Assembly: GCA_034722055.1 (NCBI GenBank)
Contig: JAYENL010000308.1
Location: forward strand, 1 to 55,580
Length of the DNA stretch: 55,580 nt
Reading direction: 5' to 3'
Source of the DNA: Armatimonadota bacterium
GTDB taxonomy: Bacteria > Armatimonadota > Zipacnadia > Zipacnadales > UBA5352
Made by a program: the position numbers and the translations under genes. Shown here piece by piece: positions 1 through 55,580 of the stretch. Below the pieces are notes generated by a model. It saw nothing but the letters and a program-made list of their open reading frames with translations, was not told where the DNA came from and searched no databases. Positions within the stretch are counted from its first letter, which is position 1; the number at the start of each line of letters is the position of its first letter.

Positions 1-1065
1 AGTCGGGTGCATGCCGGACAGGCTTAGCGTGTGTTGCTCGCCGAACCTCAGGCGCCGATTGCGATCCACCAGCCGCGTGATCAGACGCTTCTCCTGCGTC
101 AGAAGCACAGCACGCCCCGACGGTCGCAGCACCCTTGCCAGCTCCCGCACGAAGCCGGGGTAGAGGTGGCGGTTCACCCGATGCGATCCGATGCGCCTGC
201 CCCAGGGAAGGTTGCAGACCGCCCGGCTCACACACCCCGAGCGCAGCGGGAGATGCCTGGCATCCCACTGCAGCAGCGTCGCCCCAACGCCGTCCGCCTG
301 CAGGTTCTCAGCAGCCTTGGCCAGCGGCTCAGCGAAGAGGTCGCCGCCGACCAGCAGCGCCGCCCCGCCGATCCTGGCCCGCTCCAGCAGTATCGTGCCC
401 GCTCCACACATGGGATCCATGAAGAGCTCCCCCGGCTGCGGGTTGGCGAGGCGGCACATGGCCTGCGCCACAGTGGGGTTCAAGGACGCCGCCCCGTGCT
501 CGATCCGCCCTCTCCGGTGCAGCGGCTCCGGCGACAGCCGCAGCCCTACCAGCGCCACGTCATCGGTCAGGTAGACCCGCACGTCATAGTCGTAGTCCTC
601 CAGGTCAACGTCCCAGCCGTATCGCTCCTGCACCCCGGCGCCGGCCGCCGCCGCGACATCCATCGAGGTGTACTCATGCGTTCCGCTGCGCTTGGCGGTG
701 ATACGGAAGGTGGGCCGACCCGCTCGGCCGTGGAGGCGGTGGTAGGTCGCAAGCGCGGAGCCCAGGTCCAGCCCCGCTACTCGCCGGCGGATGACCTCCA
801 GCCCGTCCTCACCGGCGGAGATTCCCTGAAGCTGCTCCACATACGCGAACAGGTTCTCGATGGTCAGCAGATCAAGCCCCGCCGACGGGTCCCCCGGAGC
901 CGCAAAGAACACCTTGCCACGCGACGCGCCCAACACTGTGGCCTGCGGCATTCGCTCCCCAAGCTCGTCCGCCACGATGAACTCCAGCCCGGCGATGAGG
1001 CTGGCGAAGTAGACCGGCTCGCCGGCCGGGGGTCGGAACACGACCGGCGGCTCCTGGATCTGCAT
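1..1065 (-). CDS. THUMP-domain SAM-dependent RNA (guanine-N2) methyltransferase, TrmN/Trm14-like (3' end runs off the window)
   Basis: Not in the ORF track because it has no stop in the window. ATG at 1065 overlaps the tgt stop (TGATG). Manual translation gives MQIQEPPVVF..., THUMP-like 'TFRITAKRSGTHEYTSMDVA', SAM motif 'FMDPMCGAGTI' and 'NLPWGRR' (NPPY-like). Confidence 0.85.
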   Translation of the reverse strand, partial: MQIQEPPVVFRPPAGEPVYFASLIAGLEFIVADELGERMPQATVLGASRGKVFFAAPGDPSAGLDLLTIENLFAYVEQLQGISAGEDGLEVIRRRVAGLDLGSALATYHRLHGRAGRPTFRITAKRSGTHEYTSMDVAAAAGAGVQERYGWDVDLEDYDYDVRVYLTDDVALVGLRLSPEPLHRRGRIEHGAASLNPTVAQAMCRLANPQPGELFMDPMCGAGTILLERARIGGAALLVGGDLFAEPLAKAAENLQADGVGATLLQWDARHLPLRSGCVSRAVCNLPWGRRIGSHRVNRHLYPGFVRELARVLRPSGRAVLLTQEKRLITRLVDRNRRLRFGEQHTLSLSGMHPT

Positions 1066-2180
1066 CAGGACCGGTCCCTCTCGCTCCAGGCGCTCACCTC
1101 GCGCCTCAGCTCCCGCAGCGCATCAGCACTGAGGGCCTCGCGCACCCGCTCCAGGAGCTGGGTGTAGAAGCGCAGGTTGTGCAGGCTCAGAAGCTGCCAG
1201 ACCAGGGGCTCCTCGACTCGGAAGAGGTGGCGGAGGTAGGCGCGGGAGAAGCCGCCCGCACACGCGGGGCAGTCGCAATGCTCCGAGAGCGGCCTGGTGT
1301 CGGTCTCGTTGTCCGCACCCGGAATGCGGATAGGCCCCTCCCAGGTCATCACGCTGCCGTGACGTGCGTTGCGCGTGGGCAGGACGCAGTCGAACAGGTC
1401 CACGCCCTCTGCGGCGCAGTCCACAATGTCCAGGGGAGTTCCCACGCCCATCAGATGCACGGGGCGCTCGGGGGGCAGCGCCGCAATGGCGGCCCTCAGC
1501 GCCGTCAGCATCTCCTCCCGCCCCTCACCCACCGAGAGCCCGCCGATGCCGAAGCCCGGGAATCCCATCGCCGCCGTCTCCCGGGCGCTTCGCTGCCGCA
1601 GGTCCTCGTAGACGCCGCCCTGCACGATGCCGAAGAGCTGCTGATGCTCATGATCGTGAGCCGTCAGCGATCTCTCGGCCCAGCGCAGCGTGCGCTCCAG
1701 CGATCGCTCCACGTACTGTCGGTCGGCCGGGAAGGGGCAGCACTCGTCCAGTGCCATGGCGATATCGCTGTCCAGCCTCTGCTGGATCCGCACGGACAGC
1801 TCCGGCGTCAGCACGATCTCCCTGCCGTCCACCGGGGACTGGAAGGTGACGCCCTTTTCCGCGATGTCGTTGTTCTGGGCGAGAGAGAAGACCTGGAAGC
1901 CGCCGCTGTCCGTCATGATCGGCCGCTCCCAGTGCATGAATCCGTGCAATCCCCCACAGGCCGCCACCACATCCGCTCCGGGGCGCAGGTGCAGGTGATA
2001 GGCGTTGGCGACGATGATCTGCACTCCGATATCGGCGACCGCTGCCGGTGAGCAGGCCCGCACCGCCGCCCGGCTGGCACAGGGCATGTAAGCCGGCGTG
2101 AGCACCTCGCCGTGACGCAGCTCGAGCCGGCCGGTCCGGGCCGCTCCGCCGCTGTCGGCATGCTGTATCTCGAACCTCAC
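1065..2180 (-). CDS. tgt: tRNA-guanine transglycosylase (queuine tRNA-ribosyltransferase)
   Basis: Motifs DSGGFQVFSL, ALDEC, GIVQGG, GGLSVGE, HLMGVG, FDCVLPTRNARHG and the Zn site CDCPAC...HN; adjacent to queA. Confidence 0.96.
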   Translation of the reverse strand: MRFEIQHADSGGAARTGRLELRHGEVLTPAYMPCASRAAVRACSPAAVADIGVQIIVANAYHLHLRPGADVVAACGGLHGFMHWERPIMTDSGGFQVFSLAQNNDIAEKGVTFQSPVDGREIVLTPELSVRIQQRLDSDIAMALDECCPFPADRQYVERSLERTLRWAERSLTAHDHEHQQLFGIVQGGVYEDLRQRSARETAAMGFPGFGIGGLSVGEGREEMLTALRAAIAALPPERPVHLMGVGTPLDIVDCAAEGVDLFDCVLPTRNARHGSVMTWEGPIRIPGADNETDTRPLSEHCDCPACAGGFSRAYLRHLFRVEEPLVWQLLSLHNLRFYTQLLERVREALSADALRELRREVSAWSERDRS

Positions 2181-2192
2181 ATGTGGTCACTC

Positions 2193-3212
2193 TCAATGGA
2201 TGAACATGGCGTCCCCGTAGCTGTAGAATCTGTAGCCTCGTTCCAGCGCCTCCTGATAGGCTGCCATGATGCTCTCCCGGCTGGCGAAGGCGGAGACCAT
2301 CATCAGAAGCGTGGAACGAGGGAGGTGGAAGTTGGTCAGCATCGCCTCCACGGCTCGGAATCGGTAGCCGGGGTAGATGAACAGCTCGGTGCGTCCGGAG
2401 CCGGGGCGGATCACGCCGGCCTGGTCGGCGACTGTCTCCAGGGCGCGCGTCACCGTCGTTCCCGCGGCCACCAGGCGCCCCTCACGGGAGTTGATCGCCT
2501 GGGCAGCCTCCCCCGGAACCTGGAACTGCTCCGCGTACATGGTATGCTCCTCGACCCGCTCGGCTCGGACCGGCTGGAAGGTCCCCAGCCCCACATGAAG
2601 CGTCACCGTCGCCACGCACACGCCCCGCTCACGAATACGCTCCAGAAGCCCCTCTGTGAAGTGCAGGCCGGCCGTGGGAGCCGCCACCGCGCCCGGCCGA
2701 CGAGCGTAGACCGTCTGGTAGCGGCGCCTGTCGCTCTCCTCCACCTCGCGGTCGATGTACGGGGGCAGGGGCGGCACACCGATCTCCTCCAACAGTGGCA
2801 GCAGCTCGCCCTCGTGGTGAAGCTCCACCACCCGGACGCCGTCCTCCTCCCGGTCAACGACCGTTGCGGTCAGCCGTCCCTCGCCGAATCGCGCCGTCCG
2901 ACCCGGCCGCAGTGCCCGGCCCGGCCGCCCCATTGCCCGCCAGCGCCCCTCCCCGACAGGCTCCAGCAGCAGGAGCTCAACGCGTCCGCCCGTGGGGCGT
3001 CGCCCGATCAGCCGCGCGGGAATCACTCTGGTGTCATTGAGCACCAAGACATCCCCGGGGCGCAGGAGGTTGGCGATCTCCGGAAAGCGCCGATGGGTGA
3101 CCTCGCCGGTGATGGGGCGGAGCTCCAGCAGGCGCGAGGCGTCACGGCGCTCGGTCGGGTGCTGCGCGATTCTGTCGGGAGGAAGCTCGTAGTCGAAATC
3201 GCTCAGTCTCAC
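2193..3212 (-). CDS. queA: S-adenosylmethionine:tRNA ribosyltransferase-isomerase
   Basis: Motifs SDFDYELP..IAQHP, NDTRVIPARL, PLPPYI, YQTVYA, AAPTAGLHF, LHVGLGTF, TNFHLPRSTL, YRFYSYGDAM. Start moved to GTG at 3212. Confidence 0.97.
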   Translation of the reverse strand: MRLSDFDYELPPDRIAQHPTERRDASRLLELRPITGEVTHRRFPEIANLLRPGDVLVLNDTRVIPARLIGRRPTGGRVELLLLEPVGEGRWRAMGRPGRALRPGRTARFGEGRLTATVVDREEDGVRVVELHHEGELLPLLEEIGVPPLPPYIDREVEESDRRRYQTVYARRPGAVAAPTAGLHFTEGLLERIRERGVCVATVTLHVGLGTFQPVRAERVEEHTMYAEQFQVPGEAAQAINSREGRLVAAGTTVTRALETVADQAGVIRPGSGRTELFIYPGYRFRAVEAMLTNFHLPRSTLLMMVSAFASRESIMAAYQEALERGYRFYSYGDAMFIH

Positions 3213-3231
3213 AGAGGCCACCAGGGGAGAG

Positions 3232-3257
3232 CTTCGCGTCCTACCGCCGCTCGACCT
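3232..3257 (-). promoter_or_regulatory. AGG-N18-GAA promoter-like motif upstream of queA
   Basis: Minus strand reads gcAGGT-cgagcggcggtaggacgc-GAAG. Confidence 0.55.
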
Positions 3258-3405
3258 GCCCTGCCGGTTCCCATCGACAGGCCCCTGGCTCCGGAACTTG
3301 CGGAGGCTGCGAAGGCGTTGTATTGGTTGCAGCGTCCCGGCAGGGAGGCGCAGATGTGCGCTGCCGGGGTCTGATGACGCCATTATTCGAGAGGACGGCG
3401 CTCGC

Positions 3406-4920
3406 ATGAGACTGAGAGCGATGCTCCCCGGGCTGGCGGTTGCTGCCGCTGTGGGCATCTGGGTGCTTCCCGGCTGCCAGCAGAAGCAGCAGCACACGGA
3501 GCCGCCTGCTCAGGCGGTTGAGGAGCCCACGACGATGTCCGAGCTGCCATCTGCGGCCGAGCTCGGTCCCGAGGAGGAGCCCGGGCTTCCGGACCTGGAG
3601 CCGGGAGAGGAGCCTGAGACCGAGGGCGGGCCCCTGGCCGGGGGTGAGCCGCCCGCAGGGGAGCTGTCCATCGATCCCGACCGCGAGTACGACAGCCGTG
3701 ATCTCGACAGGCTTCGGGGAGTGCTGGTCTCTGCGGAGGGCGAGTATCAGGCCAAGGCCCGCCGGCTGCTGGAGGAGCTTCTGCTGCACAGCAACGTCGC
3801 CAGCACGCGCCAGATGGCAGCCACGATCCTTGGGGCGGCGCCGGAGGAGTCGGTTGAGGCCCTCACTCGGGCCGCTCTCAACGATCCGGAGTCGGACGTC
3901 CGCGCTGCGGCCGTTGCGTCGCTGGGCGAGGCGCGGCGCTCCCCGGAGCTGATGGAGGCACTTGCTCGGCTCCAGGAGGCTCAGGACGCCAGGATCCGCC
4001 AGGCCGCGATAATGTCCGAGATATCGCTGCGGCTGAAGGACAAGGTGACCCGCGAGGACCATGTCTGGATCGAGCGGCTACTGGGTCGCAGGAAGGACGA
4101 CGCCTCCGCCCAGCTCCAGATTCAGCTCGTGCAGCGCGGGGCCAAGTCGCTGCCCCCGCTCTTCGAGGTACTAGAAAGCTCACCCAACCCGGTCGCCAGA
4201 CAGGCGGCGGGCTGCTGCATATCCCTCATCTGCGCGGGCACCAACGAGAGACAGCAGGAGTTCGCGGAACTGGCCCACACGGTCAAGAAGGAGGTCATCC
4301 GGGAGCCTGAGCCCGCTATCCTGGATGGAGTCAAGCCGCTGGAGCGCGCGCTCGACACCGACGCCGATCCGATCGTTCGTGCCATGGCCGCTCAGGGCCT
4401 CGGCTACCTGGGGCAGGAGAGCTCTGCACCTCTGCTGGGTGAGGCCCTCCACGATGACAACGAGGAGGTCCGCTGGTGGGCGGCGCTGGCCCTGGTTACG
4501 GTTCCCGCGGAGGCTGCTGTAGAGGACCTCGCCGAGGCGGCCACCAAGGATCCCTCGATGCGCGTAAGAGAGGCCGCCGTGCGGGCCCTGGGCTGGGTGG
4601 AGGACGAGCGGGTCGTGATGCCCCTGATCCGCGCGACCGCCGACGACGCCTCCCGCGTTCGGCAGGCGGCCGCCAGCGAGCTGAGCCGGGTCCGAAGCGA
4701 TGTGGCGCTGCAGGCCCTGTTGACGCTGTTCGATGATCCCAACGAGGATGTCCGCTGGGCCGCCGTCCTGGCCGTTGGGAAGCTGCGCAATCCCGAGTCC
4801 ACTTCAGCCCTTGCCAAGGCCATGCGCGACCCCAGCCCCATGGTGGCCAACGCCGCCGAACGCGCCCTCCAGCGCATGGGCGTCGCCGAGAGGCGGTTCG
4901 GAACCCGTGAGGAGATGTAA
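3406..4920 (+). CDS. HEAT-repeat (PBS-lyase-like) lipoprotein
   Basis: GAGGA RBS then ATG at 3406. Signal peptide with lipobox LPG-C, an acidic Pro/Glu-rich linker, then many D..VR..AA.ALG repeats. Confidence 0.85.
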   Translation: MRLRAMLPGLAVAAAVGIWVLPGCQQKQQHTEPPAQAVEEPTTMSELPSAAELGPEEEPGLPDLEPGEEPETEGGPLAGGEPPAGELSIDPDREYDSRDLDRLRGVLVSAEGEYQAKARRLLEELLLHSNVASTRQMAATILGAAPEESVEALTRAALNDPESDVRAAAVASLGEARRSPELMEALARLQEAQDARIRQAAIMSEISLRLKDKVTREDHVWIERLLGRRKDDASAQLQIQLVQRGAKSLPPLFEVLESSPNPVARQAAGCCISLICAGTNERQQEFAELAHTVKKEVIREPEPAILDGVKPLERALDTDADPIVRAMAAQGLGYLGQESSAPLLGEALHDDNEEVRWWAALALVTVPAEAAVEDLAEAATKDPSMRVREAAVRALGWVEDERVVMPLIRATADDASRVRQAAASELSRVRSDVALQALLTLFDDPNEDVRWAAVLAVGKLRNPESTSALAKAMRDPSPMVANAAERALQRMGVAERRFGTREEM

Positions 4921-4921
4921 C

Positions 4922-4973
4922 GCGCCGCGGACCCGTCCCGGTCTGCACAGGCCGCGGCGCCTCCAGGCGCCGC
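4922..4973. terminator. GC-rich inverted repeats between convergent genes (possible terminator, no U-tract)
   Basis: gcgccgcgg (4922-4930) pairs with ccgcggcgc (4952-4960); an alternative stem is gcggcgcct-cc-aggcgccgc (4954-4973). Confidence 0.3.
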
Positions 4974-5006
4974 CGCTCTCACACTTCAGAGCCGTGTGAC
5001 CTCCGA

Positions 5007-6110
5007 TTAGGCCCGATGCGTGAGCATCTCGTGGGCGTTCTCCAGCAGCTCCGGGATCTCCAGACCCACCGGGCACTTCTCGAGGCACTCGCCGCATGCG
5101 ACGCAGGCGTCGGCCTGCACCTGCAGCGATTCGTACAACTCATAGCCCATGTGCTCGAGGTTATCGGGGTAGCTCTCGACCATCTGCGCCGCTCTGAAGA
5201 TCTCGGGAATGGGGACTCCCTCGGGGCACGGCTGGCAGTACCCGCACCGCAGGCAGCGTTGCTCGTAGCGGTAGGATATGCCCCTGTCCGCGATGCGCCG
5301 CAACAGCTCGTCACGCTCCTCGTCGGACAGCGGGACGAAGGGATCCATCAGGGCCGCGTTCTCCTCCACCTCGTGGACCGCCTGCATGCCCGGGATGACC
5401 ACGTCCACGTTGGGGTCGCTGAGCACCCAGCGCAGCGTCCCGGCCACGATGGCGTCGGGTCCGCCCAGCCCCTCCTGGCGGGCGTCCTTGGGGTAGGCTA
5501 TCTTCCCGCCGGAGAGGGCCTTCATGACGATCGTGCCCATGTCGTGCTCCTTCGCCAGCTCGAAGATGCCCGCGTCACCCACGCTCTCGCTGTCCAGCGG
5601 GTTGTAGCAGAGCATGATGGTCTCGAACTCACCGCACTCAATGGCCTTGCGCATCACGTCCAGCGCGCGGTGAATAGTGATGCTGACGTGGCCGACCGTG
5701 CCCTCGTCCTCAGCCTTTCGGGCAGCCTCCAGCGCTCCGCCGGGGCCCATGACCTTCTGCCAGTTCTCCTCGTTGCTCACCGTGTGGAGCTGCCAGACGT
5801 CGATGTAATCCATCTGCAGCTCGGAGAGGCTGGTCTCCAGGTCTCGCATGGCCCCATCGTAGTCTCGCGAGCTGGTCTTGGTGGCGAGGTAGAACTGGTC
5901 GCGGCGGTCGCCCAGCGCCATGCCGATCTTGTGCTCGCTGTCGCGGTAGTTGCGGGCGGTATCGATGTAGTTGATGCCGAGGTCCAGCGCCCGATTGAGG
6001 CACGCTGCGGCCTCGTCCTCCGATATGTGGGGAAGCTTGATGGCCCCGAAGCTGATCGGGGTCACTTCGAGTTCCGTCCTGCCCAGTCGCACATGCTCCA
6101 CTTGTTTCAC
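5007..6110 (-). CDS. Aldo/keto reductase with C-terminal 4Fe-4S dicluster domain
   Basis: Motifs LGRTELEV, GINYIDTARNY, LATK, DYIDVWQLH; C-terminal CLRCGYCQPCP and CVACGECLEKCP. Confidence 0.92.
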   Translation of the reverse strand: MKQVEHVRLGRTELEVTPISFGAIKLPHISEDEAAACLNRALDLGINYIDTARNYRDSEHKIGMALGDRRDQFYLATKTSSRDYDGAMRDLETSLSELQMDYIDVWQLHTVSNEENWQKVMGPGGALEAARKAEDEGTVGHVSITIHRALDVMRKAIECGEFETIMLCYNPLDSESVGDAGIFELAKEHDMGTIVMKALSGGKIAYPKDARQEGLGGPDAIVAGTLRWVLSDPNVDVVIPGMQAVHEVEENAALMDPFVPLSDEERDELLRRIADRGISYRYEQRCLRCGYCQPCPEGVPIPEIFRAAQMVESYPDNLEHMGYELYESLQVQADACVACGECLEKCPVGLEIPELLENAHEMLTHRA

Positions 6111-6176
6111 GCCTCTCTGCAGAGGTCTCCGGGGCGGTTCCCGGAGCTGTCACGTCGAGGTGTGCTGTAGAACACT

Positions 6177-6201
6177 TTTCGTGCCACCGGCGCCGAGTCC
6201 T
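6177..6201 (-). promoter_or_regulatory. AGG-N17-GAA promoter-like motif upstream of the Fe-S aldo/keto reductase
   Basis: Minus strand reads gcAGGA-ctcggcgccggtggcac-GAAA. Confidence 0.55.
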
Positions 6202-6210
6202 GCCTTACAC

Positions 6211-6882
6211 TCAGTCGCCGCGGGGGCCGTGTTCGAGGAGCGCCCAGGTGCTGGGATCCCGGGCGTAGGGGAAGTCCTTGGCGGTCCCCCAGTACTGGGT
6301 GCCGCGCTGAATGTCGGTGACGACCGCCGCCATACCGATCCGCAGCCCCTCGGCGGGCTCGTATCCGTGCAGGGAATCCGGCGGGAGAGCAAGCTCGAGG
6401 GCGTAGCCGTCATCGCGCAGGTCCGCGGCCAGGCGAATGGCGTCGAAGTCGGCCTGGGGAGACCGCTGGAGCGCGCGCCGCAGCGGCTCCTGCCAGATCA
6501 GGGGATCTCCCCCACCGGCGCCGGGGCTGGTTGCCAGCACAATGAGGTGGTAGCAGAACTGGGTGGCGCGGTGGCTGGTCTGGGCGCCGCGGGTGTCGAT
6601 GAAGAGCTGAAGGGCGTCACCCGTGCCGGGGTTCTCGCGATTCGTTACCACCGGCTCCTGCTTGGGGACGTCCAGCCCCAGGTAGAGGCCGCGATCATTC
6701 CACGCGGCGTACAGCGCCGCGTACTGCTCCTCGCCTGACAGCTCGCCCAGCGGCGGCATGAGGCTGTCGTCGTCCCACTCGCCCAGGCTGCCGTCAACCC
6801 GCGGCGAGCGCGAGCGCCAGGGCGCGACCGCCACGGGCTGAAACAGCGCGGCCGGGGGGAACTCATAGTCGGCTCCGCTCAT
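6211..6882 (-). CDS. Cytoplasmic CBM9/DOMON-like beta-sandwich protein
   Basis: Motifs PRVDGSLGEW, YAAWNDRGLYL, GDALQLFID, GYALELALP. No signal peptide. Start overlaps the uvrA stop (ATGA). Confidence 0.7.
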   Translation of the reverse strand: MSGADYEFPPAALFQPVAVAPWRSRSPRVDGSLGEWDDDSLMPPLGELSGEEQYAALYAAWNDRGLYLGLDVPKQEPVVTNRENPGTGDALQLFIDTRGAQTSHRATQFCYHLIVLATSPGAGGGDPLIWQEPLRRALQRSPQADFDAIRLAADLRDDGYALELALPPDSLHGYEPAEGLRIGMAAVVTDIQRGTQYWGTAKDFPYARDPSTWALLEHGPRGD

Positions 6883-9800
6883 TCCGCCGCCACCGCCGCC
6901 GTCTCCGCGGCCAAAGCCCGGCGCACCATCTCCTGGAACGCCTGGCTGCGGACCTCGTCCTCGTAGAAGCCCCAGATGGTGATGAGGTCGTAGTCGCGGG
7001 AGCGCGTCTGCAGCCGCACCCGCGGCCGCTTCCCGTACCGCTGAACCTCCTCCAGCTCATTCCACGTCGGGAGGGCCAGCTCACGCTCCAGGCCCGCCTG
7101 GTCGAAAAGCCCCTTGGGCGCCCGAATCTGCAGGCGCACATCTGCGGGGCGATCAGTCCGTGCCCGGGCGGCCCAGTCGTCGCCATCCTCGGGGCAGAGC
7201 GTGACGTAGCGGCGATCCGCCCAGTCCGCGTCATCGAGGCCCATCGCCCGGCACGCCAGCTCAACGAATGCCGTCAGCGCACCGGCCTCCCACTCCCGGC
7301 GCTCGCCCGCCGGCGTGGTCTCGCCCAGGTGCCAGGCGCGGCCATCGCACTCCCAGGGACGCTCGGCGCCCTCGGCGAGAGCGTCGAGCGCCTCCCTGTG
7401 CGCCCGACGCCCCGGCGGGCCGGAGACGGCCTCCCAGCTCAGCTTCTCCCTCCGAGCGCGCTGCAGAGCGTGGGCCAGGAACGGCGCCGTGGCGGACGCC
7501 TGCGCTTCCGCTACGTCCTCCGGAGTGCCGCTCGCCACGACTCTGCCGCCGTTTTCGCCGCCGCCGGGGCCCAGGTCGATGACCCAATCGGCGCACTTGA
7601 TGACGTCCAGATTGTGCTCGATGATAATGACGGTATTGTCGGCCGCCACCAGCCGCTGCAGGACCTCCATGAGGTTGAGGATGTCCGCGCAGTGCAGTCC
7701 CGTGGTGGGCTCGTCGAGCAGGTAGACCACGTGCCCGCGGGCCGGCCGCGCCAGCTCCCGGGCCAGCCTGACCCGCTGGGCTTCCCCGCCCGACAGCATC
7801 GGCGCCGGCTGCCCCAGCGGCAGGTACTGCAGGCCGACGTCCGCCATGGTCTGCAGGATGTGGCGGATGCGGGGGAAGCTCTCGAAGTGCCCCAGCGCCT
7901 CCCCGACGGTCATCTCCAGCACGTCGGCGATGCTCTTGCCGCGGTACTTCACGTCCAGCGTCTCGCGGTTGTAGCGCGTCCCACCGCACTCCTCGCACTG
8001 CACCCAGACGTCGGGGAGGAAGTGCATCTCGATCAGCCGGCGGCCCATGCCCTCACAGGCCTCGCAGCGGCCGCCCTCTTTGTTGAAGCTGAAGCGCTCC
8101 GGGCCGTAGCCGCGCACCATGGCCTCCGGAAGCATGGAGTAAAGCTCGCGGATAAGGTCGAAAAGGCCGGTGTAGGTGGCGGGGATGGAGCGGGGCGTCT
8201 GGCCGATAGGCGCCTGATCGATGTTGATGACCTTGTCCACCTGGTCCAGGCCGAGGATCCGGCGGTGCGGCCCCCCCACCTCCTGCGCCCCGTGCAGATG
8301 ATAGGCCAGCTCCGGGTAGAGGATCTCATTGACCAGCGACGACTTCCCCGACCCGGAGGGGCCGGTGACACAGGTAAGGACGCCGAGCGGGAAGTGGGCG
8401 TCGATGTCCTTCAGGTTGTGGTGGCTTGCCCCGATGACGCTCAGCCAGCCGGCGGCGGGATCGCTGTTGCTCGGTGGCGGGGGCAGCTCCCGGCGCTCCG
8501 CAGGCACCGGCACCTGCAGCTCGCCCGCCAGGAGCTGGCCGGTGCGGGAGGTCTTTCGCCGCTGCACCTGCTTGAGGGTGCCGGACGCCACGACTCTGCC
8601 GCCCTCGGGGCCCGATCCGGGGCCAAGGTCAATGAGGTGATCGGCCTCGCGGAGGGTCTGCTCATCGTGCTCCACCACCAGCGCGGTGTTGCCCAGGTCG
8701 CGGAGGTCCTTGAGGGCCTCCAGCATCCGCTCATTGTCGCTGGGATGCACGCCAACGGTGGGTTCGTCCAGCACGTAGAGCACGCCGGTCAGCCCGGAGC
8801 CGATCTGGCCTGCCAGGCGCACTCGCTGGGTCTCGCCGCCCGAGAGCGACGGCGCCGAACGATTCAGCGTCAAGTAGCCCAACCCGATGTTCACCAGCAG
8901 CCGCAGCCGCCGCACGATCTCCTCGAGGATCTCGCCGGCCACCTCCTGCTCGCGGTCAGACAGCTCCAGGCCCGCGAAGAACTCCTCCGCCTCGGTCAGC
9001 GGCAGATCCCCGACTTCGACGATGGACTGTCCGCGAAGCCTCGCCGCGGCGGCCTCGGCGTTCACTCGCCCACCGTGGCAGGCGGGGCAGGGCAGGTCAC
9101 GGAGGATGCGACCCACGCGCTTGCGGAAGCGCGAGCTGAGCCGGCTGGTCTCCTCGATGGATGAGACCAGCCCGCCGAAGCGCACGGTCAGCCGCTGGTC
9201 AACCTCGAACTCCCGATCCCCGGCGCCGTAGAAGATCAGCCGGCGATGCTCCTCGGAGAGCTCCTCGAAGGGCGTGTCCAGGTCGAAGCCGGCGTCCCGG
9301 GCCACCGCCTGCAGCATGCGCTCCAGCAGCGACCCCGGCCGGAGCTCGCCCCAGGGGCTGAGGGCGCCCTCGCGGATGGACAGCGTCGGGTCGGGCACCA
9401 GCGCCCGCGGGTCGGCCCCCCGCCGCGTGCCCAGCCCCTCACACTCCGGGCACCAGCCCTCGCGGTGGTTGAACGAGAAGCTGCGGGGGCTGAGCGGCTC
9501 GTAGGCGGCGCCGCACTGCTCGCAGGAGTGATGCTGCGAAAAGGTCCGCTCGTCGGCTTCGTCGGCGGCCACCGTGAGCCGCCCACCGCTGAGGTCCAGG
9601 GCAGCCTCAACCGCCTCCGCCAGTCGCGATCGGCGGCCGTCGGTGAGGTCGATGCGGTCCACCGCCACCTCCACCGTGTGCCGCCTGCGGCGCTGGATAT
9701 CCTGCTCCACCGGCAGGCGCTCGACCTCGCCGTCGATGCGCACGCGAACCCATCCGGCTCGCTGCAGGCGGTCGAAAAGGTCCGCCCACTCCTCGTTGCC

Positions 9801-12800
9801 CCGCGGCTCCACCGGGGCCAGGATCAGCACGCGCTGATCGCGGAAGTCAGCCAGCACCTCCCCGGCGATCTGGTCCTGCGTCTTGGAGCCCACCTCGGCC
9901 CCACACTCCGGGCAGTGCGGCGTAGCCAGCCGAGCGAAGAGCACCCGCATGTAGTCGTAGATGGTGGTTACGGTCCCGACCGTGGAGCGGGGATTGTGGG
10001 AGGGCTGCTTCTGATCGATGGCGACGGCCGGCGGCAGCCCCGTAACGCGATCCACCTTGGGCTTGTCGATCTGGCCCACGAACTGCCGGGCGTAGGAGGA
10101 CAGGGACTCCACGTAGCGCCGCTGGCCCTCCGCGTAGATGGTATCCAGCGCCAGTGAGGTCTTTCCCGATCCGCTCACCCCTGAGACGGCGGTGAGCTGG
10201 TGCCGCGGGACCTTCACATCCACCGCCCGCAGGTTGTGCTCCCGGGCGCCGCTGACCTCGATGTCGCCGGTCTTGATGTTCTTGCGCCGCCGCGCCGAGG
10301 CCACGTCCGGACGCTCCACCTCACCCTCCTCCAGCACCTCCCGGAGCATGGCGCCGGTGTACGACTGCTCGCACTCGGCGACCTGCTCCGGCGTCCCGCA
10401 CACCACGATGTCGCCGCCCTCCTCGCCACCCTCCGGCCCCAGGTCAATGACCCAGTCGGCGCTCTTGATGATGTCGGGATGGTGCTCCACCACGATGACG
10501 GTGTTGCCCTCGTCCACGAAGCGGTGCAGGACGTTGAGCAGGTCCTGCACGTCGGCGAAGTGCAGGCCGGTGGTGGGCTCGTCGAGGATGTAGAGGTTGC
10601 GACCGCTGCGGGGGCGGGCCAGCTCCTCGGCCAGCTTCACTCGCTGGGCCTCCCCGCCCGACAGGGTCGGCGCCGGCTGGCCCAGCTTGATGTAGCCGAG
10701 GCCCACATCGGCCATGATCTGGAGCATATCCCGGATCTTGGGCTGGTTGGAGAAGTGCTCGATGGCCTCGCCGACCTCCATCTCCAGGACGTCGGCGATG
10801 TTCTTGCCCCGGTAGCGGATCTTCAGGGTCTCATCGTCGAAGCGCCGGCCGTTGCAGGCCTCACAGGTCACCCACACGTCTGCCAGGAAGTCGGACTCCA
10901 GCTTCACCGCCCCGTATCCCTCGCAGGCGGCGCAGCGGCCCTCGGAGACGTTGAAGCTGAACCGCCCGGGCTTGTAGCCGCGCTGGCGAGACCCGGGGAG
11001 CTGGGAGAAGAGCTTCCGGATGTGGTCGAAGACCCCCACGTAGGTGGCCGGGTTGCTCCGCGGGGTGCGGCCGATGGGGTCCTGGTCAATCAGGACGACC
11101 TTCTCCAGCTCCTCCAGCCCCTGCACCGAGTCATGCTCGCCCGGCTCGCTCTGAGCGCCCTGCAGCTCCCGGGCCAGAGCGGCGTGCAGCGTGTCGGTGA
11201 CCAGCGAGCTCTTTCCCGAGCCGGAAACGCCGGTGATGGTGATGAACCGGCCCAGCGGGAACTCCACGTCCAGATCGCGGAGGTTGTTGTGCCGGGCTCC
11301 CTGCAGCAGCAGTCGCTGGCCGTTGCCGTTGCGGCGCTGCTCCGGAACGGGAATCTCTCGCCTGCCGGAGAGATAGCTGCCGGTGATGGAGGCCCGCCGC
11401 CGCGCGATCTGCTTGGGGGTGCCCATGGCCACGATCTCTCCGCCACGCTGGCCGGCGCCGGGGCCGAAGTCCACCACGTAGTCGGCCGCCCTGATGGTCT
11501 GCTCGTCATGCTCCACCACGATGATGGTGTTGCCGCTGTCGCGCAGGTGCTCCAGGGTCTTGAGAAGCTGGCCCTGATCCCGGTGATGCAGGCCGATGCT
11601 GGGCTCGTCGAGGATGTAGAGCACATCCACCAGGCCACTGCCCACCTGCCCGGCCAGCCGGATGCGCTGGGCCTCACCGCCCGAGAGCGTCGGGGCAGTG
11701 CGGTTGAGGCTGAGGTAGTCAAGCCCCACCTCGGAGAGGAAGCGCAGGCGGGAGCGGATCTCCTTCAGTGCGTCCTCCGCGATCATGGCCTCGGCCTCGG
11801 TGATCTGCAGCGAGTCGAAGAAGTCGCGGGCGTCGCTGACGGTCATCTCGGCGATGTCGCCGATGGAGACGCCTCCCACGGTCACCGCCAGGCTCTCGGG
11901 CCGCAGGCGCTTGCCACCACATGTGGAGCAGGTGGTGGTGCGCATGGCGTCCTCGAACTTGCGACGCAGGGAGCGAGACTTCAGCCGCTTGTAGCGGCGC
12001 ATCAGATGCCCCATCAGCCCATCCCAGGGATCGGCGTGGCGCCACTCCCAGCCGCGCCAGGGATGCTTGAAGTAGAACTCGATCTGCTCCCCGTCGGAGC
12101 CGTAGAGGAGGTGGTGCCGCTGCTGGTCGGTGAGGTCCTTCCACGGGGTGTCCAGCGTGAAGCCGTAGTGGTTGGCCACGCCCTCCAGCCAGTGCCGCCA
12201 CCTGGCGTTGGAGGTTGAGCGCATCAGCTCAATGCAGCCCTCACGGAGCGACTTCTGGGGGTCGGAGACGATGAGCTCCGGAACGAACTCCCGACGCTCC
12301 CCGAGGCCGTCACAGTCAGGACACATGCCCTTGGGGCTGTTGAAAGAGAAGTGAGCATGGGTGGGGGTCTCGAAGCTGAGGCCACAGTCCGCGCAGGCGA
12401 AGCGGCTGGAGAGCATGAGGTCCTCCTCGCCCTCCACCGCCACCACCACGGTGCCCTCGGACAGCTCCAGCGCCTGCTCCACGGCGTCGGCGATGCGGGC
12501 GCGGTAGCGTGGCATGATGGTGATTCGGTCGGTGACGATCTCGACATCATGGAAGCGCTGGCGATCGAGCTGCGGCGGATCACGCAGCTCAATGACGTCG
12601 CCGTCCACCCGCGCCCGGGCCCAGCCGCGTCGGAGCATGTCCTCGAAGAGGTCCTGAAACTCGCCCTTCTGCCGGCGGGCGACCGGCGCCAGGATCACGG
12701 CCTTCTGGCCGTCAGCCTCAGCCAAGATGCGGGCGATGATGGCGTCGCGCGACTGGCTGCCGATGTCCCGTCCGCACTGGGGGCAGTGCGGGACTCCGAT

Positions 12801-13145
12801 GGCCGCGAAGAGCACGCGCAGGTGGTCGTAGATCTCCGTGATGGTGGCGACCGTGGAGCGGGGGTTGTGGCTGCGCGCGGCCTGGTCCACGGCGATGGTG
12901 GGGGTGAGCCCCTCGATCTCATCGACGTCCGGTCGCGGCAGGTCCCGCAGGAACTGCTTCGCGTAGTTCGACAGAGACTCCACGTACCGGCGCTGGCCCT
13001 CCGCGAAGATGGTGTCGAAGGCCAGCGATGACTTCCCGGACCCGCTGACGCCGGTGAAGGCGATCAGCTTGCCCTTGGGCAGGTCGAGATCGATGTCCCG
13101 CAGGTTATGCTGGCGGGCACCGCGGATGCGAATAGTGTCGGACAC
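6879..13145 (-). CDS. uvrA: Excinuclease ABC subunit A, tandem-duplicated form with C-terminal extension
   Basis: Two complete UvrA units: four Walker A (GxSGSGKS/T), four LSGGExQR signatures, four Walker B (LDEP), and Zn fingers. GGAGG RBS before GTG at 13145. Confidence 0.96.
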   Translation of the reverse strand: MSDTIRIRGARQHNLRDIDLDLPKGKLIAFTGVSGSGKSSLAFDTIFAEGQRRYVESLSNYAKQFLRDLPRPDVDEIEGLTPTIAVDQAARSHNPRSTVATITEIYDHLRVLFAAIGVPHCPQCGRDIGSQSRDAIIARILAEADGQKAVILAPVARRQKGEFQDLFEDMLRRGWARARVDGDVIELRDPPQLDRQRFHDVEIVTDRITIMPRYRARIADAVEQALELSEGTVVVAVEGEEDLMLSSRFACADCGLSFETPTHAHFSFNSPKGMCPDCDGLGERREFVPELIVSDPQKSLREGCIELMRSTSNARWRHWLEGVANHYGFTLDTPWKDLTDQQRHHLLYGSDGEQIEFYFKHPWRGWEWRHADPWDGLMGHLMRRYKRLKSRSLRRKFEDAMRTTTCSTCGGKRLRPESLAVTVGGVSIGDIAEMTVSDARDFFDSLQITEAEAMIAEDALKEIRSRLRFLSEVGLDYLSLNRTAPTLSGGEAQRIRLAGQVGSGLVDVLYILDEPSIGLHHRDQGQLLKTLEHLRDSGNTIIVVEHDEQTIRAADYVVDFGPGAGQRGGEIVAMGTPKQIARRRASITGSYLSGRREIPVPEQRRNGNGQRLLLQGARHNNLRDLDVEFPLGRFITITGVSGSGKSSLVTDTLHAALARELQGAQSEPGEHDSVQGLEELEKVVLIDQDPIGRTPRSNPATYVGVFDHIRKLFSQLPGSRQRGYKPGRFSFNVSEGRCAACEGYGAVKLESDFLADVWVTCEACNGRRFDDETLKIRYRGKNIADVLEMEVGEAIEHFSNQPKIRDMLQIMADVGLGYIKLGQPAPTLSGGEAQRVKLAEELARPRSGRNLYILDEPTTGLHFADVQDLLNVLHRFVDEGNTVIVVEHHPDIIKSADWVIDLGPEGGEEGGDIVVCGTPEQVAECEQSYTGAMLREVLEEGEVERPDVASARRRKNIKTGDIEVSGAREHNLRAVDVKVPRHQLTAVSGVSGSGKTSLALDTIYAEGQRRYVESLSSYARQFVGQIDKPKVDRVTGLPPAVAIDQKQPSHNPRSTVGTVTTIYDYMRVLFARLATPHCPECGAEVGSKTQDQIAGEVLADFRDQRVLILAPVEPRGNEEWADLFDRLQRAGWVRVRIDGEVERLPVEQDIQRRRRHTVEVAVDRIDLTDGRRSRLAEAVEAALDLSGGRLTVAADEADERTFSQHHSCEQCGAAYEPLSPRSFSFNHREGWCPECEGLGTRRGADPRALVPDPTLSIREGALSPWGELRPGSLLERMLQAVARDAGFDLDTPFEELSEEHRRLIFYGAGDREFEVDQRLTVRFGGLVSSIEETSRLSSRFRKRVGRILRDLPCPACHGGRVNAEAAAARLRGQSIVEVGDLPLTEAEEFFAGLELSDREQEVAGEILEEIVRRLRLLVNIGLGYLTLNRSAPSLSGGETQRVRLAGQIGSGLTGVLYVLDEPTVGVHPSDNERMLEALKDLRDLGNTALVVEHDEQTLREADHLIDLGPGSGPEGGRVVASGTLKQVQRRKTSRTGQLLAGELQVPVPAERRELPPPPSNSDPAAGWLSVIGASHHNLKDIDAHFPLGVLTCVTGPSGSGKSSLVNEILYPELAYHLHGAQEVGGPHRRILGLDQVDKVINIDQAPIGQTPRSIPATYTGLFDLIRELYSMLPEAMVRGYGPERFSFNKEGGRCEACEGMGRRLIEMHFLPDVWVQCEECGGTRYNRETLDVKYRGKSIADVLEMTVGEALGHFESFPRIRHILQTMADVGLQYLPLGQPAPMLSGGEAQRVRLARELARPARGHVVYLLDEPTTGLHCADILNLMEVLQRLVAADNTVIIIEHNLDVIKCADWVIDLGPGGGENGGRVVASGTPEDVAEAQASATAPFLAHALQRARREKLSWEAVSGPPGRRAHREALDALAEGAERPWECDGRAWHLGETTPAGERREWEAGALTAFVELACRAMGLDDADWADRRYVTLCPEDGDDWAARARTDRPADVRLQIRAPKGLFDQAGLERELALPTWNELEEVQRYGKRPRVRLQTRSRDYDLITIWGFYEDEVRSQAFQEMVRRALAAETAAVAAE

Positions 13146-13211
13146 GGAGCCTTCCTCCGCACGCAGTGAAAGGCGCGGCGACCTTGAGCCGGTGCCGGCC
13201 GCCACGCTGGT

Positions 13212-13241
13212 ATTGTATCAGAACGTATGTTCGCGGGTCAA
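13212..13241 (-). promoter_or_regulatory. Sigma70-type promoter of uvrA
   Basis: Minus strand reads TTGACC-N18-TACAAT with an extended TGn before the -10. Confidence 0.75.
13221..13232. promoter_or_regulatory. LexA operator (SOS box), GAAC-N4-GTTC type
   Basis: GAACGTATGTTC (CGAACATACGTTCT on the minus strand) lies between the -35 and -10 of uvrA and matches the Firmicutes/Actinobacteria/Chloroflexi consensus. Confidence 0.85.
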
Positions 13242-13256
13242 TGGACGGCCGCGAAA

Positions 13257-13281
13257 CTTCAGGCTCAAGTTGCTGGAACCT
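13257..13281 (-). promoter_or_regulatory. AGG-N17-GAA promoter-like motif upstream of the uvrA sigma70 promoter
   Basis: Minus strand reads gtAGGT-tccagcaacttgagcct-GAAG. Confidence 0.4.
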
Positions 13282-13350
13282 ACGTCGCAGCGTCCGCGTT
13301 TCTTGACGGCTCCTCAAGGCGCCATGTTCGTGTCCGACGCCCACACGGCC

Positions 13351-13402
13351 CGAGAGCCAGGCGCGGCCCCACCAGGCGAGGCCGCGCTGCCACCGGCTCT
13401 CG
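13351..13402. terminator. Extended hairpin downstream of the transaldolase gene
   Basis: Nested stems cgagagcc...ggctctcg and gcgcggcc...ggccgcgc; no U-tract. Confidence 0.35.
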
Positions 13403-13418
13403 CAGCAGGCCTGGCCGC

Positions 13419-14840
13419 CTACTCCTCGTAGACCCAGTGCAGGAACTCGTCGTAGCCCTCACTGAAGCCCTTGAGGGTCCGGGCGGCGGGCACGTGGTCG
13501 ATGAACTCCTCGGGCGTCATGCCGTCCGGCTCGTAGGCCTGGCGGAAGGTCCTGCTTTTCATCAGCTTGTCGAGGTAGCCGTCGGGGAGCGGGGTCCAGA
13601 TGCCGTCGGGGTCGATCTCCCGGGGCACGGACTCGTAGAGCTCGGCCTTGTCCGGGAAGATGGTGATGAAGTTGGTGAGCGGGCCATTGCTGGTCCCGCG
13701 GATGATGTTCCACGGACCGCGGCCGGAGGCCGCCAGCGGGAAGCTCTTCTCAAAGCCCACGCCACCCTTCTCCGGCGGATGGCACAGCATGCGATACTCG
13801 CGCTGGCGCATGGCCGTGGTGGCCCACTTTTTGACCTCCTCCCAGTCCTCGACGCCGGCCTCCTCCAGCTCCTCGCCGACCGGGTCATCGAGGCGGCCGT
13901 CCATCTGCGTCCGGAAGCTCACCTTGGTGGTGCTGTGCTCCTCGATGGCGCCGGCGAAGGCGATCTGCTGCGGCAGTGCGAAGTTGACCGTCACATTCAC
14001 ACCCATGCCCTTGCCGGTAAGCTGCTTGGCGGCCTCGATGCCAGCCAGCGTCCCGGGGACCTTGAAGACGGTGTTGGGCCTGCCGCCCAGCTCGTCCTCG
14101 AGCTGCCCGTAGACCCAGGTGGCCTCGTCCACCATCTTGTCGGCGTTGGTGGCCTCCTTGGGATTGAGCTGCAGGCTCACGTAACCCAGGTCACCGTCGG
14201 TGATCTCCCAGATCGGTCGCAGGAGTCTGGCGTTGGCCAGGACGACCTGGATGGTCATGGCGTAGGCCAGCGTCACAGGGTCGGCGTCTTGGCCGTACTT
14301 CTCGCGCAGCTCATCGCGCACCGGCGTCCAGTACTGGGGATCGTCCTTGCGGGCGATGTCCACCAGCACCGGGTTGGTGGTCACCAGGATGGCGCCCTTC
14401 TGCATGGCCTTCCGCAGGCCGGAGGCGTAGTCGTTGCCCCAGTAAGTGTTCAGCTCACCCGCCAGCGTCATGCGCGTCAGCCTCACGAGGTTGCTGTCGG
14501 CCATCCCCTCAGCCTCGTCCAGGGCTCGCTGGGCCTCGTCGTCGGCCCCGAGGTCCTTGAGAAGCTGCACGTTGGCCTGGACCTGCTCGTCGAGCTGCTC
14601 CTCGGTGGCGACGGCATCGCCGTAGCGGTCCGCGTTGCACAGGTTCCAGTCGGCGAGCACGGACTTGAGGTCGATGGCGCTCTCAGCGATGGTCTCTGCG
14701 ATCTCCGCCTTGCCATCCGCCTTAGCCGAGGCGTAGGCTTTCTTCATCTCGGCCCGGAAGTCGTCCAGCCTCTCGGCCAGGTCGCCGGGAACCGTGTGGA
14801 AGATCAGGTCCTGCAGTGTCGAGATCTGGTCATTCGTCAT
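13419..14840 (-). CDS. Transaldolase/FSA-family protein with N-terminal extension
   Basis: Motifs WGNDYA, VTTNP, FKVPGT (Schiff-base Lys), GVNVTVNF, GRLDD; about 120 extra N-terminal residues; GAGGAG RBS. Confidence 0.85.
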   Translation of the reverse strand: MTNDQISTLQDLIFHTVPGDLAERLDDFRAEMKKAYASAKADGKAEIAETIAESAIDLKSVLADWNLCNADRYGDAVATEEQLDEQVQANVQLLKDLGADDEAQRALDEAEGMADSNLVRLTRMTLAGELNTYWGNDYASGLRKAMQKGAILVTTNPVLVDIARKDDPQYWTPVRDELREKYGQDADPVTLAYAMTIQVVLANARLLRPIWEITDGDLGYVSLQLNPKEATNADKMVDEATWVYGQLEDELGGRPNTVFKVPGTLAGIEAAKQLTGKGMGVNVTVNFALPQQIAFAGAIEEHSTTKVSFRTQMDGRLDDPVGEELEEAGVEDWEEVKKWATTAMRQREYRMLCHPPEKGGVGFEKSFPLAASGRGPWNIIRGTSNGPLTNFITIFPDKAELYESVPREIDPDGIWTPLPDGYLDKLMKSRTFRQAYEPDGMTPEEFIDHVPAARTLKGFSEGYDEFLHWVYEE

Positions 14841-14916
14841 CCCAGTACGCTCCTCGTTTCATGTGTGTGCGAGATCGGGTGGCGAAGGCTGTGGATGCGC
14901 GCCTCCTGTCTCATGA

Positions 14917-14941
14917 CTTCTACGTGCGGCCCGCAATCCCT
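14917..14941 (-). promoter_or_regulatory. AGG-N17-GAA promoter-like motif upstream of the transaldolase gene
   Basis: Minus strand reads ggAGGG-attgcgggccgcacgta-GAAG. Confidence 0.55.
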
Positions 14942-15093
14942 CCATCGCCGCCCGCAAAATGCTCACTGGCTGGACGACCAGTTCCGCGCACGGTGGAACG
15001 CGGGTTGCTGCAAAAAGCTCCAGAGCGGAGGCGGTGCGGAGGCAGACGGCGAAATCCGGCTCCGGCCAAGGCCGGGGGGTCCGCAAACCCAGC

Positions 15094-16083
15094 ATGGCGG
15101 AGGAGGGCAACTCCGGGGGACCGGTGGTCAACGAGATGGGCCAGGTCGTGGGCGTGCACACCCTGACCCTCGTCAGCTCCGGCATGCTCACCAAGTTCGC
15201 CATCCCCTCCAACGTGGTCACCGGCTGGCTCGCCACCCCCGCCAGCCAGGACCCGCCGGTTCCCATACCGGGCAGGGCGGTGCGCGAGCTGCTCAATGCC
15301 ACCAGCCTGAGCTTCGAGGAGCCTGAGCTGGGCACGTTCGGGATCTCCCATCCCAACGGCGTGACGGTCTACGCCCACCAGTACGAAGACTTCCTGCGGC
15401 TCTACTGCCCGCTGGGAGAGCTGCCCGGCGGCAATGGCCTGCTCCAGGGCTACTGCGCCCTGGAGGCATTGCGCTTCAACTACTTGGACCCGGTAGGCCG
15501 CCTGAGCCTGCTGGAGACCGAGGACCGCGGCCTCCTGCTGTACTGGGAGTGCCAGGTGCCCATGTCCATGGCCTCCGCCGGGTACGTCAACACCATCTCG
15601 GTCGTGGGGGCCAACCAGGTCGCGAGCTGGGAGGCCGTGCTGCGTGCCGAGCAGCCCGGGGAGCCCACCGAGCTGTATCCGGGCGGCGACACCGCGGCCC
15701 TGATGGCGCAGCTCAAGACGCAGATCGAGGCCGCGGAGCTCGTCTACGAGGAGGGCGAGGGCTTCTTCAAGCTCCCGTATGACAACGACGTGGACGTCTA
15801 CACCCAGATCTACAGAGGAGTCGTATACACCCACTCCTACACGGGAGGGATGCCCGGGCAGACCCGGGCGGAACAGGGGCAGATAGCCATCGAGCTGCTC
15901 AAGCTCAACTGGGACGACCCTCTGGGCAGGCTGGCGCTGGATGCCGACAACGACCTGGTCTGGGAGTCCCAGGTCCCCGCGGACTTCCTGACTCCCGACT
16001 ATCTGGCGATCCTGGCAGGAACGGCCGCCTCCCAGGTCGGCGACTTCGTTGCGAAGTACGGCCGCATCCCATTCAACGGCTGA
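15094..16083 (+). pseudogene. 5'-truncated trypsin-like serine protease with two YbjN-like C-terminal domains
   Basis: Starts almost directly at GNSGGPVVNEMGQVVGV (catalytic Ser motif) with no His/Asp half or signal peptide upstream. Followed by two similar domains (ALRFNYLDPVGRLSL and LLKLNWDDPLGRLAL). Confidence 0.6.
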
Positions 16084-16155
16084 GGGAATCGTCCTGGTTG
16101 TGCGTTGAACGAGGCCGGGAAAGGGCGCGGCCTGGGAGCACGCACGGTCTCAGCG

Positions 16156-16695
16156 CTACAGCGGTCCCGTGCTTTCCCACAGCTCGGCGTGCCGGCTGGC
16201 CCACTGTGTGATCCCGGGGATGTTGACCTGTCTGCCCAGCAGCGCCTCCACGGCGTAGACGCATGACAGCAGCAGCGAGAAGGCCAGCACCACAACCAGA
16301 TTCAGCATGTTCAGCACGTTGCAGGCCGCTTCAGCCGTCGGCCCATGACAGGTGCCGGCCCACAGCGAGCCGGCGATGAGGGCCGCTCGCAGCCCGGCCA
16401 CCGCCAGACTCCAGCCCCCCGAGGCGTAGGCGTGAAAGGCGAATGACCGCCAGCGCCTCAGCCGCCGGGCCCTGACCAGAAGCAGCGGGAGGAAGGCCGT
16501 CACGTAGCCCAGCCACGAGAAGTAGCATATGGCCGCCACGATCTTGGCACCGGCCTGCGGCCACCGCGATGGGCGGTAGATGCGCACCAGCGACCGGCAT
16601 TCCTCGCCCGCAGGCTCCTCCTCCGGCGCGCACGAGGGATCCCGCTCGGCATCCATCCGCCTCCAGGTTGTCCGATCCGCCGTCTGCGTCGTCAT
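16156..16695 (-). CDS. DUF4870-like small membrane protein
   Basis: AAICYF..., FHA, three hydrophobic segments, C-terminal GRQVNIPGI; similar to the upstream gene. Start uncertain (16695 or 16656). Confidence 0.6.
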   Translation of the reverse strand: MTTQTADRTTWRRMDAERDPSCAPEEEPAGEECRSLVRIYRPSRWPQAGAKIVAAICYFSWLGYVTAFLPLLLVRARRLRRWRSFAFHAYASGGWSLAVAGLRAALIAGSLWAGTCHGPTAEAACNVLNMLNLVVVLAFSLLLSCVYAVEALLGRQVNIPGITQWASRHAELWESTGPL

Positions 16696-16729
16696 CTCTG
16701 TTGAAGGGTCAAGCCAGCCGCGGGCGGAC

Positions 16730-16754
16730 CTTCGTAGTGACCGCACTGCGGCCT
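16730..16754 (-). promoter_or_regulatory. AGG-N17-GAA promoter-like motif
   Basis: Minus strand reads cgAGGC-cgcagtgcggtcactac-GAAG. Confidence 0.4.
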
Positions 16755-16756
16755 CG

Positions 16757-17332
16757 TCAGGGAAGCTGCTGCTGGGCGATATCGGAGACGACCGGTATGT
16801 TCACCGACCGGCGATTGTAGGCGCGGACCGCGAAGGCGATGGACGCCAACAGGGCCGCAACCCCGACCAGCCACTGAACGAGCCCGACGGGCGCAATCAT
16901 CAGCGCCGGCACGCCCACAATGCCGGCCAGGACGCCCAGGACGTGCAGCACCAGAAAGGCCGCCACCACCGCCAGGCCCCAGAATAGACCGTTATAGGCG
17001 TGGTAGCGCATGTAGCCCGAACGCTTCATCCTGTCCGTCGCCAGAGGGATGACCGGCAGAAGGAAGCCGATCGGCGCCAGCACCCAGCAGAAGTAGCACG
17101 CAGCCGCCAGCCCCGGGGAGTCTCCCGCTGCCACAGCCTCTGTCTCCTGGATGGGCTCACCCCGCGGCGGCATCTCGACGTGCTCTGGCCGCTGCGCCTC
17201 GGGCTGTGGTAGGTGGTCGGCGCAGTAGGACTTGCCATCAGGACCGACATGCCGACACTCCGCGCACAGCTCGTCACCGCACACCACGCACCGCGCGGCC
17301 GCCTCTCGATCCGGATGGTTGACGCATGCCAT
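16757..17332 (-). CDS. B-box-type zinc-finger plus DUF4870-like membrane protein
   Basis: N-terminal CVNHP...CVVC...LCAEC...YCADH, then AAACYF, RYHAYNG, transmembrane helices and VNIPVV. Confidence 0.75.
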   Translation of the reverse strand: MACVNHPDREAAARCVVCGDELCAECRHVGPDGKSYCADHLPQPEAQRPEHVEMPPRGEPIQETEAVAAGDSPGLAAACYFCWVLAPIGFLLPVIPLATDRMKRSGYMRYHAYNGLFWGLAVVAAFLVLHVLGVLAGIVGVPALMIAPVGLVQWLVGVAALLASIAFAVRAYNRRSVNIPVVSDIAQQQLP

Positions 17333-17374
17333 GCTGGCCGCTCCTCTCGGTTGGACCCGCCGTCTGCGTGGTGC

Positions 17375-19108
17375 TCAGCCTTCCAGCTTCTCCTTCAGCG
17401 CTCCGAGTTCGGACGGGATCACGATTGGGGCCTGGGTCTCTGCGATGACCTCCTCGTCCTCGAGGCGCAACTGGATCTGCCGCTGCCAGTCCGGATCGTT
17501 GACAGCGTCGCAGTCCGCGCGGTAGTGCGTCCCGCGGCTCTCCTCTCGCATCCGGGCGGGGAGCGCCACGCACCGGCCGAGCAACGCCATGTTGCGCGCC
17601 TCGGCGCGGCGGCGCAGCGGCCCCGCGGCGTCCGTCAGGCGCTGCTCCGCGCGGGCGCTGGCGGCCAAGGCGTCGCTAAGGCTCTGTTCGGTTCGCACCA
17701 CTGACGCGCCCCTCCACATCTCCCATGCCAGGTCTCCGAGTATCTCCTCGACGTCATCGCCCGCGCCGGACTCGCCGAGATCGGCCAGTCCCCTCTTCGC
17801 CGCCTCCCGCGCGAGCTGCGCGTCGGCCGCATGGTCCACCTTCGCAGCCGAGGCGCCCGCGCGGCGGCCGAAGACCTGGGCGTCGGCAAGCGCATTGCCG
17901 CCCGGCCGGTCAGCGCCGTGCTGGCCACCGGCGTTCTCGCCGGCCACGCACAGGCCCTCAATGCAGGTTCGCGCCTTCACGTCCATGCGCACGCCGCCGT
18001 TGAAGTGCTGGATGGCGGGGGCGAACTCGATGGCCTCTCGGCGCAGGTCCAGCCCGTGCTCCATGAGGTGCTCGAAGGGCACGGAGGCGTCCTCCTCGAT
18101 GACCGCGTCGGGCTGGTGCGCCAGGCTCATGTAAACGCCGCGATGCTCCGTCCCCCGCCCCTCCTTGATCTCGGTGAAGACCGCCACGTCCACCCACTTG
18201 CTGGCGTTGCGCACCGTGAACGGGTAGGAGACGCCCTTGATATGGATGGCCTCGTCGATGTCAACGCCCTCGGGGATGTAGCGGGGAATGAACTCCTCAC
18301 CGTTGATGTTGGTGATCTCCGGGTTCAGGCGCCAGAAGACGCCGGAGAGCGCGAAGTTGACGGGATGCACGATGCTGGGCCCGATCTGGATGAACTCGAA
18401 GTTGACGAGGGGGCAGCCGGCCCGCAGCGCCATGGCATAGCCGTCGCCGGTGGCACCGTCGGGGAAGACGTTGATGGCGTAGAGCTCGCCGGCTCCGCCG
18501 GCCGCCAGCACCACCGCCGGCGCGGCGACTGCCACCGCCTCATCATCGTGCATGCCTACGCCCCAGGCGCCGTGGACCCGCCCTCCGTCAGTAGCCAGGT
18601 CCACCATCATCGTCCGGGGCAGGAACTCCACCGAGCCCGGACCCTCCTCGTTCGCTTGCCGGCACTGCTGCATGAGGACGTCAACGATGATCGGCCCGGT
18701 GTCGGCCCCGCGGCCGCAGGCACGCGGGTAACGGGCCCCATCGCTGAGGATCTGAACGAACCGCCCGTCCTCGGTCTTGTCGAAGTCACCGCCCCAGTCG
18801 TCAAGCTCCTGGAAGCGACCGGGGGCCTCCTCGGCGATCGTCCGCGCCAGATCCGGCGTGCACAGCAGGCCGCCCTTGACCATGATATCGATCCAGTGCT
18901 CCCGAGGGCTGTCCTCGGGATCGGCGTGCCCGAAGGCGGCGCCAAAGGCCATCCAGTCCGAGGCCGCCGTATAGGTAGTGCCGCACGCGCCGGGGTCCCC
19001 CTTGGTGGCGACCATGACGCGCGCGCCCTCCCCGGCCGCCTCCAGCGCCGCGCGAAGGCCCGCTCCGCCGCTGCCGACGACCAGGACGTCACACTCGTGC
19101 CTCTGCAT
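17375..19108 (-). CDS. FAD-binding oxidoreductase, SdhA/FrdA/NadB superfamily (orphan)
   Basis: Motifs VVGSGGAG, TGDGYAMA, HFNGG, AGE, HGADRPGGN, REESRGTHYRAD. GGAGGG RBS before ATG at 19108. Confidence 0.85.
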   Translation of the reverse strand: MQRHECDVLVVGSGGAGLRAALEAAGEGARVMVATKGDPGACGTTYTAASDWMAFGAAFGHADPEDSPREHWIDIMVKGGLLCTPDLARTIAEEAPGRFQELDDWGGDFDKTEDGRFVQILSDGARYPRACGRGADTGPIIVDVLMQQCRQANEEGPGSVEFLPRTMMVDLATDGGRVHGAWGVGMHDDEAVAVAAPAVVLAAGGAGELYAINVFPDGATGDGYAMALRAGCPLVNFEFIQIGPSIVHPVNFALSGVFWRLNPEITNINGEEFIPRYIPEGVDIDEAIHIKGVSYPFTVRNASKWVDVAVFTEIKEGRGTEHRGVYMSLAHQPDAVIEEDASVPFEHLMEHGLDLRREAIEFAPAIQHFNGGVRMDVKARTCIEGLCVAGENAGGQHGADRPGGNALADAQVFGRRAGASAAKVDHAADAQLAREAAKRGLADLGESGAGDDVEEILGDLAWEMWRGASVVRTEQSLSDALAASARAEQRLTDAAGPLRRRAEARNMALLGRCVALPARMREESRGTHYRADCDAVNDPDWQRQIQLRLEDEEVIAETQAPIVIPSELGALKEKLEG

Positions 19109-19136
19109 CACGGACCCTCCCATCGCCGCGTGCGCA

Positions 19137-19165
19137 GGCAGCCGGGCCGGACCGGCCCGGCTGCC
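19137..19165. repeat. Perfect 14-1-14 inverted repeat in the intercistronic region
   Basis: ggcagccgggccgg-a-ccggcccggctgcc. Confidence 0.8.
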
Positions 19166-19192
19166 CGTGCATGTCGTGTTCGCACCTGGAGC

Positions 19193-20434
19193 TTACCAGC
19201 CCAGTGCGTCAAAGCACATCGGGCCTATCTGGTAGCTGCCGGTCGGCTCGATGCGGCTGAGGGCCTCGTTGTAGACCCCCTCCAGGTAGACGTGCGTCTC
19301 CACGTCGGTGCCGCACGTGGACTTGTCACCGCCGCGGACCAGGTCGGAGCTCGCGTCAAAGTGCTCGTAGCGGGCTTGAGAGCCGGCCACAAGGAAGGCG
19401 GTGTTAACATTGGTCTTGCCGATGAGCCCTTTGGCGACGTCGGCCGAGCCCGTGCCCCCGTGCTGGGCGAAGGGCGCGTAGACGCCGTTACGCTCGATGA
19501 TACGGCGCTGAACGGTCTCCAGCTTGCGCTGGTCGATCTCGTGTGTCTCTCCGGCCTTGGCAGCGTGTTTCATCCCGATGTCATACGCGATGCCCTCGGC
19601 GCCGGTGTAGTCGATGAAAGCGGCAGCGAGCTCGGCGAAGGCATCCAGCTCTGCTTCGCTCAGCTCCTCGTACTCGATCTCGTCGCCGCTCTTGCCGGTG
19701 GCACCCAGCTCTGCCTCCAGCATCATGTCGGTGTTGGCCACGCCGCGCCGCACGGCATCGGCGATATCCCGGGTGATGACGAAGTCCAGCACCGGCGGGA
19801 TGTCCTCGGTGTCGATCATCCCCCAGGCAGGCTCCATGATCTGGACGGTGCCCATGAAGTCGGCCACGAAGGCCTGGTACTCCTCGCTGGAGAGGTAGGC
19901 CTCATACTTGCAGGCCAGCTCCGGCGTAAGGTCCTCAACCTGGTCGGTGAGTCCGTTGTCGTCAATGAAGCTGTAGGCGGCCTCCACCTGGTCCGCGGCG
20001 CCTGTGGGGCAGGCGCGCTGCTTGTACTCCTTGTCGGGGTCGAACTTCGGAACGGCGAAGTGGTCGAGAGACACCGCCACCAGGTCAGCCCCGAAGGCCT
20101 CGGCCTCAGTGGTGATCCACTCGATGTTGGCCTTCGCGCCGTAAAGCGCCGCGTTGCCGTGATATCCCACGCCCTCCGGCATGAAGATCTTGCCGGTGAG
20201 GCCGCCGATCTTGGTGTTGGAGTTGTGCGAGAACTGCACGATGATCGGCGACTGGTCGCCCACTGCCGAGAGCATCACGAAGGCCCGGGTCTCCCACCAG
20301 TTGTTGGAGTTGGCGGCCAGCAGCGTAATGCGCTCACTCGCGGGCTTCAGGTTCAGGTCCTCGTCGAAGGGGCACAGCGTGTCGAAGATCTGGCGTAGCT
20401 CACGTCCTTTGAGAAGCGATCCCATCGTCGTCAT
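19193..20434 (-). CDS. Class II (metal-dependent) ketose-bisphosphate aldolase family protein
   Basis: Motifs SPIIVQFS, SLDH, EAELG, GMKH, QHGGTG, KTNVNT; AGGAGG RBS. Confidence 0.85.
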   Translation of the reverse strand: MTTMGSLLKGRELRQIFDTLCPFDEDLNLKPASERITLLAANSNNWWETRAFVMLSAVGDQSPIIVQFSHNSNTKIGGLTGKIFMPEGVGYHGNAALYGAKANIEWITTEAEAFGADLVAVSLDHFAVPKFDPDKEYKQRACPTGAADQVEAAYSFIDDNGLTDQVEDLTPELACKYEAYLSSEEYQAFVADFMGTVQIMEPAWGMIDTEDIPPVLDFVITRDIADAVRRGVANTDMMLEAELGATGKSGDEIEYEELSEAELDAFAELAAAFIDYTGAEGIAYDIGMKHAAKAGETHEIDQRKLETVQRRIIERNGVYAPFAQHGGTGSADVAKGLIGKTNVNTAFLVAGSQARYEHFDASSDLVRGGDKSTCGTDVETHVYLEGVYNEALSRIEPTGSYQIGPMCFDALGW

Positions 20435-20552
20435 CCACCCTCCTGGGTTGGCTCGTGCTCTGGCTGCGAGATGCAGAAACCACCAGACACGTTCATCTTG
20501 GCGGGCCAGTGCCCGGCCCGCCGACTGCGCTGGCTCAATGGTCAGCCGCGGC

Positions 20553-21626
<1,074 letters not shown>

Positions 21627-21682
21627 TCTCTCATGGAGGAACTCTGTCTGACACGTCAACGCTCCAGACGTCATTATAGATG

Positions 21683-21708
21683 ATTCGCCGCTGACAGGTG
21701 CAGTCCCT
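21683..21708 (-). promoter_or_regulatory. AGG-N18-GAAT promoter-like motif upstream of fbaB
   Basis: Minus strand reads agAGGG-actgcacctgtcagcggc-GAAT, with a TATAAT 4 nt further downstream. Confidence 0.6.
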
Positions 21709-21725
21709 CTTGCGGCCGGCAGCGG

Positions 21726-22667
21726 TCACTGTGGCCCGGTGAGCCCCTCCCACTCCATGGCCTCGAAGCGCACGATCTCCCGCAGCGCCTGATAGCGGCG
21801 TCGCAGCTCGCGGCCGTCGAGCCGCAGGAGGCCCTCGAGGCTGAAGCCCTCCACACAGCCGGAGGCGATCACGGTGCCGAAGGCCACCGCCCGTCGCAAC
21901 TCCCTGTTGCAGCAGTCATCGTGCCGGGCCAGCAGACCGATCATTCCGCCGGCGAAGCTGTCTCCCGCCCCGGTGGGATCGACCACGTTGGGCAGCGGAT
22001 AGGAGGGGATGCTGAAGTAGTCATCATGTGACACAAGCGCCGCGCCATACTCGCCCTTTTTGATTACCACGAACCTGGGGCCCATGTCCAGGACGATCTC
22101 CGCGGCCTGCGCCAGGTTCGGGGTTGCGGCAAGCTGGCGGATCTCGGCGTCGTTGAGCAGCGCCAGGTCAACGTGGGCAAGCACCTGTTGGAGCGCCTCC
22201 GGCTCGTTCTCGATCCAGAAGTTCATGGTGTCACACATCACGAAGCAGGTCTCGTCGAGCTGGTCCAGGACCGCGAGCTGAACCTGGGGCTGAATGTTGG
22301 CGAGGAAGCAGTAGCGGCTGTCGAGGTAGCTGTCAGGCAGCGTGGGGGTCCAGTCAGCGAAGACGTTGAGCTCGGTCGCGAGCGTCTCGCGGCTGTCGAG
22401 ATCGTAGTCGTACTGGCCGCTCCAGAAGAAGCTCTTCGCGTCCTCGATGCGCTCCACACCCATCAGGTCCGAGCCCCTCGCGCGCAGCAGCTCCAACGCT
22501 TCCTCCGGGAAGTCACCACCGATGACGCCCACTACCCGGCTCGGGGCCAGCAGGCTGGCAGCGACGGATGCGTAGACGGCCGCTCCGCCGACCACTCGAT
22601 CAACCGCACCGAATGGCGTCTTGACGCTATCGAGTGCCATAGAACCAACTATGACCATTCCAGCCAT
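21726..22667 (-). CDS. PfkB-family sugar/nucleoside kinase
   Basis: Motifs VGSMALDSVKTP, GGAAVY, DTMNFWI, KKGEYG, DPTGAGDSFAGG. Start moved to ATG at 22667. Confidence 0.9.
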   Translation of the reverse strand: MAGMVIVGSMALDSVKTPFGAVDRVVGGAAVYASVAASLLAPSRVVGVIGGDFPEEALELLRARGSDLMGVERIEDAKSFFWSGQYDYDLDSRETLATELNVFADWTPTLPDSYLDSRYCFLANIQPQVQLAVLDQLDETCFVMCDTMNFWIENEPEALQQVLAHVDLALLNDAEIRQLAATPNLAQAAEIVLDMGPRFVVIKKGEYGAALVSHDDYFSIPSYPLPNVVDPTGAGDSFAGGMIGLLARHDDCCNRELRRAVAFGTVIASGCVEGFSLEGLLRLDGRELRRRYQALREIVRFEAMEWEGLTGPQ

Positions 22668-22699
22668 CGCTGGACCATCCTCGGCGCAGCTACTGGCGA

Positions 22700-24484
22700 C
22701 TACTTCGTGCCCTTGCCGCAATCGGCCTGGCCTGCGGGCACCTCCGTCTTCGATGAGGACAACAGCTTGCGTAGCGTCATCAAAAACAGCTTGGGCAGCG
22801 CCGCCAGCCGTGGCAGCCGCCGCGGCTCGAGGGCGGTGCGGTAGAGCCACTCCAGGCCCCAGCGACGCATCCACAGGGGGGCCCGCTTCACCCTTCCGGC
22901 GATCACGTCAAGGCTGCCGCCCACGCCCATGCAGACGGGGACCTTCAGCTCGTCCATGTGTCGCTTGATCCACTTCTCCTGCTTGGGTATGCCCATGGCG
23001 ACGAAGAGGGCCGCAGGCCGAGCATCGCGGATGTCCGCGACGATCTGCGGCTCCTCCTGAGGCGTAAAGTAGCCGTGATGGGTGTAGACGACCTCCAGGC
23101 CGGGATAGCGCTGCTCCAGCACACGGGCGGCATCGGAGGCCACCCCCGGCGCTGCGCCCAGCAGCGCCACAGGGCGGTGCAGCCTGGCGGCGATCTCGCA
23201 CAGCCGCTCCATCATGTCCACGCCCGGCACCCGGCAGCTCGCCGGGAAGTTCAGCAGCCGCGCGCAGAGCACGACGCCCTGCCCGTCCATCATCGCCAGG
23301 TCCGCCTCGTTGATGATGGTGCGCAGCTCCTCGTCGCTCTGGGCGCGCACCACCGCCGAGGTGTCGCTGGTGACGATCATGTGCGAGCCGCCCTGGCGGA
23401 TGAAGCTCTCGGCACGCTTGAGCGCCTCCTCCATCGACAGAGGATGCAGGCGGACGTTCAGCACCTCCACGGTCTCGGCGCTCCGCTCAACCGGCCGACC
23501 GAGCATCCGCAAGATGACGAAGCACACAAACGGCCCGATGAGAAGCCCCGCCACCAGGACCGTGGCCTTCACCCACGGCGGCTGCGGGATCAGCCGCACC
23601 ATCAGCAGGCCCAGCAGACACATGTAGGCCGACAGGCCCAGCAGCACCCCGACGACCTGCTGCTGGGAGTAGCCTTCTTCGAGCAGCACCTCATGCAGAT
23701 GCTGGCGACGCTGGCCGATGCGCATGCCCCGCAGCCGCGAGATGTAGGTATAGGTGGCGCCGAACAGCGGCACGCTGATGACCAGCAGGGGCAGCAGCGC
23801 CGCGATGGCTGCAGCGTGCTTGAGCGCGCCAACCACCGCCAGGGCGCCGATCAGAAAGCCCATGGCGTAGCTGCTGGGCTCGGCCGACTTCTGCGAGACC
23901 TCGCCGAACCCGAACACCTGCGTCATCGAGACGCCCGCCACACTCAGCGCCAGCAGCTTCGCTGCCGGGCCCACCGCCCACGGGACCATCAGGCAGATGA
24001 GGTAGAAGGTGACGCCGGTGAGGCCCGCCACTCCGAAGGAGACCCTGGGAATGTCCCCGGCCCGGCCGAAGAGCACCGCGCAGACCACCAGCCAGGCCGC
24101 CGTCAGCGGCAGTGACAGCCAGCCGAGCTCGTAGGAGACAGAGGTGAGAGGAATCCGGAACGTCTCGATGCTGACTCCATAGTAATAGACGACTGCGGCG
24201 GCGGCGAGCAGCAGCACCACTCGCAAACCTCGCGGCGTGTGCAGCGCCCTGCGCAGCATGGCCAGCAGGTAGACTGCCGCGGCACCCATCAGCGGAACCA
24301 GTGTATCCTCTGACGTCCCCGCGGCGAGGAAGACGACCAGAGGAACGTAGAGCAGCAGACCGCGGGCGTCAAGGTGTGGTGGAGGGTGGTCCTGCTCGCC
24401 CTCCAGCGCTGCGCGCAGGACGCGCGCCAGTGCCAGCGCACCACCGAAGATGACTGCAAGCAGCAGCAGATCGTTGGTCAGCAT
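22700..24484 (-). CDS. Fusion of a degenerate WecA/TagO-like membrane domain and a WecG/TagA/CpsF (GT26) glycosyltransferase
   Basis: About 11 hydrophobic segments with PLLVISVPLF and HLH, then DGQGVV, RVPGVD, GIPKQEKW, GVGGSLD, RAPLWM, LEWLYR. Confidence 0.85.
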   Translation of the reverse strand: MLTNDLLLLAVIFGGALALARVLRAALEGEQDHPPPHLDARGLLLYVPLVVFLAAGTSEDTLVPLMGAAAVYLLAMLRRALHTPRGLRVVLLLAAAAVVYYYGVSIETFRIPLTSVSYELGWLSLPLTAAWLVVCAVLFGRAGDIPRVSFGVAGLTGVTFYLICLMVPWAVGPAAKLLALSVAGVSMTQVFGFGEVSQKSAEPSSYAMGFLIGALAVVGALKHAAAIAALLPLLVISVPLFGATYTYISRLRGMRIGQRRQHLHEVLLEEGYSQQQVVGVLLGLSAYMCLLGLLMVRLIPQPPWVKATVLVAGLLIGPFVCFVILRMLGRPVERSAETVEVLNVRLHPLSMEEALKRAESFIRQGGSHMIVTSDTSAVVRAQSDEELRTIINEADLAMMDGQGVVLCARLLNFPASCRVPGVDMMERLCEIAARLHRPVALLGAAPGVASDAARVLEQRYPGLEVVYTHHGYFTPQEEPQIVADIRDARPAALFVAMGIPKQEKWIKRHMDELKVPVCMGVGGSLDVIAGRVKRAPLWMRRWGLEWLYRTALEPRRLPRLAALPKLFLMTLRKLLSSSKTEVPAGQADCGKGTK

Positions 24485-24498
24485 TCAGGACCGCGGCC

Positions 24499-25755
24499 TC
24501 AGGTGCCCTGCCTCCAACTGCTGAGGTACTCCTTCTGCTCCGGCGTCAGCTCGTCGATCTCGATGTTCATGGAGGCCAGCTTCAGCTCCGCCACACGCCG
24601 GTCGATGTGCTCGGGAACCGAGTGCACCTCGCGGCGCAGCTTCCCCCCGCTGGTGGCGATGAACTCCGAGCACAGCGACTGGTTGGCGAAGCTCATGTCC
24701 ATGACCGAGGCGGGATGCCCCTCGGCGGCGGCCAGGTTCACCAGCCGGCCCTCGCCCAGAAGGTAGAGGCGCCGGCCGTCCGGCATCTCGAACTCCTCCA
24801 GCGACGGCCGCACCTGCCGCCTGCCCGTGGCCATGCTCCTCAGGTCCTCGAGGTCGATCTCCACGTCGAAGTGCCCGGAGTTGCAGAGGATGGCACCGCT
24901 CTTCATAACCTCCATGTGCTCGCCACGGATGACTGACGTGTTGCCCGTCACCGTCACAAAGATGTCCCCCATGGCGGCCGCCTCGGCCACCGGCAGCACC
25001 TGGTAGCCCTCCAGGAGGGCCTCCAGGGCCCGCAGCTCATCGACCTCGCAGATGGTGACCTTGGCCCCCATGCCGCGCGCCCGCATGGCGACTCCGCGAC
25101 CGCACATGCCGTAGCCGCACACCACCACATTCCTGCCGGCCAGCAGGATGTTCGTGGCGCGGATGATCCCGTCGATGGTGCTCTGGCCGGTGCCGAATCG
25201 GTTGTCGAAGAGGTGCTTGGTCATGGCGTCATTGACCGCGACGATGGGATAGCGCAGCTCGCCCGTGGCCGCCATGCTCCGCAGGCGGATGACGCCTGTG
25301 GTGGTCTCCTCCGTCCCGCCGCGGATGGTATCAATCAGCTCCGTGCGTTCGGAGTGCACCGTGGAGACGAGGTCCGCGCCATCGTCCATGGTGATGGTGG
25401 GCTCGGTGTCCAGGACGGCGTGGACGTGCTGGTAATAGGTGTCGCGGTCCTCGCCGCAGATGGCGAAGACGGGCACCTCGTAGTCCTCTACCAGCGACGC
25501 AGCCACGTCATCCTGGGTGCTGAGGGGATTGGAGGCACACACCGCCACCTCCGCGCCACCCGCCTTGAGCGTGCGCATGAGGTTGGCGGTCTCCGTGGTC
25601 ACGTGCAGGCAGGCCCCCAACCTCTGGCCCTCCAGGGGCCGCTCCTGCACGAAACGCTCCCTGATCTGCGCCAGCACCGGCATCTGCTGGTCGGCCCACT
25701 CGATGCGCAGCTTGCCCTCGGCCGCCAGAGACCTGTCGGCGATGTCGAACTGCAT
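24499..25755 (-). CDS. ahcY: Adenosylhomocysteinase
   Basis: Motifs [60 protein letters not shown]. Confidence 0.97.
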
Positions 25756-25760
25756 CAGCG

Positions 25761-26825
25761 TCACCCGTTCGTGGCTGTCGCGGGCTGCCACACCTGCAGC
25801 CCGTCGCAGTCGAAGTTGAAGTCAATGCACTGCCCCCCCAAATCCTCCACCTGTCCGCGCACGACGTGCTCCCGGTCGGGGCGGCACAGCAGCGCGATGC
25901 AGCCGCCACCGCCCGCGCCGCACGCCTTGCCGCCCAGCAGGCCCGCCGGCCGCGCCACCGCGAACAGCGCCTCGATCTTGGGCGTGGTCATCTCGTCGTA
26001 GAGGCGCTTCTGGTTCTCCCAGTTGAAGTCCAGCACTTCACCCACGCGCTCCAGATCCTCCCCCCGGATGGCGTCGCGCATCTGGTAGGCCGCGCCCCGG
26101 AGGTTCATCAGGGGCTCGGTCATGGCCTGCTCGTTGCGCTGGTAGGCGCCCATGACGGTGCTGATGATGTCGCCGGAGAGGCGGGATTTCCCCGTGTAGA
26201 CCAGCAGCATCGACTTCTCCAGCTCCAGCAGGAAGTCTCGCGACGGCTCCAGGCGATCCACCGTGACGGCCGGGTCCTCGAAGGTCATGAATGACAGGCC
26301 GCCGCAGGCGGCGGCGTACTGGTCCTGCTTCCCGCCGTCGATGCCCAGCTCGTCCACCTCCAGCAGGTTGGCCATGGCGGCGATGTCCAGCCGCGACATG
26401 TCCCCGCCCTGCATGGCGTCGAGCAGGCCCACCAGGGCCACGCCCATCGATGCGCTGGAGCCTATGCCCGAGCCGGGAGGGGCGTCCGAGCGAGTGATGA
26501 GATGGCCGCCGAAGTCCAGGTCCATGCGGCGAACGGCGGCCTTCAGCAGGTCCAGCGAGCCGTTGTACTCCAGGTCCCGGATGTCCCTGGCGTGGATATA
26601 CTGGTCGTAGTCGGCAGATTCGAGGATGAACTCGCCGGTGTCGTTGGCGAACAGCGTGGCGTAGGAGTAGCGAGTGATGGCGACGTTCACCACTGCCCCG
26701 CCAGCCTCGGTGCTGAAGGGAGGAACGTCGCTCCATCCGCCGGCCAGATCGATGCGCACGGGCGCTCGAGCCCGCTTCGGCTTGTGCGCCCCCTCGGCCA
26801 TCATCTCTGCCCCTCCGCTCGTCAT
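25761..26825 (-). CDS. GHMP-family sugar kinase (HddA / fucokinase-like)
   Basis: Motifs [44 protein letters not shown] overlap with rmlD; alternative start at 26804. Confidence 0.88.
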
Positions 26826-27691
26826 TGCTGCCATCTCCTGCGCAGCACCGCGACGTAATCCCGGAGGGCCTCCTGCCACGGCCGCAACGGGGAGAGGCCC
26901 AGCTCATCCAGGCGCTCGCTCGCCAGCACCGCGTTCAGCGGCCGCCGAGTGGGACTCGGCCACTGCTCGCTGGCGATCCCGGTGACCTCCACCCCGTCCA
27001 GTCCGGCCTCCTCCAGCGCCGCACGCGCCAGCTCCAGGCGGCTGCACACTCCCTGATTCACTACGTGCACCACGCCGCGGGCCTCCGTCTGCAGAAGCTG
27101 CCACAGTGCCTCGGCCAGGTCGGGAGCGTAGGTGGGGCAGCCGTGCTCGTTCTCAACCACCCGTAGGGGTCTGCCCTGCCTTGCGGCGTCCAGAATCGCC
27201 TCCACGAAGTTCCTCCCACCGGGGCCGTACAGCCACTGCGTGCGGACGATCAGGTGCGCCGGTAGCTCCGCCGCGGCGCGCTCCCCCGCCAGCTTGCTCT
27301 CGCCGTAGGGGTTTATCGGCGAAGGGGCGTCGGACTCCACGTAGGGGCCATCGGCGCCGGAGAACACGTAGTCGGTGCTCAGATACAGCAGCCGGGCATC
27401 CAGCTCTGCGGCGATCTCCACCACATGCTCAGTGGCCACCGCATTTGCCTGCCAGGCCGCCTCGGGATCGCGAGTGGCACCGTCCACGTCGGTCCAGGCC
27501 GCGCAATGAATGATGATCTCAGGCCCGGCCGACTGCAGCGCCCTGCGAGCCTGCGCGGCCACGGTAAGATCGCCGTCTGCCCTGGTGAGGCAGGCCAGCG
27601 TGACCCACTGCGGGGCGGACCGGCAGACCTCCTGCCCCAGCATGCCCGCGGCGCCGGTCACTGCCACCGTCGTCGGCCCCGCAACTGGCAT
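26822..27691 (-). CDS. rmlD: dTDP-4-dehydrorhamnose reductase
   Basis: Motifs VTGAAGMLG, HCAAWTDVD, STDYVF, YGESK, GCPT, RPLNAVL. Start ATG at 27691. Confidence 0.93.
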   Translation of the reverse strand: MPVAGPTTVAVTGAAGMLGQEVCRSAPQWVTLACLTRADGDLTVAAQARRALQSAGPEIIIHCAAWTDVDGATRDPEAAWQANAVATEHVVEIAAELDARLLYLSTDYVFSGADGPYVESDAPSPINPYGESKLAGERAAAELPAHLIVRTQWLYGPGGRNFVEAILDAARQGRPLRVVENEHGCPTYAPDLAEALWQLLQTEARGVVHVVNQGVCSRLELARAALEEAGLDGVEVTGIASEQWPSPTRRPLNAVLASERLDELGLSPLRPWQEALRDYVAVLRRRWQQ

Positions 27692-27700
27692 CTCGCGGAC

Positions 27701-27729
27701 AGAGTAGCAGTTTGCGGGGCCATTGTCAA
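27701..27729 (-). promoter_or_regulatory. Sigma70-type promoter of the rmlD operon
   Basis: Minus strand reads TTGACA-N17-TACTCT with a TGn extension; ATG is only 9 nt downstream. Confidence 0.7.
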
Positions 27730-27791
27730 CGCGCGAGCGGACCGTGTCACTCTGAGGCCGCGACGCCGCTGAGCGCCTTAGCGAGAGCGGC

Positions 27792-30665
27792 TCAGGGCTG
27801 CCGGTAGACCTCCACTTCATCGACCATCGCCCAGCCATCACGGGCCAGCCGCAGTCGCACCCACCGAGCGGATCGAGGCGCGAGCGTGGTCTCCATGTAG
27901 GCTGCCAGGTGCTCATGGCCGGACTCGGGCGGATGCCCACGCATAAGCGTCTCCTCCGTCCACGTCTCACCGTCCGGAGACGTGGCGACCGCGATGGACT
28001 CGGGGAAGAAGACCGCGCCGCTGCCGCCGCCCAGGACGTGGGCCCGCACGGTGGCCACGCTTTCCTGCTGCAAGAGATCGATGGTGATCTCAGGCCGGCC
28101 CTCATTCCAGCCCACAGCCCTGTTCCATCCGGCGCCGGAGGTCGTGTACTCGCCGTCGGTCAGCCGTTGTCCGTCGTCGGCGTACTGCTCGCTGGAGGTG
28201 GGAGGGGGCAGCAGATGATAGGGACGCCCCAGAGCCACGTTGCGGCCTCCGGCGATCACCTGCACCTCGCCGAGCATCAGCCAGCCCCGCGCGGCAAATC
28301 GCATCCTCACCAGCCGCGCGGGAGTCGCGGCAAACTCCTGGGCCAGCCATGCCAGCTCGTGGTCCTCTCCATCCACGACCTCTGACATGGTGACCTCCCG
28401 CTGCGGCTCGGCCGTGGAGAGCAGCGACCACGTCTCGCCATCGAGCGAGCCCCAGCTCTCCATCATCTCCGGGAAGAACACCGCGGCGTAGCCGCCGCCC
28501 TCCGCGTGCGCCCTGACAGCGCTGACACGGCGCGGCTCGCCAAGATCGATGAGAACCGTCCTGTCCGCGCTCTGCCCGTACCAGCCCACGGTGCGACCGT
28601 CTGAGAAGCCCTCCTCGGTGAGCACACCGTCGGTCAGCTCCGACCCGCCGGTGTCGGGGTACTTCGCCGGGAAGGCCGGAGAGAGGTCATAGGGCTTGTC
28701 CAGCGCCAGGTTGGGCGCTCTGCGGAGCTGCAGCTCATCCCAGACCACGGACGGCCCGCCGGTCAGCTCGAACCGCACCTCTCGCCCCCGCACGGTGGGA
28801 ATGCCGATCCTCGCCCATCCCTCACCATCGCCCCCAGGCTCCGCGGCTTCGCTGCGGTGGATGTGCTCGCCATCCCGGATGACCACCTGGCAGCTCGGCC
28901 GCTGCTGTCCCGACCACCGGGCATGTGCCAGCGCCTCCCCCAGATACACATCAGACGCAAGTGTGAACGCCACGCTCCCGTCGCCCTCGAAGGCCAGGCC
29001 GTCCCCTGCTTCCTCGGCGAGGCGGCCATCCGTCAGGTAGCTGCTATCGAGCACCGCCCCCTCACCGATTGTCTGTCCCTCGATCTCGCAGGACTTGCCC
29101 CACAGCAAGCCCGGGGCCGGGTAGATGAGGACCTCGTCCAGGCCCACGCTTCCCCCAGTGGACCCCGATAGCTCAACGCGCACCACCCGCGCCGGCCGGG
29201 GCGCGAAGGGCACCGGGACAAAGCCACTGCGCCAGCCCCCGCTCTCCGCGAGCATTCCGCACCCCGCCTGGGCGCCGGCCGTGAACTCCCTGCCGTCCAT
29301 GCTGGTGCTGAGCCGCACGCCGGTCGGGAGCTGGGGAGAGCCCTCGGCCCTGCCGGCGACGTGCACTCGGACGTCACCCACCATCTCCGCGCGCGGGAGG
29401 CGCACCTCGATCACGCTGCCCGCCGCAGCGCTGACCACGCGGCCCGGTCGGCCGCCATGGGTCAGCCACAGCCCATCGGTCAGTCGCGGCTCGGGCCTGC
29501 CGCGGATCGTGCACGGAGCGCCCTCGGACAGCGAGAGAGCGCGGCGGCGGTAGGTGCCACGGTGGAAGGCATGGAGATCATCGTAGGTGCGGCGGCACTG
29601 AGCTCGCGGGCTGCGATAGAGCTGGGCGATAAGATCGCCCGCCTGGTAGTAGGCGCGCACCGCTTCGTTCATGTAGCCGTCGAGCTCATCGACGCCGTGG
29701 TTGAGGTAGAGCTGCAGGTTGAGGAGCTGCCCCGGATCGGTCGCCACCCTCACGTGCATCTCCATCTCCACGCCGAGGCCGTGCTCCCGTGCCAGGTTGG
29801 CGTTGGCCGTGAGGCGCTGCTCGTCCGGCACCGCCATCCGCCGTGGCACATCCATGAAGGCGAAGTTGGGCTGCATGACGGTGAAATCGACGCCCAGCTC
29901 CGCGGCGCGGTCCCATCCCGGTGCACGGTGCCAGGGGATCCAGTGCAGCCCGTAGCCCCGCTCATGCACGTAGTCGGCGACCGCCCTGACGTCCTGCTCC
30001 TGCCCCTGGCGGATGCCCTCGTGCATCCAGTAGAAGCCCCACAGGTCGAGGTGCTGCCAGTCCCGGGCCCGCCATCGGCGCAGCACCTCATCCACGACCC
30101 AGCGGTAGGCAGTCAGACGGCCGTCGGGGTCTGCGGGGTCCTCGGCTTCGCCATCGCCATCGACGTCGCCGAAGCGCTCGGCGTCAGCCGCCAGGTAGGG
30201 GATCATGATGATCACGGGGCACCGCCGGTCCGGGTCATCCAGGACGCGACCGATCCCGTCGATGGTGGCGTCCAGGGCCGCCAGGTTCCGCTCGGCGTCG
30301 AAGAGCAGGTCGAGGTAGAAGTGCCAGTCGGCCGCGTTCGCGGTGCCTCTGGCGTAAAGCCCTCCCGACGGCGCGCCACCGTACATCAGGAACAGCCAGC
30401 CGTCGTAGAACCAGTCTCGCGGAACCCCGCCCCCGGCGCGATCCAGCCAGGCCACGTAGGGGCGGAAGTCCGCCGCCGACCACCGGTCGGGGGCCAGGTA
30501 GCAGAGCATGATGTCGCGCATGCCGCCCGAGCGCGGCGAGTCCGGTGGGCAGAACTCGGCGCCGATGGGCGCAGACGCAGCCAGGATCGCGGCCAGCGCG
30601 ATGACAGGAGCCCAGCATCGGCCAGGCCTGCCGCGGACCGCCTTGGGACAGCACTGAGTGCCTAT
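27792..30665 (-). CDS. Secreted DUF4855-like glycoside hydrolase with F5/8-type (discoidin-like) repeats
   Basis: Motifs DWFYDGWLFL, VIIMIPY, GFYWMHE, WIPW, MQPNF, GVEME, then four LTDG-containing modules. The start codon is problematic (see findings). Confidence 0.75.
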   Translation of the reverse strand: MGTQCCPKAVRGRPGRCWAPVIALAAILAASAPIGAEFCPPDSPRSGGMRDIMLCYLAPDRWSAADFRPYVAWLDRAGGGVPRDWFYDGWLFLMYGGAPSGGLYARGTANAADWHFYLDLLFDAERNLAALDATIDGIGRVLDDPDRRCPVIIMIPYLAADAERFGDVDGDGEAEDPADPDGRLTAYRWVVDEVLRRWRARDWQHLDLWGFYWMHEGIRQGQEQDVRAVADYVHERGYGLHWIPWHRAPGWDRAAELGVDFTVMQPNFAFMDVPRRMAVPDEQRLTANANLAREHGLGVEMEMHVRVATDPGQLLNLQLYLNHGVDELDGYMNEAVRAYYQAGDLIAQLYRSPRAQCRRTYDDLHAFHRGTYRRRALSLSEGAPCTIRGRPEPRLTDGLWLTHGGRPGRVVSAAAGSVIEVRLPRAEMVGDVRVHVAGRAEGSPQLPTGVRLSTSMDGREFTAGAQAGCGMLAESGGWRSGFVPVPFAPRPARVVRVELSGSTGGSVGLDEVLIYPAPGLLWGKSCEIEGQTIGEGAVLDSSYLTDGRLAEEAGDGLAFEGDGSVAFTLASDVYLGEALAHARWSGQQRPSCQVVIRDGEHIHRSEAAEPGGDGEGWARIGIPTVRGREVRFELTGGPSVVWDELQLRRAPNLALDKPYDLSPAFPAKYPDTGGSELTDGVLTEEGFSDGRTVGWYGQSADRTVLIDLGEPRRVSAVRAHAEGGGYAAVFFPEMMESWGSLDGETWSLLSTAEPQREVTMSEVVDGEDHELAWLAQEFAATPARLVRMRFAARGWLMLGEVQVIAGGRNVALGRPYHLLPPPTSSEQYADDGQRLTDGEYTTSGAGWNRAVGWNEGRPEITIDLLQQESVATVRAHVLGGGSGAVFFPESIAVATSPDGETWTEETLMRGHPPESGHEHLAAYMETTLAPRSARWVRLRLARDGWAMVDEVEVYRQP

Positions 30666-30690
30666 GGACCCGGCCTCCTCCCGAGCGCGA

Positions 30691-33489
30691 TCACTCTCGC
30701 GCCTCCAGCCGTATCTCGTCGATGCACACCTGGGCGCCGGTGTGCGAGCAGGGGTCCAGACGGAAGCGGACGATGCGCCCCCGCCAGCGATCGCTCTCGG
30801 CCATAGGGAGGACGTAGTCGTGGTATTCGCCATCCCCGATGAGATCGAAGCGCACGCTGTTGGCCTCGCTGACGGGGGAGGTGGCCGTGGCCCAGAAGAG
30901 CTGGCCGCGCTCGCCGTCGTCGGCGACGGCATCCATCCTCATCCGGATCGTGATCGCCGGGTACCGCACCGCCCGGACATCCCGCAGCGATGCGGCGATC
31001 GCCGGATCGGGACTGGTGGTGCGGAAGCAGATGGCGCCCTCCTCTGCGCGGAAGTCGGTGACGCCCATGAACGGACCCCAGCCCTGGGTGCCGTCCTGAA
31101 AGTCCCAGGCGGTGCGCGCCTCGGCCGGCGGAAGGTCGTACGGGCCGAGCCCGACATCCTGAGGAGTGACGTTGGGCGGCCAGCCGCCCTGCGGCATCTG
31201 GCAGAAGGTATCCCGAATGACGTCGTACATCCCGAACCCGAACTCCCGGCAGGGCTCGATGTACGAGCCCTCACCCCACTCGTTGAGCGGGCCCAGCGCC
31301 AGGCGCCGCAGGCCGGTGTCATCGGCGAAACGGCGCACATCCTCGCAAATGCGCCGGAACAGCGGCACCGTCCTGCCGTGAACCACGCGCGCCCTGTCGC
31401 CGTGCCACGGCCGCGAGTCCCATCCGGTCGAGATAGCGGGGAGGAAGGGAAGGATATCCGCCTCGCGCCAGGCCTGCAGAAAGGGGAGGGTGGATTCCGC
31501 GACAAGCTCGAAGGCGTAGTGCTGCGGGTCGGCGGCATTGCCACGGTGGCCCATGTAGTGGTAGATCGTGGTCATCTCGAAGCCCTCGTCGGCCAGCCGC
31601 CGGATAGTGGCGGGATCCGTGCTCGTCTCCGGCCACTTCATGGCGATGAAACAGATGCCGGGGTAGCCGGCCTCCCGCGCCATCTGCTGGGAGATCTCCA
31701 GCAGCCGGCGGACTCCGTCAGAGCCGCCCATGTCCTGGCGCATCCGCTCCGGGCTCCAGATGATGACCACGGGCCTGCCGTCGATGCGGTAGTACTCCTC
31801 CATGCCGAAGTAGTTATCCAGCCAGTAGCGCGTAACGGCGCGCTGATCCTCCTCGGAGTGGCTTCCGGCCGGGTTGTGGTTCGCCCACATCATGCACCAC
31901 TTCAGGTAGCGGCGATAGCGGGCGTTCATGTAGGCATCGTGCACCCAGTGCTCCAGGTGCCTGGAGCCGGCGTTCCAGTACCAGTCCACCATGAAGAATG
32001 ATATGCCGTGCTCGACGGCCCACTTGATCTGCCAGTCGCAGACCTCGGGATCGCTCTCATCGTACCAGCCCAGCACCGGCTTGCGCTCCGGAGCGGAACG
32101 CTCCACCGGCTCCCACTTCACGCGGGAGGGCCAGCCGGGGAAGTAGTAGGCGCCGATCTCGTACTGGCAGGGCACCGGCTGGGGCTGGGGGACGTAGTCT
32201 GCTGGCGGGAGATCGAGGCTCGGGGTGATGTCGATCGGCGTGCGGGTCGGCTGGGGCGGTGCCCCGTGGCCGCTCAGTGCCAGCTCTATCGTCCCGGTCG
32301 CAGGTTGGGGCGCGGAGAGGCCGAAGCGATGGGTCACGATCTCGAAGGACTCCAGCGGGGGAAGCTGGCGCCAGCCATCGTCAGCCGCCACCGTTACGCC
32401 CGGGGGCAGGGTCAGCTCGTGGATGCTCACTCCCTCAGCCGTCTCGCCGCCGCGGTTGATGAGGGATATCACAAACGGGAGGGTCCCTCCGGCGCGAGGG
32501 AGGGCGTCCTCCAGCCCCGCCCACGTCACCTCGACCTCGGGAGGCCCCTGAGGCTCCTCCGCGACCGCGATGCGCCGGACCGTGGCCGTCGCGCCGGCGC
32601 TCAACGACGGGGTCAGGCCCAGGAGCAGCAGCTCTCCACTCCACTGCCTGCTCGAGGAGATGTCCACATTGTAAACGTGCATCCTGCCGTCCGGCCGCAC
32701 CGGGAATCTATGCGTCACCATGCCCGCGTGTTCGCTGGAGACCCACCTGATCATGCCGCTGTCGCCGGCGTCCACGGCCATCTCGATGAATACCCAGAAG
32801 CGATCCTCCACCGGGAGGCGAAGCGGTCCGCTGACGATGCCGCCGTCGCCCTCCTGCGAGACCTGCACCCGAAGGCCCTCGTCGGTGGCCTCGGCACTGG
32901 CATCCCCGGTCGCAGCCCAGCCCTCCGCTGCCTGACTGAAGTCCCAAGCATTCTCGCGGCTTTCCGACGCCGGCTCCCCGAGGTCCACGATGCGGATGTA
33001 ATCCACCGCGAAGGTGGGTCGGGCCTCGGCCTCCGGGAGACCTTCGGTCTCACGGCGGGGCAGGTCCAGGCGCAGCAGGATGATGCGCTCCTCGGTATGC
33101 CAGTAGGGCCTGACGCGGTAGACGTGCCACTGCCCATCACCGGTGACCTCGAAGCGCGTCTCCTTGCCGGGCGAGAAGCCCCCGAAGCGCGACCGGGTGG
33201 TGTTCGTCCAGAAGAACTCGGCGGTGCCGGGGCAGTCGGTCTTGAGCCGCACCTCGATGACCTGCCAGGCAGTGGCCGGGATCTCGAACTGCGGGCTGGT
33301 GACGAAGGGATCCCAGTCCATGATGCGGCCCTGCATGGCCCCGTCCTCGACACGCAGGTCCTCAACGTGGTTCGCCTTCCCCCAGCCCTCCAGGCCCTCC
33401 TCGAACTGCCATTGCATCAGCGTCTGCTCCTGCTGAGCAGCCGCCGAGCAGCACAGCAGCGCGGTGCTCAGGACAAGCATCGCACGCAT
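30691..33489 (-). CDS. Secreted GH99-like/WbsX-family protein with three repeated jelly-roll domains
   Basis: Signal peptide; motifs IGAYYFPGW, PVLGWYDE, DWYW, MWANH, GWDSRPW, NEWGEGSYIEP; GGAGGG RBS. Confidence 0.82.
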   Translation of the reverse strand: MRAMLVLSTALLCCSAAAQQEQTLMQWQFEEGLEGWGKANHVEDLRVEDGAMQGRIMDWDPFVTSPQFEIPATAWQVIEVRLKTDCPGTAEFFWTNTTRSRFGGFSPGKETRFEVTGDGQWHVYRVRPYWHTEERIILLRLDLPRRETEGLPEAEARPTFAVDYIRIVDLGEPASESRENAWDFSQAAEGWAATGDASAEATDEGLRVQVSQEGDGGIVSGPLRLPVEDRFWVFIEMAVDAGDSGMIRWVSSEHAGMVTHRFPVRPDGRMHVYNVDISSSRQWSGELLLLGLTPSLSAGATATVRRIAVAEEPQGPPEVEVTWAGLEDALPRAGGTLPFVISLINRGGETAEGVSIHELTLPPGVTVAADDGWRQLPPLESFEIVTHRFGLSAPQPATGTIELALSGHGAPPQPTRTPIDITPSLDLPPADYVPQPQPVPCQYEIGAYYFPGWPSRVKWEPVERSAPERKPVLGWYDESDPEVCDWQIKWAVEHGISFFMVDWYWNAGSRHLEHWVHDAYMNARYRRYLKWCMMWANHNPAGSHSEEDQRAVTRYWLDNYFGMEEYYRIDGRPVVIIWSPERMRQDMGGSDGVRRLLEISQQMAREAGYPGICFIAMKWPETSTDPATIRRLADEGFEMTTIYHYMGHRGNAADPQHYAFELVAESTLPFLQAWREADILPFLPAISTGWDSRPWHGDRARVVHGRTVPLFRRICEDVRRFADDTGLRRLALGPLNEWGEGSYIEPCREFGFGMYDVIRDTFCQMPQGGWPPNVTPQDVGLGPYDLPPAEARTAWDFQDGTQGWGPFMGVTDFRAEEGAICFRTTSPDPAIAASLRDVRAVRYPAITIRMRMDAVADDGERGQLFWATATSPVSEANSVRFDLIGDGEYHDYVLPMAESDRWRGRIVRFRLDPCSHTGAQVCIDEIRLEARE

Positions 33490-33550
33490 GTCAAGCCCTC
33501 CCTGGATGCTCCTCTGTCGATGCCACCGAGCGGTGCTGGCGGGCCGCCCG

Positions 33551-34558
33551 CTATCCAAAGCCCGCCTTCGCCTCGAGCGTCTGGAAGGCGGTCAGGATGT
33601 CCTGCCACTGTTCCTCGGAGAGCTCGATCTCCATCGCTGCGGCGTTCTCGCGCGCCTGTTCAGCCCTGCGGGCGCCGGCCAGGGCCGCGGTAATGCCGGG
33701 AGCCCAGATCGTCCACGCCAACGCCGTCTGGGCCAGCGTGGCATCATGCGCCTCAGCGACGGGACGGAGGCTCTCATCGATGACCGCCAGCGCCTGCCTC
33801 AGGTTCCCCTCCTGGAACCACGGGTTCTTCTCAGGCCGCTTGTCGCCCTCCTCGAACTGTCGGTCGGGGGTAACCTTGCCCGTCAGGATGCCCTGCTCCA
33901 GGGAGCTGTAGACGATGTTCGCGACGTCGCGGTCGTCGCAGAACGGGATCAGCTCCTCCATGCTGGCACGCTGGAGGAGGCTGAACCGCGGCTGGGAGCT
34001 GTGCAGCGGCCCATGTTGCAGGCACTGCTGGATCTGCTCCACCGAGAAGTTGCTCACCCCGATGGCGCGGATCACGCCCTGGTCCAGCAGCTCCGTCAGC
34101 GCGCCCATGGTCTCCTCGATGGGTGTCGTCGGGTCCGGCCAGTGGCACTGATAGAGGTCGATGACGTCCACGCCCAGGCGCTTCAGGCTCTGCTCGCACT
34201 CCTCCAGGATGCTATCGCGGCGCAGGTTCCGGTAGACGCTGACCTGCCCGGCCTGCCGCGTGTCATCATCGAAGAAGTGCTGGCCCTCCTCCCTGTCCCA
34301 GCGCAGGCCGCACTTGGTGGCGACCACGACCTCCTCGCGGCGCCCGCTGATGGCCTCGCCCACGATCCGCTCGCTGTGGCCGAAGCCGTAGACGGGCGCG
34401 GTGTCGATGCAGTTGATGCCCTCGTCCACCGCCGCCTCGACGGCCTTGCCGGCGGCCTCGTCGTCGGTGCCCCCCCACCACCATCCGCCGATGGCCCAGG
34501 TTCCGAGGACGATTGGTGTGATGCGAAGGTCTGACGTTCCAAGCTGTCGGAGCTCCAT
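33551..34558 (-). CDS. Aldo/keto reductase
   Basis: Motifs LGTWAIGG, DTAPVYGFGHSE, ATKCG, IDLYQCHWPD, IGVSNF; GAGGAGG RBS. Confidence 0.93.
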   Translation of the reverse strand: MELRQLGTSDLRITPIVLGTWAIGGWWWGGTDDEAAGKAVEAAVDEGINCIDTAPVYGFGHSERIVGEAISGRREEVVVATKCGLRWDREEGQHFFDDDTRQAGQVSVYRNLRRDSILEECEQSLKRLGVDVIDLYQCHWPDPTTPIEETMGALTELLDQGVIRAIGVSNFSVEQIQQCLQHGPLHSSQPRFSLLQRASMEELIPFCDDRDVANIVYSSLEQGILTGKVTPDRQFEEGDKRPEKNPWFQEGNLRQALAVIDESLRPVAEAHDATLAQTALAWTIWAPGITAALAGARRAEQARENAAAMEIELSEEQWQDILTAFQTLEAKAGFG

Positions 34559-34598
34559 CGCAATCCTCCTCATATCGGTGCGCACTGCCGATGTGCCT

Positions 34599-34624
34599 CT
34601 TCGCTCCCATCCGTCTCCCATCCT
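34599..34624 (-). promoter_or_regulatory. AGG-N18-GAA promoter-like motif upstream of the aldo/keto reductase
   Basis: Minus strand reads gcAGGA-tgggagacggatgggagc-GAAG. Confidence 0.55.
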
Positions 34625-34687
34625 GCCCCGCCGGCTCTCATCGGGCGAAGCACAGCGGGTTGGCGTCACCTTTCCGGCGCGCCCATC

Positions 34688-34712
34688 AGGATTCGCGTGC
34701 TCGGCGGAGAAG
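34688..34712 (+). promoter_or_regulatory. AGG-N17-GAA promoter-like motif upstream of the sulfatase
   Basis: tcAGGA-ttcgcgtgctcggcgga-GAAG. Confidence 0.55.
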
Positions 34713-34778
34713 GGAACCACTGTCGGGCGTGCCAATGGAGTGCTGAGCTACCGTCTCGACGCGCATGGAGGGTTGACC

Positions 34779-36665
34779 ATGATCGGGCACGATCCTGCGA
34801 TGAGCCCTGGCGTTCCCGGCCGAAGCCACCTCACTTCGGGAGGTGGCGGCTCGAGGCAGGGCGATGTGCGCCCGAACATCCTGTGGCTGACCTGCGAGGA
34901 CATCGGCCCCGACCTGGGGTGCTACGGCGACGGCTACGCGGACACTCCGAATCTCGACGCGCTGGCCGAGCGGGGTGTCATCTATCGCAACGCCTGGTCT
35001 GAGGCGCCGGTGTGCGCGCCGGCGCGAACGGACATCATCACCGGCGTCTACTCGCCCTGCACCGGCTCCGAGCACATGCGCAGCATGCTGGCAACCCCGC
35101 ACTGCATTGGGATGTACCCTCAGCTCCTGCGCGAGGCCGGGTACTACTGCACCAACAACTCCAAGGAGGACTACAACCTGGAGAAGCCCGGCCAAGTCTG
35201 GGACGAGTCCTCCGGCGAGGCCCACTGGCGCAACCGCGAAGCCGGCCAGCCGTTCTTCGCCATCTTCAACTATACCGTGACCCACGAGAGCCGCATCCGC
35301 AAGCGCCCGCACGAGCTGCAGCACGATCCCGACCTGGTCGATGTGCCCGCCTACCATCCGGACACACCGGAGGTCCGCCGGGACTGGGCGCAGTACTACG
35401 ACATCATCACCGCCATGGACGCACAGGTCGGAGAGGCGCTGGCGGAGCTGGCCGAGGCGGGGCTGGCGGAGGATACCATCGTGTTCTTCTATGGCGACCA
35501 CGGCTCGGGGATGCCGGGGCACAAGCGTGATGCCCGCAACGCTGGCCTGCTGGTGCCCCTGATCGTTGCGATTCCGCCGAAGTTCCGCCACCTGGCATCG
35601 GCGGACTACGTCGAGGGCGGAGCCACGGATCGCCTGGTGGGCTTCACGGACCTGGGCCCCACGGTCCTGAGCCTGGCCGGCGTTCAGCCGCCGGAGGTCA
35701 TGCAGGGCCGGGCCTTCATGGGGCGGCATGAGGCCCCGCCCAGGAGCTACCTGCACGGCTTCCGCGGGCGGATGGACGAGCGCTACGACATGGTGCGATG
35801 CACGCGCGACCAGCGCTACATCTACATCCGCAACTTCATGCCGCACCTGCCACGCGGCCAGCACGTGGCCTATCAACTCGAGACCCCCTCCACCCGCGCC
35901 TGGAAGCGGCTTTACGAGGAGGGGAAGCTCAACGCCGCCCAGTCGGCCTTCTGGGAGCCCCGTCCGCCGGAGGAGCTGTATGACCTGCAGGAGGGTCCCG
36001 ACGAGGTGACCAACCTCGCTGACTCGGAGGAGCACCGAGACGTCCTGGAGCGGCTCCGGGAGGCCAATCGTCAGTGGCTGCTCGACATCCGCGATGTCGG
36101 CTTCCTGCCGGAGCCGGAGATCCACCGGCGATCCGAGGGCAGCACGCCCTACGAAGTGGGCCATGATCCGCAGCGCTACCCGCTGGAGCGGATCATGGCC
36201 GCCGCGGAGCGGGCCTCGTCCCTCCACGACGAAGCAGTCCCGGCTCTACTCGAGGACCTCGGGCGCGAGGACTGCGCCGTCCGCTACTGGGCCGCGATGG
36301 GTCTGATGATGCGAGGCGAGGAGGCGGTGGCGGCCGGCCGCGACGAGCTGATGGCGCTTCTCGACGACGAGAGCAAGGCCGTGCGCGTTGCTGCCGCAGA
36401 GGCTCTGGGCTGTGAGGGGGATGAGGCGGACGCCGCCGCGGCGCTGGAGGTTCTGGTCGAGCTCGCGGATGCCGAGGTCCAGGGGCCCTACGTGGCGATG
36501 ATGGCGCTCAACGCCATCGATCACATGGGCCAGCGTGCGGCGCCAGCCCTCAACCGCATACGAGAGTTGCCTGATCGGAACTCCGCGTTGGACCGCCGGG
36601 TGCAGTACGGGATACCGAACCTGCTGGAGAAGATCATCAGCGACCTGGAGGACGCGTGGAAGTGA
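34779..36665 (+). CDS. Formylglycine-dependent (S1) sulfatase with C-terminal HEAT-like repeats
   Basis: Motifs RPNILWLTCED, CAPAR (CxPxR), GDHG, EELYDL, then VRYWAAMGL and VRVAAAEALG. GGAGG RBS before ATG at 34779. Confidence 0.92.
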   Translation: MIGHDPAMSPGVPGRSHLTSGGGGSRQGDVRPNILWLTCEDIGPDLGCYGDGYADTPNLDALAERGVIYRNAWSEAPVCAPARTDIITGVYSPCTGSEHMRSMLATPHCIGMYPQLLREAGYYCTNNSKEDYNLEKPGQVWDESSGEAHWRNREAGQPFFAIFNYTVTHESRIRKRPHELQHDPDLVDVPAYHPDTPEVRRDWAQYYDIITAMDAQVGEALAELAEAGLAEDTIVFFYGDHGSGMPGHKRDARNAGLLVPLIVAIPPKFRHLASADYVEGGATDRLVGFTDLGPTVLSLAGVQPPEVMQGRAFMGRHEAPPRSYLHGFRGRMDERYDMVRCTRDQRYIYIRNFMPHLPRGQHVAYQLETPSTRAWKRLYEEGKLNAAQSAFWEPRPPEELYDLQEGPDEVTNLADSEEHRDVLERLREANRQWLLDIRDVGFLPEPEIHRRSEGSTPYEVGHDPQRYPLERIMAAAERASSLHDEAVPALLEDLGREDCAVRYWAAMGLMMRGEEAVAAGRDELMALLDDESKAVRVAAAEALGCEGDEADAAAALEVLVELADAEVQGPYVAMMALNAIDHMGQRAAPALNRIRELPDRNSALDRRVQYGIPNLLEKIISDLEDAWK

Positions 36666-36736
36666 GCCGAGGACGGACGACGAGACGAATGCGGAGGACT
36701 GTGACGCCGGTCGTTGCCCGACACGGCGCGAGCCGG

Positions 36737-36762
36737 AGGGCTCGGTGCTGACGACGACGAAC
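36737..36762 (+). promoter_or_regulatory. AGG-N18-GAA promoter-like motif
   Basis: ggAGGG-ctcggtgctgacgacgac-GAAC. Confidence 0.55.
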
Positions 36763-36812
36763 AAGCTGCCTGCTGTCCAGGGCCGCAGGAACGGATGCTG
36801 GAGGTGGACGTG

Positions 36813-39800
36813 ATGCGCATCGCCATTATGCTGCTGCTCGTCGCATTGCCGCTGGCTGCGATGGCCCAGGCGGAGCATCAGCTCACGATCGACAACTTCG
36901 AGGAGGACACGCTCGGTCAGTGGCAGACGAGCGTCTCGCCGGAGTACTACCGCGGCGGTGAGGGCCGGGAGGGCCTCGCGATGGTCCAGGACCCCGATCA
37001 GGGACGGGTGATGCAGGCCCGCATCGCCTTCGTCGATCCCAACGCCAGCGAGCCGGTGTGGATCACCCGCTTCCTGGAGGAGCCCATCCCTCTGCGGCAC
37101 GTCCTGCGCGCCCGGGTGCGCTACAGGCTCACGGGCGCGGAGCAGGCGCCCATCGACAGCCTGAAGCTGCGCCTGCGCACAGCGCCAACGGCCTTCTCGG
37201 ATTACGAGCTGCTGCCCGAGGAGGGCGCGGTGCTCGATCAGTGGCAGGTCGCCACCGTCAACGTGCGCGAGAACATGCCCATGCGCAACGTCTACCGGAC
37301 CATCTTCGGCGAGATCCAGCAGGTGACGCTGCGACTCGATGACATCGACGACCGCAACTCCGAGTTTCTGCTGCTGGTGGATGAGATCGCACTCACCGTG
37401 GAGGAGCCGCCACAGCCTGAGTGGTCGCCCGGCGAGTATCAGCTTCGCCGCAACGACCGCCTGGACGTGCTGCTGATCACCCACTCGACCGCCGGCTTCT
37501 ACAACGTCGAGGAGGCGGCACGGGCGCTGGATCCCCATGCCCGGGTGGATCGCTACCTGTTCCGGGGGCTGCACTTCCCGCTGTGGGGCTTCCCCGAGAG
37601 CGTCGAGGCGCTCCTCGACTATGATGTCATCGTCATGATCGACGTCGATCCCTGGGTCCTCAGCCAGGAGCAGGCGGACTGGCTGGGCAGCCTGGTGCAC
37701 TCCGGCGTCGGCCTGGTCTTCTTCGGCGGCCCTGAGACTCTCACTCACGCCAAGGACTTCAAGCTGCCGTTGCGCGAGGCCCTGCCGGTGACCTTCGAGG
37801 CCGGTGCCGACGACGTCACCGTCGCCGCCCGGCCGGAGCCAGCGGATCATCCCCTGACATGGGGCCTGCCGGCCGCGCGTCTCGGCACGGTGGTGCACGT
37901 GCACGACGTTACGCCCCGCGAAGGCGCCGAGGTCGCCTTCAGCGCCAGTGACCGGCCCCTCGTGGTCACCGGCGAGTTCGGCAGCGGCCGCGTGGCGCTC
38001 GTCAACGCCTGGACGGAGTTTGGATCGACGATGCGGGGGCGCTTCCTGGGCACTGACCTCGCGGACGACCTCGTCCGCGCCATGATCCGCTGGGCCGCTG
38101 ATTCGATCCCGGACGCGAGGCTGCAGTCCGTTGAGCTTCCCGAGCGAAGCATCGTCGCCCCGGCCAGCGCGTTCGTGCGCGCGGAGGGGACCGAGGAGGT
38201 CAGCCAGATCCGGCTGCGGGTCGGCGACCGGGAGCCGCAGGCCTCCGAGGGCGCCGGCCCTGCGAGCTTCGAGATTGAGCTGCCCGGCTCACCCGAGAGC
38301 GAGCGGTCGATCCCGTGCGTCGTGGAGGTCCTGGATGCGGGAGGCGCGGTCAGCGACCGCCGTGACTTCGAGATCGAGGTCCTCAACCCGCTGGGCCTCG
38401 ACGTCACCTGGGCGGCGCACCAGCGGACCTTCGAGCCGGGTGGCACGATGGAGCTCACAACGCGCCTCGCGCGGCGGGACCTGCCTGCCGTGGAGGCGTC
38501 AGGCAGCTCGCTGAACATGAGCTTCGCATCCGGGCGGCTGCCGGTCGGGGCGGCCGGACTGGCGGACCTCTGGGTCGTGCCACCAGGCACCGAGAAGGTG
38601 CTGCACGATCAGTCAGGGCCGACGGACGTCGAGACGGCGACCGGCCACCAGGACCTGCGGCCGACGGTCACGACCACGGGCATCACTCGGGCCGACCGCG
38701 AGGACATGGACTTCGGGGATGACCCCCGCATCCAGAGGGTCACCCGCACCGCGCGCGTGCAGCCTGACGGAAGCGTGCGCCTCAACTACCACTACGAGTT
38801 CCTGCAGGACGTGCGGGTTCATCGCATCTCCACCATGCTCACGCTGCCCGCGTCGATCTATGCCGGAATGCCCTTCACGGCGAAGCAGCAGGAGGAGACC
38901 ACTGAGGGCACTCTCCCGCAGGAGGTGGGCAGGAGGCAGTTCGACGGGCACGGCCTGGATCTGACCATCGAGACGCCGCACGGCCCGCTGCGCATCCAGG
39001 TCCCCGATGAGTCCCTCCGCGTGTGGATGCAGGACCTGCGGCAGTGGGAGATGGGCAGTTTCCGCCTCGAGATCGAGGCTCCGTTTGAGGACGCGCTGGC
39101 GCAGGAGGGTGACAGCTACGACGTCCCGATCATCGTGACCGGGCCGGAGGCGACGGGCGGAGGGCAGATTCCCGACCTCGACGCGCTCGCGGTCCAGTGC
39201 GAGCTGATCGACGGCAACGGCCGGCCGACGCTGCAGTGGCCGGCCCGCCAGGCTGAGCCGCAGATGGCGCTCGCCCGGGAGCTAGCCGACCTGCGCAGCG
39301 GGGAGTACGAGCTGCGCGTGACGCTTCGCTCGGGTGACGAGGAGCTGGTGCGCACTGCCGAGCGGTGCTGGGTGGTGGATCCGCTGCGGCGCGAGGATTT
39401 CTTCCCGATCATGAGCGTCGTGGGCATCGGCCGCGGCGCGCATCCGATGGATCCGCCCATGATTCGCGCGCGCATCGACGACCTCTACGCCCACGGGTTC
39501 AACGCTGCGGCGGAGGCCAACGCGCGGAGCCTCAGCCGCCCAGGGTCCTCACACTCCACGGAGCTGGATGTCCTGGCGCAGGGATACGCCCAGCGCCTGG
39601 GGATGGCGCCCTTCTACGAGTACCACAGCCTGACGCTGGTCCGCCGCGAGGGCCAGGTCCCGGTCTCGGTCTTCGACCCCGAGCATAAGGAGCGGCTGCG
39701 AGACCTGGTGGAGCCGCAGTTCGAGGTCTGTGACCGCACTGCGCGGCTGCTGAGCATCAAGATCCTCGACGAGCCGCACGTGGGCCCCGACCAGCCCCTG

Positions 39801-41504
39801 TGGACCGAGCGCTGTCGCGAGGTCTTCCGGGAGCGCTACGGAGCCGAGTACGTGCCGGTGGACGAGCTCGGCGATGATCATGCGGCGCGCTGGCGTCTGT
39901 CGGACTTCCTGGGGTACTACGTTGAGCGGGCCTACGGGCTGACCCGCGAGATCCGCGAGGAGCATGGGGGCGAGTGGGACCTGCTGGTGACCTTCAACTC
40001 GCCGGGCCTCGGCTACGGCCGCGGGTACACCTCCCGACAGGACATCCTCTCCTGGGGCCGACAGGCCGGACGCTTCGACTTCGACATCTACCCCTACTTC
40101 TACCCGGCCTCGCAGAAGGTCCGCATGGTGCAGGCCGACTATGGGCTGAGCATGATGCGCAGCTTCGCGCAGCACCTCAACCGCCCCTGGGGCTTCTACG
40201 TAGAGCTTGACGACCGCAACTGGCCCTACCAGAAGAACCCCAGGGAGGCATCGGCGGAGTGCGCCTTCACGGCCATCGCCCAGGGCGCGGACTACCTCAA
40301 CAGCTTCATCCACCGCGGCTTCGGCACCGGCGTCAGCTCCCGGCCGGAGCGCTGGCAGGAGACCGGCAGGGCCATGCGCGCTATCCGCCGCGTAGGTCCG
40401 CTGCTCACGCGCATGCAGCGACCGCGGGCCACGGTGGCCATGATCTACCCTATGGCTCAGGCCATGATCCACGACGGCCACAGCCCGGAGCACTACACGC
40501 TCACCTGCCTGCGCCACGGCTTCGGGATGACGGACGCGGTCAGCTCCGAGATCCTGGCCGAGGACGAGACGCAGTTCGACCGCGACGCCTTCGTGCTGCT
40601 CGGCTGCGAGATCTTGGAGAGGCCGGTCGCCGAGCGCCTGGTGGAGTTCGTGCGCCGGGGCGGAACCCTCATCATCGACCAGGTGCCGGGCGTGGACATC
40701 CAGGGCGAGCCGCTCGGCCTGCCCTGGGACTTCGAGGGCGTCGGGGCGGAGGCGCTGCCTGATCTTCCCGACTGCACGTGGAGGACGCTTACCGACGGGC
40801 AGGGCCGTGTCATCCTGCTGGACTTCGACTTCGAGGAGGCCTACCGCGAGGCCACCGAGGAGGATATGTTCAAGCGCGCCGCCGCCCTTCGGGCCGCGGT
40901 CCGCACGCTGCTGTCAGAGGCCACGCCGCTGTGCGTCGCCGACGATGAGCATGGGCAGATGGAGGCCGGACTGCGCCTGGGCGAGGACGCGGCGCTGGTG
41001 ACGGTGGTCAATCACTGGCCGGAGGAGAACGCCGCCGAGCTGCGCATTCGCGGCCTGCCCTTCGAGCCGGCATGGCTGTGCGACGTCACGACCATGGAGC
41101 CCGTCGAGTTCGGCACTGGCCCGGACGCGCACTCCTGCGACGTCCCGGTTCGCCTGGCCGGGCGGCACTCGCAGATGCTGGCGGTGCTGCCTGAGCGACC
41201 GACCGAGCTGGATGTTGACGTGGCCGAAGCGGAGCTGCAGCCGGGAGAGGAGCTTCGCTACCGGGTGCGCGTGCTGGGCGCGCACAGCCGACCTGCCGCC
41301 GGCCAGCATCTCCTGGAGATCGCGGTCACAGGCCCGGACGGGCGGGAGGTGAACCGCTTCGGCGGCTCGACGGCCACCGAGGCCGGCGTCGCCACCCGCT
41401 CAATAGCCGTGCCCACAAACGCGCTGCCGGGCGATTACCGCATGGAGGTCCGCGCCCCGCAGATCCCAGCGGAGGCAGTCGCCACGGTCAACATCGGCCA
41501 GTAG
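36813..41504 (+). CDS. Large secreted multidomain protein (CBM-like, GATase1-like, GH42-like barrel and trimerisation domain)
   Basis: Signal peptide MRIAIMLLLVALPLAAMA; motifs YDVIVMIDVD and GVGLVFFGGP, ILDEPH, FDIYPY, EFVRRGGTLIID. Confidence 0.65.
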   Translation: MRIAIMLLLVALPLAAMAQAEHQLTIDNFEEDTLGQWQTSVSPEYYRGGEGREGLAMVQDPDQGRVMQARIAFVDPNASEPVWITRFLEEPIPLRHVLRARVRYRLTGAEQAPIDSLKLRLRTAPTAFSDYELLPEEGAVLDQWQVATVNVRENMPMRNVYRTIFGEIQQVTLRLDDIDDRNSEFLLLVDEIALTVEEPPQPEWSPGEYQLRRNDRLDVLLITHSTAGFYNVEEAARALDPHARVDRYLFRGLHFPLWGFPESVEALLDYDVIVMIDVDPWVLSQEQADWLGSLVHSGVGLVFFGGPETLTHAKDFKLPLREALPVTFEAGADDVTVAARPEPADHPLTWGLPAARLGTVVHVHDVTPREGAEVAFSASDRPLVVTGEFGSGRVALVNAWTEFGSTMRGRFLGTDLADDLVRAMIRWAADSIPDARLQSVELPERSIVAPASAFVRAEGTEEVSQIRLRVGDREPQASEGAGPASFEIELPGSPESERSIPCVVEVLDAGGAVSDRRDFEIEVLNPLGLDVTWAAHQRTFEPGGTMELTTRLARRDLPAVEASGSSLNMSFASGRLPVGAAGLADLWVVPPGTEKVLHDQSGPTDVETATGHQDLRPTVTTTGITRADREDMDFGDDPRIQRVTRTARVQPDGSVRLNYHYEFLQDVRVHRISTMLTLPASIYAGMPFTAKQQEETTEGTLPQEVGRRQFDGHGLDLTIETPHGPLRIQVPDESLRVWMQDLRQWEMGSFRLEIEAPFEDALAQEGDSYDVPIIVTGPEATGGGQIPDLDALAVQCELIDGNGRPTLQWPARQAEPQMALARELADLRSGEYELRVTLRSGDEELVRTAERCWVVDPLRREDFFPIMSVVGIGRGAHPMDPPMIRARIDDLYAHGFNAAAEANARSLSRPGSSHSTELDVLAQGYAQRLGMAPFYEYHSLTLVRREGQVPVSVFDPEHKERLRDLVEPQFEVCDRTARLLSIKILDEPHVGPDQPLWTERCREVFRERYGAEYVPVDELGDDHAARWRLSDFLGYYVERAYGLTREIREEHGGEWDLLVTFNSPGLGYGRGYTSRQDILSWGRQAGRFDFDIYPYFYPASQKVRMVQADYGLSMMRSFAQHLNRPWGFYVELDDRNWPYQKNPREASAECAFTAIAQGADYLNSFIHRGFGTGVSSRPERWQETGRAMRAIRRVGPLLTRMQRPRATVAMIYPMAQAMIHDGHSPEHYTLTCLRHGFGMTDAVSSEILAEDETQFDRDAFVLLGCEILERPVAERLVEFVRRGGTLIIDQVPGVDIQGEPLGLPWDFEGVGAEALPDLPDCTWRTLTDGQGRVILLDFDFEEAYREATEEDMFKRAAALRAAVRTLLSEATPLCVADDEHGQMEAGLRLGEDAALVTVVNHWPEENAAELRIRGLPFEPAWLCDVTTMEPVEFGTGPDAHSCDVPVRLAGRHSQMLAVLPERPTELDVDVAEAELQPGEELRYRVRVLGAHSRPAAGQHLLEIAVTGPDGREVNRFGGSTATEAGVATRSIAVPTNALPGDYRMEVRAPQIPAEAVATVNIGQ

Positions 41505-41514
41505 GTGCTGGCAC

Positions 41515-44500
41515 TCAGTACTCACCGAGCCGGTCGCGGAGCGTCTCGATGGCGCGCGCGACCGTCTCCTTGACCTGCAGCACCGCGCCGGGCCGGGGGA
41601 GGATCTCGGTCGAGTAGCGGCCTCCGGCGCTGGGCATATCCACCAGCGCCTCCGCCTCCGCCAGTGCCGCCTCGCCGACGCTCACGTCCACGGCCGCCTC
41701 CCGGCCGCGCGCCACCAGCTCCCGGAGCATCTGCAGGTACTCGTAATCCTCCACGCCCTCGCGCGCCATCTCCAGGCGGATGGAGCTGACCACTCCGTCG
41801 AGGCCGATCGCCTCCCCGGGGTAGGCCAGGTAGCCGTCGCCGTTGGGGTAGCGCACCCAGTGATGCTCGCCGGGCTCCCCGCTCTGGCGGATGTAGCTGT
41901 GCCAGCCAAACTCCCAGGGATCGTAGGTCAGCCAGTCGATGCCCCAGAACTCGTAGGCCTCAGCCCCGTACTGGAAGCAGTAGTGCGGAAGCAGGCGCTC
42001 GATGGCGCAGAAGGGGGTGTCCGTGCACATCTGCCCGTCAGTGGTCCACCAGATGCGCCCACCGGCCTCGCGGATGGTGGCCAGCTCCTTCGGCGGCACG
42101 CGCCCGTAATGCCCCACACCCCAGACATCCAGGGACTCCCGCCACCGTGGCTCGTAGCTCCAGGTGCTGGAGTAGATGGGGATTTCCGGGGAGACCTCGT
42201 GGATCATCTCGCACAGCGCCCGCATCTGATCAACGATATACTCCCGGCGCGTAAACCACGGCTCGTCGGAGATGTAGAGGACGAATCTGTCGGCCCAGCC
42301 GCGCTCCTGCACGTGCTCCCAGAACAGCCGAAGGGCCTGCTGGTAGACCCGGCGGTACTCGGGCCGGAGCCTCGAGCGGTCCACGCCCTCGTAGGGGTAC
42401 TCGCCATCATAGGGCTCGACGCCCCACAGGCTCTTTGGCGGATGGCCCCAGCCGAAGCAGTAGAACAGGCCCGGGGTGTAGCTGTGCTGGAAGCCCAGGT
42501 CCTCGAAGTAGTACTCGGCCGCCTCATCGAAGGCCGTGAAGTCCGCCGACACCTCGCCATCCTCGTAGCTGAAGCTGGGCGCCGGGTGTACGCGATCCGG
42601 GCACAGGCGGAGGTCGGCCATCAGGCGCCACAGCTTTCGGAGCTGCTCCGGGCGGCCCTCGCCCGGCGAGAACCACTGGCTGTGGTGCGCGCGGGCGTCG
42701 TAGATCGCCTGGACATGGCTCACCGGGGGCAGCGTGAAGTCCCACACGTGGACCATGAAGGGCGTCTCCGCCACGGTTCCGGCCTGTCCGACGATCCTGA
42801 CCGCGCCGCGGTAGTCACCAGCCCGCGCATCCTCGGGGATCCGGAGGCTGAGCCAGATCGGCTGCGTCGTGCGCGCGTCCAGGTCGAAGGTGTCAGTCGG
42901 CCGCAGAGGATCGGGCCACCAGCCGGCCCAGCCGTCGCAGCGTCCGGGGACCCTGGGATACTTGCGCTGCCACGTCGGCCTCTGCGAGCTGTAGTAGCTG
43001 GTGGCGTGGTCGATAGGCACGTAGCCCACCACCGCAGTCTCGGCCTGGGGGAGCTGCTCGCCCTGCGCGTTCGTCGGCTGATCGACCTCAATGTGCAGCC
43101 CCTCCAGGTCCTCCGGCGCCCTGACCGCGAGCTGGAGCGGCTCCACATCGTTGCGCGCCGCCGTGATCCGCGCAGGCTGGATGGACTGGGGCGCCGGGTC
43201 ATCCCGGAAGACCTTCACGATCGGGTTCACCGGCCAGAAGCTCGGCGCCGACACCCGCCGCGACGGATGCACCTGCATCTCGCCCACGTGGCCTGAGGTC
43301 GCCTCGGCCATGACGACCCCGTCGTGCCACACCGTCCCGGTCGCATTCATGGTCAGGTGGAGCTGGAATGTAGCGGCGTCCGCGGGCATCTCGAAGAGCC
43401 CCGACAGCAGCGTCCAGTCCTCGGTCCCGGTCAGATCCGGCCCGGCACTGGTGTACTTCTGTGTCTCACACAGCTCGCCGTCGGCGGTGCGGTAGTGGGC
43501 GTGGATGCGCACCGTTCCCGCGATGTCCTCGGTGCGCACCCAGGCGGCGAACAGATACGTGCGGCCCGGCCTTACGGGCACGTCCTGACGCCAGCCCGTC
43601 CAGGCGGTCCGGGAGCGGTGCGGAACCTGAATCCGCGCCGCCCGCTCACCGAATAGCCCGCCCTCGACGACCTCCAGCTCGGCGCCCTCAGGGCGCTCGC
43701 CCTCCGCGCCGCCGGGCCAGTCAGCCGGCAGCTCCCCGCCCTCCTCGAAGCTGGGATTGCGAGCCATGTTCGCCTCACCGTGAAGCAAGTCCGCGTAGCT
43801 CTCGGTCGGCTCGAAAGTCGCCTGCGGGTCGTCCGAGAAGTAGAGGTGGAATGTGCTGATCGACCGGGCGGGCACATCGGCCTGAAACAGCAGGGCGCCA
43901 TCGTGAGACCGGAGGTCTCCGAGGTAGCTCGGGGAGCGCTGCGGGCCGGTGGCAATCATCATTGAGTCCGGATTCACACGCCCGGCCAGCCGGCCCAGCA
44001 CCGGGGTGGTGTCCACGTGCACCAGCAGATTGGACCGCTCCTCGGGCGAGAGGTTCGTCACGGTCACGGGCATGCGATAGGGGCGCTCTCCTGCGTCGGC
44101 CCACGGGGCTTCGGCGCCAATCTCACGAAGCTCCAGCCGCTCGGCCTGCCCCGCAGTTGCCGTCAGACGCACCTCGCCGCCGATGGCCTCCAGCGCCACG
44201 TCATCGAACCAGGCCGCGCCCGTCCCTCGCAGCACCGTGCCGAGGCTGGCCTGGTTGGCCTCCTCGGGGGCATCGAACTCCAGGCTGACCTGCGTCCAGT
44301 CGAAGGTGCCGTCTCCGGCCCGCGCCATGGGCCCGATGATCATCGGGTCGTCCTCGTTGCCGACGTGCACGTACCAGCCGGCGTATCCCTCCACATCCTT
44401 CGCCCGCACCCACGCGGTGAGCCGGTAGCGCTGCCCGCCGATGACGTGAATGCCGCGCTGGCGCGTCGCAATCCAGGTCGGCTCCGCTCCCCCGGCCACG

Positions 44501-45069
44501 ATCGTCTTCAGGCAGCGCTGGCCCGAGTGCGGATTCTCGCGCACCCACATGGCCTGATGCTGCTCATCGCCGGCGTCGTGACGCCAGCCGGTGGGTGTGT
44601 CGCCCTCACCGTGCTCCACGCCGCCGTTGCGGACTCCCACCGAGGCCTGGAGGAACTCAGCCACCTGCCACGCGTGCGGGTTGTCGGCGTAGACGTAGTA
44701 GGTCGCCGTCTCTCCAGCCGGGCATTGTGCGGGGATCACCAGTCGGGCGCCGGCCGGGATGGGCCCGGAGGTCACGTCGCCGCCAACTGAGGTGATGCGG
44801 AAGAGCATCTCCGTGCCCTCAGCATCGCAGACGCGGATCGCCTCCGCCGGCGATCCCGCGAGAGGCACCTGCCCTCCAGCGTCCCCGATCTGCACAGCGA
44901 CCGGCGCGCCGGCCGCATCCCGGTCCGTCTCATTGTGTATCTGAACCGGAACGCGGCTGCGCCACACGCCGCCGTTGCCCAGGTAGAGCGGATGATGCCA
45001 GCCATCCGTCGCATAGGCTGTTGATGCGCACACGAGCATCACAGATGCGCCCACCAGGCACCGAGCCAT
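41515..45069 (-). CDS. Secreted GH123/DUF4091-like glycoside hydrolase with two CBM4/9-like domains
   Basis: Signal peptide; NGGVE...WFDDV and NPSFEE...WHDGV modules; motifs WPDPL, VWDFTLP, YISDEP, NGDGYLAYPG, SIRLEMAREGVEDYEYL. Confidence 0.8.
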   Translation of the reverse strand: MARCLVGASVMLVCASTAYATDGWHHPLYLGNGGVWRSRVPVQIHNETDRDAAGAPVAVQIGDAGGQVPLAGSPAEAIRVCDAEGTEMLFRITSVGGDVTSGPIPAGARLVIPAQCPAGETATYYVYADNPHAWQVAEFLQASVGVRNGGVEHGEGDTPTGWRHDAGDEQHQAMWVRENPHSGQRCLKTIVAGGAEPTWIATRQRGIHVIGGQRYRLTAWVRAKDVEGYAGWYVHVGNEDDPMIIGPMARAGDGTFDWTQVSLEFDAPEEANQASLGTVLRGTGAAWFDDVALEAIGGEVRLTATAGQAERLELREIGAEAPWADAGERPYRMPVTVTNLSPEERSNLLVHVDTTPVLGRLAGRVNPDSMMIATGPQRSPSYLGDLRSHDGALLFQADVPARSISTFHLYFSDDPQATFEPTESYADLLHGEANMARNPSFEEGGELPADWPGGAEGERPEGAELEVVEGGLFGERAARIQVPHRSRTAWTGWRQDVPVRPGRTYLFAAWVRTEDIAGTVRIHAHYRTADGELCETQKYTSAGPDLTGTEDWTLLSGLFEMPADAATFQLHLTMNATGTVWHDGVVMAEATSGHVGEMQVHPSRRVSAPSFWPVNPIVKVFRDDPAPQSIQPARITAARNDVEPLQLAVRAPEDLEGLHIEVDQPTNAQGEQLPQAETAVVGYVPIDHATSYYSSQRPTWQRKYPRVPGRCDGWAGWWPDPLRPTDTFDLDARTTQPIWLSLRIPEDARAGDYRGAVRIVGQAGTVAETPFMVHVWDFTLPPVSHVQAIYDARAHHSQWFSPGEGRPEQLRKLWRLMADLRLCPDRVHPAPSFSYEDGEVSADFTAFDEAAEYYFEDLGFQHSYTPGLFYCFGWGHPPKSLWGVEPYDGEYPYEGVDRSRLRPEYRRVYQQALRLFWEHVQERGWADRFVLYISDEPWFTRREYIVDQMRALCEMIHEVSPEIPIYSSTWSYEPRWRESLDVWGVGHYGRVPPKELATIREAGGRIWWTTDGQMCTDTPFCAIERLLPHYCFQYGAEAYEFWGIDWLTYDPWEFGWHSYIRQSGEPGEHHWVRYPNGDGYLAYPGEAIGLDGVVSSIRLEMAREGVEDYEYLQMLRELVARGREAAVDVSVGEAALAEAEALVDMPSAGGRYSTEILPRPGAVLQVKETVARAIETLRDRLGEY

Positions 45070-45087
45070 GCTGATCACCGCTGAGCC

Positions 45088-45113
45088 ATTCCACGGCGCT
45101 GGCGATGAGCCCT
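45088..45113 (-). promoter_or_regulatory. AGG-N18-GAAT promoter-like motif
   Basis: Minus strand reads ggAGGG-ctcatcgccagcgccgtg-GAAT. Confidence 0.55.
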
Positions 45114-45123
45114 CCGCTCCACG

Positions 45124-45148
45124 AGGAAACAGCCGGCTTACGCGGAAG
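45124..45148 (+). promoter_or_regulatory. AGG-N17-GAA promoter-like motif
   Basis: cgAGGA-aacagccggcttacgcg-GAAG. Confidence 0.55.
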
Positions 45149-45193
45149 GTGGCGCCCAGAGGCCGCAGAGGAAGCTAACGGGAGGTCAGTCTG

Positions 45194-46507
45194 ATGCCGG
45201 CACCCAGCTCACCCGCTGATGCACCGGTGATCGCCGAGCACGAGGTGGTGGTCGTGGGCGCCGGTCCTGCCGGGATCGGCGCTGGCTGCGCTGCCGCCCG
45301 GCTGGGCCTCGACACCCTGGTCGTCGAGCGCCAGGGCTTCCCCGGCGGCGTGGCCACGACCTGTTGCTGCCCCTTCCTGATGGGCTTCGCGACGGCCGGC
45401 CGGCAGGTCATCGGGGGCCTCGCGGATGATCTCGTCCGGGAGCTGGACCGCATGGGGCAGGCCCGGCTGCGCATCGCGCCCCAGGCCGTCCCCGACCCTG
45501 AGCCGATCGGCGAGCGCGCCATCACCGCGAACGTCATCACCTCGGTGGAGGGGGTTCGTCTGGCGGCAGCGCGGCTGCTGGAGCGGAGCGGCGCGGGGAT
45601 GCTGTTCTATGCCCCGGTCATCGACGCCATCTCCGACGGAGACCGCGTCACTGCCGTGTGCGTTGACCGCGCCGAGGGACCGGGCCTGATCCGCGCGCGC
45701 TGCTTTGTGGATGCCACCGGAGACGCGGTGGTGGTGCACCGGGCCGGCGGGGAGACCCGGGAGGCACCCGCAGGGGAGGCCGCAACGAAGACGATCCTCA
45801 TCCGCGTCGGCGGCGTGGTGGACTTCGACCGCCAGGAGGTGGAGCGAGCATTCAACGCCCGGGTGGACGCGGGCGCAGTGCCCCTCCCCGAGCAGGATCG
45901 CTTCATGGGAGTGGCGCTGCTGAACCCCGGGGAAGTTTTGCTCAACTTCACGCTCACCGCCGGCGACGGCCTTCGCTCGGCGGAACTGAGCCGGATGGAC
46001 CGCGATCTGCGGGAGCAGATCCCGGTGGCGGTGGGATGGTTCAGAGAGCACATCCCGGGATTCGAGGAGTGCTTCCACGTGGACTCGGCCGTCCGGGTCG
46101 GGGTGCGCGTGGGGCGATCCATCGTGGGACATGAGACCATCACCCGCGGGGACATCGACAGCGATGCACCTGTCCCCGAGCCAGTCGCGCTGGGCAGTCG
46201 CAGCTACGGCGGCCACGGGCTGGGGGCCTTCTCGTCACCATGGGCGAAGTCACATCCAGGCACGCGTGGCATCCCCTGGAGGTCGCTGCTGCCGGTCAGC
46301 TTCGGCAACGTGACGGCCGGTGGGCGGGCCATCTCCTGTGACCATCGGGTCATCGACACCATCCGGCTGATGGCGCGCTGCATGGCGACCGGTCAGGGGG
46401 CCGGCGTCACCGCCGCCCTGGCCGCGGAACGAGGCTGTGACGCGCTGGCGGTCGGCTACGCGGATGTCCGGGAGGCGCTGCTGGAGGAGGGCGCCATCCT
46501 GCAGTAG
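45194..46507 (+). CDS. FAD-dependent oxidoreductase (FAD_oxidored family)
   Basis: Motifs VVVVGAGPAG, FVDATGDA, IPWRSLLP, GRAIS, CMATGQGAG; GGAGG RBS. Confidence 0.9.
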   Translation: MPAPSSPADAPVIAEHEVVVVGAGPAGIGAGCAAARLGLDTLVVERQGFPGGVATTCCCPFLMGFATAGRQVIGGLADDLVRELDRMGQARLRIAPQAVPDPEPIGERAITANVITSVEGVRLAAARLLERSGAGMLFYAPVIDAISDGDRVTAVCVDRAEGPGLIRARCFVDATGDAVVVHRAGGETREAPAGEAATKTILIRVGGVVDFDRQEVERAFNARVDAGAVPLPEQDRFMGVALLNPGEVLLNFTLTAGDGLRSAELSRMDRDLREQIPVAVGWFREHIPGFEECFHVDSAVRVGVRVGRSIVGHETITRGDIDSDAPVPEPVALGSRSYGGHGLGAFSSPWAKSHPGTRGIPWRSLLPVSFGNVTAGGRAISCDHRVIDTIRLMARCMATGQGAGVTAALAAERGCDALAVGYADVREALLEEGAILQ

Positions 46508-46552
46508 CGCTGCTGTCCGCGATGCTGCGTCATCTGACAGAGGAGGTCCGCT

Positions 46553-48352
46553 ATGCGAACACTCGTGCTCATCGCGTGCGTTCAGTTGCTCTCGCCGGCT
46601 GCCATCCTCGCCGACGACGGCGCCGGGAGCGATGACGCGCCGGTGTTGCGAAGCGCCATCTATCCCGCTGAAAAGGATGGCAACCGGCTCTGCGTCGCCC
46701 GGGGGACCGTCCAGCACTTCTTCTTCGTCCCGGGCAACCCATCGGAGCGGACTATCGACCCCTTCCGCTTCGTCCTGACGGTCCCTGAGGGCGTCCGCGT
46801 CATCCAGGCCACCGGAGACGCCGTGGAGGCCTACTACCGGCCGGAGCTGATTGGGCGGAAGCGGGAGCGCCGCGACGGGCGATGGTACGTGCGCTGGGAG
46901 TGGGAGGCGGACCGGGCACTGTCGGGGCGGTCGCTGGAGAAGGCCCGCTTCTTCAACGCATGGTGCGGCGCGATGATCGCCGGCGAAGCCGTCGCGGACG
47001 GCCAGCACCCGTTCTTCTGGCGGATTGAGGCCGACGAGCTCTCAGAGCCCGAGCGCGAGGGCACGCTGGTCATCATGCCCCGCCCCAAGGGCCGCCAGCC
47101 CCGCGAGATCGCCATCGCCATGTCCGGCTGGACGATCAGCCCCAGCCCGCCATTCTGGCGCCGCCTCATGCGGACGTATCGCGATTGCGGAATCAACACC
47201 GTGGACTCCGGGATCGTCACGAAGGGCGACGAGTGGCTGCGGCCGGCGATGGACGCCGGGATGGAGCGCTGGCGCCTGCTGTGGTGGTTCTGGTGGAATG
47301 AAAACCACCTGCAGGAGCATCCCGAGCATGCGGCGGTGACCTTCGGCGGCGAGCGCGACCAGCGCCGCGTCTGCCCCGAGATCATGGCCTCACCGGACAC
47401 CGACGCCATCGCCGGGCTCATGGACGGCATCCTCCCAGGGGCGCGCTCAGGCGCCATCCAGGGCACATGGTGGGACCTGGAGGGGCCGAATGTCTGGGAC
47501 GTATGCTTCTGCGAGCGCTGTCTGCGGGCATTCCGGGAGTTCGCCGACATCCCCGCCGAGGTGGAGCTTACGCCGCAGCGCATCAAGGCCGAGTATCACG
47601 ACCAGTGGGTGAAGTACTGCTGCGGGCAGAGCGCGCGCATCGCCGAGCGCATGAAGTCCTACGCACGAGAGCAGGGCGTGGACTGGGACCTGGCCGTCTA
47701 CTGCGCGATCCAACACGATCATACGCGCGAGCACTACCGTGTGGACTGGGAGATGCTGGCCCCGCACCTCGACCTGGCCACGGTCAGCTACTACTCCGTC
47801 AACATCTCCGACCTCGAGAAGCGCTACACGAGTGGGGTCACTTGGATGGTTGACCTCATCCAGTCCGTGAAGGACATCCCCGTCTGGGCCACAATCAGCA
47901 CCGGCTATGGCCGGGACAGTCACTACATCGCCGACGGCCGGGTCACGCGGATGCATCTCATCAAGCCCGTGGCGTTCGGAGCCAACGGGGTCATCCAGTG
48001 GTGGTGGGGTCCCGTTGACGGGCGGCACTATCATGCCTACGCCGAGGCAAGCTTGCTCATCGCGGAGCTGGAGCCGTTCTTCACTGATGGCGAGATGGAC
48101 CAGGAGCTGCTCTCCGGCGAGCCGAGGGAGGGCACGACCCGAGTGGCGTGGCGGCTGGGCGATCGCGTCCTGGTGATGCTCTTCAACGACCGGGACGAGC
48201 GCCGGATCTACGCCCGGCCGACAGTGCCGAACGGCTCCCGCCTGGAGCGCGACGACGGCCGCGGGCGGCTGAAGCTGGAAGGGCAGGAGCTTTCGGCATC
48301 CGTGGAGCCCCTGGACTGCCGATGGGTCATCCTCAGGCTCGGGGGCGAGTGA
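46553..48352 (+). CDS. Secreted hypothetical protein with a putative glycoside-hydrolase-like barrel
   Basis: AGGAGG RBS and signal peptide; WWDLEGP and CFCERCLRAFREF (a motif seen in GH42-like proteins). Confidence 0.6.
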   Translation: MRTLVLIACVQLLSPAAILADDGAGSDDAPVLRSAIYPAEKDGNRLCVARGTVQHFFFVPGNPSERTIDPFRFVLTVPEGVRVIQATGDAVEAYYRPELIGRKRERRDGRWYVRWEWEADRALSGRSLEKARFFNAWCGAMIAGEAVADGQHPFFWRIEADELSEPEREGTLVIMPRPKGRQPREIAIAMSGWTISPSPPFWRRLMRTYRDCGINTVDSGIVTKGDEWLRPAMDAGMERWRLLWWFWWNENHLQEHPEHAAVTFGGERDQRRVCPEIMASPDTDAIAGLMDGILPGARSGAIQGTWWDLEGPNVWDVCFCERCLRAFREFADIPAEVELTPQRIKAEYHDQWVKYCCGQSARIAERMKSYAREQGVDWDLAVYCAIQHDHTREHYRVDWEMLAPHLDLATVSYYSVNISDLEKRYTSGVTWMVDLIQSVKDIPVWATISTGYGRDSHYIADGRVTRMHLIKPVAFGANGVIQWWWGPVDGRHYHAYAEASLLIAELEPFFTDGEMDQELLSGEPREGTTRVAWRLGDRVLVMLFNDRDERRIYARPTVPNGSRLERDDGRGRLKLEGQELSASVEPLDCRWVILRLGGE

Positions 48353-48358
48353 GCGGAC

Positions 48359-49558
48359 TCACCGTTGCGCTGCGGGCTCGTCCTCCTGAGGCAGGGCCGT
48401 GTGGCCTCGGCCCTCCGCGGGACTGCCCTCCTGCAGGCTGAAGTCGCCCTCGTCCGGCGCCACCAGCATGGGGTCCTCGCCGACGATGGCGTCCCGCTCG
48501 GCGGTGGGAAGCGCAGGCGCGCTGCGGTCAGGCCTATCCTCGCAGTACCACACGTTGCGGGCAAAGGTGAATGTCTCCGGCGCGGTGTGCGGGCCGATGT
48601 TGACGCCGCCCTCCGACCACCCGTCGCTGGTGAAGACGATCACGTTATCGGTGAAGACGCCATTGCGCGAGGCCACGAAGCCGGGCTCGCGGGTCTCCTG
48701 CAGAATGCGCAGCGCCCACCTGTGCGGATGGTAAATGGTGTTGAACCGCACTGTGGCGCCGTCCACGCCCACGAAAGCCACCGGGGCATTGGAGCCGAGG
48801 AAGATGTTACCCTCCACCACGATATCCCTGGCCTCGTAGCCCTCCGGCTCGGGGCGGAAGTACCGCAGGCCGGTGCTGCCGCCGATGTTCACGGCCCGGG
48901 CTCCGGCCTCCATGAACCGGTTGCCGCGCACGATCACGTCCCGCGACCCGCCCTTCGCCTGGACGCCATTGGACGCGTCACCCGGCTGATCCCGGAGGAC
49001 GCAGCGGCGGATGAGGCCGCGGTGGCAGCCGACCATGTCGATGGCCGAGCCGCCCGAGCCCCAGTCCTGGACTGTGCACTCCTCGACCAGGAAGTCGTCC
49101 ACCCCGGAGAGCTTGATGCCGTCGCGGTTGCCCTCCGGGCCGACCTCCATCACCATCAGCCGCCGCAGGATGACATGATGGGTCGGAGTCTCGAAGCTGC
49201 CGCCATCATCGATGTTCAGCCCGTTGCCCGTGGCGCCGCGCAGCACCAGATCGCGCAGCTCCACGTGGGCGGCCTCCGAGAGCTGCATCCCCGAACCTCC
49301 GCCGGCGATGACCGGCGGGTTCTCCGGGTCCTCTCCCGCGATGATGATGGGCTGGTCGGGAGCGCCTTCCACGTTCTGGAGGTAGATGCCGCCCTCGTAG
49401 ATGCCGGACCTGAGCATGATGGTGGTGCCGGGCCCAGCCGAGCGGACAGCCTGGCGGAGACCCTGGCTGTCATCGACGCTGACGACCTGCCCTCGTCCGG
49501 GGTACGCGATCATGACGAGCATGAGAGTGATCGCCGGTAGCGTCACAGAGGCACGCAC
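48359..49558 (-). CDS. Right-handed parallel beta-helix (pectin-lyase-fold) secreted protein
   Basis: PGTTIMLRSGIY, repeated V.V.xN.F turns, DGIKLSG, AVNIGG, C-terminal DFSLQEGSPA. Confidence 0.82.
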   Translation of the reverse strand: MRASVTLPAITLMLVMIAYPGRGQVVSVDDSQGLRQAVRSAGPGTTIMLRSGIYEGGIYLQNVEGAPDQPIIIAGEDPENPPVIAGGGSGMQLSEAAHVELRDLVLRGATGNGLNIDDGGSFETPTHHVILRRLMVMEVGPEGNRDGIKLSGVDDFLVEECTVQDWGSGGSAIDMVGCHRGLIRRCVLRDQPGDASNGVQAKGGSRDVIVRGNRFMEAGARAVNIGGSTGLRYFRPEPEGYEARDIVVEGNIFLGSNAPVAFVGVDGATVRFNTIYHPHRWALRILQETREPGFVASRNGVFTDNVIVFTSDGWSEGGVNIGPHTAPETFTFARNVWYCEDRPDRSAPALPTAERDAIVGEDPMLVAPDEGDFSLQEGSPAEGRGHTALPQEDEPAAQR

Positions 49559-49589
49559 TTCAGCCACCTCCATGTAAGCGGTCAGCCGG

Positions 49590-51836
49590 TCAGGGGATGA
49601 CCCTCACCGCGACGTCATCCACGTACAGCGTGCAGTTGCTTGTGTTTGGCGCGAATCCCACGCTCTGGATGCGGTGCACTCCATCCTGGGCGAAGGGCAG
49701 CCCCTCCGCGGTCCGGCCCTCGACCGTCAGGTCGAATGTCCCGGCATCCAGGTCGGCCACGATGGCGACCTGCTGCCAGCGCTCGGGCACGATCTGTAGC
49801 TCCTCCAGTGTATGCTCCTCATCCCCATGGTAGTAGGTCACGGTGCCATCGGGCCAGAAGCGAGCGTGGAAGGCCCGGCGCGTCCACACGCCCGCCGGGC
49901 TGTCCAGGGCATCGATGTCCACGCGGCTGGCGTTCGCGGATGGCACGAAGATGCGGGCGCTGAGCTCCATCTTCCCGCGCTCGGCATCCGCAACGTCCCG
50001 CGGCGTCAGCGCCAGCCACAGCGCGCCGCCCTCGTCCGCGCTCTCCTGCCGACGCTCGCACTTCACGTAGTGATTCTCGCCCGGTTGTCCGCTGCCGGGC
50101 GGGGCGTCGCTGAGCACCTGCACGCGGTCCGGTTGCCCCTCCAGCACCCGCCAGCCGGTGCCCTGCGCCTCGGCCGGGTCGAGGTCCTCATCGGTGGGGC
50201 TGCTGCCCGCCGGGACGCCCTCGAAGTCGTCGTCCATCGCCACAAACGGCTCCCGGTCGGGGTTCTTCTTCGGGAAGCCCCCGTAGGGCGAGAGGTCCGG
50301 GTAGTCGGGCTCTGGCTCGTGAGGCACGAACTGGAAGGAGTAGAGGTCGGCGTCCCGCAGCACGAAGCGGAGTCGGATGGGCTGGCCCTCCAGGGGACGA
50401 AGATCGCCTCCGTTGCCGTCCCAGCGGACGATGTGCCGCAGGTCGTCGCCGAAGATCGGCGGGCAGTCGGCGAGGGCACAGCCATCGATGGGCTCTCCCG
50501 CCGCGTCCTGGACCTCCACCTGAACGCCGCCGGCCCCGGAGGTCTCCAGGTTTAGCGCCAGGCTCCCGCCCTCGAAGGTGATCGGCCGGGTCACGACCTC
50601 GCCCCCCGACATCGGCGCGCTGGCGGAGACGAAGCCGTCGATGCGGATGGTGTAGCGGCGGAAGGCCGTGTCCGTGCCCTCCCAGTAGCCCTCGGTGGCG
50701 TAAAGCGAGATCTCGTCCGGCGCATCTTCCAGACCCGACGGAGTCTGCACCATTCGCCAGAAGATGAAGTTGTCACCGTAGACCCAGCTTTCGCGCTCGC
50801 GAGGGCCGGGCCGGATGAATGCCTCCGGCCAGCGCCTGAAGGTAAGGCCATCGCGGCTGGTCATGAACACCGCATCGGTGACCGCGGTTCCGTAGCGCCG
50901 GCTGGCCTTCGCCCTCGCCAGGCGCTCGTCGAGGCCCGGCAGCTCCAGCATGGGCTGCGACCAGTGGCGGTCATTGTAGCGCATCGGGAAGCCCATGAAG
51001 ATGTGCGGAGCGCGGTAGTAGGGCTGGATCTGGTTGGTGTAGAGGTGCCGCCGCTCGACACCGGGCCACTCCAGCCACTGCGGCTCAGGGAAGTGCAGGA
51101 AGTCATCGGACGCGGAGGTCATAATGTCCCGCACCCCCGCCCTGAATCCCCGATGATACTCCCGGTACTCCTTGCGCACCGGGTCCCAGAACGCCAGGTT
51201 CTGGGAGTCGAAGGCGCCCTCGGTGATGATGGGCTCCTCGCTGAGCAGCGAGAAGTGGATGCCGTCCGCCGATCCCAGAGCATACAGGCCACGGGGCTCG
51301 GTGCCCAGCATGACGATCTTGTATCGCTCGTCCGGGGGGCAGTCCGGATTGGTGTCGATGAAGGTGGCCGTGTGGGCGGGATCGCCGCCCACGGACTCCA
51401 CGGCCTCCGGCGTCAGGAGGATGTTGTTGGCCGTGGAGCCGCCGAACTCGAAGAGCCCCAGCTCCGGTCTACGCCAGTGGATGCCATCATCGCTCTCGGC
51501 GTAGCACAGCACCCAGGGGTGCTCCTCAAGCGCCTGGGCTGGCTCGCCACTATGCATGTAGTGGCCGCCCCGGTAGTACAGCCGGTAGATGTCCCCATCC
51601 TTGAAGACCGACTGATAGCCGCTGGCATTCCCCTCCCACGGGGCATCCGTGCGGAAGACGATCTCCCGCCGGACCGGATGGTGGAGCTGTAGCCGAGCGT
51701 CGCCCGCCATAGAGTCGATCAGGAAATCATCCACGAACAGCTCCAGCCTGGAGCCGATGTCCACGGCCTCCTGCGCTGACACTGCGCCTGCCATCAGGGC
51801 GATCACCACCATCACGAGGATCGATCGAGCGAGCAT
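49590..51836 (-). CDS. Secreted five-bladed beta-propeller glycosidase-like protein with C-terminal LamG-like domain
   Basis: Signal peptide; motifs ELFVDDFLI, DAPWEG, YAESDDGIHW, FDSQN, SRDGLTF, RIDGF, DADLYSF; GAGGAGG RBS. Confidence 0.7.
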   Translation of the reverse strand: MLARSILVMVVIALMAGAVSAQEAVDIGSRLELFVDDFLIDSMAGDARLQLHHPVRREIVFRTDAPWEGNASGYQSVFKDGDIYRLYYRGGHYMHSGEPAQALEEHPWVLCYAESDDGIHWRRPELGLFEFGGSTANNILLTPEAVESVGGDPAHTATFIDTNPDCPPDERYKIVMLGTEPRGLYALGSADGIHFSLLSEEPIITEGAFDSQNLAFWDPVRKEYREYHRGFRAGVRDIMTSASDDFLHFPEPQWLEWPGVERRHLYTNQIQPYYRAPHIFMGFPMRYNDRHWSQPMLELPGLDERLARAKASRRYGTAVTDAVFMTSRDGLTFRRWPEAFIRPGPRERESWVYGDNFIFWRMVQTPSGLEDAPDEISLYATEGYWEGTDTAFRRYTIRIDGFVSASAPMSGGEVVTRPITFEGGSLALNLETSGAGGVQVEVQDAAGEPIDGCALADCPPIFGDDLRHIVRWDGNGGDLRPLEGQPIRLRFVLRDADLYSFQFVPHEPEPDYPDLSPYGGFPKKNPDREPFVAMDDDFEGVPAGSSPTDEDLDPAEAQGTGWRVLEGQPDRVQVLSDAPPGSGQPGENHYVKCERRQESADEGGALWLALTPRDVADAERGKMELSARIFVPSANASRVDIDALDSPAGVWTRRAFHARFWPDGTVTYYHGDEEHTLEELQIVPERWQQVAIVADLDAGTFDLTVEGRTAEGLPFAQDGVHRIQSVGFAPNTSNCTLYVDDVAVRVIP

Positions 51837-51901
51837 GCGTAAACCTCCTCTTGAGCCGCACCACATAGCGTCGTCTGCTCCTGTGATGGGGCAGCCGCCC
51901 C

Positions 51902-53485
51902 TCACTCCGCGATCTCATCCGGGATCTGCGGCTTCTCCGCCTCGATCTCCTCGGGGGGCGCGATCTGCTCGGGCCGGGGCGGCGCAAAGAGGCGGCTGAT
52001 CAACCAGCCGGCGACCAGCGTCACACCGCAGCTTACGGTGGAGTAGAACAGGAAGGAAATCTCCCCGAGCGTTGATGCGACGTTAGCGAGCGGGCCCGGA
52101 GGCAGCACGACCCCCAGGCCCTTCCCGAACGCCACCAGCAATGCCGCGCCGAAGCCGACCATCGATCCCAGGAGCACGCCCTGCCAGTTCGCACGCTTTG
52201 TCAGCATCCCCAGCAGGAAGATGGCGAGCAGCGCGCCCGAGAACAGCCCTGCGATCTTGTTGGACATCTCCACGAGGGTCTGGCCCCACATGCCCGCGGC
52301 GATGGCAGCGCCCGTGGCCACCAGGCCCCATACCAGCGTCCATTGTTTCGCGAGACGAAGCTGGGTGGCCTGGTCGAAGCGGCGCTGGAGCCAGCCCTGG
52401 TAGTAGTCCACCAGCGTAGTCGTGGCGATGGAGTTGATCCCGGAGTCGATCGACGACATGGTGGCAGCGAACAGCGCCGCCACCAGCGCCCCCCGGATAC
52501 CGACCGGAAGCTGTTGGGCGATGAAGAAGGCCAGGATGCGGTCGGACTGGGACTGTTTGAAGCTCACGAGCAGCTCGGGCTGCTGCTGATAGAACGCCCA
52601 GATGAGCATGCCCACGAAGTAGAAGATCATGCCCACGGGGACGATGATGGCGGCGTGGAAGATCAGCGACCGCCTGGCCTCATCGCGGCTCTTCGTTGAC
52701 AGATAACGCTGGATGGCGACCTGATCAGTGGCGTAGGCCGCGAGCGATGTGAAGGTGCCGCCGAAGATGATCCCCCAGGTGGTCACGCGCTTGAATGGAT
52801 CGAGTGACCAGTCGATGAAGGTCAGCTTCCCCTGCGCCGCCGCAGTGCTCCACATCCATCCCAGGCCCCCATCGGTCTGGGTGATGGCCATTACCATGAT
52901 CAGCGCCGCGCCGCCGTAGAGGACGAAGAACTGCATCACGTCCGTCCAGATCACGGCCGTAAGCCCGCCCATCACGGTGTAGGCCGTTGAGGACAGCCCC
53001 ACCGCCACCACGCACAGCCGCCAGTCGATATCGAACAGCGTGGAGATCGCGAGCGCCGGGGCGTAGACCACCAGCGCCATCCATCCCAGCCGCCAGAGGA
53101 TGAAGAAGGTGCTGCCAATGACGCGCACGGAAACGTGGAAGCGCTCCTCGAGGTACTGATAGGCCGTGTAGACGTTCAGCCGGTAGAAGAAGGGCAGGAA
53201 GACGTAGATCACGATGGGCGTCACCGCGACGATGGTGAACAGGGTGAGTGAGAACTTGAAGTCATAAAGGTAGCTCTCGGTAGGAGCGCCCAGGTATGTA
53301 ATCGCCGACAGCAGGGAGGCGATGATGGAGATGGATACCACCCAGTAGCTCATCCTTCGCCCCGCCAGCAGGTAGGTCTCGACATCCTCCTGCTTCCGTG
53401 ACAGGAAGTAGCCTTTGCCGACCACAATGAGCAGGTAGACGGCGATCACGACGACATCGATGGTGGCGAGTGAGACCTTCTCCAT
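51902..53485 (-). CDS. Sodium:solute symporter (SSS, NIS/SiaT-like)
   Basis: Motifs YLLAGR, SAITYLG, YQYLEERF, GGLTAVIWTD, DQVAIQRY, ATMSSIDS; about 13-14 transmembrane segments. Confidence 0.93.
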   Translation of the reverse strand: MEKVSLATIDVVVIAVYLLIVVGKGYFLSRKQEDVETYLLAGRRMSYWVVSISIIASLLSAITYLGAPTESYLYDFKFSLTLFTIVAVTPIVIYVFLPFFYRLNVYTAYQYLEERFHVSVRVIGSTFFILWRLGWMALVVYAPALAISTLFDIDWRLCVVAVGLSSTAYTVMGGLTAVIWTDVMQFFVLYGGAALIMVMAITQTDGGLGWMWSTAAAQGKLTFIDWSLDPFKRVTTWGIIFGGTFTSLAAYATDQVAIQRYLSTKSRDEARRSLIFHAAIIVPVGMIFYFVGMLIWAFYQQQPELLVSFKQSQSDRILAFFIAQQLPVGIRGALVAALFAATMSSIDSGINSIATTTLVDYYQGWLQRRFDQATQLRLAKQWTLVWGLVATGAAIAAGMWGQTLVEMSNKIAGLFSGALLAIFLLGMLTKRANWQGVLLGSMVGFGAALLVAFGKGLGVVLPPGPLANVASTLGEISFLFYSTVSCGVTLVAGWLISRLFAPPRPEQIAPPEEIEAEKPQIPDEIAE

Positions 53486-53575
53486 CGCTTGATCTCCTTT
53501 GCCGCAGGCGCAGTGGTGGCACTCATGCAGCAGACCAGCTCGCTCCCCCGGTCGCTCTCCCGTCGGTCCTCGTGT

Positions 53576-53601
53576 ATTCCATGCCGACCGGCTCGCCTCC
53601 T
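53576..53601 (-). promoter_or_regulatory. AGGA-N18-GAAT promoter-like motif upstream of the SSS transporter
   Basis: Minus strand reads aaAGGA-ggcgagccggtcggcatg-GAAT. Confidence 0.6.
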
Positions 53602-53642
53602 TTGCGGAGTACGCCGAGGCTCTGCTTGAGGCAGTACAGGGC

Positions 53643-53668
53643 AGGGGACTCCTGGCGGGCTACGGAAC
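53643..53668 (+). promoter_or_regulatory. AGG-N18-GAA promoter-like motif upstream of the MFS transporter
   Basis: gcAGGG-gactcctggcgggctacg-GAAC. Confidence 0.55.
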
Positions 53669-53722
53669 CTCCCTCCGCTCCGGGGCACCGCGCTGTGCAG
53701 GCCAGAACGGAGGGTGGTCCAC

Positions 53723-55057
53723 ATGTCAGACCAAGATGGTGCCCGGCCGGATGAGCAGCGCCTCGCAGGTCCTACGAGCGTCCCGCTGCTCCACAAGTTC
53801 CTCTACGGCCTCGCTTACGTGCCGGTGGGCCTGTCTACCATTATGGTCATGACGTGGATCGGCATGCGCTACTACCCGCCGGAGACCGCAACCGCCGCGT
53901 CCGTCGCGCTGGCGACCGAAGGCGCGGTCGCAGCGGCGCTCATCCTCGGCCGGGTGGTGGACGCGATCGCCGACCCACTACTGGGCTACTGGAGCGATCG
54001 CTTGCGCACGCGGTGGGGCCGTCGCAAGCCTTTCATCCTCGTCGGCGGCCCGCTGCTGGCGGTGACCTTCGTGCTCATCTGGACGCCGCCGGTGCCGGCG
54101 TTGTCCGCGATCAACGCCGTCTATCTCGGCATCACGGCGTCGGCGTTCTTCTTCGCCTTCACGGTTGTGGTCTGCCCGTATCTGGCCATGCTGCCGGAGA
54201 TCACCCCAGATCCCGCGGAGCGGGTCAGCCTCGGCGCGTGGCAGGGCGGGTTCAACGTGCTTGGCACAGTGGGCGGCATGGCGCTGACCGGCTACCTGGT
54301 GCACAGCTATGGCTACCGCACTATGGGCCTGGTCTACGCACCCGTGATACTGTTCTGTGCGTGGGCACCACTGCTCGTTCCCACGCCGGTGGCGGCCAAG
54401 GAGCCCAGTGATCTCCCACTCCGCCGGGCCGTCGCCAGCACCTTCAGCAACCCGTGGTTCCCGCCTTACGTCATCAGCCAGCTCCTCTTCTGGCTGGCGC
54501 TGAGCATTGTACTCATGGCCGGCCTCCAGCTCCCCGTAGCGAGAGCGAGAGTCGATGAGGCGGTGGCGGGCCTGCCACTCGCGGCGGCCCTCCTCGTGGC
54601 AGGGCTGCTCTTCCCGGTGATGCGCACTCTAGCGGAGCGCGTGAGCAAGCGCAGGCTGCTGATGGGCGCGATGGTCTGGCTCGGCCTGATGATGGTGCCA
54701 CTGATATTCGCAGGACTGCTGCCGTTGCCGCTGACGGCATTCCAGCAGATGTTCCTGGTGATGGCTCTTGCAGGGCCGTCGGTGGCAGCGCTCTTCGCGC
54801 TGCCGAACCCGATGGTGGGCGACATCGTGGACCATGACGAGGAGCTTACCGGCCAGCGCCGCGAGGCTATCTACTTCGGCGTTCAAGGCCTGCTCGTCAA
54901 AGCGGGCACCGGCGTCGGGGCCGGCATTGCAGTCCTGCTGCTGGGCCTGTTCGGCAATGACGCAACGCGCCAGGGCGGCTTCATCGCCTGCCCGCTGGTC
55001 GCGATGGTGCTGGCATGGGTGGCTGCGGCAGTGCTCACTCGCTACCGCGGCGACTGA
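53723..55057 (+). CDS. MFS transporter, glycoside-pentoside-hexuronide (MelB-like) family
   Basis: Motifs DAIADPLLGYWSD, RWGRRKPF, PYLAMLPE, DIVDHDE...RREAIYFG. Confidence 0.9.
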   Translation: MSDQDGARPDEQRLAGPTSVPLLHKFLYGLAYVPVGLSTIMVMTWIGMRYYPPETATAASVALATEGAVAAALILGRVVDAIADPLLGYWSDRLRTRWGRRKPFILVGGPLLAVTFVLIWTPPVPALSAINAVYLGITASAFFFAFTVVVCPYLAMLPEITPDPAERVSLGAWQGGFNVLGTVGGMALTGYLVHSYGYRTMGLVYAPVILFCAWAPLLVPTPVAAKEPSDLPLRRAVASTFSNPWFPPYVISQLLFWLALSIVLMAGLQLPVARARVDEAVAGLPLAAALLVAGLLFPVMRTLAERVSKRRLLMGAMVWLGLMMVPLIFAGLLPLPLTAFQQMFLVMALAGPSVAALFALPNPMVGDIVDHDEELTGQRREAIYFGVQGLLVKAGTGVGAGIAVLLLGLFGNDATRQGGFIACPLVAMVLAWVAAAVLTRYRGD

Positions 55058-55067
55058 GGTCGCGAGC

Positions 55068-55093
55068 AGGGCGCAACTGCGCCGGCGACGAAA
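55068..55093 (+). promoter_or_regulatory. AGG-N18-GAA promoter-like motif
   Basis: gcAGGG-cgcaactgcgccggcgac-GAAA. Confidence 0.55.
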
Positions 55094-55133
55094 CGTGCGA
55101 GGCGCACGCATTCCCCGACCATGGGATGATCCC

Positions 55134-55580
55134 ATGATCGCACTCATCGCGCTCGCCCTCACCTGCATCCTCTTCCTGCCGGCCTCCGCCGCTGCCGATG
55201 CCCTCCCCACAACCGTGATTGTGGCCGAGGACGCGCACCGCACTGAGGCTCTCGCCGCCGAGGAGCTTGCGCGCTACATGGAGACGGCCGGCGACAGGGA
55301 GGTGCCCGTCGCCACCGCGCCTCCCGCGGATGAGGTCGGGGCCATCTACGTTGGCGGCGCCGCGCAGTGTGAGGTTCCGGCTGACCTCGCCGCCGACGGC
55401 TTCGTCATCGAGCGTCACGGCGCCGACGCGCACCTGTGCGGGGTCGATCCCCGAGGCACTCTCTACGCCGCCTACCGCTACCTGGAGGAGGCGGTGGGCT
55501 GGCGCTGGCTGCAGCCCGGCACAAGCGGGGAGGCCCTCACCGGGTCCGGCGATCCGGCCTTCCCCCGCGAGCGCATCGTG
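55134..55580 (+). CDS. Secreted DUF4838/GH67-N-like protein (partial, runs off the window)
   Basis: Not in the ORF track. Manual translation gives MIALIALALTCILFLPASAAAD, AAEELARYM, DGFVI, RGTLYAAYRYLEE..GWRW. Confidence 0.75.
   Translation, partial: MIALIALALTCILFLPASAAADALPTTVIVAEDAHRTEALAAEELARYMETAGDREVPVATAPPADEVGAIYVGGAAQCEVPADLAADGFVIERHGADAHLCGVDPRGTLYAAYRYLEEAVGWRWLQPGTSGEALTGSGDPAFPRERIV

Follow-up and report, generated by a model that had tools for sequence, protein, structure and literature searches.

A SigH-type motif as the likely promoter of a second bulk sigma factor beside RpoD in an Armatimonadota genome

In the usual view, one group-1 sigma factor serves most promoters of a bacterium, and two-domain sigma factors are minor specialists. 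Genes of the SigH family are typically positioned upstream of rpmG-secE-nusG-rplK, and spoVS is a SigH target in Bacillus subtilis. The published SigH motif consists of AGGA and GAAT with a spacer of 17-18 nt, and in the nearest published case, Sporomusa sphaeroides KIAC, dRNA-seq attributed 69.8% of motifs to SigA and 16.1% to SigH (PMC12456013). In B. subtilis two SigH promoters serve dnaG-sigA (PMC2824700), and ftsA and hpf are linked to SigH (PMC12421865). Mycobacterial SigA and SigB are reported to co-transcribe housekeeping genes (PMC6529629).

The genome studied here, of an uncultured bacterium that lies outside the Bacillota and probably belongs to the class Zipacnadia (Armatimonadota), resembles the SigH (Spo0H) system of B. 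subtilis and the Clostridia in several ways. The AGG and GAA cores and their spacing are alike; the motif is written here as AGG-N18/19-GAA (18 spacer and 19 spacer forms), which is equivalent to AGGN-N17/18-GAAN. Three of the four orthologs of B. subtilis SigH targets that were found have the motif (dnaG-sigA, ftsA, and hpf), while spoVS has a sigma-A box; orthologs of spoVG and minC were sought in the genome and not found. Two proteins, SigH1 (contig C130, 44723-45361, minus strand) and SigH2 (contig C284 of genome G000, 23459-24148, minus strand), exceed the cut-off of 208 bits for the NCBIfam SigH family NF006148 with 244.4 and 221.6 bits, and consist of Pfam Sigma70_r2 and r4_2 alone (212 and 229 aa). 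Both miss the cut-off of TIGR02859 spore_sigH (294.8) with 234 and 210 bits, and this cut-off is reached in none of 121 genomes of the phylum. The sigH1 gene is close upstream of tuf and of genes that we take by sight to be the rpmG-secE-nusG-rplK block, with tRNAs and tuf in between. The sigH2 gene lacks this neighborhood and precedes glyQS-like genes. An earlier note on this DNA had proposed a sigma-H-like factor, and the two SigH-family genes, the matching spacing, and the three target orthologs give that idea good support.

The genome also differs from the known systems. About 850 genes have SigH-type sites and about 360 have sigma-A consensus sites after background correction, compared with a 48-gene SigH regulon, although any consensus scan undercounts degenerate sigma-A promoters and both matrices were trained on this same genome. 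The fourth bases are relaxed (A 0.33 in the AGG box and T 0.21 in the GAA box), unlike AGGA/GAAT. There are two SigH paralogs, and Spo0A was not found, as judged by TIGR02875 matches at E<=1e-20 in a genome that is 92.7% complete. In S. sphaeroides, as here, the SigH motif occurs at hundreds of starts, including those of energy and carbon metabolism, but the ratio of SigH-type to sigma-A sites, counted here from sequence, is reversed to about 2.4 to 1 genome-wide and 3.4 to 1 at divergent starts. The mycobacterial case is similar in that routine transcription is shared by two sigma factors. SigB, however, belongs to group 2 and is related to SigA, whereas here the partner would be a two-domain SigH that serves another promoter and a distinct set of genes.

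The motif was noticed in a single stretch of 55,580 nt, called the window. The earlier note listed 14 sites on the strand of the downstream gene, and all 14 coordinates hold the motif, six with the 18 spacer and eight with the 19 spacer (Table 1). Three of them (at uvrA, 16730, and 34688) are weak by matrix, however. The three divergent pairs it described are right, but a fourth, formed by the sites at 14917 and 15029, was overlooked. Its clear sigma70 promoters at uvrA and rmlD both score highly with the sigma-A matrix. The window has 25 genes with an upstream gap of at least 60 nt, and an oriented strict site precedes 16 of them (binomial p ~3e-14 at 6% per region). The motif precedes most transcription units in the window, as had been claimed, but genome-wide only about half of divergent starts. 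The spacer of the uvrA sigma-A promoter contains GAAC-N4-GTTC. At fbaB, TATAAT immediately follows the SigH-type site (sigma-A score 9.6).

Table 1. Putative promoters of the SigH type and of the sigma-A type in the window.
Site	Position	Strand	Downstream gene or unit	Spacer	Score (bits)	Remark
SigH-type	3232..3257	-	queA-tgt unit	19	14.3	
SigH-type	6177..6201	-	aldo/keto-reductase gene 5007-6065	18	14.5	
sigma-A consensus	13212..13241	-	uvrA		19.1	TTGACC..TACAAT
SigH-type, weak	13257..13281	-	uvrA		5.8	
SigH-type	14917..14941	-	transaldolase-like gene 13419-14840		14.1	
SigH-type	15029..15054	+	gene 15094-16083		14.3	new to the list
SigH-type, weak	16730..16754	-	gene 16156-16656		4.0	
SigH-type	21683..21708	-	fbaB (class I aldolase)		14.0	
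SigH-type, weak	22657..22681	-	sugar kinase gene 21726-22532		7.8	new to the list
sigma-A consensus	27701..27729	-	rmlD unit		16.4	TTGACA..TACTCT
SigH-type	34599..34624	-	aldo/keto-reductase gene 33551-34558		14.2	
SigH-type, weak	34688..34712	+	sulfatase gene 34866-36665		6.4	
SigH-type	36737..36762	+	1569-aa gene 36795-41504		15.5	
SigH-type	45088..45113	-	GH123-like/CBM gene 41515-45039		12.8	
SigH-type	45124..45148	+	FAD-dependent oxidoreductase gene		10.3	
SigH-type	53576..53601	-	sodium/solute symporter unit		12.7	
SigH-type	53643..53668	+	GPH sugar symporter		9.8	
SigH-type	55068..55093	+	GH67-N-like gene at 55134		13.9	

Counts across the genome bear out the claim that the motif is oriented and non-random. 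With 4482 genes predicted by a purpose-made gene caller, it is found in 507 of 1008 divergent upstream regions, compared with 231 of 5040 dinucleotide shuffles. The 1762 tandem upstream regions have 345 sense and 56 antisense matches, and 41 of 873 operon-internal regions have the motif. When spacers of 10 to 27 were compared, enrichment was confined to 18 and 19. The strongest signal in an unbiased scan of 3-mer pairs in 2271 upstream regions was AGG-19-GAA (519 vs. 71 expected), with AGG-18-GAA found 303 times (72 expected) and the sigma-A pair TTG-20-TAT 95 times (16 expected). Matrix matches in 995 divergent regions were SigH-type in 49.7%, sigma-A in 14.7%, and both in 0.7%, while shuffled regions gave 1.4% and 1.0% for the two classes. 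The classes are thus mutually exclusive and behave like alternative promoters. The distance to the start codon peaks at 42-48 nt both for the GAA box and for the -10 box of sigma-A promoters. Inside genes AGG-19-GAA is avoided (0.70 of the same-frame expectation in sense and 0.72 in antisense), and the 18-spacer form is not depleted (1.00 and 0.96). Sigma-A promoters with a -10 box only showed no excess in 178 divergent leaders of neither class (7.3% vs. 10.9% in shuffled sequence). A division of the two spacers between the SigH paralogs by flanking bases was rejected, as the matrices of the two forms (270 sites with the 18 spacer and 489 with the 19 spacer) show no position that differs at p<0.001.

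The distribution of the two classes among genes suggests that two main sigma factors probably share the work of transcription. Sigma-A boxes were found in 34 of 61 core units and SigH-type sites in 12. The 54 tRNA/tmRNA calls include 22 with a sigma-A box and two with a SigH-type match, and the leader of the rRNA genes contains two sigma-A boxes. The same kind of box leads the ribosomal, ATP synthase, dnaA, and gyrB units. The SigH-type class includes expanded catabolic and transport families together with ftsA and hpf, which have 18-bit sites, and dnaG-rpoD, which has two sites and no sigma-A box. Leaders with the motif are rich in paralogous catabolic families, with counts of 274 vs. 45 for the 32 largest families. 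The units of tktA, accA, glmM, and dxr-proS have a SigH-type site alone. The idea of the earlier note that a sigma-H/ECF-like factor drives housekeeping genes is largely incorrect for core genes, as the sigma-A boxes listed above show. Beside accessory catabolism, the SigH-type class includes some core units, namely queA, fbaB, tktA, ftsA, and dnaG-rpoD.

The motif and SigH2 are widely conserved within the class, although related genomes are non-independent samples. Of 20 class genomes that were sampled, 19 have the strict motif ahead of dnaG. The spacer sequences are free, so the motif is not a dispersed repeat. SigH2 was found in 28 of the 30 class genomes, and its conservation (69.5%) exceeds that of SigH1 (53.2%). 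The only class genome without a SigH match (G128) shows no enrichment of the motif (118 vs. 111). In genome G129, whose sole SigH copy is not of the SigH2 type, the 18-spacer form is nevertheless enriched (302 vs. 187), which weakens assignment to SigH2 alone. Region samples gave an excess per leader of 0.13-0.35 in six class genomes and 0.14-0.20 in three SigH-bearing genomes of other classes (G072, G011, and G094). Seven further genomes from other classes, also with SigH, had an excess of -0.01 to 0.09, and a phylum-wide expansion was rejected on these samples. Other classes with SigH2-type proteins show weak enrichment (30 vs. ~14 in 318 leaders), so the presence of SigH2 does not predict the expansion across the phylum. 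No enrichment was seen in three genomes of other classes that are SigH-negative (10 vs. ~8 in 239 leaders), and back-to-back pairs are not in excess in three small genomes of a single genus that have SigH2 (8/6, 3/6, and 6/6). The back-to-back count over 121 phylum genomes is too noisy for use beyond the class. The loose sigma-A pattern fails in outgroups rich in AT (in Rossellomorea, 28 vs. 29.7), and no sigma-A ratio is given for them. Autoregulation of sigH2 is unsupported: G000 has two strict sites there, both weak, and the remaining SigH2 upstream regions that were inspected have none.

The same sites could be promoters of a SigH that is conditional and starvation-related, with a very large regulon. 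RpoD would then make nearly all RNA during growth, and catabolic genes would be turned on only once the preferred carbon is exhausted. This agrees with the role of SigH in B. subtilis as a nutrient-limitation sigma factor (PMC12421865), with the motif at hpf, with the sigma-A boxes of core growth genes, and with the abundance of paralogous catabolic families among motif leaders. It is possible but doubtful, given the units of tktA, accA, glmM, and dxr-proS, and given that dnaG-rpoD is without a sigma-A consensus in this genome and in 18 of the 20 sampled class genomes (scanned over ~440 nt, with internal or distant promoters possible). The mechanism is the same as in the preferred explanation, and the timing alone differs.

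Another ECF or group-3 sigma factor is an unlikely reader of the motif. The genome has about 24 sigma-70-family genes, including one RpoD and the two SigH-family genes; most are ECF-like, with about 17 ECF-type factors besides the SigH pair, and the consensus is looser than AGGA/GAAT. However, the spacing and core bases are those of SigH, the targets agree, the signal is absent in genomes where SigH was not found, and a distinct ECF-like motif, GGAAC-N15-18-SGTY, is enriched separately in leaders without either class (5.6% vs. 1.1%). It is very unlikely that the motif lies beside weak sigma-A promoters as an operator for some abundant transcription factor or as a signal for RNA-level events or ribosome binding. 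AGG is similar to the Shine-Dalgarno core, and the earlier note had itself raised a ribosome-binding site as a counter-explanation. But AGG lies at least 60 nt ahead of the start, ATG follows it at ribosome-site distance in only 40 of the 702 leaders, and a separate Shine-Dalgarno-like core is present in 536 of them (cores of this kind are favored by the gene caller). In addition, the motif is asymmetric and strand-specific, and it excludes sigma-A boxes.

Overall it appears quite probable that AGG-N18/19-GAA is the -35/-10 promoter of a SigH-family factor that now acts as a second bulk sigma beside RpoD. The RNA start would fall a few bases after GAA. The better-conserved SigH2 is the likelier main reader, and SigH1 would perhaps share sites. 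Only RpoD (contig C59) has regions 1.1, 1.2, and 3, the group-1 features, and SigH2 is without them. RpoD would transcribe rRNA, tRNA, ribosome, ATP synthase, dnaA, gyrB, and sigH1 genes, while SigH would transcribe most catabolic, transport, and secreted-enzyme units together with ftsA, hpf, and the dnaG-rpoD operon. In this arrangement each sigma class would feed the expression of the other. A stronger proposal, tentative and somewhat less likely than not, is that the class has two main sigma factors, with an essential two-domain SigH2 starting most protein-coding units in ordinary growth, including the RpoD operon, and RpoD largely confined to stable RNA and growth machinery.

The counts of promoter classes are reversed here relative to the usual view, and the operon of the primary sigma factor itself has only a SigH-type signal across the class. 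If confirmed, this would be a natural case of an ongoing sigma handover. It would also place SigH, together with a portion of its regulon (dnaG-sigA, ftsA, and hpf), beyond the spore-forming Bacillota. In that case a sigma-70 host would not read most catabolic promoters of these sediment and digester bacteria, which matters for their cultivation and for expression of their genes.

The motif AGG-N18/19-GAA is a real feature that is conserved across the class, probably Zipacnadia within Armatimonadota. The source genome (G000; 6.14 Mb, 68% GC, 92.7% complete), of which the window forms contig C308, was searched with 4482 genes from our own hexamer-model caller. The motif occurs in 507 of 1008 divergent upstream regions, compared with 231 of 5040 in shuffles, and in 345 of 1762 tandem regions in the sense orientation, compared with 56 in antisense. 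The enrichment over background and over the antisense strand agrees with the earlier note, which had described a recurring oriented motif. It is present in 41 of 873 operon-internal regions and 61 of 692 convergent stretches. Enrichment is confined to spacers of 18 and 19 nt. When all 3-mer pairs were scanned without bias, the SigH-type pair came first (519 versus 71), with the sigma-A signal well below it at 95 versus 16. The consensus reads GnAGGw ... (c)g(g)cGAA, and variants with one of its six core bases changed are mostly not enriched. Within genes, the 19-spacer form is found at about 0.7 of expectation on both strands, compared with 0.94-1.16 for six control pairs at the same spacing; the 18-spacer form is not depleted there. 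AGG could also be read as a ribosome-binding site, but this was rejected, as an ATG lies at ribosome-site distance in just 40 of 702 leaders.

SigH-type sites outnumber sigma-A boxes, the consensus promoters of the RpoD class. At 10 bits or more, a SigH-type site is present at 1003 of the 4482 genes (wrong spacers: 127-168) and a sigma-A site at 463 (87-118), giving about 850 and 360 genes after background correction. When the 1008 divergent leaders were scanned up to 445 nt, 563 were SigH-type, 175 sigma-A, 23 both, 69 weak, and 178 neither, so SigH-type leaders are the majority even if all weak and unassigned ones are counted as sigma-A. The two classes avoid each other (both in 0.7% of divergent regions), and the modal distance from -10 box to start codon is identical for them. 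The 178 leaders of neither class show no excess of -10-only boxes. GGAAC-N15-18-SGTY is found in 5.6% of these leaders and 1.1% of shuffles, and probably marks a small ECF regulon. Intergenic DNA also holds a dispersed repeat family. One 14-mer is present 168 times, frequently in inverted pairs with about 110-130 nt between the copies; the window has none of the top 25 14-mers.

All 14 sites listed in the earlier note exist, each on the strand of the gene downstream, although three are weak and two further sites had been overlooked (see table). Both strands of the window hold 59 matches with spacers 17-19, so raw counts say little and placement is informative: an oriented strict site precedes 16 of the 25 genes whose upstream stretch is 60 nt or longer (p about 3e-14). 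uvrA has a strong sigma-A box in addition to a weak SigH-type site. Its frame is twice the usual length and has two NCBIfam-matched stretches, the best being residues 22-959. The spacer of its sigma-A promoter contains GAAC-N4-GTTC, which resembles the Gram-positive LexA box; genome-wide this occurs in seven upstream regions, compared with 0, 3, and 0 for other spacings. A full AGGA-N17-GAAT between convergent genes is a possible antisense promoter.

Features in the window and elsewhere in the compared genomes
Feature	Location	Strand	Remark
SigH-type site	window 15029	plus	overlooked earlier
SigH-type site	window 22657-22681	minus	overlooked earlier
SigH-type site	window 13257		weak; uvrA
SigH-type site	window 16730		weak
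SigH-type site	window 34688		weak
AGGA-N17-GAAT	window 16071-16095	minus	antisense into gene 15094-16083
GAAC-N4-GTTC	window 13221-13232		
uvrA frame	window 6879-13145	minus	about 2090 aa
RpoD	L001:1006-3087 (G000 C59)		693 aa; Big_5 Ig-like domains between regions 1.2 and 2
Sigma70_r2 match in 2-oxoacid dehydrogenase E1 alpha-beta fusion	L018:376-2718 (G000 C327)		
Third, divergent SigH paralog	L242, L315 (G089, G053)		some class genomes
Dispersed repeat, examples	C2:562-671, C4:34752-34879 (G000)		

The two promoter classes serve different genes. A sigma-A box lies within 150 nt of 22 of 54 tRNA/tmRNA calls and a SigH-type match near 2 of 54, the remainder being mostly cluster-internal genes or doubtful calls; the rRNA leader has two sigma-A boxes. 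From 109 chosen E. coli proteins, 100 had a best match (some possibly paralogs), forming 61 core units: 34 sigma-A, 12 SigH-type, 2 both, 10 none, and 3 at contig ends. Across the genome the ratio of sigma-A to SigH-type is 409 to 949, so these units are biased toward sigma-A (odds ratio 7, p 6e-10). The earlier suggestion that a sigma-H-like factor drives housekeeping genes therefore applies to a minority of core units. These include tktA, accA, glmM, glmU, dxr-proS, ftsA, hpf, and dnaG-rpoD, which have a SigH-type site alone; dnaG-rpoD has two, with no sigma-A box within 420 nt. Genes with at least five paralogs make up 24% of SigH-type leaders versus 8% of sigma-A leaders. SigH-type leaders outnumber sigma-A leaders 274 to 45 in the 32 largest families, including 28 to 1 for sulfatases and 12 to 1 for aldo/keto reductases.

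The genome encodes two SigH-family sigma factors. Its 25 Sigma70_r2 matches comprise one RpoD, one SigB/F-like, two FliA-like, one enzyme fusion, two SigH, one without a family (from our own gene call), and otherwise ECF-like proteins. The closest named SigH relatives are from Armatimonadota, including 'candidate division WS1' (79%) and 'Candidatus Zipacnadia' (77%), which is the basis for naming Zipacnadia as the probable class. The chromosomal position of sigH is a conserved feature, and spoVS is a SigH target in B. subtilis. Downstream of the SigH1 gene are tRNAs, tuf, and the rpmG-secE-nusG block, and a 24-bit sigma-A box precedes it; SigH1-type copies at all class loci examined also have a sigma-A box upstream. 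The SigH2 gene is located elsewhere, without a sigma-A box. In a quick tree of 44 proteins they form separate old paralog groups, with short class branches for SigH2 and long ones for SigH1; mean identity across eight genomes is 69.5% versus 53.2%. Of 30 class genomes, 28 have a SigH2 (at least 53% identity). Spo0A, SpoVG, and MinC were looked for in G000 and not found.

SigH is present in 84 of 121 phylum genomes, and the distribution of the motif suggests that the phylum has long had SigH-type promoters, which were expanded in this class. Among 20 class genomes sampled from 30 searched, 19 have the strict motif upstream of dnaG, with free spacer sequence, while wrong spacers (two sets pooled) match in 9; sigma-A sites of at least 10 bits occur in 2, far upstream. 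In other classes the motif precedes dnaG in 6 of 20 genomes, including one of six SigH-negative ones. In 25 of the 28 class genomes with SigH2, a back-to-back pair pattern exceeds its reversed control at least 2.5-fold; three small genomes, all from one genus, and the two genomes without SigH2 fall below this. Measured against wrong spacers in the same frame, the 18-spacer form is not enriched in G128 (118 versus 111), a genome with no SigH match, but is enriched in G129, whose sole SigH copy is not SigH2 (302 versus 187), and likewise in G130, G140, and G142. In samples of 80-140 kb the signal was strong in six class genomes. Of ten genomes from other classes that carry SigH, three had a moderate signal and seven had little. 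Three SigH-negative genomes, pooled, had none; the compared genomes are kin and incomplete, and the samples small.

Parallels exist in other bacteria. PMC12456013 gives the SigH promoter motif, 322 SigH starts in Sporomusa (16.1% versus 69.8% for SigA), and a B. subtilis regulon of 48 genes. According to other papers, B. subtilis dnaG-sigA has two SigH promoters (PMC2824700), SigH is required for hpf, with ftsA/ftsZ among SigH-linked genes (PMC12421865), and Thermotoga has SigH, yet the RpoD motif was the sole one detected (PMC3636130). The literature covered, which leaves out most subscription papers, contained no paper about promoters in Armatimonadota or about a SigH-type class larger than the sigma-A class, and the word 'sigma' is absent from the available main text of the paper defining the class (PMC10290634).

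Motif, placement, abundance, avoidance, conservation, sigma inventory, and gene split are observed; AGG-N18/19-GAA would be a promoter read by SigH. Either paralog type may serve, with SigH2 the likelier main reader. The classes would be cross-wired, through the sigma-A box before sigH1 and the SigH-type sites before rpoD's operon. SigH may be active in steady growth or solely on starvation; the absence of a sigma-A box from the 420 nt before dnaG leans toward the former. Judged from sequence, this is best described as a variant on known SigH systems, one in which SigH-type promoters have come to outnumber those of the primary sigma. That the class has two main sigma factors is a tentative proposal, given slightly less than an even chance.
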